From: Mytilus trossulus
Taxonomy: Eukaryota
DNA: 64,000 nt
Assembly (NCBI RefSeq): GCF_036588685.1
Contig: NC_086378.1
Span: 69,998,001-70,062,000 of the forward strand
Direction of reading: 5' to 3'
Shown here: positions 1-64,000 of the stretch, piece after piece
Position numbering within the stretch: the first letter of the stretch is position 1
How the letters are laid out: each line of letters begins with the position of its first letter
Notes under the pieces: model-generated
What the model was told of the DNA's origin: nothing
Seen by the model: the letters and a program-made list of their open reading frames with translations, nothing else
The model's database searches: none
Position numbers and translations under genes: made by a program

Positions 1-56
1 TTAATTATTACTATATCATTTTTGTATATCGAGAGGTTGTTTTGATCAAAATTTTC

Positions 57-886
57 ATTTCGTAGGCATATGGTGGTATCTTGTATTCAATTTTAAACGC
101 TGAACGCATTTTCCTTAATGGTAATGTGCATATGGGCGTTTTTCAATAAAAGCATAACTTTCAGACCTAAAACAATGGAAAATCAACTTGTCTAAAATTT
201 AATTTAAAGAATTATTTTGAATACCTCTATTATAGACCTGTTTGTAAACAAAAAGTGCAATCTTAAATACTCTTCAAAATGATATTATATTCATAATTTG
301 TGTACTGTTTCGTAGGGGACTTTTGTACCCTACGAAACTGCTTCTGAATACACATATTTTTTGCAATTTTAAATATTTTCTATAGAAATTCCAGTTTGTT
401 AGCTTTATAAACTAGAAAAATCTTTTTCTGAATTGGGGAACCATTTTTTATCGATAAAGATTAGACAGTACTTCACATATGAAGGAACAACTCATGTTAC
501 GTAGCGGACACGAATATAATTGAAAAAAGATTAAAAAAAAAAAAAAAAACCGCATGGTAGTGTTAGTGTTCACTACGAACCATACTTGTTTCGTAGGGGA
601 CCGTTTCGTCGGGGACCGTTTCGTGGGGGTCATATTCGCATTTTTTTATTTTTTTCCCACAATCCTTATATTGTAATAGTAACAAGACTGATTGTATTCA
701 TCAAAGCGTGTATTAAGCTGTACACTGATATTTTTTTCATTATTTTAAAACCAGATACGGAAGAAGATTTGACCCGTTTCGTAGTGGACAATACGCTTAT
801 GTGTATATCCCATGCAAACAAAAATTACATTGATTTTATAAAACTGTTTATTGGCAAATTTTAATGACTTCGTTTCGTAGTGGACA
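57..886. repeat. Cluster of short TTTCGTAG(G/T)GGAC-like motifs in both orientations, probably DNA-transposon subterminal repeats
   Basis: Motif at ~57, 309, 589, 604, 619, 777, 873 and inverted at ~328, 571. It explains the spurious RGPF/SPTK ORFs. Confidence 0.4.
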
Positions 887-2205
887 TTTTTTCAGAGACA
901 CACCTTCTGAAATTAAAACTCCTATATTGTAAACCTGTTTATTAAAATAGATTGGCTCTGAACATACTTTTTAATTAATAAAGTACTTAAAAAATTACAT
1001 TTATTTCTCCATTTTTTACGATATTTTAGAGTATGAATGTTGAACAGGCGGTCTAGGGACATGCCATTTTGGTTGTTTTTAACTATTCCGGAATCAATAT
1101 TTCATCAATCCCTCTAAAGATAAACTGTTCCTTTGTTTATAAATGTTAAATCTAATTCAATGTACTGACTGCACAAAAAAATTACTTGCAAAGATCAAAC
1201 ACATTTATTTATATAGCTGGGACAAAGAAGTACGTTTTTATTATAAAAAGGCCCATATATGGTGTAAACCAATAATCATTTAAAATATTAGATTCAATCG
1301 GGTTTTTTAACGTATGATTTTTTTCCTGTGTGTCCAATAAACTTTGGAAAAAACATTTTTTTGTGATGGTGTGTATTGTTTCCCCAAAAATTTTTATCAA
1401 AGAAGGGTCAAATCCTTTCAGTAAGGCGAGGACTAGCATCTCAATATAAAATATCAAATATATCCAGAGTATGATTTTATTCGGAAGATTTTAGTTTCGT
1501 CATTATACATGACATAAGAACCACCATTGACGTTAAACGCTAATTTGACGAATATTTTAGCATTTTATACACATCTAAATAAGCTTCAAAAATTGCAAGT
1601 AAAAGGTACTTAGACTATAAAGAGAAGTGTAACACTTGCCATAGCCTACTATAGCGATGAACCATAACTGTATTGTACCAATATCTTTAATACAATATGC
1701 ACAGACGGTAACTTTCAAAAGACAAGTTACAAGCAGATTATGATATAAAACATGTCAGTGTTCGCATGGTTTAATTGTATACATTTCATAACATACTATT
1801 TACATTATTATTATATTGTTATTTATTTCTATAATTCCTTTGATGGTTAACTACCCAAAAAATGTTGACATGGTTTCATTTCACTACGAATAAAGCATTG
1901 TTCAATGTATAATTAACTTGAATGGAATACCTTAAACGTTTTTTCTACATACTGAATATCTCATAACATGCCAAAATTACATGATTGGTCTTATTTCTTC
2001 GTCAATTGACGGGTTTCTAACATGATAGTTGACATATTTTCCATTTTTGTTTATTTGACTTGATGTCATACTTTCCCAGGAATAAACTTGTGATCCTCAC
2101 CAGAGAACGATTGGTTGTTCGATGAAGGCTTCAAATTATTGGGTTCATTCATCGCTTCTGCCAATTTATGGGATTTTTTTTTAAATATGACATGTGATTC
2201 CGTAT

Positions 2206-5009
2206 GATTGCAAGGGATAACTTTATAACTGTTAATGAGAATAAGTAATCTACTTATATTATGATAATAAGACCCGGTAATGCATGTAATAAACGAAAAA
2301 CGTTACATTGCCCCCCCCCCCCCCCCCTCCTAGCCATGAACTTCCACTTTTCAGTTTATGCTCCTTAAAGAATAATTAAAATTTTAAAAAATTACTTATC
2401 ACATATCTGAAATCCTGACTATTACTGGAACATAAAAAAAACTAGGGATCCAAGATTAACTATAAAAGACAAAATACAATTTGTTCCGATTGACACCAAG
2501 CAAATAGTAGGGTCACAGTTTCCAAATTCTCATAACGACTTTAAAATGAATTTTGCAAACAAAATTAAAATCTATGTAAAAAAAGCATTAGCACCTATCA
2601 AAACAAGAAAAATAACAAAATATATTTGCTTAACTAGTACTGACAATGATATATATAAGTCTACAATATTTTTTTTAGATTTAAATCTTTTAAAACAATA
2701 CTGCTCGTAAAATTGTACTTGATTATTGTTTAAAGGGCTCCGTGACACCATAACAATATGTTTAGCATAGTTAGGGTCTCGTGCACCAATTTGTACTTTT
2801 AAAGGGCTCCGTGACACCATAACATTATGTTTAGGGTCTCGTGCACCAAAAAAAGGTTAAATTTTCGACTATAAACAGACTCAGAAAAACTTCGGCATAA
2901 AACAACAGTTCCCTTTTCATCAGACTGTCCATGCCCGGTTGACCGACATCTGGCCTCTGGTGTCGATCCCCTCTACGTAAATCTGTCTATCGAGAATCTC
3001 TACGGTCCCCTTCACGGTTCCGGAAATTCTGGTGGACGATTTTTAAACATCTGGAATCTGCCTCTTCCACGCCATCAATCACAGTTATACAATCTCACTA
3101 GGGACTCTTTACCGTCATTCCGTGGGTAATTATCAGGAACAGTATTTCTGTCGACATTTTCTCTTCGTGTTCCTTCTGCTGCTGTAGTTGCATCTTCATC
3201 ACTATCCCAGTCTTCAACTTCAAATATCGGCCGTTGAACTGGTTTGAAATGCTTGGCGAGACCCTTCTCTCCAACTCTAAAGCATTCTTCCTGCATCGCA
3301 TTAATTACTGCAGGGTATTCTATCTGGTTCGCTTGACATAAAGGCGAAAATTTCCTGATTGTCCGCACTTGTCAGGTAACGTTTTAATAAAGTTCTCTAC
3401 GATCTCAGGACTGTCCAGATACGCTCTACGGTACAAATCCTATATCGCTTGAGCGAAATATCTCAAAGATACTTCCGAATTTCTCTTCCTCATTTTTGCC
3501 TCTGTCACATACCATTGTTTCATCGCCGTATGTCCTTTTAGTGTACGGTTGTATTGAATAAACTCATTCCAAACATCATTCCCTGCTCCGGAAAAGGTCC
3601 TCCGAACTTGATAATCATTAGATTGAGGAATTTTCCTTTCACGGATACACCAAGTATTCGGGTATTCCGTAGTAGTTTCGTTTATATCAGTAGATTTATT
3701 TTCCCGAGTATCAGTCTCTTACAATTGAACATGTCCTGGTGATAAGCCCACGTTTTCCGATGTTTGACCGGGTAACTCAAGCTCGATGTGCCTTTGATTA
3801 AGCCTAGGGCTCAAGAACGAGGGCATTTCATCTGAGTCATAGGGCATTACAGGTTCAATCATACCATATTCCTGATACTTCTGTACAACCCGATTGTAAT
3901 GAAAATATATCCATGCTGTTGCGACGAGGTCCGTACTGAGAGTAAGCAAAATATTCCATGTTTGCCAAAATTTCTTCCAACCATTTCCTCCGTCTTTTTC
4001 CGCATTGCTCATCTCCTGGATAACTCTATAATGTTTTTTTGGCGTAGTCTCCGTATGAATATCATTAAGAGTACGCCCAGTGGCAGGCGAACTACCTAAC
4101 CCAGAATCTGCTGGGTAAATTACTTGACTATTTAAGCAATTCTGCTTTACCTGAGAGAGCGTTGGAGCTTGAGTTGATGTCCTTGTTGTTCTTCATGGTG
4201 TTTCCATTATGTTATTACAAGTTCGTTGAAGTCACACATAGTAAATCCCACCGCTGCCACCAATGTGATGAAAAAGTAGTTTAAGTATGGTGACTTAAAC
4301 TTAAGTGTGTATTCTTGTGTTTGGTGTCTACGTTTCACACGTCAACGGACGACAAATGCCAAGTAAACTCTTTAACAGGGTAACCCTAAAACTCTGGTAG
4401 CGTGATTAAGGGAATCCTGGTCACATACAAAAATAAATGGATCCTGGTGTAGTCTGAACGAAGTCTTGCAAGTCAACATAAACAAAAAGTCGATTAAAAG
4501 TTCAATACTGTATTATTTGAAAGATAAAGTATATGATACAGTAATACAAAATTACAACATCTAAACTGCAGGCTCAACAATACGGTGAAATAATGCTTAA
4601 TCTCCTACGTACACTCCTCTCGTACACAAAATCGTCTCTCTTGTATATCGTATATCGTATTTACCACTATTTCTCTCTTTTATACTACTCTAGTAACCTG
4701 ATAACAATATGATTAAATGACTGTGAACAAAGAAATATTCTACAGGAGCTATATAACAGGAGCTAGGAGCCAGGAGCCAGGATCTAAGGTCACCTGAAAC
4801 TGAGGTCAATTGAGACACCTGCATAAACACTATAACGGGGCACCAGCAAATTAACATGATTGATTTGACATTTAACAAGTACAATCTGATCGAAGGCGCG
4901 AAACATGGATTACAAGGGATTACTTTATAACTGTTAATGAGAATAAGTAATCTACTTATATTATGATAATAAGTCCCAGTGATGCATGTTATAAACGAAA
5001 AACGTTACA
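2206..5009 (-). mobile_element. Internally deleted Gypsy-like LTR retrotransposon (no pol)
   Basis: 5' LTR 5009-4264 (TGTAACG...CATCACA on -). PBS TGGTGGCAGCGGTGGGATT at 4262-4244, complementary to the tRNA-Leu 3' end. Polypurine tract of G's at 2330-2311. Truncated 3' LTR 2307-2206 matches 5009-4908. Broken gag-like ORFs lie between. Confidence 0.85.
3075..4012 (-). pseudogene. Fragmented gag-like coding remnant of the LTR element
   Basis: ORF pieces 3719-4012 and 3075-3368 plus a DLYRRAY-type segment near 3420-3440, just downstream of the PBS; interrupted by stops and frameshifts. Confidence 0.55.
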
Positions 5010-5249
5010 ATTAAGTATAAGAATAGTCATTATCATTTACAAATACAGATTTAAAAATTCGTTAATAATACCTAATTACAATGTAGCCGTGTAATTAATT
5101 TTTAACTCAATTATAACAATTCAAGTGAGCTTTATTTATCACTTGGGTCTGTTAGCAAGCGTTTTTCGTCATCGTCCATCGTTGTCATTTGTTGACTTTT
5201 AGAAACATCTTTACATCTTAAACTACTAGGCCAATTATAACAAAACTAA

Positions 5250-6684
5250 GGCCGTGTTCACACCAAACGCCGTGTAGAGTAAACATGTTTACAATTAGTT
5301 TAGTGTAGTGTACACTGGTTTCACATTACATTTGTATACATCTATACCCCTTGTTTAGCTACCTGTACATTAGATTTGTTCCCACTTGTAAACTATATGT
5401 CATTTAATTGTTCATTACGTAGAACTGAATTCAAAATTTTTGGAAAATTTTTCTAGAGGTAAGGGAACAACCATTTGACTCCAAAAGGGAGATGGATGAT
5501 GAGAATGGAAATATTCCGATTCCCAATTTGATAAAAAAAAATATGGTCATACAGATGATAAACAAAAATATTCTGAATCTAGAGTTTCCCCATACATTAT
5601 AGTGTTAAATATTGAAAAAAAAGTATTTGATCACCAGCATCGAAAAAAAGGAATAAAACGTACGCGCGAAAAAAAAATCTGACTCAGATAAAAAAAAAAA
5701 TAACCCGCCCCCTTTTTTAGCTCACCGGGCCCGAAGGGCCAAGTGAGCTTTTCCCATCACTTTGCGTCCGGCGTCCGTCGTCTGTCGTCCGTTGTCGTTA
5801 ACTTTTACAAAAATCTTCTCTGAAACTACTGAACCAATTCAAACCAAACTTCATCTGATTGCTTCCTAGTGTATCTAGAATAAAGTTTGTGTTTTAATTC
5901 CCATTTTATCAAAAAACATGGCCGCCATGGCTAAAAATAGAACATAGGGGTAAAATGCAGTTTTTGGCTTATAACTCAAAAACCAAAGCATTTAGAGCAA
6001 ATCTGACATGGGGTAAAATTGTTTATCAGGTCAAGATCTATCTGCCCTGAAAATTTCATCTGAAAAAAAGGGATCTGAGATACTAGACAAACATATCATT
6101 TACCTCACACTTTTTTTAGTCATGCATTTATGCGTGAATCGTTTTTTTAGTAAAGACCAGTGGCGAATATTTCTGTGTACGTCAATTCGATTCGAAAAGA
6201 CCTTTTCAAATGAATTAAGCAGCAACTGTTTACTTCATTTTTTGTGGAGGTGGAGGGGGGCGTGAGCTATTGATTTTTTTTAGGACAAATTTTGGTGACA
6301 AGTCGAAATCAATTTTAGCATTATATATAGTGGCAGCTGAGGGTGAAACAAACAATTTTTTTTCAGGGCCAAAACTAGAAGCATTTTCAACTATAATAGC
6401 CCCCTCCGAAAATCAATTGGTTGCTGCCTTGTGGGTTCGGTAATGATGCTGCATTGAGTCTTGGTTTGGGGTTAATAAAGTACGTTATTTTTTTTTATTA
6501 GTTTATTAGTTTTGTGTACACTTAAGCTACACAAGGCATACATCGACTATCGACTGTGTGTAGGTAAAACATGATTTAAACTACATGTAAACATTGAGTT
6601 TTATCAATGGGAACGCAATTGTGTTTAGTTTACGTGTGAGTTACACTAACACAACACCGAATTTAGGTCAATGTGAACACGGCC
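5250..6684. mobile_element. PIF/Harbinger-type MITE with nested insertions
   Basis: TIR GGCCGTGTTCACA (5250-5262) / TGTGAACACGGCC (6672-6684), flanked by a TAA target duplication (5247-5249, 6685-6687). Confidence 0.8.
5714..6060 (+). mobile_element. 5' part of a non-autonomous Helentron/HINE-like element
   Basis: TTAGCTCAC...GTGAGCT subterminal inverted repeat and CGTC microsatellite, then sequence matching the repeat unit at 59281-59780. Confidence 0.7.
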
Positions 6685-7595
6685 TAAGTCATAGTCAACC
6701 CTATTTAATCTGAATTCAACAATTGGTCAAAATAAACATGTCCTTTAACCACTTTGACATGGCCAAGGTGGGAAAAAAGAACAAAAAATTCAAACGCATT
6801 TGTTTTCATTATCTCCATAACTGCTATAAAATTGTTTAATCTAGAAAGCAGAATCTTTTTTAATTGTTGCAAGCTACCTATTTTCTATTTATATCAAATT
6901 CGTGTGGTGATGATTTATAGGACTTCTTGCTGTGAAAGATTCCTTATAAAATGACAATTTGTACCATTTTTGCGTTTTTGTCATTGACAATGAAAACTGT
7001 TATCCATATAAAAATGTGTTACTATAGATTAATTTATCAATTTTTAATTGTCTTCTTATAGGTGTTAAAGTCACACGAGGACGTTGCTTTTATTAGTGCT
7101 TTATGTTGATCAAATAATACTGACCGTTTAGAGAAAAGAAAAGTGAACAAACATTCAGCAAAACAACCTTTATATCTGCAATAAAGAGATGGTAGTTAAA
7201 ATTATTTTCTAGTCTTATGAAAAAGTACAATATATTCAAATATAACATTTTTAAAGTCCATGGTTTCAACAAATACAGTTTATCCATTACGAAAAATCTG
7301 TTGAAACCATTTTTTATCCCGATGTGTTTATGCAGCTTTGCAATAACCTGCCTTTGTTTTGAATGCTAAACTAGTATCGACACTCAGTATATTGATTTTT
7401 TTCGTTCTTTTAATGAAACATAGAAATGATTTTTTAAAGATTTTTTGGTATTTTTTTATTTTATTTTCATTCTTGCATCTAATATGACAAGGGAGAAGGC
7501 TTATGTAATACATTTACATTTTTAATCTGAATGTTATAGGCTCATGTGTGTGATTGTTTTTTCCTCTTGATTTGCAGTGAGTTGATTGCAAAATG

Positions 7596-7603
7596 TATAT
7601 AAA
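7596..7603 (+). promoter_or_regulatory. TATA box of mfp-3
   Basis: TATATAAA 79 bp upstream of the ATG at 7682. Confidence 0.6.
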
Positions 7604-7681
7604 GCGCAGAAAATATTCAGCCAGAATTAGAGTATTTCTCAGCAATCAGCATATCCAGGCAAACGGTTAGATTAAGAAGCA

Positions 7682-7748
7682 ATGAAGACATTCAGTTTCG
7701 CAGTTATAATGGCTTTAGTCCTTATTGGATTATTTGCTGTGCAGAGTG
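7682..7748 (+). CDS. mfp-3: Mussel foot protein 3, exon 1 (signal peptide MKTFSFAVIMALVLIGLFAVQS)
   Basis: Matches the mfp-3 signal pattern ALVLIGxFAVQSDA; phase-1 donor GTTAGT at 7749. Confidence 0.93.
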
Positions 7749-8530
7749 GTTAGTAAGCTTTGCTTTATTAAAGTGGTTCATTATTTTTAAGTATTTATTT
7801 TTTGATAATTGTCACCTAATATATTACAACTCACGATTCCTGGTAGCGCCATTTGTCGCATATGGCTAGTTTGGTATAATATATCTTAAAATGTATCGAT
7901 TCTTATACAATCTTGGCTTTAAAATATTTGGCTTTACCCTTTCCTGATAGACGTTGATTTTTTAGAAGTGCTTAAAACGCAGAAAGTTTATAGTATGACG
8001 TGTTGTTTTCAACTTATTTTTCCAACGTAGAATGTTATCTTTGAATTATATGAAATGTTGGACTGGTTTTGATAAGCAAACTAGCTATACGCAAGAATCC
8101 ATTTCTTTTGTAAAAGGCTTTGTTATTTTCAAAATACCAGTTGTATCGGAAAAACTTGTTCTTTTCGTACCAACAAATTGGAAAAGTATAACTGCAACAA
8201 ATAAAAAAAATAAGAACGTAGTAATTTGTATCTAAAATAAAGAAGTTTGTCCTTACTATGTTTCACTAATTTGATACTTGTTGAATTTTGTTTTATACAT
8301 TATAGCTCTGTTATTGTTACCTGTTTATATTTTCAAAATTCTCATATATAATTTTCCTATTAGAATTTTTCTATAACATGACAAATCTTATGATAGAGGA
8401 TATAAGAGATAGTAACGCTATTTTTTTATATTTATCTATTTTTTTCAAATCTATTTCATTTCAAAGATACAAAATTCCGACATTGATAAAACAAATTTTT
8501 CATATTCTTTGTTTTATTTATTTTATTCAG

Positions 8531-8541
8531 ATGCAGGTTAT
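8531..8541 (+). CDS. mfp-3: Mussel foot protein 3, 11-nt microexon 2 (D-A-G-Y)
   Basis: ttttattcAG|ATGCAGGTTAT|GTAAGT completes SDA|GY and keeps the frame into exon 3. Confidence 0.88.
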
Positions 8542-9420
8542 GTAAGTATGAAATATCTGAAGTTTGTTAGACGATTTGAATTGCGCATAACAGGAACATG
8601 GCCACTGTTACATTATAGTTCGTTTCTCTGTGTGTTATATTTCAGTGTTGTGTCTCTGTTGTGTCGTAGTTCTCTTATATTTGATACGTTTCCCTCAGTT
8701 TTACTTTGTAACCCGGATTTGGTTTTTTCTCTCTCCAAGTCAGGAGCTTTTAACTAAATGGTTGTCGTTTGTTTATGTGTTGCATATATGTGTTTCCTTA
8801 TTTTGTTTACGTAAAAAGGCCGTAAGTTTTCTCCTTTAAATGATTTAACATTTTGGAGCCATATATATATATAGCTGACTATGCGGTATGGGCTTTGCCA
8901 TAACAACTATCCACAAGACACTAAAAGGACACAAAAATTAACAACTATAGGTCACCGTATGGCCTTCAACAATGAGAAAAGCGCATACCAAACAGTCAGC
9001 TATAAAAGGCCCCGAAATGATTAAACATTATATACAGTAATATAATGTCAAAATATTTTCAAATATGACTGCTTTTATATTTGTTTTTTTTTAATTTCGA
9101 ATTAAAATGAATATTCCTGTAATAAACTAGCTTTGCAGTGACTATAAGTCGTTCAGATATTTGTTCTTCGGTCTTGTTGGATAGATGTATGAATTTTCAG
9201 ACATAATTCTTCTAATTGTATATTCAGCTATTTGCGAATATTTAAACAAAAATTGCCTTGTGTTATAGTCCATCCTCCTGATCCGAATCCTCGTCATCGA
9301 TTATTATACATTTCTTCTGTCTTTCATTTAATCTAGTGTTGAAGTACATTTTTACGCCACCGTTGTTTTCTCATTATATTTAGTTTCAAGGTGATATAGT
9401 ATTTCTGATAAAACATATAC

Positions 9421-9625
9421 ATAGTTGTCGAAAGTACCAGGATTATAATTAAGTACACCAGACGCGCGTTTCGTCTACATTAGACTCACCAGTGACGCTC
9501 ACATAGAAATATTTATAAAGCCAAACAAGTAAAATGTTGAAGAGAATTTAGGATCCAAAATTCCAAAAAATTGTCCCATAAACGGCTAAGGTAATATATG
9601 TATGGGATAAGAAAATCCTTAGTTT
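9421..9625 (-). mobile_element. Retrozyme copy with minimal hammerhead (core CTGGTGA variant) in mfp-3 intron 2
   Basis: On -: GCGTCA-CTGGTGA-GTC-taatgta-GAC-GAAA-CGCGCG-TC-TGGTGT; flanks match 58574-58814. Confidence 0.75.
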
Positions 9626-10648
9626 TATAAATCACAATTCCAAAGACCGTATCATGATTTGATTATTTGTTAGATAATTCAAAGTTTGGAAACTTAATTG
9701 TATGTTGTAAACTTCTATCCAATCGAAATTGAAATAATCAATACAACAGATACAGTTTAGTGATCACAGGCCCTCTCTATCTATCACGAATGTCCCCTAC
9801 CAAATGATATTATATACTTACATGAGCAACGCAGAGAGTTTTATATTTGAAGTTGTGTCACCTAACTCTTCCTTGGTACCCAGAATCATATTTGGTTTTT
9901 GTCGTGAATAGTGTTGCTCTGTTTTCAGTTTCCCTTTTATTTAGGCATTGTTGTATCGTTTTGATCGTTTTTCGTTTGTTACCTATTGTAATCTGTTCGA
10001 CTTTCCAGCTGGAATAATCATTTTTTGTATCTTTTGATTGTCCTTTGGAAGGGCGTGTCATCGTTATCAATCTACCAGTTTTCGGTATTGAAAAGTCAAT
10101 TACAAATTCACCGTGTAACAAATGCAAAATAATTTCAAAGAAATATTTTGTTTTTATCAAAAAAGGAACTTTCCACTTCGTTAAATGCCAATAGTGCATA
10201 ACGTATTGATCAAGTTTTTTTTTTTGAAGGATGATATATTAATATATTATGTTTGCGTTATTCTTTCGTGGTATGAATACAATCTAAATTAACTCATCAT
10301 AAACACCATGACGTAATACATTTGAAACATAACTGCAACATATATTCAAATGTTTATATTGAGGTATTTGAAAAGTTCCCCGTTTATAGTTCCCCGTTTT
10401 ATAATTTACTGTATATGAACATTAATTTGTTTATATAGCGTCACGCGTGATAAGTAAACCAATCTGATGAATCACATGGGAGAATAAATTCTTATTCTAT
10501 AATTCATACTTCAGATTAACAGTTCCTGAAATGTTCATCAACAATTATATATGGATTTGATATATCTCACAGCTATAGATATCATAGAGTGATGAGTTGC
10601 TTTATATTTCAATATCATTATTATTAAAGATAAAGCATATAAACTTTA

Positions 10649-10800
10649 ACGCCAGACGCGCGTTCGTCTATACAATGTCTATAAGACTTATCAGTAACGC
10701 TTGGATCGAAATAGTTAGAAAGCCAAATAAGTACAAATTTGAAGAGCATTGGTGACCCAAATTTTCACAAAGTTGCGCAAAATACGGCTAAGATTATCTA
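10649..10800 (-). mobile_element. Degenerate retrozyme copy ending ~50 bp before the mfp-3 exon 3 acceptor
   Basis: CGCCAGACGCGCGTTCGTC...GACTTATCAG followed by the AAGCCAAA..GAAGAGCATT..GGCTAAG body. Confidence 0.65.
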
Positions 10801-10850
10801 TTAAAATAATTTATTTAAACTTGATTGGTTTTTTTTTTCTCATATTTCAG

Positions 10851-10988
10851 GGTTATTATCCAGGATATAATTCACCATACAACGGTGGTTACCATGGTTA
10901 TAACGGATACACTGGATATCACGGAAATTATGGCTGGGGGAAACCCTGGAATAACGGTCCCTGGGGACGATATGATTATGGGAAATAA
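10851..10988 (+). CDS. mfp-3: Mussel foot protein 3 (slow type), exon 3: GYYPGYNSPYNGGYHGYNGYTGYHGNYGWGKPWNNGPWGRYDYGK*; 71-aa precursor
   Basis: tttcAG acceptor; Gly/Tyr/Asn/Trp-rich peptide with GYNGY, YHG and WNNGPWG motifs; AATAAA at 11049-11054. Confidence 0.93.
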   Translation, partial: GYYPGYNSPYNGGYHGYNGYTGYHGNYGWGKPWNNGPWGRYDYGK

Positions 10989-11381
10989 AGGCTATCTTTA
11001 GTAGCACAGAAGCAAGGACGACATCAATAATGATATGAATGTTCGATGAATAAAGCTTTATGTGATGTTTCTTAATTTTTTCTGGTTTTTTTTTTAGCCA
11101 TGTATGGTTGGGGATGATTGATTTACAAAAACAAACGTTTTATAAATTATTTGTGAATATTTGCAGAAGTCAAAAAATAATCTTGAAGTTTGATTTTTAT
11201 TTTTGATTGCTAAATCAATATTTCATGAAATAGCGCCTAGTTTACTAAGACAAAACATGATAAGAGCCATTTAAATAGCCATTAAAATGGTCAAAAGTAA
11301 ATTCGAGCCTTTCTATCCCAAATTCATGTATTTGTAGTACTGCAACTGACATCGATAAAGACGCTTAGTTAACGAGTTTAA

Positions 11382-14300
11382 TGGTCCGGAAGAACACACG
11401 GCTGCAAATTGTTTTAAATGATAAAAATATATCTATATTTTAATTTCCGTCGGGTCGTAAAAAGTTTCTATGGTCACATTTTTATATTTTATCCCTTTAT
11501 TTGGGTACCCCTCAATTAACGGTTTTGGGTAGTTACCTTAAAATCCAAAAATATATTTTTTGGTTCAATTTCCCGCTATTTTCGTAAATATTGTCTATGC
11601 ACATATCATCAAGGATCATCGAAATGATGAAGACATAAACATAATACCATCTCCAAGTAAAACTTTCAAACTTTAAATTGGCTGTTTTTTTTAGATTGAA
11701 AATTAACGCTTTATCCTTTAAAACAAGAAAACATATGAATATAAAAACAGTATATGATATTTGAGAGGACAAAACATATTATTGCGATACTGCATGCAAA
11801 TTTTGTTGGACAAATTCCAAACTATTTTGTCAAAAACTCAAAAATAAAAACATCATTAGTACCTTTTTTTAGTATGGAAATTTCCTATCCGTCAATCAGC
11901 TCCACCATTTATTTTTTCCTTCACACTCAATTTGATAGTTTCGATGTGATTATGTAGATTTTGTAGGGAAAGTTAATTTATTTTTGAGTGATTTGAATAT
12001 GCATAAAAGTTCTTTCGTGCATTTTCTCTAAATAAGTTATTTTTGGGTAATAAAATTTTGACTTTTTATAAAAGTTCACCAAATCCTTCGGATAAGAGGT
12101 TTTTCCGGATAATGATATTATGTGAAAATACATTGCATGTCAATGCTTAACCTCAGAGCAATTAATATGCATGCAAGTGGTCGGGGGAAAGTACTATTGA
12201 AGTTTTGCAGAGATTTGGTGTGTGACAAGGTGATGCTAAAACCAACTTCTCTTGATATGTTGCTTTCCTTGGGCGAATCATCAGTGATGATATGAGACTT
12301 TCACCAGAAGACAAATTTGGTGCGTCTTTAAATTAGATTGATTGATTAATTGTTGGTTGCTCAACGTCCAGTGGCAAATAGGTCAAGCATGTGCAGGACG
12401 AGAAGAAGTTAACAATAAAAACAATAGGTACTAGGTTTTGTCATAATAGAGGCCATTCGGGATTATGGTCGGGAAAATTCAGACTGCCACTGGAAAAAGA
12501 TGGTATTTTGGATTGGGATAGAATTTTCCATTGCAACAGGCCACCTACGGACCCCTCAAAATGTTGTTGCAAGGGTTTTTAACGTGAAAAGAACGTGGCA
12601 CCCCCTTTACACAAGTCATCGGATTTAACGTCCTCATTCTGGTCGGACGTGACTGCGAACTTGATACATCCCGCACAGCCAAACGGACGCCCAACTTCGT
12701 TTTACTGCCGGTCGGGAGAAGACCAAGTGACCATTTTTCGTTTCCCCAGTCACCCTTTGAGAACTTTAAATTAGAAACAACAGACATGTATCCTAACAAC
12801 CTGACACTTTTATACGATCTCGCGCTCAGTTTCTTCTTTGTAGTTTGGATATGAAAACAGGGTTTTTGTGTAAAAGAAAAACCTTTAAAAAAAAGTACAC
12901 AAAACCGAGTCCTCTAAACGTGTTGACAGTCTTTTAAGTTGTACTTATTAATGTAAGTAATAAGACTTATTGAAGTTAACACCTGTGCAATTTAAAAGTA
13001 AAACAGTTACTGAAAAATAGAATTTGAACTTGCTGTCAGTTCATTATTAACGATTGTTAGTGATGTGATTTGTTCTTCCATAGGAAAAAACCTTTCTCAT
13101 GTAGCACACCCTCTACATATACCGATCACTTTTACCCAAGATTGTCTCTGATGCTTACCAAACTGCCTAACTTTAGAACTAACTAGATATTGTAACACCT
13201 TACAATTCAGACACAGTGGGGCCAAGGGATATGAAATATAGAGTTTAGTTCTGAACTCAATATAGATGCCTTATCTGCTGCAGGAAAATTGAAGTCTAAG
13301 TCTATGTTAAGACTTTCAGAATAACACCAAGGTGTGTCTGAAAATATCAAGAATACAATAAAAGAAGAACAATTACTTCACCCTGCCACTAGTGTTACTA
13401 TGAGCTATGTACTCGTTTTGGTATTTCTATGGGAATGATGCCCGCATAGCTTCTTAATAGATATAGGAAGATGTGGTATGAGTGCCAATGATACAACACA
13501 CCATCCAAGTCACAATTTATAAAAGTAAACCATTAAAGGTAACGACCCCGTCTTCAACACGGAGCCTAGGCTCAAAAGTTCATGTGTTAGTTAATTGATG
13601 AAAAATAACACAAAGGCGCTTCTGAACCGTATATTGTCCCTAAAGATGACAAAAAAAATCATAAATGTATGACTATTACAGAATCAATCGTTTCTGTAGC
13701 AACATTCGTCCCATTAAATTTGGGATTGGCAGTGCAGATATATCATGCATATGCTTATGGGAATAAGGGTCACGAACATTGATCGAAACTTTGAACTCAC
13801 ATTTCTTTTGTGTTTCCTATGCAAAGGTAAGACTACAACTAACGAGTTTGACCGAATATTGACGGTATTTACGCTCCAGATAGCATTTGTACTCAAAAAC
13901 TGTGTTTGCTTTAAACAAACTCTGTCCTGCGCCGAACATTTTCTTATAAAAAAGGGAAGTGTCTTGTAATGCTAATACGCGTACTGAATCCACACATGAT
14001 GACTAAGAGATTGATGCATGTCCCTATTTAATGAATACTTGAGTTATTGTGTGTCGCTTTTAAAAGTTATATAAGGATCATGACTGATTTTGAATTACAA
14101 CATTAGACAATTGGCATTGCAATGTACAATTTGTCATCCTTCCCTTAAAAAATGAATGAGTTAACTTCTTTACCAGGATTATCCCACTAAAAAAATTATG
14201 CATGCACCAAACTGACTTTGTTTTACACTCAATTTTTTTAAAACCTCGCATGCGCCTCGGGTGATTAAAGTATATTTTGTGTTATAACTGCTCTGTCCAG

Positions 14301-14860
14301 ACTTTGCAAAAACACAATATGTAAAAAAAACACAACCTTTAAGATGCAAAATTAAAAACACTGTTTCAGCGCTTGAATTTTGTTTTTTTCAAAGATAGAA
14401 AAAAATATTGAAATAATTTTATAAACTGGTGTTTTAAAGTTTAGAAAATAATTCTGTAATATACTATAGTGAAACACTATATACAATATGAAAGTTTATG
14501 TATGTGAAAAGGTCAAGGCCACTTCTTCTTTAGATATGTCTAAAAAGAAAAAAATCAGATGGTTCCAAATCAACGCCATTTTGTAATGGCAGCTCTTCAT
14601 ATAAGTAGACAAATTTGTCGTTTTAACATCGTTTATAGCATATGCTTATGATTGAATCGTTTTTGTAGCATTCTATTGAATAAATATCAGAATATTTCTC
14701 CTTTTTATCCTTGTGGTTGAAATATATTTTTAGGTCTCACCTTTGACCTCATTTTAACAAAATTGTGACCACTCTGGATTTTTACCACCCAACTTTTCTT
14801 ATTGTACACGTTTTCCTCTTTCCATCGATATATAATTAAGGTGTGTGTTCTTCCGGACCA
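11382..14860. mobile_element. 3.5-kb TTAA-specific DNA transposon derivative (Kolobok/piggyBac-type target), no intact transposase
   Basis: 18-bp TIR TGGTCCGGAAGAACACAC (11382-11399) / GTGTGTTCTTCCGGACCA (14843-14860); TTAA on both sides. Confidence 0.8.
12335..12760 (-). repeat. SINE/LINE-like 3' tail with (CAAT)n, nested in the TTAA element
   Basis: GATTGATTGATT..GGTTGCTCAACGTCCAGTGGCAAATA; a similar core occurs near 36285. Confidence 0.45.
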
Positions 14861-15548
14861 TTAAAGTTTTAAAAAATGAACTTTGGTTGCAGTACTATTG
14901 GTTTTGATGTTATATTTGTTATTCTCATCTATTTTGTATAATGCTACGCCCGTTTCTATGTGTGTTACATATTAATGATTTGTCGTTGTTCTCCTCTTAT
15001 ATTTAATACGTTTCCCTCAGTTTTAGTTTTTGATCCAGATTTTGTATTTTGTCCATCGATTTACCAGTTTTGAACAGCGTTATACTACTGTTGCCGTTAT
15101 TTCATACTTAATTAGAATGATGAATGAAAAGGTCAATATATAATCTTGTCTCTTTAGTGACAAAGAGTCAATAGGAATGTCACCGTGACGTCATAGCTTT
15201 CGGGAAACGTTTATGCTAGTGTGTGTCCAAAATTTAAATGAGCAGCAAGAGCTTTACATAAACGGATATTTTGAACACATTGTTTGGTTAAGCTGTTGGT
15301 CATGTCTAAATATTAAAATGACTGGATATCTTTTTATCTCTTTATTTTATGCGGTATTCTTTTGTTAATGCGTATTAAGCTACAACCAGTTAATTTTGAT
15401 TTTTAAATAGTGAAAAAGTGTTTTGACAAAAGCTATATGTGCTTTCAATGTAAGGAATAAAGCATGAATAAACCCATCATGAGTACCTGGAATGGAATTT
15501 TGTATTTGTGTCAGACTCCCGTTTCGTCAACAATATCACTGTGCTTAA

Positions 15549-15683
15549 ACGGCCGTGGGTAACTTAAGTTAAAATCCTATCAATATTTTCATAGACCATG
15601 AAAAACGTTGCAAAAAATAGATTTCGTATCAACTATCATCTCAACGAGTTTAGAGTCCGCCATCTTTAGTTACCCACGGCCGT
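15549..15683. mobile_element. 135-bp MITE inserted in a retrozyme remnant (~15476-15830)
   Basis: Perfect 16-bp TIR ACGGCCGTGGGTAACT / AGTTACCCACGGCCGT. Confidence 0.75.
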
Positions 15684-17646
15684 ATGTTTCCCCAAATACA
15701 GCGAGAGTAATATATTCTTCAGGTAGAAAACCTTAGTATTTCAAAATTTCAAAGTTTTTTTAACAAATAATAACCAAATCAAAGACAATCCATGTCAACC
15801 CAGAAGTGCGGACTACTGGGCTGGTGATAAAATTGCATTAAGAAAAGAACACAATAGAAGCAAGTTTAAGTTTGGATCTGATATACGTTCACTTATTCAA
15901 GAACGGCAAAAAAGAATATACAACTTAAAGTAAATATTGTAGCGGGCTGAGGGTTCCAACTTCCGGTGACAGACGACTTTCTTATAAGCGTTGTGTGTCT
16001 GATAATTTTATATACCTGAAAACAGGTCGTAGGTTGCGTATTCAGAGGATTGATATTTGTATTTGCTAGTGTAGCACCCTACGAATCTGTAATCAGTACC
16101 GAGTTTGAGTCTTGTATGACTTTTATATAATGATACTGAATAAAGTAAATGATTTAATAACGAAAATAATTATGGTTTATACAGGCTGACCAATATACAT
16201 ATATAAATAAGTATAGCAAATTTACAGTTCTAACATTGTTGGGTTGATGTTAAGACGAGTTGTATATACATAATGTACACAGCCATGTATCATCATCATT
16301 GCTGGTGATCCGATGGATAAATCTGTTGTAGAGTTGTCACTGACTCAGACGTACTCATAAATAAGTATACTTGTAGTATTAACAATTAAAACACTATTGG
16401 CTGCTTTCGTAATGTGTGGTGCACCTAAAACTGAAGTGAGAAAAGGGGGATTAATATATGGGTACTACTGGCAATCTTGGTAGTTAGCTCTGGTATCAAA
16501 ATATGGTAGACACAAGGGTATTAATAAAAATAGTACACAGTAATTCTAGCAATAAAATATTTCTCTGATATTATGATTGTTCGTATAATTACCGGTTTAT
16601 TATCTCTGTGAGTGTCAATCTACTTTATACCTTTGGCCTTCAACAAATGATAATAAATATTATCTTTTAATAGTAGAATTAATTTCAATAAAGCAACTTT
16701 ATATCAAATTTCGGATATCTATTTTCCCCAAAGGGATTGAACCTATTTTCATAGAAATGATAATTTAGCAGTGTCGGGACCGTGTCGTGTCGAGACACAG
16801 TTATGACAGTATATTATCTTTAATAAAAGCTAACTGTATTCTTTATGAGGATAAATTATTTGTTATAGATGAAATGAATCGAAATTACTTTCGACACTAA
16901 TGTTAATTGTACCCACCTTAACGACAATACGACAATATAATTGTGCAAATGGAGACTTTAAATATTTGGATATGGTGCTCAGAAAAGACAAGACTGAACC
17001 CGAGAGTTGCGAACTTCCGTATTTATAATGAGTACGACACGGTGCGACACAAAGTTCGTTAAAGACATAACGCCAATAGCATGGTAACGTCTGTGACGTC
17101 ATGCCACCTGTGCTATCCCAAGATGCAATACGATAACGTCAACAATAATGGCTGACGACAATTTAACAACACAGACCGATTCGTGCAACATTAATGCTGC
17201 ACAATACCTTTTAAATCCCTAAAAATATACGCTTAACACCCACGAAAAATGCAAACTAGTATCAAGTAAAGGTAAGAAGCACATTTCATAATAATTTAAT
17301 ACTTTTATAACTTTAATAACGTGAAAAAGATATTGTGGGTCCGATGCCATTTCACCGGTGATCACGTTCAGTATTTCTGTACTTGACAATGACAATATTT
17401 AATAAAAATATCCCTCATAAACTTGAATCTCCCCCGGGACAGGCCGCGGCCGTTACAGTTTTTAACTTAAACTCCATGTGCATATAACTGTAACTTTAAC
17501 ACAAAGAAAAGCGTATTTATTACTTTGGTATCAAATAAAAGCTTAAGGAATCAAGATAATTGTAGAACCCTTGTTGGAATTTCTCTTGAATAGTCACTTG
17601 TTTTATTTTTACTACAGAAGTTCCGGGAAATCAGTGTGCCCTTATA

Positions 17647-18174
17647 TCTATATCTATAATACTAAAATTACGAGGTCCAATTTGTCAGCCGTCATCACGT
17701 TAAAACGATGAATCAAAGAATTCAACTTTACATAAAGCTAATATAGTACAATGGTGTTGATTAAAAATTACACCACTCCAGGCCCCTTTGTTTTCCACGT
17801 AATTAATATTGCCAATAATTAAGAAGTTCCGGATCGAATCCGACACCGATACCAATAGTATATTCACCTGTTACCTATTACCTTATCTGTACGTTCCGCA
17901 TCTGACAGGCGCACCACCAAACGGTGTATTTAGAATTTTGCTGTATACTGTTGAGTAAAAGATACTCCATTCCAGGCCCTTTTGTTTTCCAAATTATTAA
18001 TATTACTAATAATTGATAGGTTCCAGGTCGACGGTTTCAAACTGAAAGATTTTAAAAGTAGAGAAAACTGTGCATCTTATAATCAAAGGACAATACCAAT
18101 ACTAAAATAAGCCATACGCATAGTTATATATTTCAATTCAGTCACGGACCCGCGATATCACGGGTGTGTTCTTG
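17647..18174 (+). mobile_element. Non-autonomous Helitron
   Basis: 5' TCTATATCTATAATACTAAAA; 3' hairpin ACCCGCGATATCACGGGT (18148-18165) followed by CTTG|T (CTRR-like end). Confidence 0.7.
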
Positions 18175-18687
18175 TTCAATTAAAATTTGACACCCCATAT
18201 CCGGATAAGGAATGATGTTGATATTTAATGGTTGTCGCTTTATTTGAACATAAAAAGCATAGCTGTTAATGCATGAATTGCTTGCAAAATCTAACATTCG
18301 CAGCTATGGAGAATATGAATTAGTTGTATAATCAGGGTTGATATTTTACCTCAAACTATTACTATGTTATATGTATTCATAAAATAGTTTATTTGGGTTC
18401 CTAACCTATTTAAACTAACAGTATTGTCAGTGAAATGAAACCGTGCTAGCGTGACTTGTATACTTTTTCTATACCAACACACAACGTAATTAAACTAAGA
18501 TGGTATTTTTTGGTTGAATAGAATTAACAATTTAATCAGGTTGTAAATATTCGTATTTATATTCATGCAGAAAAAATTGTCGTAAGATGAAGAGTCAAGT
18601 GGGAACTTTCATTTATTGAGTATAATTTACAATATAATCCTGTTGTTACTTTTTGTGTATAACTACCATATGTTTCGTAATGCAATA

Positions 18688-18696
18688 TATATAAAA
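18688..18696 (+). promoter_or_regulatory. TATA box of mfp-5
   Basis: TATATAAAA ending 37 bp upstream of the ATG at 18733. Confidence 0.6.
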
Positions 18697-18732
18697 GGAG
18701 GACTTTTCAGTTCAAGCCCCAGATCAGCCAAC

Positions 18733-18790
18733 ATGAAGCTTAGTTGTTTAGTATTGATGCTCTTTCTTGCAACCTTAGCAGTTTTATTCG
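18733..18790 (+). CDS. mfp-5: Mussel foot protein 5, exon 1 (signal peptide MKLSCLVLMLFLATLAVLF)
   Basis: Matches the mfp-5 signal MKLSCxVLxLFL; phase-1 donor GTAATA at 18791. Confidence 0.92.
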
Positions 18791-19185
18791 GTAATATTTT
18801 ACTTCAATAACTTAGTTTTATTATATGATATATAACGGGCATACATGAACTAAACTATCTTCGATGATAACCAATTTTGATTATTTATTCACCAACAGGA
18901 TTTTTTGTAACACAGAATATTATTGAATTTGTTTGTTCCTAAGAACATATTACAGGTTTTAAAGACAATTTGCAAATATTTCAGTGATATTTCGAAAATC
19001 CAGCGGAAAGAGACAGTTTCGACTTACCTTTTGAACAATACATAAGACCTGTTTGAAATTTTGTTACACAAATGTGTTGTTTTTAATCCATAAAATTGTG
19101 AATTTGAGGTTGTGCGATAAAAGAAACGCCAACAAATTAAAATCGATAACAGTCAGATCCATAATACGACATGACATTAGCCTTG

Positions 19186-19236
19186 ATGAAGCTAAGTTGT
19201 ATAGTCTTGGTACTTTTTCTTGCAACCTTACATTGA
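19186..19236 (+). pseudogene. Truncated duplicate of mfp-5 exon 1 (MKLSCIVLVLFLATLH*)
   Basis: ATGAAGCTAAGTTGTATAGTCTTGGTACTTTTTCTTGCAACCTTA aligns to 18733-18777, then hits a stop; no splice donor. Confidence 0.85.
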
Positions 19237-20952
19237 AGTTAATTAATATGTTATTATTATATATCATATCGGATATCTCATTCAGCAGGGCAAAACAGAG
19301 CAGATAGTTCTCGAACTAACTTTATTAAATACCAAATATTTCATTCAAAATAAAAGAAAGATGAGACGAAACACAAACAAATATGGATGCGGAATCACAA
19401 CAATCAAAACTGTTATGGTAATTTTTGATTTTGCGAGTCTCAACCTTAGATCTTGAACAGTACATAGTAACTAGCCAGAACCTTTTAATCTTGTTAATCA
19501 TGACAGTATTATCATGATAGCATGATTACCTCATCTGATTAAAATGTCCTGAATTGTGCCATTGGTTTGTCTACATTTGGATGTCACCATAGGGGACATA
19601 AACACATTTAAAGCAAACCAACTGTTAACCTAAACAGCTATATGGTTTCGCTTAAGTGTCGTGTATAGTTCCTTATACTAGGCTTAACGAATGTGATTTC
19701 AATTCATGTATAGTTCTACATACTTTGCTTTATATGCTACTAGTTTCAGATAATGTTTTTTCTTATATTCAAACAAAAGTTGTTTTTATTATTGGACATA
19801 TAGCAAAAACTCAAATAACCAGTACTGTAATGAGATTCATTATTTTTTCTACCTTAAAATTTGATGTTTAATTCTTATTTCTCAATATTACTATCCTTCA
19901 CATGAGAGGATCCCGGAATAACATGAAAAAAAGTACAATATAAATAGAAAAATTCCATCATTATAATTCTGGTACCTTTGATAACTGTATACACTTATAT
20001 CGAGAAATTTGTTTGACAAGTATAGTTGATTGATTACATGCAACATTCATCACTATTATGCTATTTTGAGGAGGTACATTCACCAAAGCTCCGTGCAAAT
20101 ATGAAGAGCAGTTGTAGGTTGGAGCAGTAATGAATATCAAAATTTTTTTTAAATATAGACCAGTTTTGACTATAAAGGAAACAAAATGAAAAAAATGATA
20201 ATGAAATAAAATCTCGGTAAATCAGCTAGCTCTTCGTATATAAACATATGTAGAGAAACATAAAAAAAAATTGAAGACAGTAATTTTATGCAATCATTTT
20301 TAATTGACGAAAAAGTATACCGAATGTATTTTGATTTAATAATATTAAATAAAATGAAATTAATGAATTCATATTGATCTTAAACATCAGTTTTAAGGGC
20401 CATTAACATTGCCGCTACTATTATGTAAAAGACATGATTTTCTAGGTGTTTTCAATCAACATAAAAAAGTAGAATTGGAATATTACAACGAAAATATAGG
20501 AATTTACAATTCGTTTGTACTGATGAATTAAATTTGATAAATAGTATGATCATGTTTTCTTTATAAACCTATTTAATACATATAAGACCTTTGGTTCACC
20601 CGTTTGAATGGTTTTCGCTAGTAAATTTTTGGACTCTTTATAGCTTGCTGTTCGGTGTGAGCCTAGGTTCCGTGTTGAAGGCCGTACCTTGCCCTATAAT
20701 GGTTTATTTTTATAAATTGTTACTTGGATGGAGAGTTGCCTCACTGGCACTCAACCACTACTTCCTATATCTATATACCGATTATTGACAATTTAAATTT
20801 GTTCAAGTAAAAGTATACAAGTCTTTTTATGAAGTAAGAAAATAATGATTACATTGTGAAGCCCGAAATTAAAATTTCTGCATGACTTTGTTGAAGAATT
20901 CCAAATTAAGCTCACATTTATCTATCTGTGAACTGTTTTATGTATTTTGTAG

Positions 20953-20975
20953 ATGTAGGCACATCGAGTTCTGAA
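20953..20975 (+). CDS. mfp-5: Mussel foot protein 5, 23-nt microexon 2 (D-V-G-T-S-S-S-E)
   Basis: tttgtAG|ATGTAGGCACATCGAGTTCTGAA|GTAAGT; corresponds to the DVGSSSSE region of mfp-5. Confidence 0.9.
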
Positions 20976-22443
20976 GTAAGTATACGTTTTGACAATAATA
21001 TAATGAATAATTCGTTCAGAAAAGATTGAACTCAGAAAAAACTATTGAAAAAATCTGCATTTTTTATTGTTTATATTTTAAACAAATCTGTAATGGGTTT
21101 GTATCTTTTAATTGCCATACAAGTGGGAGTATTAGATTTCTATAAAACCAGGTTGAATCCCCATTTTCTACATAAGAAAATTCCTGTACCAAATTATGAA
21201 TATATCAGTTGTCATCCATTCATATGATGTTTTTGAGCTTTTGATTTTGCAATTGGCTAAAGGACTTCCGGTTTGGATTTTTTTCTCGGAGTTTGGTATC
21301 TTTGTTATTTAACCTTATTCAGACATTGGATGTTATTCAGGATCTTTACATTGGAAACATACTCATTATTCCTGTCAGTTTGTATATCCCTCAGCCGAGA
21401 AAACAAGTCAAACAATATAATTAATTCAGAAGAAAATACCGTTTAAATAAAAACTTTTATTTAGGCTTAGCAGGTAGTCATAATCATATATATACATATG
21501 TCAAGAATATAAGACAAATGAAATACAAAGTGATCATAGATTATAACTGACAAATAAACTAAATTAAAGAACTACTAAGTAGTATCTTCATAAATTTAAA
21601 GAATGAAGCATAACAAATTAAAAATTCTATGAAATACAAATGAAATATAAATTTCATACCCGCCTCGTACAAACATATTCCACCTTAAGGGAATGGGAGG
21701 GAGGGTTTTGAAAAAAGAACAAACGACGAAACACAATGCTCTTTAACAAATTGGCTACGCTGATAGAAGTTTCAACGACAAACTAAGACATATTTAAACA
21801 TAAAAATTCTAAATTATTAAAATGTTGACTACCTGTTTTCTGGTGTTTCTGAAAAGTGAAATTCAAAAGTGAGTTCTACTTTTAAATTGAATTTTTTATC
21901 CAATATAAATTACTGTACTGCGTGACCAATAAAAAACGAGTATAATTTAATTTAGAAAGCAGAGCAACTAAACCTTGACCAGATATGTGCTCACTGTTAA
22001 ATGAAGTGAGACCAATTGTCCATTTACCAGTTCACTAAATTGTTTTTCTGATTCTTCATTAATTAATCATTTTTAATCAAAAATTTACAAATTAATTCAG
22101 AAGAAAATACCGTTTAAATAAAAACTTTTATTTAGGCTTAGCAGGTAGTCATAATCATATATATATACATATGTCAAGAATATAATACAAATGAAATACA
22201 AAGTGATCATAGATTATAACTGACAAATAAACTAAATTAAAGAACTACTAAGTAGTATCTTCATAAATTTAAAGAATGAAGCATAACAAATTAAAAATTC
22301 TATGAAATACAAATGAAATATAAATTTCATACCCGCCAAACCGAAGGTCCGCCAAAAAAACAACAAATCACAGAAACTGCAAATTGCAACTTTTATAATA
22401 ATTCTAAAATAATAAGAAAGTAAGTCTACACCATCTTCTATAA

Positions 22444-22514
22444 TCCAAGTCGAGGACTCGAACCTCGATCCCCCATCACAAGGACAGGTGTACTAACCAT
22501 TGTACTAACAAGGA
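22444..22514 (-). ncRNA. tRNA-like cloverleaf (tRNA-Asp-like scaffold, altered anticodon loop) inside the Ngaro element
   Basis: TCCTTGT TA GTAC AATGGTTA GTAC A CCTGT CCTTGTG ATGGG GGAT CGAGG TTCGAGT CCTCG ACTTGGA (71 nt). D, anticodon and T stems fully pair; acceptor 5/7; Pol III A and B boxes present. Confidence 0.75.
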
Positions 22515-22705
22515 TGCATGATAGAGTCAACAGTGTAAACCCTCTAGAATAATAGAAAAACAGGATCAAAAATCTACTCTCTCTCATGCGGAGATTAAGA
22601 GTAAACCTTCTCCTAAAATTAAGCTGCAATTTACCAATATAATTTGATTTTTAAATTCTTAATCAAGTTTCAAACACAAATAAAATTCATTCTACCTTAA
22701 AGGAT

Positions 22706-23233
22706 TTAAACATGTGCAAGAGTATTAGCTATAAAGCTAAAAACCTTATTAAGACCAGTGGTGGACAAATTCAATTTGTCAACTGTAAACAAAGTGTTAA
22801 TTGGCTTTCTCACTCTACTATAAAAAGTCTTCTCACATTGCATGTATTTGACATCAGTTAGAGAGGAAGCCAGCTGTTTTAGTACATTGTTAAAATTAAT
22901 GACGAACAATTCAGACTGATTAAAATCACATGGTCTGGGTAATACAGAAGATAAGATAATAACACAATCTGGATTACAAATTCTCAATTCATGTATAATA
23001 TCACGAATGTATTTTTCAAATAACTTAGCATCTATATTAAATACAACATTTGTACCAACATGTACAATTATATTATTAAAATGGTACCAAGTGAATACCC
23101 TGTTTTTTAATTTCCTTAAAAGCATTTCACAACTCAGACCCCCAAAGGCCTGAAGTTGCGTATTCCTCATCTCTGGAAGATACTTTAAAATTGAATCTGA
23201 TATAACTAAACTGGGTTTACCCCATGCCTTCAA
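22706..23233 (-). CDS. SGNH/GDSL-type hydrolase ORF of the Ngaro element
   Basis: Block I ISDSIL, block III VHVGTN, SSVLPR, block V DKLNL (expected DxxH). Confidence 0.8.
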   Translation of the reverse strand: MKAWGKPSLVISDSILKYLPEMRNTQLQAFGGLSCEMLLRKLKNRVFTWYHFNNIIVHVGTNVVFNIDAKLFEKYIRDIIHELRICNPDCVIILSSVLPRPCDFNQSELFVINFNNVLKQLASSLTDVKYMQCEKTFYSRVRKPINTLFTVDKLNLSTTGLNKVFSFIANTLAHV

Positions 23234-23294
23234 ACCTACAATATAATTTAAATTATTAACTAATAAAATTATAACACCAAATAAAAAACAAATA

Positions 23295-24314
23295 TTACAG
23301 TCGACACATCATTTTTGACGAGACTTGCATCTTATCATTTAAACCATATCTAAGATACAATTTATAGGCGTCACTCTTCCAATCCCCTTGTAATTGAATG
23401 AGTTCAGAAGATACACCACATTGGAATGCCCAAGTTGCACCTCCTCTTCTGAAGCTATGAGAAGAATATTTTGTTGGATCTAACCCAATTTTCTCCACAA
23501 TGTTTTTCAAAAAAATCTGTAACATATTGTAGGACACTGGATTAGTTTTTCTACCAGATAAAACAAGAAAAGCTGGGGAAGATGCTAAAGCAGGAAATTT
23601 TGCGCACATGGCATTAAATGCACTAAAAGCACACAACGGAGAGGATAAATTTTTAACAATTGGTATTTCTAAAACTCTCTCCCCAAATTGTATAGTCTTA
23701 GACCAACAAAACTGAACTAGTAAATAATCTTCCAAAACTGAAATATTTTCTCTATGCAAACATTTAGAGCTATCATCTACTGTCCCAACCAAATTGGATT
23801 TTCTACAAATCAAATAGAAAGCAAAAAGAAAAATGCACCAATATGTGTAACTATTGATATCATCAAAATTTAATTCCTCCCTTATTTTTAATAAAATACT
23901 AGGTGTGATTGGAAGAGCTGCCCGAACTGTGTGAGGATTGCATCGTTTTAATCCCTTCATAAACAATCTAAAATAGAATGACTCAAAATGAATAAAAGGT
24001 AGATCAAAAAGTAAATGTAACACCTTAACTCCATTCAGATAATTTCTGATTGAGTCTACACTTTTGAATGATCTACTTAAAAATTGTGCAAACAAGCAAA
24101 GTGTATTTAACTCGCAAGGCAATGTCTTTAAATTATAAAAATGACAAAACAGGAAAAAGGCTTTCCACTGTATCTTTAAATTTTTTCTAGTTCCTGAAGC
24201 GTGTGCAGATTTCAAAGATTCTTGTGCTTGTGTTTTAAGCATGTGAAGATCTACAGATAAACTATGTTCACCAATTGTGACAGAATCTGAAAAAATTTGA
24301 ATCTGCATTAACAT
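23295..24314 (-). CDS. Tyrosine recombinase of the Ngaro element
   Basis: Catalytic set present: CRKSNL (R), SKT (K), HSFRRG (HxxR), GDW, AYKLY (Y). Confidence 0.93.
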   Translation of the reverse strand: MLMQIQIFSDSVTIGEHSLSVDLHMLKTQAQESLKSAHASGTRKNLKIQWKAFFLFCHFYNLKTLPCELNTLCLFAQFLSRSFKSVDSIRNYLNGVKVLHLLFDLPFIHFESFYFRLFMKGLKRCNPHTVRAALPITPSILLKIREELNFDDINSYTYWCIFLFAFYLICRKSNLVGTVDDSSKCLHRENISVLEDYLLVQFCWSKTIQFGERVLEIPIVKNLSSPLCAFSAFNAMCAKFPALASSPAFLVLSGRKTNPVSYNMLQIFLKNIVEKIGLDPTKYSSHSFRRGGATWAFQCGVSSELIQLQGDWKSDAYKLYLRYGLNDKMQVSSKMMCRL

Positions 24315-25977
24315 GTTGAATATTTCTACCTTCTATTGCTTCATAAAACTGCACAGAGTAACTATCTGACAAACTCCATCTGGACAACATATCTGGTAAC
24401 CTATTCTCAATACCGTCTATATGAATAGCTCTTAATTCACATTCTTTAATTGCACAAATAAAACATATTTCTCTAAGACAAGCTTGTAAAAAACGACTCC
24501 TTGATTTCCCTTGATTGATAACTTGAACTGAAACCATATTGTCACACTGAATACATATCTTTCTGCCTCTTTGTCCCCACAATTTCAAACACACAATAAC
24601 TGACAATAATTCCAAAGCATTTATATGTAAGCTTTGCTGTACAATGAAATCTGGAAACACACAGTGAAAAAACTGTCCATTTGAAACTCCTCCACAACCT
24701 ACCAAACATGCATCTGAAGCCATATACTCGTCTGGTTCTGTCCACTCTTGAAGATTTAACAGTGAAACACCATTATATATCTCCAAGAATTCTGACCACC
24801 AGAGAAGATCATGCTTCAATTCCTCGGAAACCTCTAAAATACAATTCTCATTTTTAAACTCCCTAAGAAAATTTAAAATTCTTGATATAAAAATACGACC
24901 TGGTCGAACACAACTAGCAATAAAATTCAGTTTTCCTATTAAGGACTGTACTTCTTTTAAAGATGCTGTGTCTTTGTTTAACCAAAATGAAACTAAGTCA
25001 AAAATCTCCAATAATCTATCAGGAGTAACTTCCATAGTCATTTTTTCCGTATCAAACCAGACACCTAAAAAACTCATTCTGTAAGAAGGACTACTCGCTT
25101 TCTTTACAGATTCTTCCAAACCACAGCTATCTAAAACCCATTTCAATTTTGTATATGAAATATCTGCTTTTTCACTTATTTCAGCACCAGCAAAATCATC
25201 TAAATAATTTGTCAAAGATATTTCATGCTTTTTGGCTATAAATCTGACAGCATTAGTCACTGACTGACAAATAAAAGCACTAGATTTTAAACCCATAGGT
25301 AAAACTCTATCAATAAAAAAATGACCTTTCCAGGTAAAACCAATTAAATTATAATCTTTTGGATCTACTGGAAATTGTCTATACGCTCTGCGCAAGTCCC
25401 TTTTAAAAATTTTACAGAATTTCCCTTTTTCTTTAATAATTTCAATAAAATTATCCACATTAGGATAATGTAGTTCTATATGTTTACCTAAATAAACATT
25501 TTTATCAATTCCATCATTGACAGATTTGCCCTTCGGAAAACTCAAATCCATGATAACTCTCCTTTCTTCCGAGTTTGCCTTTGGCACAGAATTCAAAGGA
25601 GATATTACCAAAAGATCATTAAACGGGTTTGATGCAAAAGGACCTAGTACGGCACCATAGCCTACCTCCTTTTTAATATATTTATCAATCTCTTTGGCAA
25701 AATTTCTTGCCCCAGTATGATTTTTGACAATTTTACTGTTTCCAAATTCTTCAAATTTTCTATCAAAACCTAAAGGCCAACCAAATTCTAACATATCACA
25801 GATTTCTTGATCGTTATAATCAAATAATTCTTGTCTCCAAAACTTAATACATAATTTAGAATAAACTGGAACTTTAAATAAATCAAAATTATATCCTGGA
25901 ACGCCAATGAAGGAATTGTGCAAATTCAAAAACAAATTTTGTTCTGGTAAAATAACTTCAAAAACTGCAATACACAA
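24268..25977 (-). CDS. Reverse transcriptase / RNase H of the Ngaro element
   Basis: RRVIMDLS, DLRRAYRQ, LPMGL, YLDDF; RNase H SDAC, HINALEL, CDN. Overlaps the YR ORF by 47 nt. True start is uncertain. Confidence 0.95.
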   Translation of the reverse strand: MCIAVFEVILPEQNLFLNLHNSFIGVPGYNFDLFKVPVYSKLCIKFWRQELFDYNDQEICDMLEFGWPLGFDRKFEEFGNSKIVKNHTGARNFAKEIDKYIKKEVGYGAVLGPFASNPFNDLLVISPLNSVPKANSEERRVIMDLSFPKGKSVNDGIDKNVYLGKHIELHYPNVDNFIEIIKEKGKFCKIFKRDLRRAYRQFPVDPKDYNLIGFTWKGHFFIDRVLPMGLKSSAFICQSVTNAVRFIAKKHEISLTNYLDDFAGAEISEKADISYTKLKWVLDSCGLEESVKKASSPSYRMSFLGVWFDTEKMTMEVTPDRLLEIFDLVSFWLNKDTASLKEVQSLIGKLNFIASCVRPGRIFISRILNFLREFKNENCILEVSEELKHDLLWWSEFLEIYNGVSLLNLQEWTEPDEYMASDACLVGCGGVSNGQFFHCVFPDFIVQQSLHINALELLSVIVCLKLWGQRGRKICIQCDNMVSVQVINQGKSRSRFLQACLREICFICAIKECELRAIHIDGIENRLPDMLSRWSLSDSYSVQFYEAIEGRNIQHVNADSNFFRFCHNW

Positions 25978-26016
25978 TTTACAATGATCTTTCTTATGTA
26001 AACATGCATTTAGTAG

Positions 26017-27551
26017 TCAGGCTTTTTTATTTGGGCAATTGTCTGAACACTCCGGGTGTGTTTTTTGGATATGTTCTTTTTGCCAACATGAAGCACATAT
26101 GTGATGCACAGTTCTTGTTAAACCTCTAATAACTGTAGTGTGAGTTGAGTTGCTGTGCTCACATTTATTGCGTTGATACTTAACACAAAACCAAATTTGC
26201 TCTTTACCATTCTGGTTTTTGGACACTGATCTAAAATTGGCTTGCCGCACTTCTTTTGGCAAACTTTGTCCACTTAACATAACATTTTCCAAAATCTGTG
26301 AGTCATCAGACCAAGTTTTTCTACCTAATTCAATTAATCTTAACCAAGCGGCGTAAAATTCTAAAACCGATGCCCAGTTATAAATGGAGCTAAAGTATGC
26401 GATTTTCTGTAATAATTTTAAACGTCCTTCTTTTTCCAATTTATTTTTGCAGAAATTATTTATAATTTCAAGTTCACCTGCAACAAGCATTTTAAAATGC
26501 AATTGCTTAAACTCCAAATCTTTACTCACATACTCATATTGTAAAAAATTATGTGGAAAAGACTGTGGATTTATAACTTTATCTGCAGATTTTATTTTAA
26601 GTCCTGACTTTAACTTTTTACTCTTTTTCCTTGATGATAATTTCGCTGACAATTCATAATCAGATGAATCCTCAGAGCTGGAATTTGAACTTGTTTCAGA
26701 TTCAGACTCGGTACTACTGTTCACTCTCAATACAGATTCAGGCAACTGTACTACCTTCTGAGATTTAGAATCCAAATGTTTTTCTTATGTTGAGTAGTTT
26801 AAGAAATAGAACCCTTAGCTAAATTCATTTTTTTTAATTGCTGCAATAACTCTTGTTCATTTGTTACTTTTTCGCTTTTAAATTTCACATTTTTCTCTTT
26901 TGAAGTTTCAGCGAGCTCGGACTTTCCACTAAATTTAGTGTCAAAATCCAAACCTAACCTCTTCAATTCATCATTAACCTCTTTATTTAATTTATCATTA
27001 GCTCTTAAATTTGTTAAAGTGATCTCACCCTTTGATTTCTTTGATTTCTTTTTGGGCTTTTCTTCTGATTTTGATAGCCCATCCACTTTCGCCTCTTATT
27101 CTGTGATACGTTGGTTGAGCTGCTCCCTCTTGAGTCTTTGTTTCTTTTCTTCTAATAGCTTAACTCTTAATTCCAGCTCTTCATCGGACTCCCGAGGTTT
27201 CAACTCTTCACACTCTTTGCTATTTTTCTTGAGGGGCGTGATGAATATCAATGCTGCGGCCTCATTTATCTTATTATTCTCATCATCTGACATAAGATCA
27301 AGCATGTCATCTTCCTCTGCATGCAGTTCTAATTCATCCCGATCTGAGTTATTATCGGCCATTTTCTGAAATACATACTCATATGCCATGTCATCTATAC
27401 CAGACGTTCCAAAATTATTAAATTTTTTATAGTCTATTATCGCGACTTTTCTCTTAATAGGACGATTCATAACTAACGAAAAATTAAATACAAGTAACAA
27501 AAGCTGTACAAATCTCAACGACGACAACAAGCGTTGATAAAAATTGAACAA
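26017..27551 (-). pseudogene. Gag-like ORF1 of the Ngaro element, broken by one in-frame stop and a frameshift
   Basis: Segments 27551-27096 and 27086-26799 share a frame across a TAA; 26775-26017 is in another frame and ends in a Cys/His-rich region (CVKYQRNKC...HHICASC...HPECSDNC). Confidence 0.75.
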
Positions 27552-28644
27552 ACGACGAAATGCTCAAGTTGAATAAATACTATATATAATTCGCTACATA
27601 AACGATGATTCTTTCTGAAGAAATGAACAAACGACGAAAAGCTCAAATCAAATCAAGAATAACTTTTGAAAAAAGAACAAACGACGAAACACAATGTTCT
27701 TTAACAAATTGGCTACGCTGATAGAAGTTTCAACGACAAACTAAGACATATTTAAACATAAAAATTCTAAATTATTAAAATGTTGACTACCTGTTTTCTG
27801 GTGTTTCTGAAAAGTGAAATTCAAAAGTGAGTTCTACTTTTAAATTGAATTTTTTATCCAATATAAATTACTGTACTGCGTGACCAATAAAAAACGAGTT
27901 TAATTTAATTTAGAAAGCAGAGCAACTAAACCTTGACCAGATATGTGCTCACTGTTAAATGAAGTGAAACCAATTGTCCATTTACCAGTTCACTAAATTG
28001 TTTTTCTGATTCTTCATTAATTAATCATTTTTAATCAAAAATTTACAAAATACTGTCTTATCAAAAAAGGATTGCAGTTGCCGTTTCGTCATCTGTTTAT
28101 ACAGCATGTATGACGTCTATTAAGATTATTGATTTCTATTCTTATAATAAAACAAATATTTAAAAAAACAAAATTGTAATACAAACTTTTTAGTGGCAAT
28201 ACTACATATATAATTTAAATAGTGCATGATAACAGTAGAAAGTTTATCAACAAAATCAACACAAATACCAATATTTGATTCTTTGATTAATTTGACAAAC
28301 TTAAGAAAATATTATAATAGTAATAAACATAGACAGTCTAAATGGTGAAGATATTTTTATTACTGAAATGTTTACTTGTATGTGGTTATTGTACAAGCTT
28401 GAGCCGGCAAGAGTACTCTCGTTAGGTTGCTTTATTTGTATGAAATATTATTTTTTTCAATTAATAAATTGCCCTTAAAGACAGTGTTCTAAAGCTGTAA
28501 TATTTTAAGATTGTTCACTTCTTTTTTTATCAGTATATTCAATATTCAGTTTATCCTATGATGTAGTTTCTTATGTAGTTTATATTAAATTGTGCTGCAG
28601 CTGCATTCTTTACAATTTAATAGCAGGATTTAGTTTTTCTTCAG

Positions 28645-28857
28645 GAACACAGTGGCGGTTATTACCCAGGCAATGCGTACCACTATCATTCAGGTGGTAG
28701 TTATCACGGATCCGGCTATCATGGAGTTTATAAGGGAAAGTATTACGGAAAAGCAAAGAAATACTATTATAAATATAAAAACAGCGGAAAATACAAGTAC
28801 CTGAAGAAAGCTAGAAAATACCACAAAAAGGGTTATTATGGAGGTGGTAGCAGTTAG
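28645..28857 (+). CDS. mfp-5: Mussel foot protein 5, exon 3: EHSGGYYPGNAYHYHSGGSYHGSGYHGVYKGKYYGKAKKYYYKYKNSGKYKYLKKARKYHKKGYYGGGSS*; 97-aa precursor
   Basis: cttcAG acceptor, phase 0; characteristic Tyr/Lys/Gly mfp-5 mature sequence. Missing from the ORF track. Confidence 0.97.
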   Translation, partial: EHSGGYYPGNAYHYHSGGSYHGSGYHGVYKGKYYGKAKKYYYKYKNSGKYKYLKKARKYHKKGYYGGGSS

Positions 28858-28989
28858 ACACACTTGATAGAATGGCAACTACATGAAGATCTAAAGAGTA
28901 CAATGGTATTGTTCAGCAACTATTCTAAATATGGTCATCTTCAATCGACAGATTGTCATAAAAATAAAAAAAATAAACATATATATAAT

Positions 28990-29292
28990 ATATTGTGACA
29001 TTTTTGTTATTGTGCTATGGTAATTTTTGGTATCCATGTCTGCCATTTTTGCGTATGTTCTTTGTCCATAGAGTGTCTTTAAACCATTTTTACTTTTCTT
29101 TGCTAAAATGGCCATTATTGTATTATAGTTTGTTTCTATGTGTGCTACATTTTAACGTGGTGTTTCTGTTGTGTCGTAGTTTTACTATATTTGATGTGTT
29201 TCCATCAGTTTTAGTTTGTACCCGGATTTGTTTTTTCTCTTTCGATTTATGAATTTCGAACAGTGGTACATGTATACTACTGTTGCCTTTAT
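28990..29292. repeat. Dispersed short repeat family (other copies ~8613-8730, 14900-15100, 46020-46270)
   Basis: Shared GTTTCT..TGTG..TTGTGTCGTAGTT..TTTCCCTCAGTTTT..ACCCGGATTT core. Confidence 0.6.
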
Positions 29293-31468
29293 TAACATAG
29301 TTGCTGTCAGTGTTATGAAATTGTATGTGACTGTCATACAATTGAGATGTTAAGCTAGCTTCAAAATCAGGTTTATTTCACCGTGTTATACATAAGGAAA
29401 CGTCTGTATCAAGTCAGGAATATGACAGTTCTTTTCCAAATTGTTTGATTTATTTAAGCTTTTGGCAATTGATAAGGGACTTCCCATTTTAAAATAACTA
29501 TTTTAGTTCGGGTTTTTTTTGTTATCTTTCTCGATATAACTGTTGACCACCGAAATTCTTGATTCAATACAAAAAAAAATCACGACACTTAAAATAAGTA
29601 GCAAATTAACAACAATTATCATTATAAATCAAACACAAATATTACAAGAAACTGGTGACTGCAAATTCATAAACACACATGGTATTTCTCAATTAAATAC
29701 TGATGTTTTATATGGTCATATATACAGTTGAAATATTTAAAACAAGTGTAGTGTGTAGTGATAAATGAAGTTGTAAAAACATATCTTCGATTATTCCAAC
29801 CTTGTAAAATATATTTAAAGGATTCTAAATTTATATATGCAGTATTTTTTATGTACACTTAGAATACAAAACTATTTTGAATGGGTTGTGTATCACACCT
29901 ACGTGAATAGAGAATACTTATATAGATATTTGCGGTAGTGCTCTGTGTGTTTTGAAGTTATTTCAGCGCAAAGGCTTCAACTAAAGCATCAAGCAAGAAG
30001 AGTATGGTGATATATCTTAATGAAAAAAAAAATACAGGCTTACTAGCTCTTTGTTTCTGTTATCTGGTCCCTTTTAAGACACTGCTCTATTGGACAACAG
30101 AGGTCTCTTGTCGTCGCATTGTGTCCGTTAATGACACAATTATTTATAAGATCTTTAATCATCTGTATAAGTGACAATGTCGTATTTGCTCTTTGTTTTA
30201 TCTTAAATTTCGCCTCCTGGTATGAAAAATCTACCTTATTTTAGCCCCAAAAAATATGTTTATAAAACCTATTTATAAGTTAACATTTTTATTAAGTCTA
30301 TCTCTGTGTTATAAATTTACTTATAATAAGCTAAAAATAGACTAGTATTTTTTTCTCATGATTATGCATTAGTTTACACAAATACATATTTGCCCAAACC
30401 AAAATAATGTGTAGACATTGAAATTCTCTTTCTCTGCCTCGTTTAACTTTGTGATTACTGATGTTTCGGGTCAATGCTGAATTGGATTTAAACTTAAATG
30501 CATTAAACCACGTTATTTGACAAATAAAACAAATGGGAATACGTGTGTTGTGTAAATTTCACAAGTTAGAAAATGAAAAATGCAAACGTCGATACCGGCT
30601 ATGCATGGATTATATTGATTTGTAAGTATAGAATTGACTATAATTAAATGAAAATGGTAAATAAAATACTTGGAGAATAGAATTTTGATTTTCAACAGAG
30701 GTTTTCATGGTACAAAGCAATGGCGGACCAATAATCTGCTGATTGATTGTTGCTTGATACACGCCTAGTGTGCAAACCAAGAAGGATAACAATTAGGGCC
30801 ATATAAATAACCGTCAGTCCGTCCGTCCGTCATAAACACATTGCGTCTGCTCTTTGTCGAGAGAACCGTTATAATTTTATACTTTATACTTGACATGTTT
30901 ATTAAGCAACACCAGAGGGTGTGTAATTATGTTTGTACAAATTCTAGGTCAAAATTGCAGGTCAAAATTTTGGTTTCAGCTGACAATCCCAAGTTCTATG
31001 GTAAAAATCGTGTCCAGTCTATATCTTAAGAACCGTTTGGATTTCTAGTTTCTCCTTGAAATGTGTATGAACCAGAGGGTTTATCATTATGTATGTACAA
31101 CTTCATATTTAGATGTAAATGTCCCGAAATGATAAATGAAAAAAATGAAAGCAATAAACTAAACATGTTATAAAACAAGTTAAATTAGAAATCTAACGGG
31201 CTCATTTTTGCACATTTAGATTCATTCAAGGAGCAGATAAAGGTCATGACCATTGAACTAAGCCAACTTTCTACTGATATCAACGATAACTACACACTGA
31301 TTGTTTTTTTTTTAACAATGGACCTAGAACAGGTTAAATTGCCAAAGATTTAGATAAAATGATACATTTATACAATATACTTGCAAAGTATGTATACATG
31401 TGCAAAGAATACCGTTTTCCTAAATTTGCACCAAATGTGAACAAATGGGATGAAAGTCGATGGTTTTT

Positions 31469-31516
31469 TCATCTTTGTCCCATGATTCGCATTGCAATAT
31501 CTTCCTTCCTTTCACA
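31469..31516 (-). CDS. Ig-superfamily membrane protein, last coding exon (CERKEDIAMRIMGQR*)
   Basis: ttttatgcAG acceptor, phase 0 as required by the preceding 17-nt exon. Confidence 0.55.
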   Translation of the reverse strand, partial: CERKEDIAMRIMGQR

Positions 31517-32047
31517 CTGCATAAAATCATAAATCCTGCCTATTTTATTTATCCCTCTGAATTTTTTCATCTTAAATATATGTTGTTTTGTTTCACTTTT
31601 AATCAACCTAGTTGTGAATAGAAGCAATATTTTTTTTTCTTTTTATTAAAAGTAGAACTGATAAAGCTGTCTATTTGCAAATGACACTACTTTTTACAGC
31701 TGAAAGAGCTTTAATTATTGACTTTTTTCACTACGGAAAATTACAAACTAATATTTTGGCTCTCAGTTTTGTTTTTAATTGATTCATTGGAAAAGGGTAC
31801 ATTGCATTTGATGTACTTGTGTTTTATATACACAAAAAAGGTGTAACAAAGCTATTATGCTCATTTTATCTCTATATTATGACTCTATATTATAAATCTA
31901 AGAACCATTTTGCTAGTAAACTGACCTAATCGCCCTCAACTACATGTTGATTTGAACACATGTAAATTAGTTTAACTATGATATATTTTGCAAATTGCAA
32001 TGAACAGAATTCAAACTTCGGTATAATACGTACTCATTTGGTCTTAC

Positions 32048-32064
32048 ATTCTTGGTTTTTGCAC
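32048..32064 (-). CDS. Ig-superfamily membrane protein, juxtamembrane microexon (RAKTKN)
   Basis: tttttgcAG|GTGCAAAAACCAAGAAT|GTAAG; supplies basic residues right after the TM helix. Confidence 0.6.
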
Positions 32065-33005
32065 CTGCAAAAAATGAATTGATGAATGAATTTAAAATAC
32101 AATTTACTGTAAATTATCTGAAAACCCATATTAGATTAAAGCACCAAGCAATTACATTTGAGATATTCGTGTAAAATAACTGTTAACAATTTCACAGCCT
32201 GTTATTAACTGGGGAAATGTTGGAACAGATACCAGGTGTAAACTGAATAACGTACGTTGAATGAAGAACAAAACAAACACCATATGAAAACGAAAATCAT
32301 AAACAAACAAATAGACAATAACTTTGGAATCTTTAGAGTAAAATCAAAGAAAATTAAACATAAATTATGTGGGATGGTCTTAATATTTTCTATAATGTCA
32401 ATCAATTTCATACAGGGGTTCTGCGTTCATTTTAATTTTTCGGTTAGCACAACATATTGAATAATTGCAACAATCCAATACCATAACTGTAAAATGAAGA
32501 AGAAAAAACCCGACGAAAAACAATCTAAACCTGTCTTTAGCGATACTTAACATTTCATTCAAATTTAGTTACACTAAAAAATCGGGTCTCCATATATCAA
32601 TGGGAAACTAAAAGTATGACGGATGGAAGGTCAGATGGATGGACAGACTGGCGAGAAGTTCCTTATCTAACAACGGTTCAAATGTGGTTTTATACATTGA
32701 GGAATGTTGGAATAAACTACTTTTTTGCCAGACCCTCATCTTCTACATTATTGTTTGTAAGAAGAATGGGCTGTGTTGCTTCAAATTCCTTTCATATTTC
32801 ATATTTTTTATTCTATGCTATACTTCTATTCGGGACAATATGATATTTTTCACATAATTGCATACACATGCATAATATTTTCTTAACAAAAGCAAATATT
32901 TGAGGTATGACACAACTACTTATTTAATTATCTTAAATCAACTGATTGTAGTAGCATCACTAAAAAGGTTTTAAAAAATGTGCACATATGTAAAGTACAA
33001 CTCAC

Positions 33006-33128
33006 GTTTAACAATAAAGAATGTTATTGATGAAAGTATAGCTCCCAACCCAACTACTAATGTTACTATTCCTACATCAAACATGCCTGATGTGACAGCT
33101 GGCAAACCTTTTGTTGGACACTCGATCA
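33006..33128 (-). CDS. Ig-superfamily membrane protein, transmembrane exon (IECPTKGLPAVTSGMFDVGIVTLVVGLGAILSSITFFIVK)
   Basis: cccatAG acceptor and GTGAGT donor, phase 1-1; hydrophobic helix. Confidence 0.75.
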
Positions 33129-34072
33129 CTATGGGAAAAATTAAATACTAGAATGATTATTTATTAAACATTGTTAAATAGAAAGGCTACATGTATCATA
33201 TGCGTTTTACAAAGTGGAAGGTGATGAGCATAACATTAATGTAATGAGTATTTCATTTTTTGCATGTACATTGTAGGAATTCGTTCATAGAATATTCGAA
33301 AGAAAATTTAAAGTATCAATATATTTTTTTTTTTGTATTTTATCATTTTGTTTTGGATTAAGTTTTGCTTAAGATTTCAAATAAATACTAGATGATCATT
33401 CCATAGTGCATACTACATACAATCCCTTTAAATAAAAGAAGAATACATTAAAATAATATTAAATGATATTGTAAAGAATGAGTTACTTGTAAAGAAAACG
33501 AACTTTTATTATTTTGTCTATTCTTGCCAATTGTTGAGTATGGGGGTGCACATTATTTGGTGTCTCGCCCAAACTGATGACTCCTAAAAAGAGTTTGGCC
33601 ATTTCTATAAACAGCAGAGATCCCAATAATTGGTTAAGTTAGCAATGATATAGGGATAAGTGGTACTTATTGGAAGTTATATAAAGTAAATTCAGTGATT
33701 AGTATGTGTTTTCATATACTAACCTTAACTCAATACTCTTTGATATTTCATCATTTTTTTTCTTTGCATTTTGCTATTTTAAATTAGAACAGTTTTTACG
33801 GCATATATAATATGTACATTGATATTTAATATTACCTTTAGAATGAAGTTGGCCAGAGCTAGAGTATACAAATAAAATTGTAACTTTTACTCCGGTTGGA
33901 AACTCTAAAACTAGCATGTATTTGAAAACATTCTTTATTGGCGTATCAGCCGATCTTGCAAATAACAACTTACTGGAGGCTAAATCATGGGGTAGAATAT
34001 TTGTTTAATACTTTAAACATACAAAACTCTTGAATTATACCTCATTTATTGTATTACAAAGGTAATACATAC

Positions 34073-34366
34073 ACTGTACAGTGATTGATACCTTTGCTGT
34101 CATTTTTATTTGAGTAAAATAATTATTCACATGACAACGATAGGTTCCTGTCTGACTTCTTTGTATTTGTGGCACAGTAAGAGTCCTTCCTTGGGTTGAT
34201 ACAAATTCGAATGGAACGAATTTAAAACGCCCTGTCACATTGTATTCCCATTGGTATGTACATTCCGGATTACAGGTTGCAGTACAATGTATAGGACCTA
34301 ACGTATCTCTTTCTTTTACATTGATATATGTGCTTGCAGGTTCAAGGATAACTCTATCAGGACCAT
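34073..34366 (-). CDS. Ig-like domain exon (GPDRVILEP...IHCTATCNPECTYQW...GTYRCHV...SITVQ)
   Basis: 294 nt, phase 1-1, AG/GTATGT; CxAxCxP, W and GTYxC Ig motifs. Confidence 0.88.
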
Positions 34367-35045
34367 CTTAAATATAACAAATTGAAAAGAATCTATTATT
34401 CATGTACTTAGCAATTTAACAAATTAGGGAATAATCAATACCCGTATTTCATAAATCATCAACGATAAAACTAATGATTACTGTTAATGGCAATTTTTGC
34501 ATTTATTCTTTGATCGTACTACCTTATATTGTTCTAAATGAAGGACAGGATACTCAAAATGTACGCGTTAAAATGGTTTTACTCACTATTATGTTATATT
34601 TTTCATTTTCAGTAAAAAAAAAACTGAAGTTACATAAAACAAATGACCGATAAAATGAATAATGGCATCCTTTATTATACCAACTACAGTAGACTCAAAT
34701 ATCATCTTACCATAAAAAAAAAACATGTAAGTACTTAACAATCAACATGATCAATGTTGGCAATTTTTGCTTACTAAGACGTTCAAACTCTGAAATTTCC
34801 ATGTTTTAGCTTACTATTAGGATGTTCCAACCACTTTAATCTATCTTTACTAACTCAATTGCTATCTTTATATTATTACATTATTACGCGAAACAGTTGC
34901 ATGTAGAAATAATATAGAAATAAAGTTCACACTTAACCTAACATAGTAATGGGTTTCTTTTTATAAATAAACGAGATTCAATATTTATTTTATATTGGTG
35001 TAATATACTGCGATCCAAGTAATTCACTAATTGATTTATACATAC

Positions 35046-35339
35046 ACTGTACATTAATTGCTATATCTGATATCTTATAAGTTTGATGTTGATAGTAATC
35101 CACTTGACAACGAAAGGTCCCGTTCTGGCTTCGTTTCATATAAGGCACAGTAAGAGTTTGGTTTTGGTCTGATAGTAAACTGTTTTTGACCTGTTCAAAG
35201 TGTCCTGTCTTGTTGTGTTTCCATTGGTATGTACATATCGGATTGCAGGCTGCAGTGCAATGTATAGGTCCCAGTGTACTGTTTTCTGTCACATTGATAG
35301 ATGTGCGACCAGGATCAAGGACAACTTTGTCAGGACCAT
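35046..35339 (-). CDS. Ig-like domain exon (paralogous repeat)
   Basis: 294 nt, phase 1-1; IHCTAACNPICTYQW...GTFRCQV. Confidence 0.88.
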
Positions 35340-38300
35340 CTAAACAAATTGAAATACAATGTTTAATGAATCGGACATTAATAAATTAACAATACAATTG
35401 TGTTTTTTTTACTATTTAGATAGATTAAAAATGTACAATTCAACCAATACCATGCACAAACGATTACTAACCGTAGCAATGACTAGTCAAGATTGCCTAA
35501 ACAAGCATGATCAATCAGCGTAGACAAGAGATGTTTCGGATTTAAGTGGTAACGACATCTCATATATGGTTAGAAGAATGGGTTTTTATGCCCAACATAT
35601 GAGCATTCTGTTTTACGGTATGTGCGTCCTTTCGTCCGGTCGTTCGTCCATCTGTCCCGCTGCAGGTTACAGTTTTTGGTCAAGTTAGTTTTTGATAAAG
35701 TTGAAGTCCAATCAACTTGAAACTTGATACACTTGAGCTACTTCATTGGCAATCGATATTATAACTTTTTTTCTTATGATTATAGGAACAAGAAGAACTT
35801 TTTAGACATTAAATACCTATATGGAGTTATTTTCTTTCAGAATCATAGGTCATTCTTTTTTTCAGAATCAACCAGGACGATACCATATTTCAATGAATTA
35901 TGCTTTAAGGTATAAAATGATGACATGTGTGAGGTCATTATTTTCCTTGATAAAAATGCAACCTATAATTTAATTCAAAATTATATTCGTCTGATAGTTT
36001 TTTTTTGCCGATATGGGGGTTTATTTTTTAAAGTTCAATCGATAATAGCTGTAAAAGATATCGTCATTGTCCGCATTTTAATTTAAGAAACAAATAAACG
36101 TGCAGTTTTTTTTATTTTATCGCTACAATACAGAAACATTATCATTTATGTGAAATGAATTTTAATGTAGACTTTCATAAAAAGCCAGATTTAACATATT
36201 CGTGTGTAAGATTTTCGAAAATCTTATTCAGTCACACTGAATAGGTTGATCGATTTTTTGGTTACTTTCTTAACGACTTCCTTCACGTCCAGTGGCTAAT
36301 ATTTCATGCATGTTCAGCATGATACACACTGAATTACTGTAACCTACATGTATATATATTCGTCTTCGTGTCAATTTATAACTTTTTTTAAATTTATGTA
36401 TATCAAATGATCAACTAATAAGATAGTCTTGACTAACATTCACGTTACTCACAAAAGGGTCGGGTGTGGAGGGTATGTAATTATATCCTGATTATCTGTT
36501 AAAAAAATGAATTACTATTCAAAAGACAATCTTTCTGAATATTTCATTTTCGATTCAATTAAAATTGTTGAAAAAATAACCAATTTTCCGACAGCCATTC
36601 CGCGATAGAAATGTCATAACAAATAGAAAAAAAATCCCTCCCCCTCTTTTCCATAAACTAAGTTGGTACAATATATTACTCATAATGTGTCTTGTATTTG
36701 TCATACACAGTTATCGGATGGTAACAATTAATTTGTGTCTTTCTTCTTGCAGTTACAGTAATATGTTTATTGTGTATGGATAATATTTTTTAAGGTTTAT
36801 GTATCTAGATTAATTAGTGAGTTTTATTTCACATTCTAAATGAGCCGTAAGGCGTATTAAAACCTGAACGCATTAGAAAGGAATATCCCACTTTAGTGAG
36901 ATCGGTAAAATATGATATTAAATTTTGCAAATCTTTTATAAAAAATATTTTGGACGGTATATAAGTCAGATAATGCATATTTTCAGGTATGCATTATCTA
37001 TAACATAATGTGTAAACACATTTCAAATGATTACTATTCCTTTCTGTATCATTATTTCAAGACATTCAGATTCAAAATAGTTTTTTTTAGAATATACCTA
37101 CTCCTTAAACTTTGGTCTCGCCAAGAACGGTTTACAATTTTATCAATATATGATTCAAGTAATGTGCTTTATAATTTAAAAAGAAGGAACTCTACATCAC
37201 ACAATTACATTCAAATGAATAATGTACAATTCAAAAATTCTGATAAAATTTGAAAATGAAATTAAAAGGCATATCTATGGTCATTATATCGTTATTTTTT
37301 GAAGTATCTTTAATAAAATGCAATTGATATATAAGACAGTTATAGTTTTAGCGGGCCATTAAATTAATATGAGTTGCGAAAGTGGCAGGCATATAACAAC
37401 ATAAAATGAGCTATGATTTAAATCTTTATTAGAAACAGTTTATTTGTTTTTTTAACAAAATATAGACAGAATGGTAATTATATGTTATTTTGTTTTATAA
37501 ATTTCCTGTTACAAAACTTTAATTTTTTTCGGAAAACTAAGCACATTATAATCCAGGTACCTTTGATACCTATTGTACATGTATATTATATTTACATGGA
37601 ACGGGGACCAAATCATTTTTCACATTACTTCAATGCATTTTGTCCTGATTAAGGACCAGATTTCTTATTCTATATTTTAGACTGCAAAATTTCAATTGCA
37701 TTATCATGCTAGTAGCCCCATTTATGTTGGGTTTTTTAAGACTTCTTTTAGAGTCATGAAAATTAAGAAACAATTACTGTTTTGAGTATTTAGAGTATTT
37801 CAAGCTAAAATGAAAAATAAAATTTGGACCATTTCCTAAGACAATCATCCACCCTGTTTATATCAGTATTACTTGATTTATTTCACTTGACTGGGCGGGG
37901 CTTAATTGGTTTGTTTATTTAAGACCAGCTCATTTATAGACAGGTGTGTCGGGATAAACTCATCAATGAAGTGTCCAGTTATACTCTCGTTTCATTTCTA
38001 TATCCGTTTGGTGACACTGGTACATTGTAGGTGATTAAAAATCAATTAAAATTATAACGGCCATCATCTGTTTCACACACATCTCCAAAAAGACTGTCCT
38101 TATGCACATTAAAAATTAAATCAGTTGAAATAACATTGGTAATACCACATAAAATTTAACTGAGGTTGAAAGGTTTATGAATACCTTTTGGATATACAAC
38201 ATATTAAGGCATCTTTACATAATTTTCATCTAGGTTAGATATCGCGTATAAAAAATAGTAAATTTCCTTAGGGACTTACATTCGTGGCGGCTACTGCACT

Positions 38301-38606
38301 GGTATTGTGTAACTAGAATTCTATTCCACATAACAAAACTACAGTGCTTATTTAGGCATACAATCGTTGACAAAGTATAACATATAGTCATTACTGAACA
38401 CGATGGTTCAAATGTTGTAACTCTGAAACTTACATATATTTGAAAACTGTCTTTAAAAATGTACCAACTTACTTTACATATGAACACTAACTGAATGCTT
38501 ATTATGGGGTAAAGTTGTAGTTTTAAATATAAAAAAAAAGTGTACTCTGTTATGATTAAAGTTCTTTTAACCCTCAGTCATTATTATTTACGGAGGTAAT
38601 ACATAC

Positions 38607-38880
38607 ACTGCACATTGATTGAAACATCTGCTGTCTTCTTTATATGAGAAACATTATATGCCACATGACAACGGAACGTCCCTGTCTGACTTCGTTTTAT
38701 TTGTGGTACAGTTAGAGTCTTTCCTTGGTTTGATACCAATTTGATTGGAACGAGTTCAAAACGTCCTGTCACATTGTATTTCCAATGGTATGTACATTCA
38801 GGATAACAGGTTGTCATACAGTGTATAGGGCCTAAGGTAGTCCCTTCTCTAACATTAACTACTGCACCTGCAGGTTCCAG
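38607..38880 (-). CDS. Ig-like domain exon whose first ~20 nt and acceptor are replaced by a repeat
   Basis: IHCMTTCYPECTYHW...GTFRCHV with intact donor; similarity to the sister exons stops at LEP. Confidence 0.75.
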
Positions 38881-40052
38881 AAACGACAACATTATAAAAA
38901 AAGAATTGGGACAATTTCAAAGTTCACCAAGGTCACAATAAATCATCAAATATATGATGCAATACCAAACTTAAGAACCGGAAGTCGTAGAGACATGGGA
39001 CTAGCACCATTCAACTCAGGACCACTTGACCTTTCAACTATCACAAGGTCAAGGTCATTGTATGCTGTGAAGGTCAAGGTGAAATTTCATCATGACCTGA
39101 CATTGACCATAAATTGAAGGTCTTGAATTACTGATCATCTTTGCAGTTTATAGTAGGTTGATATCTGTTACCTTTAAAAAGATATACACACAATACAATA
39201 CTTTTAAGAATCATCCCGTTGTAACTTTTAAACAGACGGTTGGACATTTTTGGGCTTGTTGTATAAAATGTAGAGCTCGTCGAGAGAAACAATTTACACG
39301 CTGTATGTATGCAGCAAAGTCTTATCATTTTTCTATTATGTAAGCTTGAAATTGCAGCGTAATTTTTGTTTGCACTCGGTGAACTTTGACCTTGGGTGCA
39401 TATTAAAGGTCACATGAATTAAAGATTATTGGTGAAGGTTCCAAGTCTCTATGACTTCTGGTTCTCGAAATAGAATTTTTCAAAAAGTATTTATAATTTT
39501 TAATGGGAAATAACTCCTTATAAGGCTTAGTAACAAATTAATTGTTTATGTTTATAAATATTGCCATCTGTTCTTGTACATGCTTCCATTTTCAAATCGA
39601 TTCTATCTCTAATACTTTTAAAGAAAAATGCTAATAAAAGAAATTGCTTCAAGGGGACATAACTCTCAAAGGGGATAATTAAATCTTACGCAGCCTCATA
39701 TGGTAATACATCATAATGAGATCTACATATTGTCCAAAAAAAGTCATGATATCTTTAAACACAACGAGGGGGTGTCATGTTGAAAAAAATCAGTAAAAGG
39801 GAGATAACTTCTAAAGGGGATGATGAAATTCTACACAGCCTCATCTGGTAATACTTCATAATGAGGTCTACCGAAGGTTCATATTTGGTCTTGATAACTC
39901 CAATAGAAACGAGGGGAGGCCAGGTCAAACAAATGCTGGATGAAAAAAAAAAACAAAAAAAAAACATGAGAAAAACAATAAGGTCTTTCCTCGCGGAGAG
40001 GAAAGACCTTAAAAACAATAAGGTCTTTCCTCACGTAGGGGAAAGACCTTAA
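38881..40052 (-). mobile_element. Helentron-like non-autonomous element with a duplicated terminal hairpin
   Basis: AAGGTCTTTCC...GGAAAGACCTT hairpin twice in tandem (~39976-40052); body rich in GACCTT/AAGGTCA and ATAACTC motifs. Confidence 0.55.
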
Positions 40053-42199
40053 TTATTCCAAATATTCCTGACGTGAGGACTGGGGATAATTTTAATTTTA
40101 ATGTGAAATTGGAAACAATCATTATACAATTCTGGATCTAATATTGTATAATTTGGACATATATCATAGGAAGTATTATTGTGAAAAATAATAAATTTCT
40201 CCAGGTCACAGTGGCTTCTAAAATAAATTAATGTTTTGTCAATATTATGGTTTATAATTGTTTAATAATTTGTGTACTTTGTGTAAATGTCTATTCGTGT
40301 CTTTATTCTAATCATTCTTATCATTTCAGTTGATGCAATTTATTTTGTAATTCATTTGATTGTATAGCAGCATGATTGGTTCATAACAATTACCTGATCT
40401 TATCTTATTTCACTATCATAAGCATCACCGAGGACACTCAGAACAGTTGATGTCCGCTCTAGTAAAACAGGACTAGAATTCAAGACTTGCAAACACATAC
40501 TATATTTGGCGCAGATATGCATCTTCTAAAAACTATCAAGTGCAAACAGAATAAGTTGCCATTGTATTACGTGTCACGAAAATCAGCTATTTTAAGTAAG
40601 CCGTTTTATAACCTAAATGAAGTCCCACAGGTTAAACTATCTACAATTATGATATCACATTTAATAATTTGATCGCTTTGTAATATATAAGTATTTGGAA
40701 CTGGTATTTATAAATATAGATAAGAAATTTCATAGAATCATACAAAGAAACAATGAAGAACGTGTACCTATGCCCTGTGTTATTATGTATACATACAAAC
40801 GAGCAATAAGTGAAACAAAGTTTTACAAATTATTATAAACATTATAGTTACGTAATACTCTTTACGGTAAAGCGTTGATTATTTTTAAATTCTATTTTAA
40901 CTTCATACATGTAAATAAAAATGTAGATTCTTCTGTTTAATTTTTTTGAACACATTATTAATGTTCATTTTAAGAAAAGTCATTCTATCTTCAAATATAT
41001 CACAACCCAATGTGTGTACTGAATGACCTCTTTGTGAATCATATCTGATATGAATAGTTTATCTGATACGATAATTTTATGTATATTTAGTAAATTGTTT
41101 AAGAACGTCCGATTATCATAGTTTGTTTGTTTGACAAATAATTATAGATTATCGTTGGTCATCTCAACAAGTATGTTTATCTCGCTTGAGCCGGTACGGC
41201 GAAAGTGAGAAAAATAATTGAGTTGATATCAATATGATAATCTGTTTATCGCTAATAAACCTATAACGAAGTAGTTTATTTCAAGGACAACGGCAGGTAC
41301 GCCCTTAGTTTTCAGCGATAACTTTTCATATCACTCTCCTGTGCTGAGAAAAGAGATTCTTACTCAGTAAGATTAAAGGAGAATTTCGTTCGTACTGAAC
41401 ATAACGGTATAATTGTACCTCATGATAAAACTGTTTTTATACATATATCTGTTCATTAAACTCTAAGAATTGCTTAAGTTGTGTGATATGACTTTTGTTT
41501 ACAACTGCTTCCGTTATATACCAACTGCTTCCCTGTATTATCGTATGCTTTTCTGTAACATTAGCGCAAAACATAACGACGTCATTCGGCAAATTCCGAA
41601 AAATGCACCTCAATGGTACTTGTTTTATTTTATGTAAAACATAACAAGTTGGATAAAAAAAATATTTTGAATCAGGAAAATAGATATATATTAAAAATTA
41701 AAAAAACAAATATTACAACAAATGTCTTATTTTTTATTTTCGTCATTTTGTCTTCTGCTAAAGGTTATGACAAACATAACGTGTATTTTTTCATATCAGA
41801 CCCATTTACCAGCACATGTTCGAAATCATCACTCGAGCTTGTCGGCTCTCGGACTGATATCATGACCTAGGGCTAATAAAGGGTCTTATATGAAATGTCA
41901 TGTTATAATCTTTATCTATCATATGTATATTCAGTTACACTGTTGTGAATCTCTTCCAGTTATGTATTAAATGTACACAAATTGAATATGTTTTATCAAT
42001 TGAAATCTGGTTTAGATTTGATTTACACTTCTACACATTCTTTGAATAGGAGAGTCGTAAAAAGATTTGGAAAGGCTGACAAGAAATATGGACTATGTTG
42101 GTTCTTAGAATATCATACAAGTTTACTATGTGTGTATCATTCCCTATTTGTGACTCGAAGACAGCATACATCATATTAATTACCTTGAGTATCCTGGTA

Positions 42200-42528
42200 T
42201 GATCTCGGATATGTTCCTTACGTCGTAACTACACTCCCCTTCCCTTTCGTGAATATAACCTACAGAATTAGACGATTTACCGGATTTGTTATCACATAAG
42301 CAACACAACGGTTGCCACATGTGGAGCAGGATCTGCTCATCCTTCCGGAGCACCTGATATCACCCCTAGTTTTTGGTGGGGTTCGTGTTGCTTATTCTTT
42401 AGTTTTTCTATGTTGTGTCGTGTGTACTATTGTTTGTCTGTTTGTCTTTTCATTTTTAGAAATGGCGATGTCAGTTTATTTTCGATTTATGAGTTTGACT
42501 GTCTCTCTGGTGTCTTTCGTCCCTCTTT
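42200..42528 (+). mobile_element. 3' end of a Penelope-like retroelement family (same family as 48733-49337)
   Basis: Reverse complement of ~48733-49055. Confidence 0.7.
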
Positions 42529-43937
42529 GATTACTTTTTGAGAGATTTAAAATACCTATACTTAAACAAATAATAAGATGCAATTTGATTGCCATTGACG
42601 CAACTACTAGGTATTAAGCAGCTGTCCAGGATTTGAACTTTTAAAAGTACCTGTAAAATCAATGAACTACAAGTTTTGTCCCGGAAATAACATGAATAAT
42701 ATAGAAAAATACAGACATTGGAATTTGTTAAATTGATTACATGTTTTGAAAAATATTTATGAATAATAGAAACCCAAAATAGAAAAGGTCATTTGCAATA
42801 CCCAAGACATATGTTTATGACAAATAAATGTTTTACTGCAATAAAATGTAGGTATTACACCTAAAGAAGACTTTACTGTTTAATAAACTGAATTTGACTA
42901 TTTTCCTTTGTAATACAAGCATTCCTGTCAAGTTTTGTCATAATCAGTTCAAAGGTTTGAGAAAATCTTGTATAATGAAAGACCACATCTACAGCGATTC
43001 GAGCTAAATTTCTTCAATAAATCCACACCAAGCCGCATCATGATAGAATATAGTGTGGACCAATAAACGATTAAATATTTATCCTATCTGCCTAAAAACC
43101 GTTGAATATGATACTAAAGATGATTTTAAGAAGATAAATACCACTAATGGACCTCTTTGTCTTCTTTATAAGGTCTCTTTTAGTCCATTTATACCTTTCA
43201 TTTCCTCAAAATTTCAAATGTTGAGGCCAAAAAATACAAAATAATGATTTAAAATAATAAATTTATGACAGAAATGTTAAACGAAATGAGTAATTAAAGT
43301 ATTCAAGCAGATTGAACAATCCATATAAAATTTTACTGTCTCAAAGGAGGTTTCAATAATTCCTTCCGTAAAATTTAAATTTACGCCGCGTTCCGAAAGG
43401 GACATAAAAGGCTTCTCTTTTAATGAAATAATTTGTTGTTGCAGAGTTACAAATTATTTCATTTACTTATAACTATATATTTATTAAGTATTTCTTATGA
43501 AAATTTTCTATCATAGCAAAATATAAGAAAAAAGGAGAAAAAGCTCCCCAATACACTAAGTATGGCTTGTTCTGTCAACTGAATATGCATGGTAGAGTCC
43601 TATTTCAAGGAAATATTCTCAAAAAAATGTGTTTTGGAGACCCAATCCACTCAGAATATTTCATTTCTTATAGTATTTCAATTAAAAAGCAAGACATTTT
43701 AACACATGAGAGTACTCACAAATAGTTATCAAAGGTACCAGTATTATAATTAAGTACGCCAGACGCGCGTTTCGTCTACATAAGGTCAAAGGTGCATGTA
43801 CAGCTTCCCGTATTAAAAAAGATATGTAATTTTCATAAGATGGATTTCACTAATGTAAAAGGGTAAAAAAAATTACAATCTGAAATGCAAGAAGGTGAAA
43901 CAGTGTGATGCCAACCAACATGTTTCTATGGCTTAAA

Positions 43938-44480
43938 ATAAACAGACAAACAATAGTACACATGACACAACAAAGAAAACTAAAGAATAAGCAACACGAA
44001 CCACACCAAAAACTAGGGGTGATCTCAGGTGCTCCGGAAGGGTAAGCAGATCCTGCTCCACATGTGGCACTCGTCGTGTTGCTTATGTGATAACAAATCA
44101 TGTAAATAGTCTAATTCGGTAGGTCAAATTCATGAAAGGAAAGGGGATTGTAGTAACGACGTAAGGAACATATCCGATATCATTTGTGAAACGGTTATTC
44201 TATAACGGTCAACCAACTCGTGATGGCGTTCGCAAAATTTACGAAGGGATGATTTCAACTTCACCATTTGGAACTCTTGGTTTAATAGCTTCCTTATCAA
44301 GAAAATCATGATAGGCAATGCAATCACGGGAATATTGTATCAATTGGGAGATATATACCCCGTATGCAGGTGCTGTTTGAATGTTGCTACTTACAAATGG
44401 AAAGTTCACAATTGGAAAGCTGAAATCATCTTTTTTTTCGTAAAGTTTTGTTTTCCACCGACCCTAATTGTCAATTTCTT
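43938..44480 (-). mobile_element. Penelope-like RT C-terminal fragment plus 3' UTR, degenerate
   Basis: Colinear with 48820-49337, with small deletions. Confidence 0.7.
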
Positions 44481-45434
44481 AATTGTATATGTATAAATGC
44501 TTTTACTTTATATACATCGCATTCAATTTTATTTTCAACACATGCTACTGGTATTCCTCTTTTTATTCAGGTAAAGCATGGTTATGGTAACGTTTCGCCA
44601 TCTTGAATTATATAACAGAACACTTGAATAAAATATGAAAATTTGAGGACAAATACTCAGCTATATGTAAATGTGCGTCTCTCAAGTCACAATCTCGTTG
44701 AGAGATTTATTTGGTAATATTCTAATGCACTTTTTTTCAATAGATTTTTATGTTGATGGCTAGAGTCTAGAGAATTAAAAATAAAGTTGAAATTACGTCG
44801 GCCTTAGGTTGTCATTTTAATTTTACTTTAACTTGCATATTCAAATACCAATATTCGCTCTCAAATATACGCAAAAAAAGATAAATAAATTATGTTCTGT
44901 TATCTGCTTGTCATGGAACAAAAAATCACAGACAAAAAGTCAGAGACGAAAAGTCACAGAAGAAATAATCACTATTCTCTTCTTACATTGTTTGTTTTAG
45001 AATAATAAAAACTCTAATATTTGAAAAAAAAATATACATAGTTTTGTTTTTTCCTGAATTTGTCTGCATAACACATCTGTGTAGACAAAAAATGTATTCT
45101 AAAAAAAGTAAATTTAAGAATAAAGAAATGTTCATAAGGTAAGATAAGGCTCAACTGATGAGTGTTTGATTCATTAAAAATTAAAAGTGAAATGAATAAC
45201 AGTTATAAAGCTTAGAAATATATCCATAAAATTATTAAGGTCATCGAGTCCAAATACATGTAAATCTGTTAGAATATTCTATTGATTGTATACCTTTTAA
45301 ACTTAAAAGTACTTGTCAAACGCGTCATCAGTGACTTTAAAACGAATTGACTTTATAAACAACATTGTAAACCACCACCTTACATTATTCGTTAAAGTTA
45401 GTTTTAACATGCACGTCGAACAGAAAAAAGCAAC

Positions 45435-45483
45435 ATGCATCAGCAAACTCTGATTTATTGTATGTTCTTGATTGTTCAAACAG
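45435..45483 (+). CDS. TSP1-C1q protein, exon 1 (signal peptide MHQQTLIYCMFLIVQT)
   Basis: caacATG, phase-1 GTAAGA donor; joins to VNG|DT, a plausible signal cleavage site. Confidence 0.65.
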
Positions 45484-46442
45484 GTAAGACATAACCTTAT
45501 TGTTATTGTTCACACATTGTTGTCAATTCAATTGAATTATATTCTTGCAAGGGAGTGGTTTTGCTTACCTGAAAACCATGTTTAATAAACTCTTTTCTAC
45601 AAAATAATGGAATTATATTCTTAACTAATTATCAACTTTGATATATTATGGAAATATTATAATGTGCAAAATAAAATCTATCCGTAGATAAAAAAAAATA
45701 TATTTTTGCATAATATACAAATACAATAAAGAATTCGATTAAGTTTTGCTTTATTTATTCCGTGCTGGGTTTTTTTAATATTAAAATTTATATAAAGCAT
45801 ATCCCAGCATCTGATTATGATAATCGATGTGTTTACTGTTGGCAAGAATGATTTAAGTCAAGACAATTCACTGTGTGTGCGTTTAAGAATAGATTAGTTA
45901 CAAAATAGAATTTGCAGTTTTATAGATGAGTAGTAACTTTAATGTTAACTTTAAACATTACATATGGTTACAACCTAGTCCGAGTAATACCTGATTTGTA
46001 ACGTAACGAGTGATGAGGTTAAGACATGTCACGGCACTTTTCTATCCCAAATTCATGTATTTAATTTTGATGTTATAAGTGTTATTCGCATCGGATTTTG
46101 TCAAATGTTTAGATCGTTTCTGTGTGTGTTACATTTTAATGTTGTGTTTCTGTTGTGTAGTTGTTCTCCTCTTGTATTTGATGCATTTCCCTCAGTTTAA
46201 GTTTTTAACCCTGATTTTTTTTTCTATTGATTTATGAGTTTCGAACAGCGGTAGACTACTGTTGCCTATATTTAGGGTCTGAAATTAAATACAGCAAGGC
46301 ATTTCTTATGGCTGTCAACATCATACTCAAGTTAAATCACTTATTGCAATTTGGTCAAATAAATTGTTGGACAAGTAGCAAATCTGAATCAAAATTCCTA
46401 ATTATCTAATAAATTAAAAATTATTTTTAATGTTAACCTTAG

Positions 46443-46607
46443 TCAATGGAGATACTTGGTCACAATGGACTCCTTGGGCATGCTCAGTAACTTGTGGAAA
46501 TGGAATAAAATCAAGAACACGACATTGTCTTAGTTCATTCTGTTTTGGTGAAATTTTGTTTGGTCAGCAACGTGAGCAAAGTTCTTGTTTCACGATTGCA
46601 TGTCCAG
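46443..46607 (+). CDS. TSP1-C1q protein, exon 2 (thrombospondin type 1 repeat)
   Basis: WSQWTPWACSVTCGNGIKSRTRHC; phase 1-1. Confidence 0.88.
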
Positions 46608-47019
46608 GTAAGACTACTTTTAAGTTTTGCTTTATTTATTCCGTCGCATGTTTGATTTAATTCTTTCTATTATAATTGACCGAGAAGAGTATCCCTTATT
46701 CAGATATTAGTATTTTATATATATAAAAAAGGTATACACCGTTTGGAAAAATGACTCAAGCCAAGACAAATCAATGCATGTCTGTTTAAGTATTCATAAT
46801 TTACAAAACAAGTTTGTATCTGTTCCATGCATACTTTCCATAATACATATGGATCGACTTCGACCGAACAGTATCTGACTTGAAATGTAACATATCAGTA
46901 ATATCGAAAGAAAACACTTATTGAAATCAGCAAGAAATGTTTGGTATGACGATTTTTTGAAGAAGCAAATTTAAACCAAATTTCTTAGACATCTTAAACA
47001 TTCATTTTTTTTTCTCCAG

Positions 47020-47190
47020 TCGATGGAAACTGGGGACCATGGGGAATTTTTGAACCATGCTCAGTAACATGTGGAACAGGATTGCATAACAGAAGTCGAA
47101 TTTGTAATGATCCTGCTCCTTCACTGAACGGAAAGCCATGTAATGGTGAAGAGAATAGCTCAGAGATTTGTAACACTGAAGTATGTGCAG
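47020..47190 (+). CDS. TSP1-C1q protein, exon 3 (TSP1 repeat)
   Basis: VDGNWGPWGIFEPCSVTCGTGLHNRSRICNDPAP; 171 nt, phase 1-1. Confidence 0.9.
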
Positions 47191-48030
47191 GTAAGACTTC
47201 GTTTGAGAACTTATGTAGTTTGTCCGTGCCATGCTTGATTTTCTTTCTCTATAATGATTACTGTAGAAGTATATCCACCATTAAATAGTGGTAAACTATA
47301 ATAAATAATGTATATAGCGTTAAAAAAAATAGTTAAAGTGAATAAAAATCAATGCTTGTTCATTAAAAAATACACTTGTTACAAAATAGAGTTTGCAGTT
47401 TAAATATTTCGTATTTATTTATGCTTTATTTCCATATCATATATTGGGAACGAGCTCGACCGAACACTTGATTTCAGTAACGCTAAGGTAAAGTATATAA
47501 GAAAAAAAAAAAAAAAAAAAGCGCATGGAATTTCACATATTTGTCAAAATCTTACACATGCATGTCGAGAGAAAATACTTAATGAAATCAGTATGAAATA
47601 GGTCGTCTTACACATTGCTGTAGATGTATATCCACCATTAAATAGTAGTAAATTATAATACATTATGTATGTAGCGTCGGCAAATTTTTTTAAAGTGAAC
47701 ACAAATCAATGCGTGTTCATTAAAGAACAAAATATTTTCAAAATAGAGTCTGCAGTTTAAATAATTCGTAATTTGTTATGCGTAATTTCCATATCATATA
47801 TGGGAACGAGCTCGACCGAACACTTCATGACTTAAAATATAACAAGGAGTAACGCTAAGGTAAAGCTCTAAAATAAAAATAAAAAGCATGGAATTTCACA
47901 TATTTGTCAAAATCATACTCATGCATGTCGAGAAAAAATCAGTATGCAATATGTCGTCTTACAATTATTGGATGTAGCAAATTTAACCAAATTTCTAAGA
48001 CATGTCAAAATTTAAGTTTTCTTTCTCCAG

Positions 48031-48201
48031 TCGATGGAAACTGGGGACCATGGAGTAGTTTTGGACCATGCTCAGAAGCATGTGGAAAAGGAGTGAAAAA
48101 AAGGAGTCGAGTTTGTAATGATCCTGCTCCTTCACAGAACGGAAAGCCATGTGATGGTGAAGATACTAACTCAATAAGTTGTAACGGAGCAGAATGTCCA
48201 G
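48031..48201 (+). CDS. TSP1-C1q protein, exon 4 (TSP1 repeat)
   Basis: VDGNWGPWSSFGPCSEACGKGVKKRSRVCNDPAP; 171 nt, phase 1-1. Confidence 0.9.
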
Positions 48202-48732
48202 GTAAGACTTCGTTTGAGTATTTATTTATTTTGTCCGTGTCACGCTTGATTTTCTTCTATATTAGATTGCTGTAGATGTATATCCACCGTTAAATAGTAG
48301 TAAATTGTAATAGATAATGGATGTAGCGTTGGCAAAAAAAGTTAGAGAGAATATAAATCAATACGTGTTCATTAAAGAAAAAAAATATTTACAAATAGAG
48401 TTTGCAATTTAAATAATTAGTTTTTTGTTATGCTTTATTTCCATATAATATATTGGAACAACCTCGACTGAACACTTCATGACTTCAAATATAACAAGAA
48501 GTAAAGTTAAGGTAAAGCTCTAAAATCAAACAAGGCATCGAATTTCACATAAGTGGTAACATCATACTCGGCATGTCGAAAGATAATACTTGTTGAAATC
48601 ATAAAAAAATATTTGGGAACAAATGCAGAAATTTTAAATTGACTTTTGTACTTAACAATCTAACAAAACAACCAAACATACGCAAGACTATAAGGCTCAT
48701 CGAATCATCGAAAATATGCTTTGTACGTATAA

Positions 48733-49337
48733 AAGAGGGACGAAAGACACCAAAGGGACAGTCAAACTCGTAAATCTAAAACAAACTGACAACGCCATGG
48801 CTAAAAATGAAAAAGACAAACAGAAAAACAATAGTACACATGACACAACATAGAAAACTAAAGAATAAACAACACGAACCCCACCAAAAACTAGGGGTGA
48901 TCTCAGGTGCTCCGGAAGGGTAAGCAGATCCTGCTCCACATGCGGCACCCGTCGTGTTGCTTATGTGATTACAAATCCGGTAAAAAGTCTAATTCGGTAG
49001 GTCAAATTCATGAAAGGGAAGGGGATTGTAGTTACGACGTAAGGAACATATCCGATATCATTTGTGAAACAGTTATTCCATAACGGTCAACCAACTCGTG
49101 ATGGCGTCCGTAAAATTTACGAAGGGATGATTTCAACTTCACCATTTGGAACTCTTGGTTTAATAGCTTCCTTGTGAGCAGTAACCCTCTATCAAGAAAA
49201 TCAAGATAGGAAATGCAAGCACGGGAATATCGTATCAATTGGGAGATATATACCCCGTATGCAGGTGCTGCTGGAATGTTGCTACTTAGAAATGGAAAGT
49301 TCACAATTGGAAAGCTGAAATCATCTCTTTTGTCGTA
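48733..49337 (-). mobile_element. Penelope-like retroelement 3' fragment (RT thumb region) in the last intron
   Basis: YDKRDDFSFPIVNFPFLSSNIPAAPAYGVYISQLIRYSRAC; the ORF stops without a following GIY-YIG domain. Confidence 0.75.
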
Positions 49338-49799
49338 ATATATATATGTAAAGTATGCGTTTCTGTCATACCCCATCTAAAATGTCCTGTATTCATAGAA
49401 AAACAAAAATTATGAATTAAAATAAAAAATATTCTTACAATGTGAAATGTAAAATATGCAAATGTAAATAAATAACCATTGCTGGAAGTATATCATCAGT
49501 TTATCAAGATAATGTCTTTTGAAAAAAAATCTGATAATGCTAAATTCAACTCCATACTGCAAACTAAAGGGACAGAGGGAATCTCCATGGATATGTGACA
49601 ATTGTACGAACAGAATACATACTGTCAATAGTCTATGATATTTACAGTGACCATTAAAAGAACAGTAAACAGCTAACTGCGGGATAAAATGTACTAGAGA
49701 TTGAGTATTACATATGTATTCTGCAGAATTGAATGTGCACTTTTGTTTATGTGTATGTATATACATTCAATTTTTAAATCTTTCAAAATATGTTTACAG

Positions 49800-50161
49800 C
49801 ATTCACAGCAACATTACCAGGAGGTGTTCATCCATATCAGAACGGCGCTATTATCGGATATCCGATTAAGCTTTTAGACAATAGTGGTTACAGTAATGGT
49901 ATTTTTACTGTTCTTCCAGGAATGGGCGGTGTTTACTCGGTATCTGTTACCATAATGTCAGGCTCTGTTATAGGTCACACTACTTTGAGGAAGAATGGAG
50001 CTATTTTGGTGTGGTTATTCACTAATAAAGAATATGATATGGCATCCCAAACTATCAACATTCAACTGGCAGAAGGGGACAGGATTTGGGTACAAATGAC
50101 CAATCAGGCATCCAGTCTTTTTGATGTTTATAACACATTTAGTGCAGTTAGAATAGTTTGA
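49800..50161 (+). CDS. TSP1-C1q protein, exon 5 (globular C1q domain); total CDS 918 nt, 305 aa
   Basis: tttacAG phase 1; AFTA...GIFTV...GVYSVSV...L-AEGDRIWV...YNTFS gC1q motifs; AATAAA at 50221. Confidence 0.88.
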
Positions 50162-50940
50162 TTATCAATTTGATAGCATAAAGGCTTTAAAGATGTTAAA
50201 TTTTGGCCCGCTACATGTATAATAAAGAGTGAAAGCTATCAAATAAAGCTTACCATGTTGTTAATGTTATAATTTTTTTAAAGAGTTTGATTTGATTTGT
50301 TGTTTAAGTTTTGCTTATACCTGATACATGAAACAAAATAATATTCGACTTATGCTTATTTATATCATATCATAATGCATAGCATTAAGACTTTAACATG
50401 GCGGTTGGTTTATATTTAAGACGGATGCGAATTAAGATATGCAGGATGGGTCAATAAAACAAACCGACACGAATGAATTATAAAAGAAAGACAACATTAT
50501 AAAATTGATTGACTAATTCGTTGAACCCAGGTGGGTGATTATGAATGTCCTGATTAGTATCAAATCTATACGTTTAGTTCTTTTGTAAAAGTTCAAGATA
50601 AAATTTTGCAGTCAAACCACTCAAGTTATCTCTCTGTCCTTGCTTTGCGTAAATACATATTGCTTTTCTTATTTGATACTGCTTAAGATCATAATTACAT
50701 TTTAAAAGAATCGTTAATATAAGTACGTTAAAATATCCGTAGATTGGTATATGTTCCAACACACTTTTCGAAATAAACCAAATGATCAATTGTGTATAAA
50801 GAAGAGGCTAAAGGTATCAAAGGGACTTTTAAACTTATAAGTCGAAAAAACTAACAACGGCATGGTTCAAAAAGACTAAGAGGCCATGCAAGTCCCTCAT
50901 TTATCACTTATGAAGTTCACTGATTGTTGAATGAATAATG

Positions 50941-51293
50941 GTTTGGCTTTATACTATTTTGATTTGAGTGTCACTGATGAGTCTTATGTAGTCGAAAAAA
51001 GCGTTTGGCGTACGTTTCGTCCCCGAGAGTATCATTAGCCCAGTAGTCAGCACTTCGGTTTTGACATGAATATCAAATATATGGTCATTTTTATAAATTT
51101 CCTGACTACAAATTTCGATTTTGTTTTGGAAAACTAAGAATTTTCTGATCCAAGGCACAGAATAACTTAGCCGTATTTGGCACAATTGTTTGGAATTTTG
51201 GGTCCTCGATGTTCTTAAACTTTGTACTTGTTTGGCTTTATAAGTATTTTGATCTAAGCGTCACTGATGTAGTTGAAACGTGCGTATGGTATA
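50941..51293 (+). mobile_element. Retrozyme monomer with internal deletion, bounded by two degenerate hammerheads
   Basis: CTGATGA at 50974-50980, then GTC-ttatgta-GTC-GAAA; second GCGTCACTGATG..GAAAC near 51259-51280. Confidence 0.7.
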
Positions 51294-52286
51294 TTAATTA
51301 AAATGAAATAGAATGCTAACAATAATTAGAAAAGAAATTAAAACGAAAAACTAAATCAAGGATAGTAAAAGACAATAAAAGAAAATCAAGTAGAAATAAA
51401 TTAAATGTGTCAGTCTGTTACTCGTTATGGTGATGACTTTATATTTATAATACAAATTATACATTTATATGTTCTGTTACTTTGTCGTATCCACGTACAT
51501 TTTGTTGTTCTCTCCGTCTGTATTACCTAACGTTTATTCTTTACGGATAATTGATTAAGGAACAAATGTAAAGGAAACAGACATTAGTCATTGTTTATAT
51601 AAATTAAATCGAAAAAACTTTGTCTCCTTATTAAGGTTACCGAAAATAAACTTTTACAATTACCGTCCAATAAAAAAATATATATATATTAAAGGTTTGT
51701 TTTATCCTTTAATTGTGAATATGTTGAAATTATTTACCTTTTCCCGTAAACGGTATAGACTTTTCGGAAGTTATATATAAATTAACAACGTAATCCACGT
51801 TTAATTCTGTATTGAAGTTGTAATGTGTCACAAAAAAACATTCACATTGGAAAAGGCTAAAAAAAACTAATAGAGCGCAGTTATACGATAATATCCCAAG
51901 TTTTAAATATATGAGTGTAGTACTATTTGACACATTGACCATGCCTAGATAATACAGAGTAACCGTCTACAGCAATGAATGTTTGGTACCCAGGGTTTGT
52001 TATACGCCTGTTTATGGGACGTATTATGGTATGTCGTTGTCCGTCCGTTCATCCGTCGCTAACATGTTGGCTAATAACTTAAAAACGCTCTAACCATTTG
52101 CATGAAACTTTGGTTAATTGTTTCTATTTAATGACGTGAGCTCCCTTTCGATTTTTATAAATTTTTAAATTTTAAGTTTTCAAGTTATGGAATTTTATTC
52201 ATTAAAAAGTGGGGATTTTCAAGTTTTCAGACATATTTTGGGGTAGACGAAACGCGTTTCCGGCGTACTAGATTTCATCCTAGTAT

Positions 52287-54640
52287 AGATAAGATAAGAT
52301 AAGATAAGATAAGAATTGTATTAATCTAATCAAGAACCCATAAAGGGCATCATTTTACAACACAATATGATTGGAAAAAGCAAAACAGAAAACTAAAACA
52401 TACTATAACGTTATGGACAGGATCAGAGCCTAACACAACATGTGTTTTATATAACTATTATATTAAATCTTATAACAATAAAATACTAAATTACTTCATA
52501 TATTTTGTTTACATCTGGATCTTATTTCTACACCTTTAATAATGTAATTTCCTAGGCACATGAGAGTTGGTAAATGCTCATTTGTGAACAGCCAGAAATG
52601 TTTCTTATCATTAGGGAGTTCTTTAAAATTAGTACAAAAAGTGACAACTTTATCAAATAATAATTTCCTCTGTTCATCATTTAATGGACAATTTACTGTA
52701 AAATGGGTCTCATCTTCAATAGAATTTGATCCATGTGATAAGCAGTGATGACATAGACGTTGAGTTCTCTCTATGTATGCTTTACTATATCTATCTTTCT
52801 CAATTATAAGATCATGAGCACTTATTCTCATTTTACATATATAGCTCTTCTTATACTAAAATCTTTAATTGATAAATAAGCCTCCTTTACAAAGTCAGTC
52901 TTGAGGTTGAAATAATTCTCTAATTTACCATTACCTTGTGATAAGGTTTCATATCTTTTGACCAACCAAAATGTTTTAAAACTATTACAAAGTTTACATT
53001 TTACAAGTTTAATTAATTTATTGAGCTTTGTATCTAAATTTTGTATATCAAGTGATTGAAGTACATATTTCATAGATGAATACCAACAATTAATGTTTTC
53101 TGCATCAAAAAATGTATAACAAACATAAGCATCATAAAGTAACCCTTTGTCCAACTTGTTAAGCCTGTGTACATATTTTACCATAGATATAATGACAGAA
53201 AAATAAAAAGGAAATCTTGCAACCTCTGATAACACTGCTAAATTTGAGGCTTTCTTATTAACACCAAGAATCTTCTTAAAATTTCTGAAATGGGATTTTT
53301 CCAAATAATCATTTATGTAGATTAATTCAAATAGATAATCACTTTTTTTCTTGCAAGCAGCAGAGTTAATTTTAAATGAACCCCAAATTTCACTACAATA
53401 TAATAAAATTGGTTTTAATGTGTGATCATATAAATGAATTGCAGTATCAATACTTGGATTACAAGCTGACATGGATTTTTGTAATTTAAATTTTGCCTTT
53501 AAGGATTTTTTGAATAGCTCTTCTTTCCCCTGTTGAAAAAAGACCACTAGAAGTAAAGACTATCCCTAAATATTTACATTTATTAACACATTATATAGCC
53601 TCTTTATCTAAATAAAATGATTCCTTTAAAAAATTTCCAGGCTTGTTAAAAATTAAAACTTTTGTTTTTGACAAGTTTACATCTAGACACCAGTCAATAC
53701 AATAAGTATGCAATATATCAAGTCGGTTTTGAAGACCTTTTTTAGTATTTGATAATACAATAATGTCATCAGCGTACATTAGACAATCAATTATACGCCC
53801 ATTGATATCAACAGCATCTGGATTTGGCTCAAATTTTGGAGGCAGATCGTTAATGAAAAGCTTAAATAAGTTTGGCTTATATACTTGTCTTACCCCAACT
53901 AGTGAACTGAAAGATTGTGTTAATACATTGCCCACTTTCACAGACATTTCATTCTTGCTGTACATATCTTTTAAAATAGTATAAAATTTTCCAGATATGT
54001 TATTTTCCAATAATTTATATTTAATACCACAGTGTATGACCCTGTCGAAAGCCTTTTTAAAGTCCACAAAGCAAGCATAGATTTTCCCCCCTTTTTTGTT
54101 AGTATATTTGTCTAATATGTTTTTTAAAACAAACATATGATCAGATGTTTTACTCTTTTTTGAAAAAAACAATCTGACATGGATGAATTATATTATTTTT
54201 ATCAAGATGAATGTCAAGTCTTTTTTTTAAAATACTGTTAACTAATTTTCCAATGCATTAATTTATTGCTATGCCTCTGTAATTTTCAGGTTTACTAGGA
54301 CTCCCTGCTTTAAAAATTGGACATAAATAAGATAATGCCCATTTGTGAGGGTATTTTCCAGAGCAGAATACTAAATTAAAAAGTTTCTGCAAAACAGGTG
54401 CAAATATACTTCCCCCTGATTTTAATATCTCATTTGGAATACCATCCAATCCTGCAGCTTTATTATTCTTTAGTTTATTTATAGCATCCAAAATTTCTTT
54501 TAGGGTTATTTTGTAATCTAGTTCACAAAAAGTTGGATTTTGTTTCAAAATTTTTTACTTTTTTACTTATTTCCTCTAATCTGTCTTTAAATTTGTCAGA
54601 GTTAAAATTTAAAGATTGAAAATATTAAAACCAGACTTTA
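52287..54640 (-). mobile_element. 5'-truncated, frameshifted LINE (CR1/L2 group) ORF2
   Basis: AAGLDGI, NYRGI, FVDFKKAFD, YADD and a C-terminal CxxC...EDETHF...CP across four frames; (CTTAT)n tail at 52287-52313. Confidence 0.88.
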
Positions 54641-54678
54641 CTTTGAATAGAATTTTACTTACTTATATTTCAAAGAGT

Positions 54679-54876
54679 TTAAAGATTCATTTTCATCAAT
54701 AGTAACATAGAATACTTCGGTAAACGTCTTGATGACACCAATATCACACTTAACTATAGTTTAGCTCCATATAAACAAGAATATTTTAAAGATTCATTTT
54801 CATCAATAAGAACATAGAATACTTTAGTAAACGTCTTGATAACACCAATATCACACTTATCGCTAGTTAAGCTCCA
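54679..54876 (+). repeat. Tandem duplication, ~108-bp period
   Basis: TTAAAGATTCATTTTCATCAATA...CTCCA at ~54679 and ~54787. Confidence 0.75.
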
Positions 54877-55101
54877 AGGTTTGATATCCAAGGTCCTACC
54901 TAGGTGACGCTCATCATGAAATTAATAAAATAATTTTGAAACAATTTTTGCCGTAAATTTTGAGATTTTCAGGTCAATATTGCTCTATAACTTCGTACAG
55001 TGTTTTTCCTTTTTAATTTGTTTTATTCGCTAGTCACTGGTGAGTCTATTTTAGACGGAATGCGCTTTAAACCTACAAATTTAACCTGTTATATATGATA
55101 T

Positions 55102-55300
55102 ATAGATAAAGGAAGATGTGGTATGAGTGCCAATAAGACAACTCTCCATCCAAACAACAATTTATAAAAGTAAATCATTAAAGGTCAAGGGACGGCCTTC
55201 AACACGGAGCCTTGGCTCACACCGAACAACAAGCTATCAAGTGCCCCAACATAACTAATGTAAAACAATTCAAACAGTACAACCAACCGTCTTATCTATT
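55102..55300. repeat. Dispersed SINE-like family (other copies ~8900-9020, 13460-13570, 20600-20775 inverted, 56890-57100)
   Basis: Shared GGAAGATGTGGTATGAGTGCCAAT..ACGGCCTTCAACACGGAGCC core. Confidence 0.6.
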
Positions 55301-55533
55301 TCAAAAAATGTTTATTTGGATCAGTGGGGTTGATGCCAGTGCTGCATGTGCTGAAAAAGGTTTCATTCCAAGGTTGTCACCAGCGCAGTAGTCAGCATTT
55401 TTGTGTTGACATGGATTGGTTACAAAACTTTGTTATTTTCCAGATAAATTGAAGATTTTTTACCACAGGAATATATATATATATAGATTACCCAAGGCGA
55501 ATTCAGCAAAACCTTTTTAAACTTCTGCATACA

Positions 55534-56882
55534 TTATAGGTATATTGATCCAATATCCACCCGTTTATAGTATGGATCCCATTTCCGACCTTACATTGAT
55601 TACGTGCTACGTGTACAATGTTTCGAGTTCTTTCGGAATTATATTCCAGGTAACTCTCTTCAGAGGTCGTCCGTTTTATTTTTATTTTCTAAATGTTTGT
55701 TTGTTTATTATTTTGTACATTTTATTTATTATTGTACCTTTTATTTATTATTGTTCGTTTTATCAACGTATGGATAACTGGTTTTGGTTTTGGTTATTAG
55801 ATTTAGTTAAAGATACGTTTCAATATGCATTTTTCATTGTCAACGCACCTTCCTTTGGTTTTAGTGTAACTGTCTAATTAATTTCTATTGGGAGACATTG
55901 ATTTATTTCAAGTGTTTCTTAACGATTTCCCCAATGTTCCTGTTTCTTTTGAATGCTATTGTAGGTTTTTTATCAAAGAGATTTTTGAACTGAGGGTTGT
56001 CTTGAATTAAATGCCAATGTTTTCTAATAATGGTTTGTAAATTTTCCGCATTAGCGTGGTATTGTGTTATGAAAGATATATTATAGTTATCTGTGTTTTT
56101 GTTTATGCTTGTTTCTTTGTTTGTTAATTTGTTTAATCTTTCTGTATGGGGAATATTTCTTAATATTTTATTTACAAAAGCGATTTTGTAACCTCTTTGT
56201 ATTAATTTTTCTGTAAATAAGTTTATTCTTTCATTAAAATTGTCAGGATCAGAGGTATTTCTAAGAATTCGTATTCCTTCACCTTTAATAAAGGATTTAA
56301 AACAACTTTTAGCGTGGTTAGAATTTTGGTGTAGATATTGGAATTTTTCAGTTGGTTTTGTGAAACATTTAATATCTAAGATATTTTCTTTTTGAAATCT
56401 CTGTCCTTTATACGTTTCTAAGTCTAGAAATTTCAAACTTTGTCTGTCAATTTCATAAGTAAATTGCAGTAGGTTGTGGTTTGTGTTTGCTATTTTGAAA
56501 AGAAGTTTAACTTCTTCCGTAGTACCTTGAAATAAAATATATCCATCATCTTTCATACGTTTATGAAATAATATTTTGTTTTTGTGTGGAAAGATGTTTA
56601 GAATTTTATTTATATGTTGGTATATAGCTATATCTGAGATTTGAGGACTTGCTACATGGCCTTGACTAGCTCCTATAATTTGCCTATAACATTTTTTGTT
56701 GAAGGTAAATTCGTTATTAAGGAGAATTAAGTTTGTTATTTGTAGTAAATAGTCAAAACTGGGTTTTATTATGTTATATTCTAGGTTTTCATATATCCCC
56801 GTAACACTGTTTAGAGCGGCAATAATAATAAAAATGTGATCCATACTATAAACGGGTGGATATTGGATCAATATACCTATAA
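55534..56882 (-). mobile_element. 5'-truncated Penelope-like element with inverted terminal segment
   Basis: RT fragment 56836-55903 (QIIGASQG, MKDDG, FLDL, KPT..QYLH..SNH, IAFKRNRN); perfect 45-bp inverted repeat 55534-55578 / 56838-56882. Confidence 0.88.
55586..55669 (-). ncRNA. Complete type I hammerhead ribozyme
   Basis: CGACCT-CTGAAGA-GAGTT...AACTC-GAAA-CATTG...CAATG-TA^AGGTCG; stems I, II and III all pair. Confidence 0.9.
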
Positions 56883-58609
56883 CGTATAATTGCCATTGAG
56901 ACAACACTCAACCAGAGACCGATTGACATAGAGGTTAACACTATAGGTTGCCATACGGCTTTCAATAATGAGCAAATGTTATACCGCAGTGTAAGCTATA
57001 AAAAGCTTCGAAATAACAAATGTAAAACAATTCAAACGAAAATACTAACGGCCTGATTTATGTACAAAACAATGAATGCTAAAACAAATATGATAAACAG
57101 CAACGTACTCCTATCGAAAGTTATCAATTATGTTTAAAAACTTCACACGAAACTATACAAGGTAAACAATCATTAATAAATAACAAACCTGAAAATAAAA
57201 ATTGATGAACAGTTTTTCAAATTACTCATTTGTATTCGACTTTTATCTTTCACAATTAACACCATTTATATATTTATATATTTAGCATGGTATATCTTAC
57301 ATGTACATTCAGTGGTTAAGTGAACCTCGTCATGACTTTTGACAGTTGACCAAAGATGTTATATTTGCTTTGTATGAACAAAAGGAAAATGCAGTAATGC
57401 TTATCGCCTATTATTTTTTTTCCATTTTTTTCCATTTTTTTGCATATACACAATGCTTCTGAAATAATAGATGGAATTCACTTTATCGTCGTTGTGTTTT
57501 ATGTTATCTGATTAAAATATTGCTTAAAAAAAAAATTTGAACCACAACACAAACTGTTCAAAATGGAAGACCACTACAGTTGCACTACAGTCTAACAGTG
57601 ATTTTTTAAAGATTTTTTTTTTCGTTAATTTTGAGGTAAATGTTCTTCTGCACAGTTTGTAAAAATCCCAAAGTCATTATCATATCACAACAGGGAGTAA
57701 ATTGATAATGAACTTTTGTAAGTAAAAGCACATGGAAATCAATCTAAATATAAAGGCATTTAGGAGGGGCTAATATGTCGATCATCTGTTGATACCAGTG
57801 TCCAGCTGTTAATCCATGACCACAAGATAAATAGTGCAGTCTTATCGCATTATATCATGTGTATTGCAACAGAAGTAAGTTATACAACATGGAGGTAAAC
57901 AGAGAAAGGTGCGAAAAGGAGAAAATCTAACCAAAAGGAATAAATCTATTTTATGGATGAGAATGTGAAATTTCTTTGATAGCCTCTGACAAATTGTTAA
58001 GGTTCTTACTACAAACAAGAACAACATGTCTCTGAATCTGTCTTCTGTTAGGAGTTTTAGGCATTTTAACTAATTTTAAGTTTATATGAAATTTTTCAAT
58101 TCAATAAAACTCTAAAATCATGTGGGACAGTCTATTTTCAGGAAGGGTATGGCCTTGATCTTTTTTAAACATGTCTTTTATTGTATAATTTAATTGCATG
58201 TTCTAGCTAATTTCATAGTATATTTATTTTTAAAATACAAATTGAAATCATCTTTTTAGTGATAATAATTAGGTTAAATATTAATTATATGCATCTTGTT
58301 ATTCACTTATTTTAGACTGTCTGATCAGAGGCGGAGCTTTGTCTATATTTAATTACTACATCACAGATGTTGGTCATATATGTGACGTAAAACTCCTGCC
58401 AAATGCCAAGTTAGTGTTGGTCATTGCACTCATAATGCAAAATTTACAGTATTAGAGCATCAAAGACACAAAGTGTGTGGTTCTATTGACAAAATAATAA
58501 AATCAGAACACTCATGTGGTGTTCTCAGTGGCATTTTTGTATTTATGTAGCTTTTATAGGGGTTCTAAGGGGGAAATAGTTATCAAAGGCACAAGGATTA
58601 TAATTTAAT

Positions 58610-58653
58610 ACACCAGACGCTCGTTTCGTCTTCATAAGACTCATCAGTGACGC
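58610..58653 (-). ncRNA. Minimal type I hammerhead ribozyme with intact core
   Basis: GCGTCA-CTGATGA-GTC-ttatgaa-GAC-GAAA-C-gagc-G-TC^TGGTGT. Confidence 0.85.
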
Positions 58654-59179
58654 TCAGATAAAAAAAAGTTGCAAAGCCAAACAAGTAAAAAGTTGAAGAG
58701 CATTGAGGACCCAGAATTCCAAAAAAGTTTTGCCAAATACGGGTAAGGTAATCTATTCCTGGAGATAAGAAAATCCTTAGTTTTTGGAAAAATTCAAAGT
58801 TTTGTAACAGGAAAGGAGTAGTAAGGCTCCTTTTTGGCCCCAAAACATAGCAGTTTTACAAAATTGTTACAATGTAAACTTTTAGTTATATATCGGAAAG
58901 AAGAATGCTTCTGCTACATAAATATGGGCTTTTTTTTTACAATACAATGCACATATATCGGGTTATCATCATTAAGTTATGATAAATTACTGAAATCTCC
59001 ACAATTTTTGCATTTTAGTTAAAGTTTTGACAGTTTCCGTCTGAAATGAAAGTGGCCGCATTGTGTTCATTCTTTATATTGAAATGTAAGTTGAATTTGA
59101 TTATAATACATAACATATATAAAGGTTAATGATGAACACGGATGCGGCCACTTTCATTTTTGACAAAAATTGACATTTT

Positions 59180-60976
59180 TGGCCAAGTGAGCTTTTCTCA
59201 TTACAGTCCGGCGTCCGTCGTCGTCGTCCGTCGTCGTCGTTCGTAGTCCGTCGTCGTCCTGCGTTAACTTTTACAAAAGTCTTCTCCTCTGAAACTACTT
59301 TGCCAAATTCAACCAAACTTGGCCACAATTATCATTGGGGTATCTAGTTTAAAAAATGTGTCCGGTGATCCGGCCAACCCACCAAGATGGCCGCCATGGC
59401 TAAAAATAGAACATAGGGGTAAAATGCAGTTTTTGGCTTATAACTCAAAAACCAAAGCATTTAGAGTAAATCTGACACAAGGTAATATTGTTCACAGGTC
59501 AAGATCTATCTGCCCTGAAATTTTCAGATGAATCGGACTTTTCGTTGTTGGGTTGCTGCCCCTGAAATGGTAATTTTAAGGAAATTTTGCTGTTTTTGGT
59601 TATTATCTTAAATATTATTATAGATAGAGATAAACTGTATACAGCAATAATGTTCAGCAAAGTAAGATCTACAAATAAGTCAACATGACCAAAATGGTCA
59701 GTTGACCACTTTAGGAGTTATTGTCCTTTATAGTCAATTTTTAACCATTTTTCGTAACTCTTAGTAATCTTTTAGAAAAATCTTCTCCTCTGAAACTACT
59801 GGGCCAAATTTAACCAAACTTGGCCATAATCATCATTGGGGTATCTAGTTTAAAAAATGTGTTTGGTGACCCGGCAAACCAACCAAGATGGCCGCCATGG
59901 CTAAAAATAGAACATAGGGGTAAAATGCAGTTTTTAGCTTATAACTCAAAAACCAAAGCATTAAGAGCAAATCTGACAGGAAGTAAAATTGTTGATCAGG
60001 TCACGATCTATCTGCCCTGGAATTTTCAGATGAATCGGACAACCTGTTGTTGGTTTGCTGCCCCTGAATTGGTAATTTTATGGAAATTTTGCTGTTTTTG
60101 GTTATTATCTTCAATATTATTATAGATAGAGATAAACTGTAAACAGCAATAATGTTCAGCAAAGTAAGATTTACAAATAAGTCAAATGACCGAAATGGTC
60201 AGTTGACCCCTTAAGGAGTTATTGCCCTTTATAGTCAATTTTTAACCATTTTTCGTAAATCTTAGTAATCTTTTACAAAAATCTTCTCCTCTGAAACTAC
60301 TGGGCTAAATTAATCCTAACTTGGCCACAATCATCTTTGGGGTATGTAGTTTAAAAAATGTGTCCGGTGACCCGGCCATCCAACCAAGATGGCCGCCACG
60401 GCTAAATATAGAACATAGGGAAAAAATGCAGTGTTTGGCTTAAACCTCAAAAATCAAAGCATTTAGAGCAAATCTGACGGAGTGAAATTGTTTATCATGT
60501 CAAGATCTATCTGCCCTGAAATTTTCAGATGATTTGACAACCGGTTGTTGGGTTGCTGCCCCTAAATTGGTAATTTTAAGGAATATTTGCCGTTTTTTGT
60601 TATAGTCTTGAATATTATTATAAATAGAGATAAACTGTAAACAGCAATAATGTACAGCAAAGTAAGACTTAAAAATAAGTCAACATGACCAAAATGGTCA
60701 AATTGACCCCCTAAGGAGTTATTGTCCTTTATAGTAAATTTTTAACAATTTTCATAAAATTTGTAAATTTTTACTAACATTTTCCACTGAAACTACTGGG
60801 CCAAGATCATTATAGATAGATAATTGTAAGCAGCAAGAAAGTTCAGTAAAGTAAGATCTACAAACGCATCACCATCACCAAAACACAATTTTGTCATGAA
60901 TCCATCTGTGTGTCCTTCGTTTATGATATGCACATAGACCAAGGTGAGCGACACAGGCTCTTTAGAGCCTCTAGTT
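59180..60976 (+). mobile_element. Helentron/HINE-like element with three ~501-bp internal tandem repeats
   Basis: GTGAGCT plus CGTC microsatellite; units start at ~59281, 59782, 60283; 3' GGTGAGCG..AGGCTCtttaGAGCCT hairpin then CTAGTT. Confidence 0.8.
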
Positions 60977-62396
60977 AACAATGACCATATATAATTGATA
61001 TTCATGTCAACACCGAAATGCTGACTACTGGGCTGGTGATACCCTTGGGAACTAAACGTCCACCAGCAGTGGCATCGACCCAGTGGTTTAAATAGTTATC
61101 AAAGGTACCAGGATTATAATTTAATACGCCAGACGCACGTTTCGTCTACATCAGACTCATCCTGTAGGTTTGACTTTGACATATGTGATTAAAGGGAGGA
61201 ATACAATACCGTGTCCCAGTTTTTGGATAATTTGTTTCTAAATGAATTTATAGGTGTCTAAAGATGAAAGGTGAAATGAGGTTTGGCACCCAGCAGTTAA
61301 ATCAATGTATCTTCTTACTGGAGCCATTTATAAAAAATCTGAGACCCGCTTTTAAGACTGTGAATGGTTGATTAAATGGATAAAGACACATTTCACCTGA
61401 TAGTGCCACTTTCATCCAAGTTGGAAGACCACTTTTTCTGCAATTAATGAGCTATATTTTGAGATCAATCATAGCAAAAATAAAATTAATCTACAGATTA
61501 AGATATTAAATATTTTAGCTTTAAAAATTCATTGAGTAGTTTTGGAGAAATTAATCATTAAAGACTGTTAGTTGGAGTCAGAAAATTCTGACTGTAGTTC
61601 TACCTTAATATACTCGATTTTTTTATTTACTTTTTAAAATATGTATGCGCAAGTTAGTGTGTGTATATTTTTTTATTTTTTATTTTTGTTAATGTCTCTG
61701 GTTAATGCATGCAAACTTGAAAGATGAATTTTAGATGCAAAACTTAACTCGGTTATATATATTTATACATTTTGGTTGACTTTAAAAATTACTTTTTCAA
61801 TTTGATAAACCAATAAGTGCCAATAAAAAGTAAAATCACAAAAATACTGAACTTAGAGGAAAATCAATTCGGAAAGTCCATAATCACATGGCAAAATCAA
61901 ATAACAAAACGCATCAAAAACGAATGGACAAGAACTGTCATATTCCTGACTTGGTACAGGTATTTTCAAATGTAGTAAATAGTGGATTGAACCTGGTTTT
62001 ATAGCACTAAACCTCTCACTTGTACGACAATCGCATCGAATTTAGTAATATTGATAATGATGCGTGAACAAAACAAACAGACACAATAGGTAAAGCGCCA
62101 ATTCAGTATTTCTCCGTCACCTGCGCTTTTCTCGATTTATTTTCATGACGAACGCTGAATTACAAATATTTGAAAGTCACTGATAAATAAATATGTAGAA
62201 ACCGCAGAAGCTTCCTACTTTAATTAATGGCCAACTTCAGCATAAACGCCTGTCAACCTCTTTCTCGTTTTCCTAACATCGACGAAACATTTCTCGGTTC
62301 GAACGTTCAACATATGTATGCAGTACCTGCTCATAATAAACATCAACGATCATCATATACATAATTATATCATAACTTTACTGTAAGTTTAATTAT

Positions 62397-62556
62397 AGAA
62401 TAACTAATCGAAGAATTCAAATAGAGAAAAATATTCAACTCGTGACCGAACAACACTGGTAATTAAATCATGCGCTACGCGCATTCGTGAATTATTGTGT
62501 TGTTCGGTCACTCGTTGAATATTTTTCTCTATTTGAATTCTTCGATTAGTTATTCT
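62397..62556. repeat. 160-bp near-perfect palindrome (hairpin MITE-like)
   Basis: AGAATAACTAATCGAAGAATTCAAATAGAGAAAAATATTCAAC is mirrored by GTTGAATATTTTTCTCTATTTGAATTCTTCGATTAGTTATTCT. Confidence 0.85.
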
Positions 62557-63535
62557 TTTTATTACATTGGCAAATGGCTTTATTTACAGAAATTAATGCA
62601 AATCCTGTAAGGAACTATATCTTTTTTCTATGCATTCACAATTTGTTTTCATCCGCGTTATCGACGTCTTGACAACGCCTATTGTTGTATGACGTCGGGG
62701 AGTAAAATAACCACGTTTATTTCACATGTGAAATTATCGGTTTTTATTAAACTGGGAAATCAATGTAGTTGATTGCAACCAATGTTATAATTTATATTAA
62801 TACGTCTCTGCAGTACATTGTCAACATTACAATCGATTGAATCACGAAAACAACGTGTTCAAATCTAAGAATATATATTTTATATCTGATTCGTTCATAG
62901 TACTTGCATCTGCAAATCTTTTGGTATGTTAATTTAAAAACTCTTTTGTACGTGTATAGTATTTATTTGTTTACGTAACTAACAAATAGTTTTAAGAATA
63001 CTCACCAGCTGCCAGCAAGAAAAAAGAAAGAAAACCAAGGCAAAAAATTTACAAAATGTGTATGAACTCCATTCTGTTCTCAATTATAAATAACTGTCGT
63101 TCTTCGAGTACATAGTAATATGATGTAGCAGGAAATTAGTTCATGTACATTTTAAAGGTTACTTTTGTATATTCCGCATCTGTGTTATGATGGTGACAGG
63201 AACAGTAATCAGATAATTATTTACATTCTATTTTAGAAAATTTCCTGATTTCGAATTTTTGTTTTCATATTTGGTACAAATCATTTCCTTCTCCATTTTT
63301 TTTTAAGAAGATGAAATGATAAATAGTTAGACGATTTGTTTCATTTCGAATTCGATTAGAAATAAATATTACCTTATAGTACTTTAAATTTAAAAGATAT
63401 TTTTCTTTATCAATTTAGTACATGAAAACTACATTTGAGATAAATCAACAGACACACTTACACTCAATAATACCAATTAATGATCCTGACACACTTAGAA
63501 TAAACAAAACATATATATTTTTATATATATATATT

Positions 63536-64000
63536 TATATACAACTCGTCTAAACATCAACCCAACAATGTTAGATCTGTAAATTTGCTTTCGCAAATTT
63601 TTGGTTCTTCCCTCGCCGGGATTCGAACCCATGCTACTGTGATATCGTGACACCAAATTGCCTGCACTGCAGCCGTACCGCTAGACCACACGACCACCTG
63701 GGCTCTTAAAAAATAGAGCCTTCGCTGGCCGTGTGTTACCTTTCCACGTCAGTTTTAATCTAGCGGCGTACTGCAGTACATGATATATAAGGCATGAAGA
63801 TGTTATTGTTACAGATCAGCTAAATAATCTATAGTAAAGGATCCTACAAATTAATGTAAGATACAGTCACAGAAAATAATTATATTTATAAGTACGTCTG
63901 AGTCAGTGACAACCCTACAACAGATGTATCCATCGAATCGCCATCAATGATGGTGATACATGGCTGTGTACATAAAGTATATACAACTCGTCTAAACATC
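63536..64000 (-). repeat. 442-bp-period tandem repeat with a tRNA-derived Pol III head; a fragment also at ~16217-16365
   Basis: ACAACTCGTCTAAACATC at 63541 and 63983; on - A box TGGTCGTGTGG and B box GGTTCGAATCC. Confidence 0.7.

What the first reader, a model, noticed from the sequence alone, without database searches (positions are those of the whole stretch)
7682..28857. mfp-3 and mfp-5 are neighbours with the same exon plan, suggesting common origin
Seen: the genes lie on the same strand, 7.7 kb apart. Both have a TATA box, a signal exon ending in phase 1 on the G of an Asp codon, a microexon starting AT (11 and 23 nt) ending in phase 0 with GTAAGT, and one mature-peptide exon. Both mature exons have GYYPG at or near the start (GGTTATTATCCAGG vs GGTTATTACCCAGG) and contain YHG motifs. 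Established: these are the two Dopa-rich interfacial adhesives, usually treated as separate families. Inference: an old tandem duplication produced a co-regulated adhesive locus.
Basis: partly seen in the sequence, partly recalled or inferred. Interest (0 to 1): 0.75.

Follow-up and report, generated by a model that had tools for sequence, protein, structure and literature searches.

The report
Mussel glue genes as likely siblings
Two well-known mussel glue genes, mfp-3 and mfp-5, sit side by side with the same three-exon layout and likely descend from one gene copied long ago, although their protein sequences are too diverged and too simple to prove it.

Summary
An mfp-3 gene (7682-10988) and mfp-5 (18733-28857) lie on the + strand 7,744 bp apart. 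Each has a signal exon ending in phase 1, an 11- or 23-nt microexon ending in phase 0, and one mature-peptide exon. Common origin is likely but unproven. For it: the microexon starts match at 6 of 7 bases (2 of 827 acceptor-like sites do as well), and a shared 5-mer near both exon-3 starts has a shuffle probability of 0.004. Against it: the signal peptides, promoters and UTRs are no more alike than chance, whole exon-3 similarity is borderline (p 0.05-0.12), and neither Pfam nor an mfp-3 profile over 1.84 billion proteins finds mfp-5. TATA boxes and phase-1 signal introns are generic, and co-regulation is not shown. The Perna test does not apply, because Pvfp-5 is EGF-like. Eight literature searches found no report of the linkage. 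Verdict: probably old paralogues (about 60%), a new example of a known pattern.

The parts
7596..7603 (+). TATA-like box of the mfp-3 gene, 86 bp before the ATG
   Evidence: the motif is common in this window
7682..7748 (+). mfp-3 coding exon 1: 22 signal-peptide codons plus the G of an Asp codon (phase 1)
   Evidence: 20 of 22 residues match P0011
8531..8541 (+). mfp-3 microexon, 11 nt (DAGY), phase 1 to phase 0, donor GTAAGT
   Evidence: the same residues join signal and mature parts in named foot protein 3 precursors
10851..10988 (+). mfp-3 exon 3, 45 codons, starts GYYPG; 11 Tyr, 13 Gly, 3 Trp, 3 basic residues; AATAAA at 11049
18686..18696 (+). TATA-like box of mfp-5, about 45 bp before the ATG
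18733..18790 (+). mfp-5 coding exon 1: 19 signal-peptide codons plus the G of an Asp codon (phase 1)
19186..19230 (+). truncated copy of mfp-5 exon 1 inside intron 1 (45 bp, 87% identical, followed by a stop, no matching donor)
20953..20975 (+). mfp-5 microexon, 23 nt (DVGTSSSE), phase 1 to phase 0, donor GTAAGT; carries the Ser-x-Glu motif
21419..28052 (-). Ngaro-type tyrosine-recombinase retrotransposon filling about 87% of mfp-5 intron 2; split direct repeats of 389 and 248 bp, 99% identical
28645..28857 (+). mfp-5 exon 3, 70 codons, GYYPG at codons 5-9, Lys/Tyr-rich tail; AATAAA at 28963 and 28972

Best explanation
These are a low-charge mfp-3 gene and the mfp-5 gene, neighbours with the same three coding exons and intron phases, and mfp-5 likely arose as an old tandem copy of an ancestral mfp-3-like gene that then diverged. 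Shown: position, exon plan and family identity. Inferred: the duplication predates the split of the two mfp-3 clades, since both clades share one signal peptide that mfp-5 lacks. Splice architecture would outlast sequence in such short Gly/Tyr-rich proteins, leaving traces only at the microexon start (D-A/V-G) and the start of exon 3 (YPG, then YHG). mfp-5 would then have gained its Lys/Tyr tail, and in the edulis group a Ser-x-Glu motif through change in the microexon. Both proteins act as first-secreted plaque primers (literature, not tested here).
For: Same strand, 7,744 bp apart, same phases 1 and 0 with a microexon. In M. californianus, RefSeq proteins XP_052062952-55 and -59 are mfp-3 and -58 is mfp-5, all on a contig of the same length. 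In M. edulis both lie on a contig of the same length. The microexon starts match at 6 of 7 bases, reached by 2 of 827 acceptor-like sites; acceptor plus exon start is matched by 0 of 827. Microexon plus 40 bp on each side: p 0.003, the lowest of 9 regions tested. Any shared 5-mer within the first 12 residues of both exons 3: 0.0036 by shuffle. Alignments anchored at the junction Asp gave p<0.05 in 17 of 30 low-charge mfp-3 x mfp-5 pairs (the pairs are not independent). D-x-G and YPG are kept in all 8 rows of a joint alignment.
Against: The signal peptides are not alike beyond chance (p 0.86), although they are the most conserved part within each family. Promoter, exon 1 DNA, three intron edges and 3' UTR give p 0.12-0.88, and the fourth intron edge 0.053. 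Whole exon 3 gives p 0.053-0.097 for protein and 0.12 after codon shuffling. Only 6 of 48 local pair tests reach p<0.05. With dipeptide-preserving shuffles the anchored count drops to 7 of 30, and to 1 of 21 for the basic mfp-3 clade. PF04202 hits 0 of 3 mfp-5 proteins. The mfp-3 profile misses mfp-5 among 1.84 billion proteins and scores it at -4.6 to 0.5 bits. hhalign probabilities are 39.5% and 10.3%. The anchored tests were chosen after seeing the match. Small residues near a signal cleavage site are constrained. Unrelated byssal genes can be neighbours in Perna.
Confidence: 0.6

Rival explanations
1. [quoted passage not shown]
For: No standard homology search links them. Signal peptides are unalignable. 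Phase-1 introns at signal cleavage sites are generic (PMC1626468; TSP1-C1q gene). In Perna, Col-P, PTMP and fp-1 carry consecutive gene numbers on one scaffold (PMC7971044). RefSeq names some mfp-3 proteins 'neuropeptide-like protein 30', which I read as a composition-driven match.
Against: It needs several coincidences at once: adjacency, a microexon in both, phase 0 at its end, a 6-of-7 base match at its start and YPG near the exon-3 start. The one control gene in the window shows no microexon in the model I read (n=1).
Confidence: 0.27
2. Chimeric origin. mfp-5 took its microexon and the start of exon 3 from a low-charge mfp-3 copy by partial duplication or conversion, but has a different signal exon and promoter.
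For: Similarity is confined to the microexon and the start of exon 3, and is stronger to the low-charge clade than to the basic clade (17 of 30 against 4 of 21). Exon 1 and promoter show none. Partial exon duplication does happen at this locus (19186-19230).
Against: Exon 1 has the same phase and role in both genes. Signal peptides can diverge beyond recognition. The intron part of the acceptor match is not special alone: 20 of 827 sites reach it, and a within-gene control is reached by 28 of 827.
Confidence: 0.1
3. The exon models are wrong (a microexon is mis-chosen), so the shared plan is an artefact.
For: No read-level confirmation was obtained here, and other candidate microexons exist (2 in gene 1, 4 in gene 2).
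Against: The spliced gene 2 equals RefSeq P0007 letter for letter and is collinear with the Mefp-5 precursor. Named foot protein 3 precursors carry DAGY between the signal and mature parts.
Confidence: 0.03

Closest known systems
Mytilus foot protein 3 (Pfam PF04202), low-charge clade
   Same: Gene 1 nests in this clade (support 100/99) as sister to M. galloprovincialis P0003, 85% identical; it has the same signal peptide and DAGY junction.
   Different: Nothing of kind; it is one more array member, with the short YDYGK ending shared with P0003.
Mefp-5 / mfp-5 (AAL35297)
   Same: Gene 2 exon 3 is 90% identical, with the same 3-part precursor and the Ser-rich start and Lys/Tyr tail.
   Different: A few substitutions and a slightly shorter tail. 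The genomic layout and the link to mfp-3 were not found described in the papers searched.
Vertebrate SCPP cluster (PMC4373244, passages read)
   Same: Works like it as a pattern: tandem secreted low-complexity genes related through a signal exon, a small exon carrying Ser-x-Glu and a large variable exon, rather than through sequence.
   Different: No homology. SCPPs derive from SPARC-L1 in vertebrates. Their all-phase-0 introns (recalled) differ from the phase-1 first intron here. Ser-x-Glu is absent from mfp-3 and from M. californianus mfp-5.
Perna viridis byssal gene arrays (PMC7971044, passages read)
   Same: Foot-protein genes occur as tandem arrays, and different byssal genes can be neighbours.
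   Different: Pvfp-3 and Pvfp-5 lie on different scaffolds and Pvfp-5 is EGF-like. No Perna protein came up in the mfp-3 or mfp-5 searches.

Membership tests
Mfp-3 (PF04202), gene 1 | Matches the family profile or nests in the family tree | tested here: met
   The spliced product nests among named foot protein 3 sequences. Its closest relative P0003 scores 56.3 bits against a cut-off of 22. Exon 3 alone gave no Pfam hit.
Mfp-3 (PF04202), gene 1 | Conserved signal peptide ending AVQS-DA | tested here: met
Mfp-3 (PF04202), gene 1 | Dopa modification and plaque-interface location | not testable with these tools
   Known for the family from PMC9999432; not measured for this gene
Mfp-5, gene 2 | Full-length similarity to the Mefp-5 precursor | tested here: met
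   90% identity over exon 3; spliced product identical to P0007 in the same 90% cluster
Mfp-5, gene 2 | High Dopa and phosphoserine | not testable with these tools
   18 Tyr and 7 Ser in exon 3; modification known from PMC9999432 only
mfp-5 as a member of the Mfp-3 family | Hit to PF04202 or to an mfp-3 profile | tested here: not met
   0 of 3 in Pfam; absent among 6 hits in 1.84 billion proteins; -4.6 to 0.5 bits locally
mfp-5 as a member of the Mfp-3 family | Shared signal peptide | tested here: not met
   p 0.86 for protein, 0.62 for DNA
mfp-3/mfp-5 as distant paralogues | Same coding-exon number and intron phases | tested here: met
   seen in this window only
mfp-3/mfp-5 as distant paralogues | Linkage conserved in other species | tested here: inconclusive
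mfp-3/mfp-5 as distant paralogues | Mature-exon similarity above composition controls | tested here: inconclusive
   p 0.02-0.12 depending on the null and the segment
mfp-3/mfp-5 as distant paralogues | Layout rare among unrelated secreted mussel genes | not testable with these tools
   No genome is held; one in-window control only
SCPP | Descent from SPARC-L1 in vertebrates | not tested
   Considered as an analogy only; not filed here
Ngaro-like retrotransposon (intronic element) | Split direct repeats A1-ORFs-B1-A2-B2 | tested here: met
   389-bp and 248-bp pairs, 99% identical, in that order on the minus strand; definition from PMC9210276
Ngaro-like retrotransposon (intronic element) | RT/RNase H, tyrosine recombinase, SGNH hydrolase after the recombinase | tested here: inconclusive
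   RVT_1 E 3.8e-10 passes its cut-off; Phage_integrase E 2e-5 and Lipase_GDSL_2 E 0.018 fall below theirs, in the expected order; no tree against PAT-like elements was built

The most novel reading that the evidence does not exclude
mfp-5, so far a family with no relative outside Mytilus, is the diverged sister of the mfp-3 array. The two main Dopa primers of mussel adhesion come from one gene at one locus, a mussel counterpart of the vertebrate SCPP cluster, in which the microexon is the part that gained the phosphoserine motif in the edulis group.
Probability: 0.55. Interest if true: 0.55.

Novelty: new member of a known kind. Interest (0 to 1): 0.4.

Why it matters
[quoted passage not shown] A shared locus and exon plan give a concrete origin story that existing chromosome-level assemblies can test directly. 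It also points to a region where more small, poorly annotated glue genes may lie, since RefSeq leaves these genes 'uncharacterized' or names them 'neuropeptide-like'. It would not change how the adhesives work, and divergent tandem clusters of low-complexity secreted proteins are a known pattern.

Tried and rejected
Read evidence: four runs laid on 7500-21300 were contigs dominated by repeats. None of the 15 joints shown (31 more hidden) matched an exon junction, so this says nothing either way. No whole genome is held, so synteny and a genome-wide control could not be computed. The M. trossulus ids LOC134721757 and LOC134721758 are consecutive, but P0007 is identical to the window's own product, so this is probably the same species and was not counted as independent. 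The Perna comparison was rejected because Pvfp-5 is EGF-like. TATA boxes, the phase-1 G and the GTAAGT donors were rejected as evidence because they are generic. The ESM Atlas gave no usable hit for mfp-5. Two long unnamed proteins hit by the mfp-3 profile (P0048, P0049) match only profile positions 5-39 in several stretches and were treated as noise. P0025 is an engineered 3-5-3 fusion by its sequence (compare Mfp-353) and was left out of all tests. P0004, P0009 and P0024 (partial or odd gene models) were left out of profiles, shuffle tests and the tree. P0014 was kept in profiles and the tree but dropped from the anchored test because its junction differs. No further mfp-3, mfp-5 or similar gene was found in the window; mfp-6 was not searched for by sequence. 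Structure prediction was not run, since these proteins are reported as random coil. Three look-ups in earlier scan findings returned nothing. The M. californianus foot-gland transcriptome paper was not available.
Full report
What is there. The window holds two small three-coding-exon genes on the + strand. Gene 1 has exons 7682-7748, 8531-8541 and 10851-10988 (71 aa; introns 782 and 2,309 bp). Gene 2 has exons 18733-18790, 20953-20975 and 28645-28857 (97 aa; introns 2,162 and 7,669 bp). The stop of gene 1 and the ATG of gene 2 are 7,744 bp apart. In both, exon 1 ends on the G of an Asp codon, the microexon (11 or 23 nt) begins AT and ends in phase 0 before GTAAGT, and the last exon encodes the rest. 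GYYPG is at codon 1 of exon 3 in gene 1 and at codon 5 in gene 2, and YHG occurs twice in each. A low-stringency tblastn with all short relatives found no other mfp-like gene in the 64 kb.

Identity. Gene 2 is mfp-5. Its exon 3 is 90% identical to the Mefp-5 precursor, and its spliced product is identical to RefSeq protein P0007 of M. trossulus, which makes that species the likely source. Gene 1 is an mfp-3. In a tree of 21 proteins it nests in the low-charge clade (100/99) as sister of M. galloprovincialis P0003 (96/89; 85% identity), and P0003 passes PF04202. The label 'slow' for this clade is recalled; PMC9999432 (passages) lists MFP-3s with lower Dopa and pI than MFP-3f. The junctions rest on protein evidence, namely the identity to P0007 and the collinearity with named precursors, and not on reads: one search was uninformative. 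Odd gene models in other species break at the same places. P0014 swaps four residues exactly where the microexon lies, P0009 inserts two residues there, and P0004 starts there. This hints indirectly at the same boundaries in those species.

Linkage elsewhere. No genome was held, so I used RefSeq accessions and contig lengths. In M. californianus, XP_052062952, -53, -54, -55 and -59 are mfp-3 proteins and -58 is mfp-5 (LOC127702694 and LOC127702696), all with contig length 122,239,455. Near-consecutive numbering suggests proximity but does not give order or distance. In M. edulis both lie on a contig of 97,338,103, but their numbers are about 3,300 apart, so only the chromosome is shared. With about 14 chromosomes (recalled) that alone is weak. 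M. galloprovincialis has at least four mfp-3 loci on one contig, but no mfp-5 was retrieved for it or for M. coruscus, so 2 of 4 other Mytilus species could be examined. The consecutive M. trossulus ids are not independent, but P0010 shows a second mfp-3 gene outside the window. Perna cannot test the idea: Pvfp-3 and Pvfp-5 are on different scaffolds, but Pvfp-5 is built of EGF-like repeats (PMC7971044, passages; its supplementary figures were not read and may show gene structures).

Which shared features mean something. TATAWAW is in 424 of 2,556 100-bp windows. Phase-1 introns near the signal cleavage site are in excess in secreted proteins generally (PMC1626468, passages). An unrelated TSP1-C1q gene at 45435 appears to have a signal exon ending in phase 1 on G and, in my reading, goes straight to a TSP1 exon (n=1). 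Four of 20 GTAAGT sites read GTAAGTAT. These features carry little weight. The microexon start carries more. Six of its first 7 bases match, which 2 of 827 acceptor-like sites in the window achieve, and 25 intron bases plus those 7 are matched by 0 of 827. The intron part alone is unremarkable (20 and 9 of 827; within-gene control 28 of 827). Of nine DNA regions compared with dinucleotide shuffles, only microexon plus flanks (p 0.003) and exon 3 (p 0.012, but 0.12 with codon shuffles) stood out. Promoter 0.41, exon 1 0.62, intron edges 0.053-0.66 and 3' UTR 0.88 did not. Any shared 5-mer within the first 12 residues of both exons 3 has probability 0.0036, but 0.10 if it may lie anywhere. These anchored tests were designed after seeing the match.

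Protein-level tests. Exon 3 against exon 3 gave p 0.053 (whole shuffle), 0.076 (segment-wise), 0.097 (dipeptide-preserving) and 0.023-0.027 for the first 28 residues of mfp-5. Six of 48 mature-region pairs reached p<0.05. Anchored at the junction Asp, 17 of 30 low-charge pairs and 4 of 21 basic pairs did, falling to 7 of 30 and 1 of 21 with dipeptide-preserving shuffles; the pairs share ancestry. The signal peptides are not alike (p 0.86). Pfam finds no family for 3 of 3 mfp-5 proteins. hhalign gives 39.5% over 6 columns and 10.3% over 10. An 11-sequence mfp-3 profile found 6 proteins among 1.84 billion, none of them mfp-5. Locally it scores mfp-5 at -4.6 to 0.5 bits, with shuffle p 0.04, 0.04 and 0.12; the whole-family profile gives 0.13-0.35. 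By standard criteria homology is therefore not detectable, and mfp-5 is not a member of PF04202.

How it most likely came about. The simplest account of adjacency, the same exon count and phases, a microexon with the same start and a weak collinear trace at the start of exon 3 is an old tandem duplication followed by fast divergence (0.6). The duplication would predate the split of the two mfp-3 clades, which share a signal peptide that mfp-5 lacks. mfp-5 would then have added its Lys/Tyr tail. Its microexon encodes a Ser-x-Glu motif in the edulis group, whereas M. californianus has Gly-Tyr-Asp there, so the motif likely changed within the microexon. mfp-5 phosphorylation is from PMC9999432, and the site is not shown here. 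Convergence plus clustering remains a real rival (0.27), since Col-P, PTMP and fp-1 carry consecutive gene numbers in Perna. A chimera of a different signal exon with mfp-3-derived downstream exons is possible (0.1). Co-regulation is not shown: both are first-secreted plaque primers (PMC12817120 and PMC9999432, passages), but their upstream DNA shares nothing beyond a TATA box.

Comparison and novelty. Both genes are long known. The pattern of a tandem cluster of low-complexity secreted genes related by exon plan is known from vertebrate SCPPs (PMC4373244, passages), which is an analogy and not kinship. [quoted passage not shown] The library lacks most subscription journals, and one key foot-gland paper was not held, so absence from print is not established. 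The linkage is also implicit in public RefSeq annotation. I rate it a new member of a known kind, interest 0.4.

Side result. About 87% of mfp-5 intron 2 is a Ngaro-type retrotransposon on the minus strand (21419-28052). It has split direct repeats at 99% identity and RT, tyrosine-recombinase and SGNH-like frames (definition in PMC9210276, passages). It explains the long intron and has no bearing on the origin of the genes.

Noticed in passing
window 21419-28052 (-): Young Ngaro-type retrotransposon inside mfp-5 intron 2: repeats 99% identical, long open RT (582 aa), recombinase (345 aa) and SGNH-like (200 aa) frames, with stops in the gag-like region. The Xenopus paper read describes the hydrolase ORF for amphibian elements; here it occurs in a mollusc. 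It may be polymorphic among mussels.
   Followed up: partly
window 19186-19230 (+): Truncated copy of mfp-5 exon 1 in intron 1. Its 15 codons match the M. edulis signal peptide at 14 positions, against 12 for the working exon, so the relic keeps the older state.
   Followed up: partly
window 45435-50160 (+): Secreted gene with a phase-1 signal exon, three TSP1 exons and a C1q exon; its role in byssus or immunity is unknown.
   Followed up: partly
window about 33000-38900 (-): Gene with at least three near-repeated Ig-domain exons and a likely transmembrane exon near 33084.
   Followed up: no
window 52499-54187 (-) and 55906-56907 (-): Fragments of reverse-transcriptase-like open frames, likely decayed retroelements (recognised by eye, not scanned).
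   Followed up: no
window 2197-2305 and 4906-5009: A direct repeat of about 105 bp brackets a 2.6-kb segment with a 157-aa minus-strand frame, possibly an LTR-type remnant (seen by eye).
   Followed up: no
P0017, P0029, P0045 (RefSeq, M. californianus): mfp-3 genes are annotated as 'neuropeptide-like protein 30' and mfp-5 as uncharacterized, so name searches miss this locus.
   Followed up: yes

What the first reader, a model, noticed from the sequence alone, without database searches (positions are those of the whole stretch)
22444..22514. A tyrosine-recombinase retrotransposon carries its own tRNA-like cloverleaf
Seen: between the hydrolase ORF and repeat B1, on the element's sense strand, is a 71-nt sequence with exact tRNA arm spacing. 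It has D stem GTAC/GTAC, anticodon stem CCTGT/ATGGG (two G-U), T stem CGAGG/CCTCG around TTCGAGT, an acceptor stem with two U-U mismatches, and A and B boxes. From memory it aligns without gaps to metazoan tRNA-Asp (TCCTCGTTAGTAT...CGGGGTTCGATTCCCCGACGGGGA). Stem changes keep pairing (G-C to A-T in the T stem), while the anticodon loop (CCTTGTG, nominal TTG, no U33) is rewritten. There is no SINE body, tail or target duplication. Established: DIRS/Ngaro elements have no tRNA primer-binding site and their priming is not well resolved. Inference: the fold, not decoding, has been kept. It could be a Pol III transcript running into the B1-A2 junction, an RNase P/Z processing signal, or an RT-recruiting or priming element. 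I did not spot a complementary PBS in the element.
Basis: partly seen in the sequence, partly recalled or inferred. Interest (0 to 1): 0.9.

Follow-up and report, generated by a model that had tools for sequence, protein, structure and literature searches.

The report
Borrowed tRNA-like module in a Ngaro retrotransposon
A mussel Ngaro retrotransposon really does carry a tRNA-shaped sequence derived from tRNA-Asp in its 3' untranslated region, but it is an add-on specific to this family, shared with a few Crypton-like transposons, and not a general Ngaro priming device.

Summary
ARAGORN and Rfam (37.6 bits, cut-off 29) both call a 71-nt cloverleaf at 22514-22444 on the sense (minus) strand of an intact Ngaro element, between the GDSL-hydrolase ORF and repeat B1. 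It descends from this genome's tRNA-Asp(GTC). It cannot decode.

All sibling copies that cover the region carry it. It is absent from 20 loci of related hydrolase-bearing Ngaro families, so it is a family-specific acquisition.

Homologous modules occur elsewhere:
- antisense inside a CryptonA-like transposon family
- at the same relative place in a diverged Crypton-like relic
- in a 2-kb non-coding relative
- at single-copy sites

Only about 20 copies exist genome-wide, so there is no large SINE family.

Across four lineages the arms stay paired. The anticodon arm is rewritten yet stays a 5-6-bp hairpin, with three double compensatory changes. A 12-21-bp leader-trailer stalk flanks the cloverleaf, and folding favours the sense strand in three of four.

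There is no complementary primer-binding site. A T4 run would stop Pol III 69 nt before B1.

Best reading: a captured, RNA-level tRNA-like module.

The scan has not reported this before on other DNA.

The parts
22444..22514 (-). 71-nt tRNA-like cloverleaf derived from tRNA-Asp(GTC). The discriminator base is 22443.
   Evidence: ARAGORN. Rfam RF00005 at 37.6 bits. Own covariance model R1 at 95.6 bits. Gapless alignment to the genome's tRNA-Asp.
22497..22507 (-). A-box-like motif TAGTACAATGG, tRNA positions 8-18.
   Evidence: Read from the sequence. This block is nearly invariant across the four lineages.
22454..22464 (-). B box GGTTCGAGTCC, a perfect match to the consensus.
   Evidence: Read from the sequence. 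Conserved across lineages.
22521..22542 (-). 5' (leader) strand of the stalk: outer helix 22542-22529 and inner helix 22525-22521.
   Evidence: Minimum-free-energy fold. An equivalent stalk flanks the tRNA-like in L011 (21 bp), L016 (about 20 bp in three segments) and L012 (12 bp, unrelated sequence).
22422..22441 (-). 3' (trailer) strand of the stalk: inner helix 22441-22437 and outer helix 22435-22422. Six of the 14 outer pairs are G-U.
   Evidence: Fold. The sense strand folds at -37.7 kcal/mol and the antisense strand at -23.2 kcal/mol.
22406..22409 (-). First TTTT run on the sense strand after the tRNA-like, 34 nt past the discriminator. It is a Pol III terminator-like signal.
   Evidence: Read from the sequence.
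22543..22558 (-). Upstream copy of an imperfect direct repeat that abuts the module.
   Evidence: Local alignment, 16 of 17 positions with one gap. The limits of homology to the other families, 22540 and 22418, were found independently.
22403..22419 (-). Downstream copy of the same direct repeat. It may be a target-site duplication, but this is not established.
   Evidence: An equal score arises in 3-6% of AT-rich controls before abutment is required. In the family's older state the match is 14 of 17.
22706..23233 (-). Last ORF of the element, a GDSL-type hydrolase of 175 aa.
   Evidence: ORF list. Homologues P0001-P0007 carry PF13472.
23295..24314 (-). Tyrosine recombinase ORF.
   Evidence: PF00589, E = 1.9e-5, just under Pfam's cut-off.
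24268..25977 (-). Reverse transcriptase / RNase H ORF.
   Evidence: PF00078, E = 3.7e-10. A weak RVT_3 match as well.
26017..27551 (-). Two upstream ORFs (27551-27096 and 26775-26017) with no Pfam match. They are presumed gag-like.
27664..27963 (-). Repeat A1.
   Evidence: 99% identical to A2.
22090..22337 (-). Repeat B1.
   Evidence: 98-99% identical to B2.
21706..22005 (-). Repeat A2.
21419..21664 (-). Repeat B2, the 3' end of the element.

Best explanation
The 71-nt cloverleaf is the core of a module of about 123 nt (22542-22420): a tRNA-Asp(GTC)-derived, non-decoding tRNA-like structure sitting on a leader-trailer stalk.

Origin. The module belongs to a small, old family of about 20 copies in this genome. 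Other members live inside CryptonA-like tyrosine-recombinase DNA transposons, in a probable non-autonomous relative of them, and at a few single-copy sites. The ancestor of this one Ngaro family acquired a copy in its 3' UTR, possibly as an insertion with a 16-17-nt duplication. The module has been copied as part of the element ever since.

What is kept. The RNA fold on the sense strand and the A and B boxes are kept. The anticodon is not.

How it most likely works (inferred, not shown). In the element's long sense transcript the tRNA-like elbow and the acceptor/T helix are recognised by the host's tRNA-processing enzymes. RNase P would cut at 22515/22514 and RNase Z after 22443, in the manner of MALAT1 and mascRNA. 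This would release a small tRNA-like RNA and separate the coding part from the B1-A2-B2 part.

It is not a primer, it is not a general Ngaro device, and it may be dispensable for transposition.

My odds: origin and identity about 0.85; some RNA-level activity about 0.35-0.4.
For: Shown:
1. tRNA-like calls by two programs.
2. Descent from the genome's tRNA-Asp: 42 of 61 positions gapless, compensatory changes in the acceptor, D and T stems, and the displaced hexamer CCTGTC.
3. Presence in all sibling copies that span the site. L002, L003 and L005 are identical. L007 has one change, C-G to U-G. L006 and L004 are decayed.
4. Absence from 20 loci of related Ngaro families. The spacer between the hydrolase stop and B1 varies from 17 to 400 nt in them.
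5. Homologous modules that pass Rfam's tRNA cut-off in L011 (45.4 bits), L016 (43.2) and L012 (39.1). L012 lies in a DUF3504 Crypton-like element.
6. A diverged Crypton-like relic in L023 (46-65% amino-acid identity) has a tRNA-like at the same relative place and in the same orientation.
7. The L016 family shares two colinear non-coding pieces with the Crypton-like element.
8. Only 14 exact pattern matches exist in 1.3 Gb.
9. Fold retention: 90% of cells paired against 36-54% when slid; three double changes; the anticodon helix varies at 5 of 6 pairs yet is 97% paired. Identity outside the anticodon arm is 80-89%, and inside it 25-70%.
10. A stalk is present in all four lineages. Fold z-scores are -6.1, -4.1, -2.9 and -1.1. 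The sense fold is 7-14 kcal/mol more stable than the antisense fold in three of four.
11. Within the Ngaro family, L006 and L007 share about 9 fixed differences in 162 nt of upstream UTR and none in the 123-nt module. L007 differs at 1 of 72 tRNA-like positions against 12% overall.

Inferred: acquisition from the Crypton-associated pool. The window's core is closest to L012, while its stalk matches L011 and L016.
Against: - No expression or end-mapping data could be obtained, so processing is pure inference.
- The window's version is the weakest fold of the four: z = -1.1, two U-U mismatches in the acceptor stem, and the minimum-free-energy fold does not form the acceptor. That would weaken recognition by RNase P and RNase Z.
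- Cleavage there would sever the RNA upstream of B1-A2-B2, which the accepted replication model needs in the template. Efficient processing would therefore cost the element.
- Covariation rests on four lineages only, and most changes are transitions through wobble pairs.
- The conservation signal within the family rests on two or three old copies.
- In the Crypton-like elements the module is antisense to the recombinase gene, which does not fit a role in the element's main transcript.
- The flanking direct repeat is only weakly significant.
Confidence: 0.5

Rival explanations
1. Inert passenger. A tRNA-derived insert landed in the 3' UTR of the family's ancestor and is copied with it. It has no activity at the RNA or DNA level, and its good state only reflects the family's youth.
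For: - It is family-specific.
- A possible target duplication flanks it.
- The young copies are 97-99% identical overall, so an intact module is expected in them anyway.
- Dead copies L006 and L004 decay at about the background rate.
- The window's fold is the weakest of the four.
Against: - The module is the least diverged stretch in the L007 comparison: 5 differences in 131 nt against 12% overall.
- It shows no fixed difference between subfamilies, whereas the neighbouring UTR shows about 9.
- The arms stay paired through compensatory change across lineages that differ by 20-25%.
- The same module persists at the same place in two diverged Crypton-like elements.
Confidence: 0.22
2. A DNA-level element. 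Either an internal Pol III / TFIIIC unit that makes a short RNA or acts as a chromatin barrier for the transposon, or a folded or cruciform site used by the tyrosine recombinases of the elements that carry it.
For: - The B box is perfect, the A box is near-consensus, and both are the most conserved blocks across lineages.
- A TTTT run follows within 34 nt here, and within about 25 nt in L016.
- At least 14 of about 22 copies lie in elements that encode a tyrosine recombinase, in either orientation.
- Five structural breakpoints in sibling copies cluster in 22391-22509.
Against: - L011 and L012 have no T4 run within 60 nt.
- The stalk's 5' strand lies upstream of any expected Pol III start.
- As a DNA inverted repeat the window's stalk matches at only 8 of 14 positions, but as RNA it pairs at 14 of 14 through G-U pairs.
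- Element ends are at A1 and B2, not at the module.
Confidence: 0.13
3. An exapted replication element of the Ngaro: a site that recruits the reverse transcriptase or primes cDNA synthesis, in the manner of a genomic tag.
For: - Sense-strand position just upstream of B1-A2, the part thought to template end-joining.
- Relative conservation within the family.
- Two 5'-truncated copies start inside the tRNA-like, at 22492 and 22504. This would fit cDNA synthesis stalling there.
Against: - Related Ngaro families with the same gene set lack it, so it cannot be required by the mechanism.
- No complementary stretch of 9 nt or more, and no site for its 3' end, exists in the element.
- It lies 1,024 nt from the 3' end, not at the end.
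- Homologues sit in DNA transposons that have no reverse transcriptase.
Confidence: 0.08
4. A working tRNA gene (tRNA-Gln-UUG, as ARAGORN labels it) that happens to lie in the element.
For: ARAGORN and Rfam call it a tRNA.
Against: - No U33 and a pyrimidine at position 37.
- Two U-U mismatches in the acceptor stem.
- 37.6 bits is only 8.6 bits above the cut-off of 29.
- The body derives from tRNA-Asp, not tRNA-Gln.
- Relatives have 3-4-nt anticodon loops.
Confidence: 0.01

Closest known systems
Helenus / TRIMp3 and Cassandra: non-autonomous LTR retrotransposons with a tRNA-like or 5S-like sequence (PMC10886601)
   Same: A small-RNA-gene-derived sequence with Pol III boxes is carried as a heritable part of a retroelement. 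These are found in bivalves too, and are proposed to arise when a SINE-like sequence inserts into the element.
   Different: In those elements the tRNA-like lies in the LTRs of short non-coding elements and is thought to drive the template transcript. Here it lies in the 3' UTR of an autonomous tyrosine-recombinase element, outside the terminal repeats. It has a flanking stalk, and a T4 run would stop Pol III before the repeats.
tRNA-derived SINEs of bivalves (PMC11481361)
   Same: A tRNA-related head with A and B boxes, and possible flanking target duplication.
   Different: No body, no LINE-derived tail, no poly-A or microsatellite end. There are about 20 copies rather than thousands. A leader of about 28 nt lies upstream of the tRNA-like.
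MALAT1-mascRNA and MEN-beta tRNA-like elements (from my own knowledge)
   Same: A non-decoding cloverleaf embedded in a long Pol II transcript. The elbow and the acceptor/T helix are kept and the anticodon arm is shortened. This is the mechanistic model I favour.
   Different: Those lie at the mature 3' end of host non-coding RNAs, and their cleavage is demonstrated. Here the host is a transposon, the site is internal, and cleavage is untested.
3'-terminal tRNA-like structures of plant RNA viruses and the Mauriceville retroplasmid (from my own knowledge)
   Same: A replicating element carries a tRNA mimic. In Mauriceville the reverse transcriptase starts at it.
   Different: Those structures are at the very 3' end and end in CCA. 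This one is 1 kb internal, has no encoded CCA, and is absent from sister families.
Ngaro group of DIRS-order retrotransposons (Goodwin and Poulter 2004, as summarised in PMC13465315)
   Same: The host element has RT/RH, a tyrosine recombinase, a GDSL hydrolase and split direct repeats A1...B1-A2-B2.
   Different: The searched literature describes no tRNA-like part for this group.

Membership tests
tRNA (Rfam RF00005) | Cloverleaf scoring above the family's gathering score | tested here: met
   37.6 bits against 29, with all 71 model positions matched. Relatives score 35-45 bits.
tRNA (functional, decoding) | 7-nt anticodon loop with U33 and a purine at position 37, and a fully paired acceptor stem | tested here: not met
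   The loop is CCTTGTG, with C33 and T37. Alternatively it is a 5-nt loop on a 6-bp stem. The acceptor stem has two U-U mismatches.
tRNA-derived SINE | tRNA-related head with A and B boxes | tested here: met
   The B box is perfect and the A box is near-consensus.
tRNA-derived SINE | Body plus LINE-derived, poly-A or microsatellite tail | tested here: not met
   Homology among members ends within about 25-55 nt of the tRNA-like on either side. No tail is present.
tRNA-derived SINE | Many dispersed copies with target-site duplications | tested here: not met
   14 exact pattern matches and about 22 detectable copies in 1.3 Gb, most of them inside other repeats. One possible duplication is seen, at this site only.
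Ngaro (tyrosine-recombinase retrotransposon), for the host element | RT/RH plus tyrosine recombinase, and split direct repeats A1...B1-A2-B2 | tested here: met
   PF00078 at E = 3.7e-10 and PF00589 at E = 1.9e-5, the latter slightly under Pfam's cut-off. Repeats A and B are 98-99% identical and in the Ngaro order.
Helenus / TRIMp3 | tRNA-like sequence inside the terminal repeats of a short non-coding LTR element | tested here: not met
   The module lies outside A and B, in a 6.5-kb coding element.
3'-terminal tRNA-like structure (viral or retroplasmid type) | tRNA mimic at the extreme 3' end of the replicated RNA | tested here: not met
   1,024 nt separate it from the end of B2.
RNase P/Z-processed embedded tRNA-like element (mascRNA type) | Cleavage at the 5' and 3' ends of the cloverleaf in vivo | not testable with these tools
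CryptonA-like element, for the host of the L012 module | DUF3504-type tyrosine recombinase with no reverse transcriptase | tested here: met
   PF12012 at E = 6e-30. The ORF blocks include HxxR and GH...Y motifs. No match to the Ngaro RT.

The most novel reading that the evidence does not exclude
The stalked tRNA-like is a cis-acting module shared by tyrosine-recombinase mobile elements of two classes: Crypton-like DNA transposons with their non-autonomous relative, and one Ngaro retrotransposon. It is kept because it does something in their life cycle. It might be a structure that RNase P/Z processing turns into a small tRNA-like RNA plus a leader-trailer duplex, or a folded single-strand site handled by the recombinase.
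Probability: 0.15. Interest if true: 0.75.

Novelty: new variant of a known kind. Interest (0 to 1): 0.45.

Why it matters
If the module is only a captured passenger, it is a tidy example of how retroelements pick up small-RNA-gene fragments. It would extend the Helenus/Cassandra theme to an autonomous tyrosine-recombinase element, and it is a caution for tRNA gene annotation in mussel genomes.

If the fold is used, it would be the first tRNA mimic described in DIRS-order or Crypton elements. It would be a shared structured module between a retrotransposon and DNA transposons that have only the recombinase in common.

It does not resolve how Ngaro elements prime reverse transcription, because sister families lack it.

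Tried and rejected
Tools that gave no data:
Homologues of the hydrolase at 49-71% identity exist in Logan/ENA data, but their contigs could not be read.
Three further module-like places could not be read: C3:27448458, C3:27627498 and C14:81009518.
- One metagenome pattern scan found nothing.

Ideas tested and dropped:
- A non-autonomous Ngaro origin for the L016 family: it has no split direct repeats.
- A primer-binding site for the tRNA-like's 3' end: the best complementarity is 13 of 22.
- MITE reading: as DNA the terminal inverted repeat is only 8 of 14, and L012's flanks are unrelated.
- Empty-site evidence for mobility of the module: none found.
- Literature: no paper pairs Ngaro with 'tRNA-like'. 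The DIRS + tyrosine recombinase + tRNA-like search and the Crypton + tRNA search turned up no description of such a module among the listed titles and the paper I opened.
- The neighbouring note of a 'tRNA-headed tandem repeat' at 63536-64000: cmscan at E<=1 gives no tRNA match there, so I drew no link.

The only model built is a covariance model of the 71-nt tRNA-like.

Full report
**The observation.** On the minus strand at 22514-22444 there is a 71-nt sequence that two independent programs call a tRNA. ARAGORN reports 22442-22515 with nominal anticodon ttg. Rfam RF00005 scores 37.6 bits against a gathering score of 29, with all model positions matched and E = 2.6e-4 for the whole 64-kb window. 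It is the only such match in the window.

- The acceptor is TCCTTGT/ACTTGGA with two U-U mismatches.
- The D stem is GTAC/GTAC.
- The anticodon stem is CCTGT/ATGGG, with two G-U pairs.
- The T stem is CGAGG/CCTCG around TTCGAGT.
- The anticodon stem can extend by one C-G pair, giving 6 bp around a 5-nt loop.
- There is no U33, and position 37 is a pyrimidine, so the sequence cannot decode.

**The host element.** The surrounding element is on the minus strand and has the Ngaro layout.

| Part | Coordinates | Evidence |
|---|---|---|
| A1 | 27963-27664 | |
| Two ORFs without Pfam match | 27551-26017 | |
| RT/RH | 25977-24268 | PF00078, E = 3.7e-10 |
| Tyrosine recombinase | 24314-23295 | PF00589, E = 1.9e-5 |
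| GDSL-type hydrolase | 23233-22706 | homologues carry PF13472 |
| tRNA-like | 22514-22444 | |
| B1 | 22337-22090 | |
| A2 | 22005-21706 | |
| B2 | 21664-21419 | |

The repeats are 98-99% identical, so the insertion is young. The cloverleaf is on the sense strand, 190 nt after the last stop codon and 106 nt before B1.

**Origin from tRNA-Asp.** The genome's own tRNA-Asp(GTC) is present in about 127 arrayed copies on C5 and C14.

- It aligns to the tRNA-like without gaps at 42 of 61 positions, and at 34 of 44 outside the anticodon arm (my count).
- Relative to tRNA-Asp, both G-U pairs of the D stem have become G-C.
- One T-stem pair has changed from G-C to A-U on both sides.
- In the L011 and L016 versions, two acceptor pairs have changed on both sides.
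- The hexamer CCTGTC holds U33 and the GTC anticodon of tRNA-Asp. It is still present, but 4 nt further 5', where it now forms the 5' strand of the new hairpin. The arm was therefore remodelled by offsetting indels.

**Is it part of the element?** A search of the whole assembly with 22720-22338 finds nine copies of this family.

- L002, L003 and L005 carry an identical tRNA-like.
- L007, a subfamily copy 12% diverged, has one change, which keeps pairing (C-G to U-G).
- L006 has six changes that break pairs.
- L004 has a 12-nt deletion in the D arm.
- L008 and L009 are fragments whose homology begins inside the tRNA-like.

So the module is inherited with the family.

The module is also the least diverged part of the L007 comparison, with 5 differences in 131 nt against 12.2% overall. 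L006 and L007 share about nine fixed differences from the window in the 162 nt of UTR upstream, and none in the 123-nt module. This hints at constraint in active lineages, but it rests on very few copies.

**Is it a general Ngaro feature?** It is not.

- The hydrolase protein finds at least 123 related ORFs in the genome, at 27-43% identity.
- In 20 such loci, each with 1.5 kb of flank, ARAGORN finds no tRNA and Rfam gives no match at E<=1.
- A covariance model built from the tRNA-like itself gives nothing better than 10 bits in them.
- In six of these loci examined for repeats, B1 begins 17 to about 400 nt after the hydrolase stop.

The cloverleaf is therefore an acquisition of one lineage. 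It says nothing about how Ngaro elements in general prime reverse transcription.

**Relatives outside the Ngaro.** The same searches found homologous tRNA-like sequences in other repeats. All pass Rfam's tRNA cut-off: L011 at 45.4 bits, L016 at 43.2 and L012 at 39.1. Only 14 places in 1.3 Gb match a pattern of the shared 5' half plus T loop. About 22 places are detectable by similarity. There is no large SINE family.

- **L012-L015.** These are four 99%-identical copies of a 5.75-kb element. Its ORFs are on the opposite strand and include a DUF3504 tyrosine recombinase (PF12012, E = 6e-30), so it is CryptonA-like. The tRNA-like lies antisense, in the gap between the N-terminal ORF block and the block with the HxxR motif.
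- **A relic in L023.** This diverged Crypton-like relic has 46-65% amino-acid identity and colinear DNA matches. It has a further tRNA-like (L023:1611-1686, 42 bits to my model) at the same relative place and in the same orientation. The module was therefore already in the common ancestor of these two.
- **L016-L019.** This is a repeat of about 2 kb without a recombinase ORF. It shares two colinear non-coding pieces with the Crypton-like element: a 135-nt palindrome and the tRNA-like. It looks like a non-autonomous relative.
- **L011.** This is a single copy.

The Ngaro shares nothing but the 72 nt with these elements. Its core is closest to L012, with the same acceptor and D-arm variant. Its flanks match L011 and L016. 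I infer that the Ngaro drew its copy from this pool.

**Evidence that the fold is kept.** I aligned six sequences from four lineages and counted pairs on the cloverleaf.

- 90% of pair cells are standard pairs, against 36-54% when the partners are slid.
- Three pairs change on both sides.
- The anticodon helix varies at five of six pairs and is 97% paired.
- Outside the anticodon arm the lineages are 80-89% identical. Inside it they are 25-70% identical. Yet each keeps a 5-6-bp hairpin with a loop of 3-5 nt.
- The elbow nucleotides (T8, A14, G18-G19, the TTC of the T loop and A58) are invariant.

The sample is small, and most changes are transitions through wobble pairs. This is moderate evidence, not strong evidence.

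**A stalk around the cloverleaf.** In all four lineages the leader and the trailer pair with each other.

| Lineage | Stalk | Fold z-score | Sense / antisense energy (kcal/mol) |
|---|---|---|---|
| Window | 14 bp + 5 bp (22542-22521 with 22441-22422) | -1.1 | -37.7 / -23.2 |
| L011 | 21 bp; the fold also forms a complete cloverleaf | -6.1 | -48.1 / -34.7 |
| L016 | about 20 bp in three segments | -4.1 | -33.2 / -36.6 |
| L012 | 12 bp of unrelated sequence | -2.9 | -34.5 / -27.6 |

Between L011/L016 and the window, one stalk pair flips from A-T to T-A. Six of the window's 14 outer pairs are G-U. As a DNA inverted repeat the window's stalk matches at only 8 of 14 positions. This favours an RNA structure on the sense strand over a DNA-level terminal inverted repeat.

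The window's own version is the weakest fold of the four. Its minimum-free-energy structure does not form the mismatched acceptor stem.

**How the module got there.** Homology to the other lineages spans 22540-22418. Directly outside lie two copies of an imperfect repeat, at 22558-22543 and 22419-22403, matching at 16 of 17 positions with one gap. An equal score occurs in 3-6% of AT-rich controls before abutment is required. In the family's older state the match is 14 of 17. A few bases of it also resemble L011's flanks. I treat a target-site duplication as possible, not shown.

- *Pol III read-through into B1-A2.* The first TTTT on the sense strand is at 22409-22406, 34 nt past the discriminator and 69 nt before B1. 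A Pol III transcript would end there.
- *Priming.* No stretch of 9 nt or more complementary to the tRNA-like exists elsewhere in the element. The best match to its 3' end plus CCA is 13 of 22.
- *RNase P/Z signal.* This remains the most natural activity for a nuclear RNA with an intact elbow and an acceptor/T helix. It could not be tested. It would also cut the template upstream of the repeats.

- A metagenome pattern scan found nothing.
- The literature searches found no description of a tRNA-like in Ngaro or DIRS elements; for Cryptons I checked only the listed titles and one paper.
- The nearest published case is Helenus/TRIMp3: tRNA-like sequences in the LTRs of non-autonomous LTR elements, including bivalve ones (PMC10886601).

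**Verdict.** It is wrong in scope. This is a lineage-specific, captured module shared with Crypton-like transposons, and not Ngaro's own priming device. Its function is inferred only.

Noticed in passing
L008:1601-1674 and L009:1610-1679 (window equivalents 22492 and 22504); also window 22391-22400 and 22498-22509: Structural breakpoints of sibling copies cluster at the module. Two fragments begin inside the D arm of the tRNA-like. L004 has a 12-nt deletion in the D arm. L005 has a 4.2-kb insertion at 22395-22400. L007 has a deletion that starts at 22390. That is five breakpoints within about 120 nt of a 6.5-kb element, and I have no explanation for it.
   Followed up: partly
G000 C5:18438997-18542695 and C14:68059524-68085550: Genuine tRNA-Asp(GTC) genes stand in long tandem arrays, about 127 copies in all. 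The periods are about 1399 and 1258 bp on C5 and about 650 bp on C14. A few variants occur in the arrays.
   Followed up: no
L039/L040 (C6:65334500-65340260), L021/L038, L041/L042: A 5.75-kb CryptonA-like element is present in four 99%-identical copies. Its DUF3504 recombinase is split into ORF blocks, with open frames up to 428 aa. It contains several long palindromes, and inverted copies of its right end lie inside it.
   Followed up: partly
L012:1063-1223: A repeat of about 170 bp nested in the Crypton-like element is very abundant in the genome. There were 754 first-look candidates, and the scored hits were 78-80% identical.
   Followed up: no
L022:26-802 (minus strand): An ORF of 258 aa lies downstream of the L016-family module. 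It has a CxC...CxH motif like a SWIM zinc finger and a tail that resembles the start of a YqaJ-type exonuclease domain. It has no Pfam match at E<=0.01, and it runs off the locus.
   Followed up: no
window 58610-58653 (minus strand): There is a type I hammerhead match just below Rfam's cut-off (26.7 bits against 34). This fits the neighbouring note on retrozymes.
   Followed up: no
window 63536-64000: The 'tRNA-headed tandem repeat' noted by the first stage gives no tRNA match with cmscan at E<=1, and none with ARAGORN.
   Followed up: partly
L020:8721-9846: The single-copy L011 module is followed about 190 nt downstream by a tandem array with a period of about 140-160 nt. Other satellite-like repeats lie upstream of it.
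   Followed up: no

Follow-up and report, generated by a model that had tools for sequence, protein, structure and literature searches.

We have identified, at positions 55533-56882 of a 64,000-nucleotide stretch of Mytilus trossulus DNA (hereafter the window, meaning the whole stretch that was analysed), what is very probably a 5'-truncated copy from a young Penelope-like element (PLE) family of Mytilus that belongs to a clade without a nuclease. The copy encodes reverse transcriptase (RT) only. Our leading interpretation as a whole, to which we assign a probability of about 0.55, combines this identity with an insertion in which RNA of the element was copied onto both ends of a DNA break not of its own making.

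A PLE family and clade without a nuclease

The element is read from the minus strand. Positions 55903..56826 contain the 3' 307 codons and the stop of a 649-aa RT-only ORF, spanning RT motifs B-E and the whole thumb, and reach the 5' truncation point of the copy (56826), where contigs of three sequencing runs depart from the window. The C-terminus of this ORF is AFKRNRNIGEIVKKHLK, followed by TAA. An earlier note on this DNA had described the ORF as stopping right after the linker, with no GIY-YIG domain to follow; the stop does come directly after the last motif, but what this motif closes is the RT thumb and not the linker, and a cysteine linker is absent too. The missing domain was borne out by a GIY-YIG profile search, which gave no match in the six frames of 55300-57100 or of the whole window, and the A-rich 3' UTR that precedes the ribozyme (55670..55902, minus strand), in which a 19-nt unit is repeated 3.3 times at 55704-55763, is at 233 nt too short for such a domain. 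Pfam yielded neither an RT nor a nuclease match for the window ORF or for proteins P0001-P0005, a PDB sequence search gave nothing significant, no relative was found in viral contigs, and prokaryote genomes contained seven distant loci and no close clade member.

Membership of the PLEs is indicated by the N-terminal motifs GLNF and DKN of PLE-type, telomerase-related RTs, both present in P0128, and by a hammerhead near the 3' end combined with a tandem or inverted pseudo-LTR structure, as seen in the window copy and, in tandem form, in the related metagenome loci L001 and L002. An AlphaFold model of the RT (pLDDT 90, pTM 0.85) had its best matches to telomerase RT, at a TM of about 0.4, with TERT in 8 of the top 10.

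Full-length proteins P0128 and P0131 are identical to the window fragment at 305 of 307 residues and P0010 is 99% identical; the 90% cluster of the latter has 14 members, among which are three intact 649-aa proteins and six proteins named as M. galloprovincialis or M. edulis. These six named members are on six contigs of 0.18-2 Mb, a pattern that suggests dispersal but is not proof of it. The full-length 649-aa proteins consist of RT only, have GIY-YIG at neither end of the ORF and do not read on into such a domain; had they done so, the proposal of the earlier note would by its own terms have been refuted. A nonsense mutation specific to this copy is ruled out because all full-length members share the stop, and a Naiad whose nuclease was removed by 5' truncation is ruled out by the full-length proteins themselves.

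Sequencing runs were compared for 4 of the 24 listed (three contig runs and one RNA run). Long contigs of two runs differed from the window by 6-7 letters over 1.1-1.3 kb, indicating that the family is young, and the longest contig (X13 record 3) extended 1,891 nt beyond the truncation at 56826. One X13 contig continued for 32 nt beyond the 3' end of the element at 55533, a length in keeping with the optional 30-40 bp 'tail' tied to a second RT start site in PMC11167929. Contig depth at the ribozyme end was 2.5 to 5 times that of the ORF, as would be expected from pseudo-LTRs or short copies, depth being no measure of copy number.

The same trait was found among more distant relatives. A protein search recovered five longer relatives of 560-648 aa and 51-55% identity, all without a nuclease, and the named clade members among the matches listed in a search with P0002 (the best 120 of 216) were from Mytilus, Saccostrea, Pinctada and Argopecten. 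Searched against 1.84 billion representatives, a profile built from 40 RT-only proteins gave 42 matches at 541 bits or more, 30 of which were new, lying outside the profile. When thumb-complete proteins were scanned with the GIY-YIG profile, matches were obtained for 0 of 100 proteins scoring at least 530 bits (a band that includes the RT-only profile's own rows and their cluster mates), for 96 of 124 in the range of 400-530 bits, and for 10 of the 20 with lower scores. Alignment of 26 relatives revealed a common, basic start (M..RRF) and a stop no more than about 35 residues past the last thumb motif. In two quick trees, both midpoint-rooted, without bootstrap and with neither a named PLE reference nor an outgroup, the nuclease-less proteins grouped together: in the first (21 of 121 proteins left out, DD motif or thumb missing), 48 of 101 rows formed a clade with an SH-aLRT of 100, nested in 53 rows at 97; in the second, the clade contained 48 of 141 rows at a support of 96 (46 nuclease-less and two truncated), with an inner group of 44 at 99. 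Basal rows P0052, P0053 and P0197 are also nuclease-less and have a long N-terminal extension. In these trees without a named reference, the clade is placed among unnamed proteins with a C-terminal nuclease and a CxxC linker, and its motifs resemble those of the zebrafish Neptune row in the supplement of PMC8557442. From midpoint-rooted trees of this kind, which hold no named references, we infer that the clade may have been derived from Neptune by nuclease loss. The missing nuclease is a trait of the family and of the clade, and the atypical PLE lineage proposed in the earlier note is upheld in that the domain is absent from both ends of the full-length family proteins and from the whole clade.

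Other nuclease arrangements were observed elsewhere in the trees and loci. A second, separate nuclease-less clade of six rows (P0082, P0100, P0110, P0252, P0258 and P0300; support 100), to which L080 and L005 possibly belong, suggests that there has been more than one lasting nuclease loss. In a well-supported PLE group of 16 rows of the second tree, GIY-YIG is embedded within the RT thumb, ahead of its last motif, which is a candidate third nuclease position in PLEs; this group includes P0006, P0078, P0089, P0090, P0091, P0095 and P0103 and loci L022, L027, L044, L047 and L054. Upstream, these loci carry a long ORF of about 490-860 aa from stop to stop. Penelope-like RT genes in contigs from bacterial bins (L081-L087), two of them in one 2.8-Mb contig labelled Nitrospirales, are most likely eukaryotic contamination.

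The layout of a whole unit is known from the 2 of 80 metagenome loci that fall in the clade, L001 and L002, and is that of these relatives rather than of this family's own upstream DNA. L001 is a complete 4,251-nt unit with a 111-nt terminal repeat and contains ORF1, RT and a hammerhead and nothing else: ORF1 has 201 aa from the Met and a basic, RG-rich end, the RT has 643 aa, and the hammerhead, with 5/5/6-bp stems and long arms, spans the unit junction. In L002 the order is RT end, ORF1, RT start, such that ORF1 stands alone between two RT genes, and two M. edulis gene models have a similar basic-ended region fused to a clade RT. Family searches with ORF1 retrieved only ORF1 itself, and an Atlas score of 0.75 was under the threshold. 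For ORF1 as a possible split-off N-terminal domain of Neptune ORFs, an HHalign value of 88% did not withstand a control: it was due to P0210, a single fused gene model among the reference sequences, and with P0210 removed the probability was 0.2%. In comparisons with the Neptune N-terminus, the L001 and L002 ORF1 sequences were beaten by just two and one of 200 shuffles, respectively.

The hammerhead ribozyme

Downstream of the 3' UTR is a type I hammerhead whose stems II and III are extended (55669-55586, minus strand), for which a motif scan and the minimum free energy (MFE) fold agree, as the earlier note had claimed, on a complete ribozyme with a predicted cut at 55592/55591. The distance of 57 nt given there from the cut to the 3' end needed correction to 58-59 nt. 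The scan detected CUGAAGA and GAAA framed by stems I/II/III of 6/5/5 bp, and a GUA site, matching the CUGANGA / GAAA / NUH core and three helices of type I hammerheads; of 30 random windows generated with a first-order Markov model, none had an equally strong motif. The hammerhead is both the MFE and the centroid structure of the region, in which stem II is prolonged by an additional 6-bp helix and stem III by one of 4 bp; the fold is stable relative to shuffled sequences (z of -2.6 and -3.3; equal stability in 0 and 1 of 200 shuffles) and is kept with the 3' tail included (z of -1.7). Rfam did not report it at the gathering score. On the basis of these folds, the ribozyme is predicted to be able to self-cleave as a monomer. 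In the RNA run, depth was 1-3 over the ORF and zero over 55605-55665, and read ends were not piled up at the predicted cut. A unitig break in run X3 falls exactly at 55591/55592 and is not counted as evidence of cleavage because X13 and X14 break at 55688 and 55667. By eye, both flanks of stem I (within 55586-55680, minus strand) show complementarity to the outer helix of stem II, in its 3' arm, and their pairing could produce a pseudoknot or an off-state fold.

Animal PLE hammerheads are mostly minimal and weak, whereas those of fungal and protist PLEs have a large helix III and are active as monomers (PMC4209133); the mussel ribozyme shares the large helix III of the latter, with monomer activity that is predicted here. 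Helix III is 5-6 bp in the clade members with a canonical core (the window copy and L001) versus 1-2 bp in Neptune, and outside the clade the helix III arm was 8 nt or less in 21 of 22 hammerhead matches, L029 being the exception. Three nuclease-bearing PLEs have helix III arms of about 55-60 nt (L029:3145-3236, L036:4280-4370 and L069:4071-4155), and a long helix III is therefore not exclusive to the nuclease-less clade. Past the RT stop of L002, positions 1010-1115 contain a hammerhead-like fold with a 4-bp stem I, a long stem II, GAAA, stem III and a UA site; its core is non-canonical, with UAGAGGA where CUGANGA is expected, and may be a variant or a dead copy. The hammerhead of PAc, an anole PLE, is dispensable for insertion in vitro (PMC11167929). 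A full-size hammerhead provides a clean test of the role of the ribozyme in PLEs, given the minimal form of most animal ones.

Insertion structure and the source of the primer

The segment 3' of the predicted cut is 59 nt long (55533..55591, minus strand), with a hairpin at about 55578-55547 in the fold, and ends at the probable start of reverse transcription (55533, minus strand), where X13 and X14 contigs depart from the window. At the other end of the copy, a 5-nt filler at the head-to-head junction (56827..56831), which resembles slippage on the adjoining ATT repeat, is followed by an inverted copy, on the plus strand at 56832..56882, of the last 51 nt of the element (55534-55584), ending 7 nt short of the predicted cut site. 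The earlier note had thus correctly recognized that the last bases are inverted at the 5' truncation, although the length is 51 and not 45 nt. The full inverted repeat (55529-55584 / 56832-56887; 56 nt, 96%) is made up of these 51 nt, one mismatch and 4 flanking bases common to both ends, and the single mismatch between the inverted element copies is private to the copy at 55579. A DNA transposon with 56-nt terminal inverted repeats was ruled out, as the repeat consists of the 3' end of the element itself and contigs continue beyond 56826. The two 3' ends face outward and have a common RNA start position, to within 1 nt, which lies 58-59 nt beyond the predicted cut. Both flanks are outside the element and are broken off by it: the left (55419..55527, plus strand) is a retrozyme-type host repeat fragment, 68% identical to 58808-58712 just upstream of a retrozyme hammerhead, and the right (56884..57100) is a very high-copy host repeat, of which other copies match from 56884 onward at very high depth.

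These features could be accounted for by a series of steps. Tandem or pseudo-LTR copies would be transcribed, and the long-stemmed hammerhead is predicted to cut as a single unit and to set the RNA end. RT would then start internally, 58-59 nt past the cut and just after the hairpin, by analogy with PAc (PMC11167929); one DNA end would prime a 1.3-kb cDNA and the other a 51-nt cDNA. Repair would join both cDNAs head to head with the 5-nt filler, with loss of the DNA between the flanks, a deletion that is inferred because an empty site was not found. An inverted end is in itself ordinary, since inverted copies are typical of PLEs (PMC8557442, section 6) and PAc uses internal start sites when it extends both strands (PMC11167929). 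The unusual point is an inverted-end insertion without a nuclease at a site without telomeric repeats.

Priming at existing DNA breaks, which taken alone we rate at even odds, is favoured over its main rival, in which the element brings the RT and borrows the cut, a co-resident Neptune- or Naiad-type GIY-YIG enzyme nicking both strands in trans before the RT extends. A borrowed nuclease is a plausible minority reading. Both flanks terminate in the same 4 bases, ATAC-3', which fit a sequence-preferring nuclease better than a random break and which, if simply joined, would give an AT-rich palindrome of 8 bp; at AT-rich DNA, PAc nicks both strands and extends them, and its dimerisation is predicted (PMC11167929), and Naiads are listed for two Mytilus species. 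Target duplication, however, amounts to at most 1 bp, the flanks are pieces of unrelated repeats, and no terminal sequence shared with a nuclease-bearing element was seen in a comparison that contained no Mytilus nuclease-bearing elements.

A mainly telomeric or subtelomeric clade of the kind represented by Athena, Coprina and MjPLE01, with the window copy as a stray, is unlikely. While the tandem units of L001 and L002 resemble end-extension arrays, telomeric repeats are absent from the 59-nt tail and from 30 further X13 letters, there is no tandem TTAGGG in the 64-kb window, L001 and L002 contain no telomeric arrays (0 and 2 single CCCTAA, respectively), and the scatter of the named family members over separate contigs again suggests dispersal. 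Even less probable is a nuclease in cis outside the RT ORF, whether in an upstream ORF, as a detached Naiad-like domain, in a spliced exon or as ORF1 itself. Such an arrangement would be in keeping with the frequent detachment of Naiad nucleases by frameshifts in a KR-rich block (PMC8557442), with the KR-rich start of the clade ORFs and with the lack of a known family match for ORF1. Against this, the start Met is conserved across the clade, neither CxC, DKA nor a gap of IFD length is present, the GIY-YIG profile is blank in the six frames of L001 and L002 yet matches 64 of the 88 sequences scanned, and no nuclease motif was seen by eye in the ORF1 sequences.

Relation to known PLE groups and to retrozymes

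The clade shares with Neptune the RT motifs GLKF, LPKIHK and PGRPIIS and the thumb end, at about 30% identity, as well as a 3' hammerhead and tandem and inverted insertions. It differs in that the C-terminal GIY-YIG and CxxC linker of Neptune are both absent across a clade of at least 44 rows, in its separate ORF1 (two relatives) and DKN/DKS and RxRDDG motifs, in an insert of about 17 aa after LPKIHK in the inner clade, and in the longer helix III. A nuclease-less, Neptune-like element, MjPLE01 of the kuruma shrimp, is cited in section 17 of PMC8557442. Naiads have in common with the mussel family an ORF that ends after the thumb, a KR-rich block, an inverted 5'-truncated copy and an occurrence in Mytilus; the N-terminal GIY-YIG, CxC, DKA and IFD of Naiads are all absent here, and the canonical hammerhead present here is missing in Naiads. 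The motif A-to-B distance is 64 versus 59 in nuclease-bearing relatives, which is not the +20 of IFD. The Hydra clade is similar in its YRDDG-like active-site motif, canonical hammerhead and aquatic invertebrate hosts, while the mussel family has GxKF rather than RWK, DKN rather than DKT, and no C-terminal nuclease. Athena and Coprina also combine an RT without a nuclease with a hammerhead near the 3' end; unlike the window copy, which is at an internal site, they carry reverse-complement telomeric repeats, and the clade has animal (bivalve-named) hosts and nuclease-bearing nearest relatives among those found. Athena has an ORF1. Its two-ORF layout (PMC8557442, Fig. 1 legend) is a further likeness.

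PLEs have been divided into nuclease-bearing, chromosome-wide and nuclease-less, telomere-held elements, although nuclease losses are described as not unusual, with MjPLE01 and PLE-X named (PMC8557442). Known nuclease-less PLEs are mostly telomeric. A description of a nuclease-less, bivalve-containing clade was not found in the literature searched, but Fig. 8 of PMC8557442, which tags nuclease-less subclades, Repbase or Dfam may label it; a survey of bivalve transposable elements (PMC10294476) mentions Penelope solely to exclude it. Nuclease loss within Neptune is already known from MjPLE01; what is apparently undescribed is the present clade, of which the window copy lies at an internal site. 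We propose, tentatively and at somewhat less than even odds, a deep animal PLE clade that has long been without a nuclease or a telomere anchor and that spreads along chromosome arms via broken ends as a bare telomerase-like RT, a separate ORF1 and a monomer-active hammerhead, and is still active in mussels. If true, young internal copies in a large animal clade that lacks a nuclease would depart from the current scheme and would make the source of the primer the question. At 649 aa, the intact protein offers a compact, telomerase-like RT suited to expression and to tests of priming at blunt or broken ends, with relevance to the use of 3' ends by telomerase-type enzymes.

The window also contains a separate canonical retrozyme hammerhead (58610..58653, minus strand), which is unlike the element's ribozyme region, and a decayed one near 50974. 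Mytilus non-LTR retrozymes and the idea of PLEs as their mobilisers were already presented in PMC7229834, and a preprint (10.64898/2026.07.22.740005) supports a PLE origin and left out nuclease-less PLEs. The Mytilus retrozymes have the type I hammerhead, tandem units and host group of the element in common; they are short and non-coding (PMC7229834) and share no sequence with its 3' end. The suggestion that the element is a mobiliser of the local retrozymes was accordingly not sustained, as BLASTN at word size 7 detected no similarity between its 3' end and the hammerheads at 58653-58610 and 50974, and nothing singles out this PLE family for such a role. Located 1 kb from the element, 52828-54554 (minus strand) is a broken non-LTR retrotransposon (Pfam RVT_1, E of 6e-16), and a cluster of long ORFs at 22443-27563 (minus strand; 582, 345, 255 and 200 aa), where a tRNA-like match lies at 22514-22443, has the look of a further mobile element.
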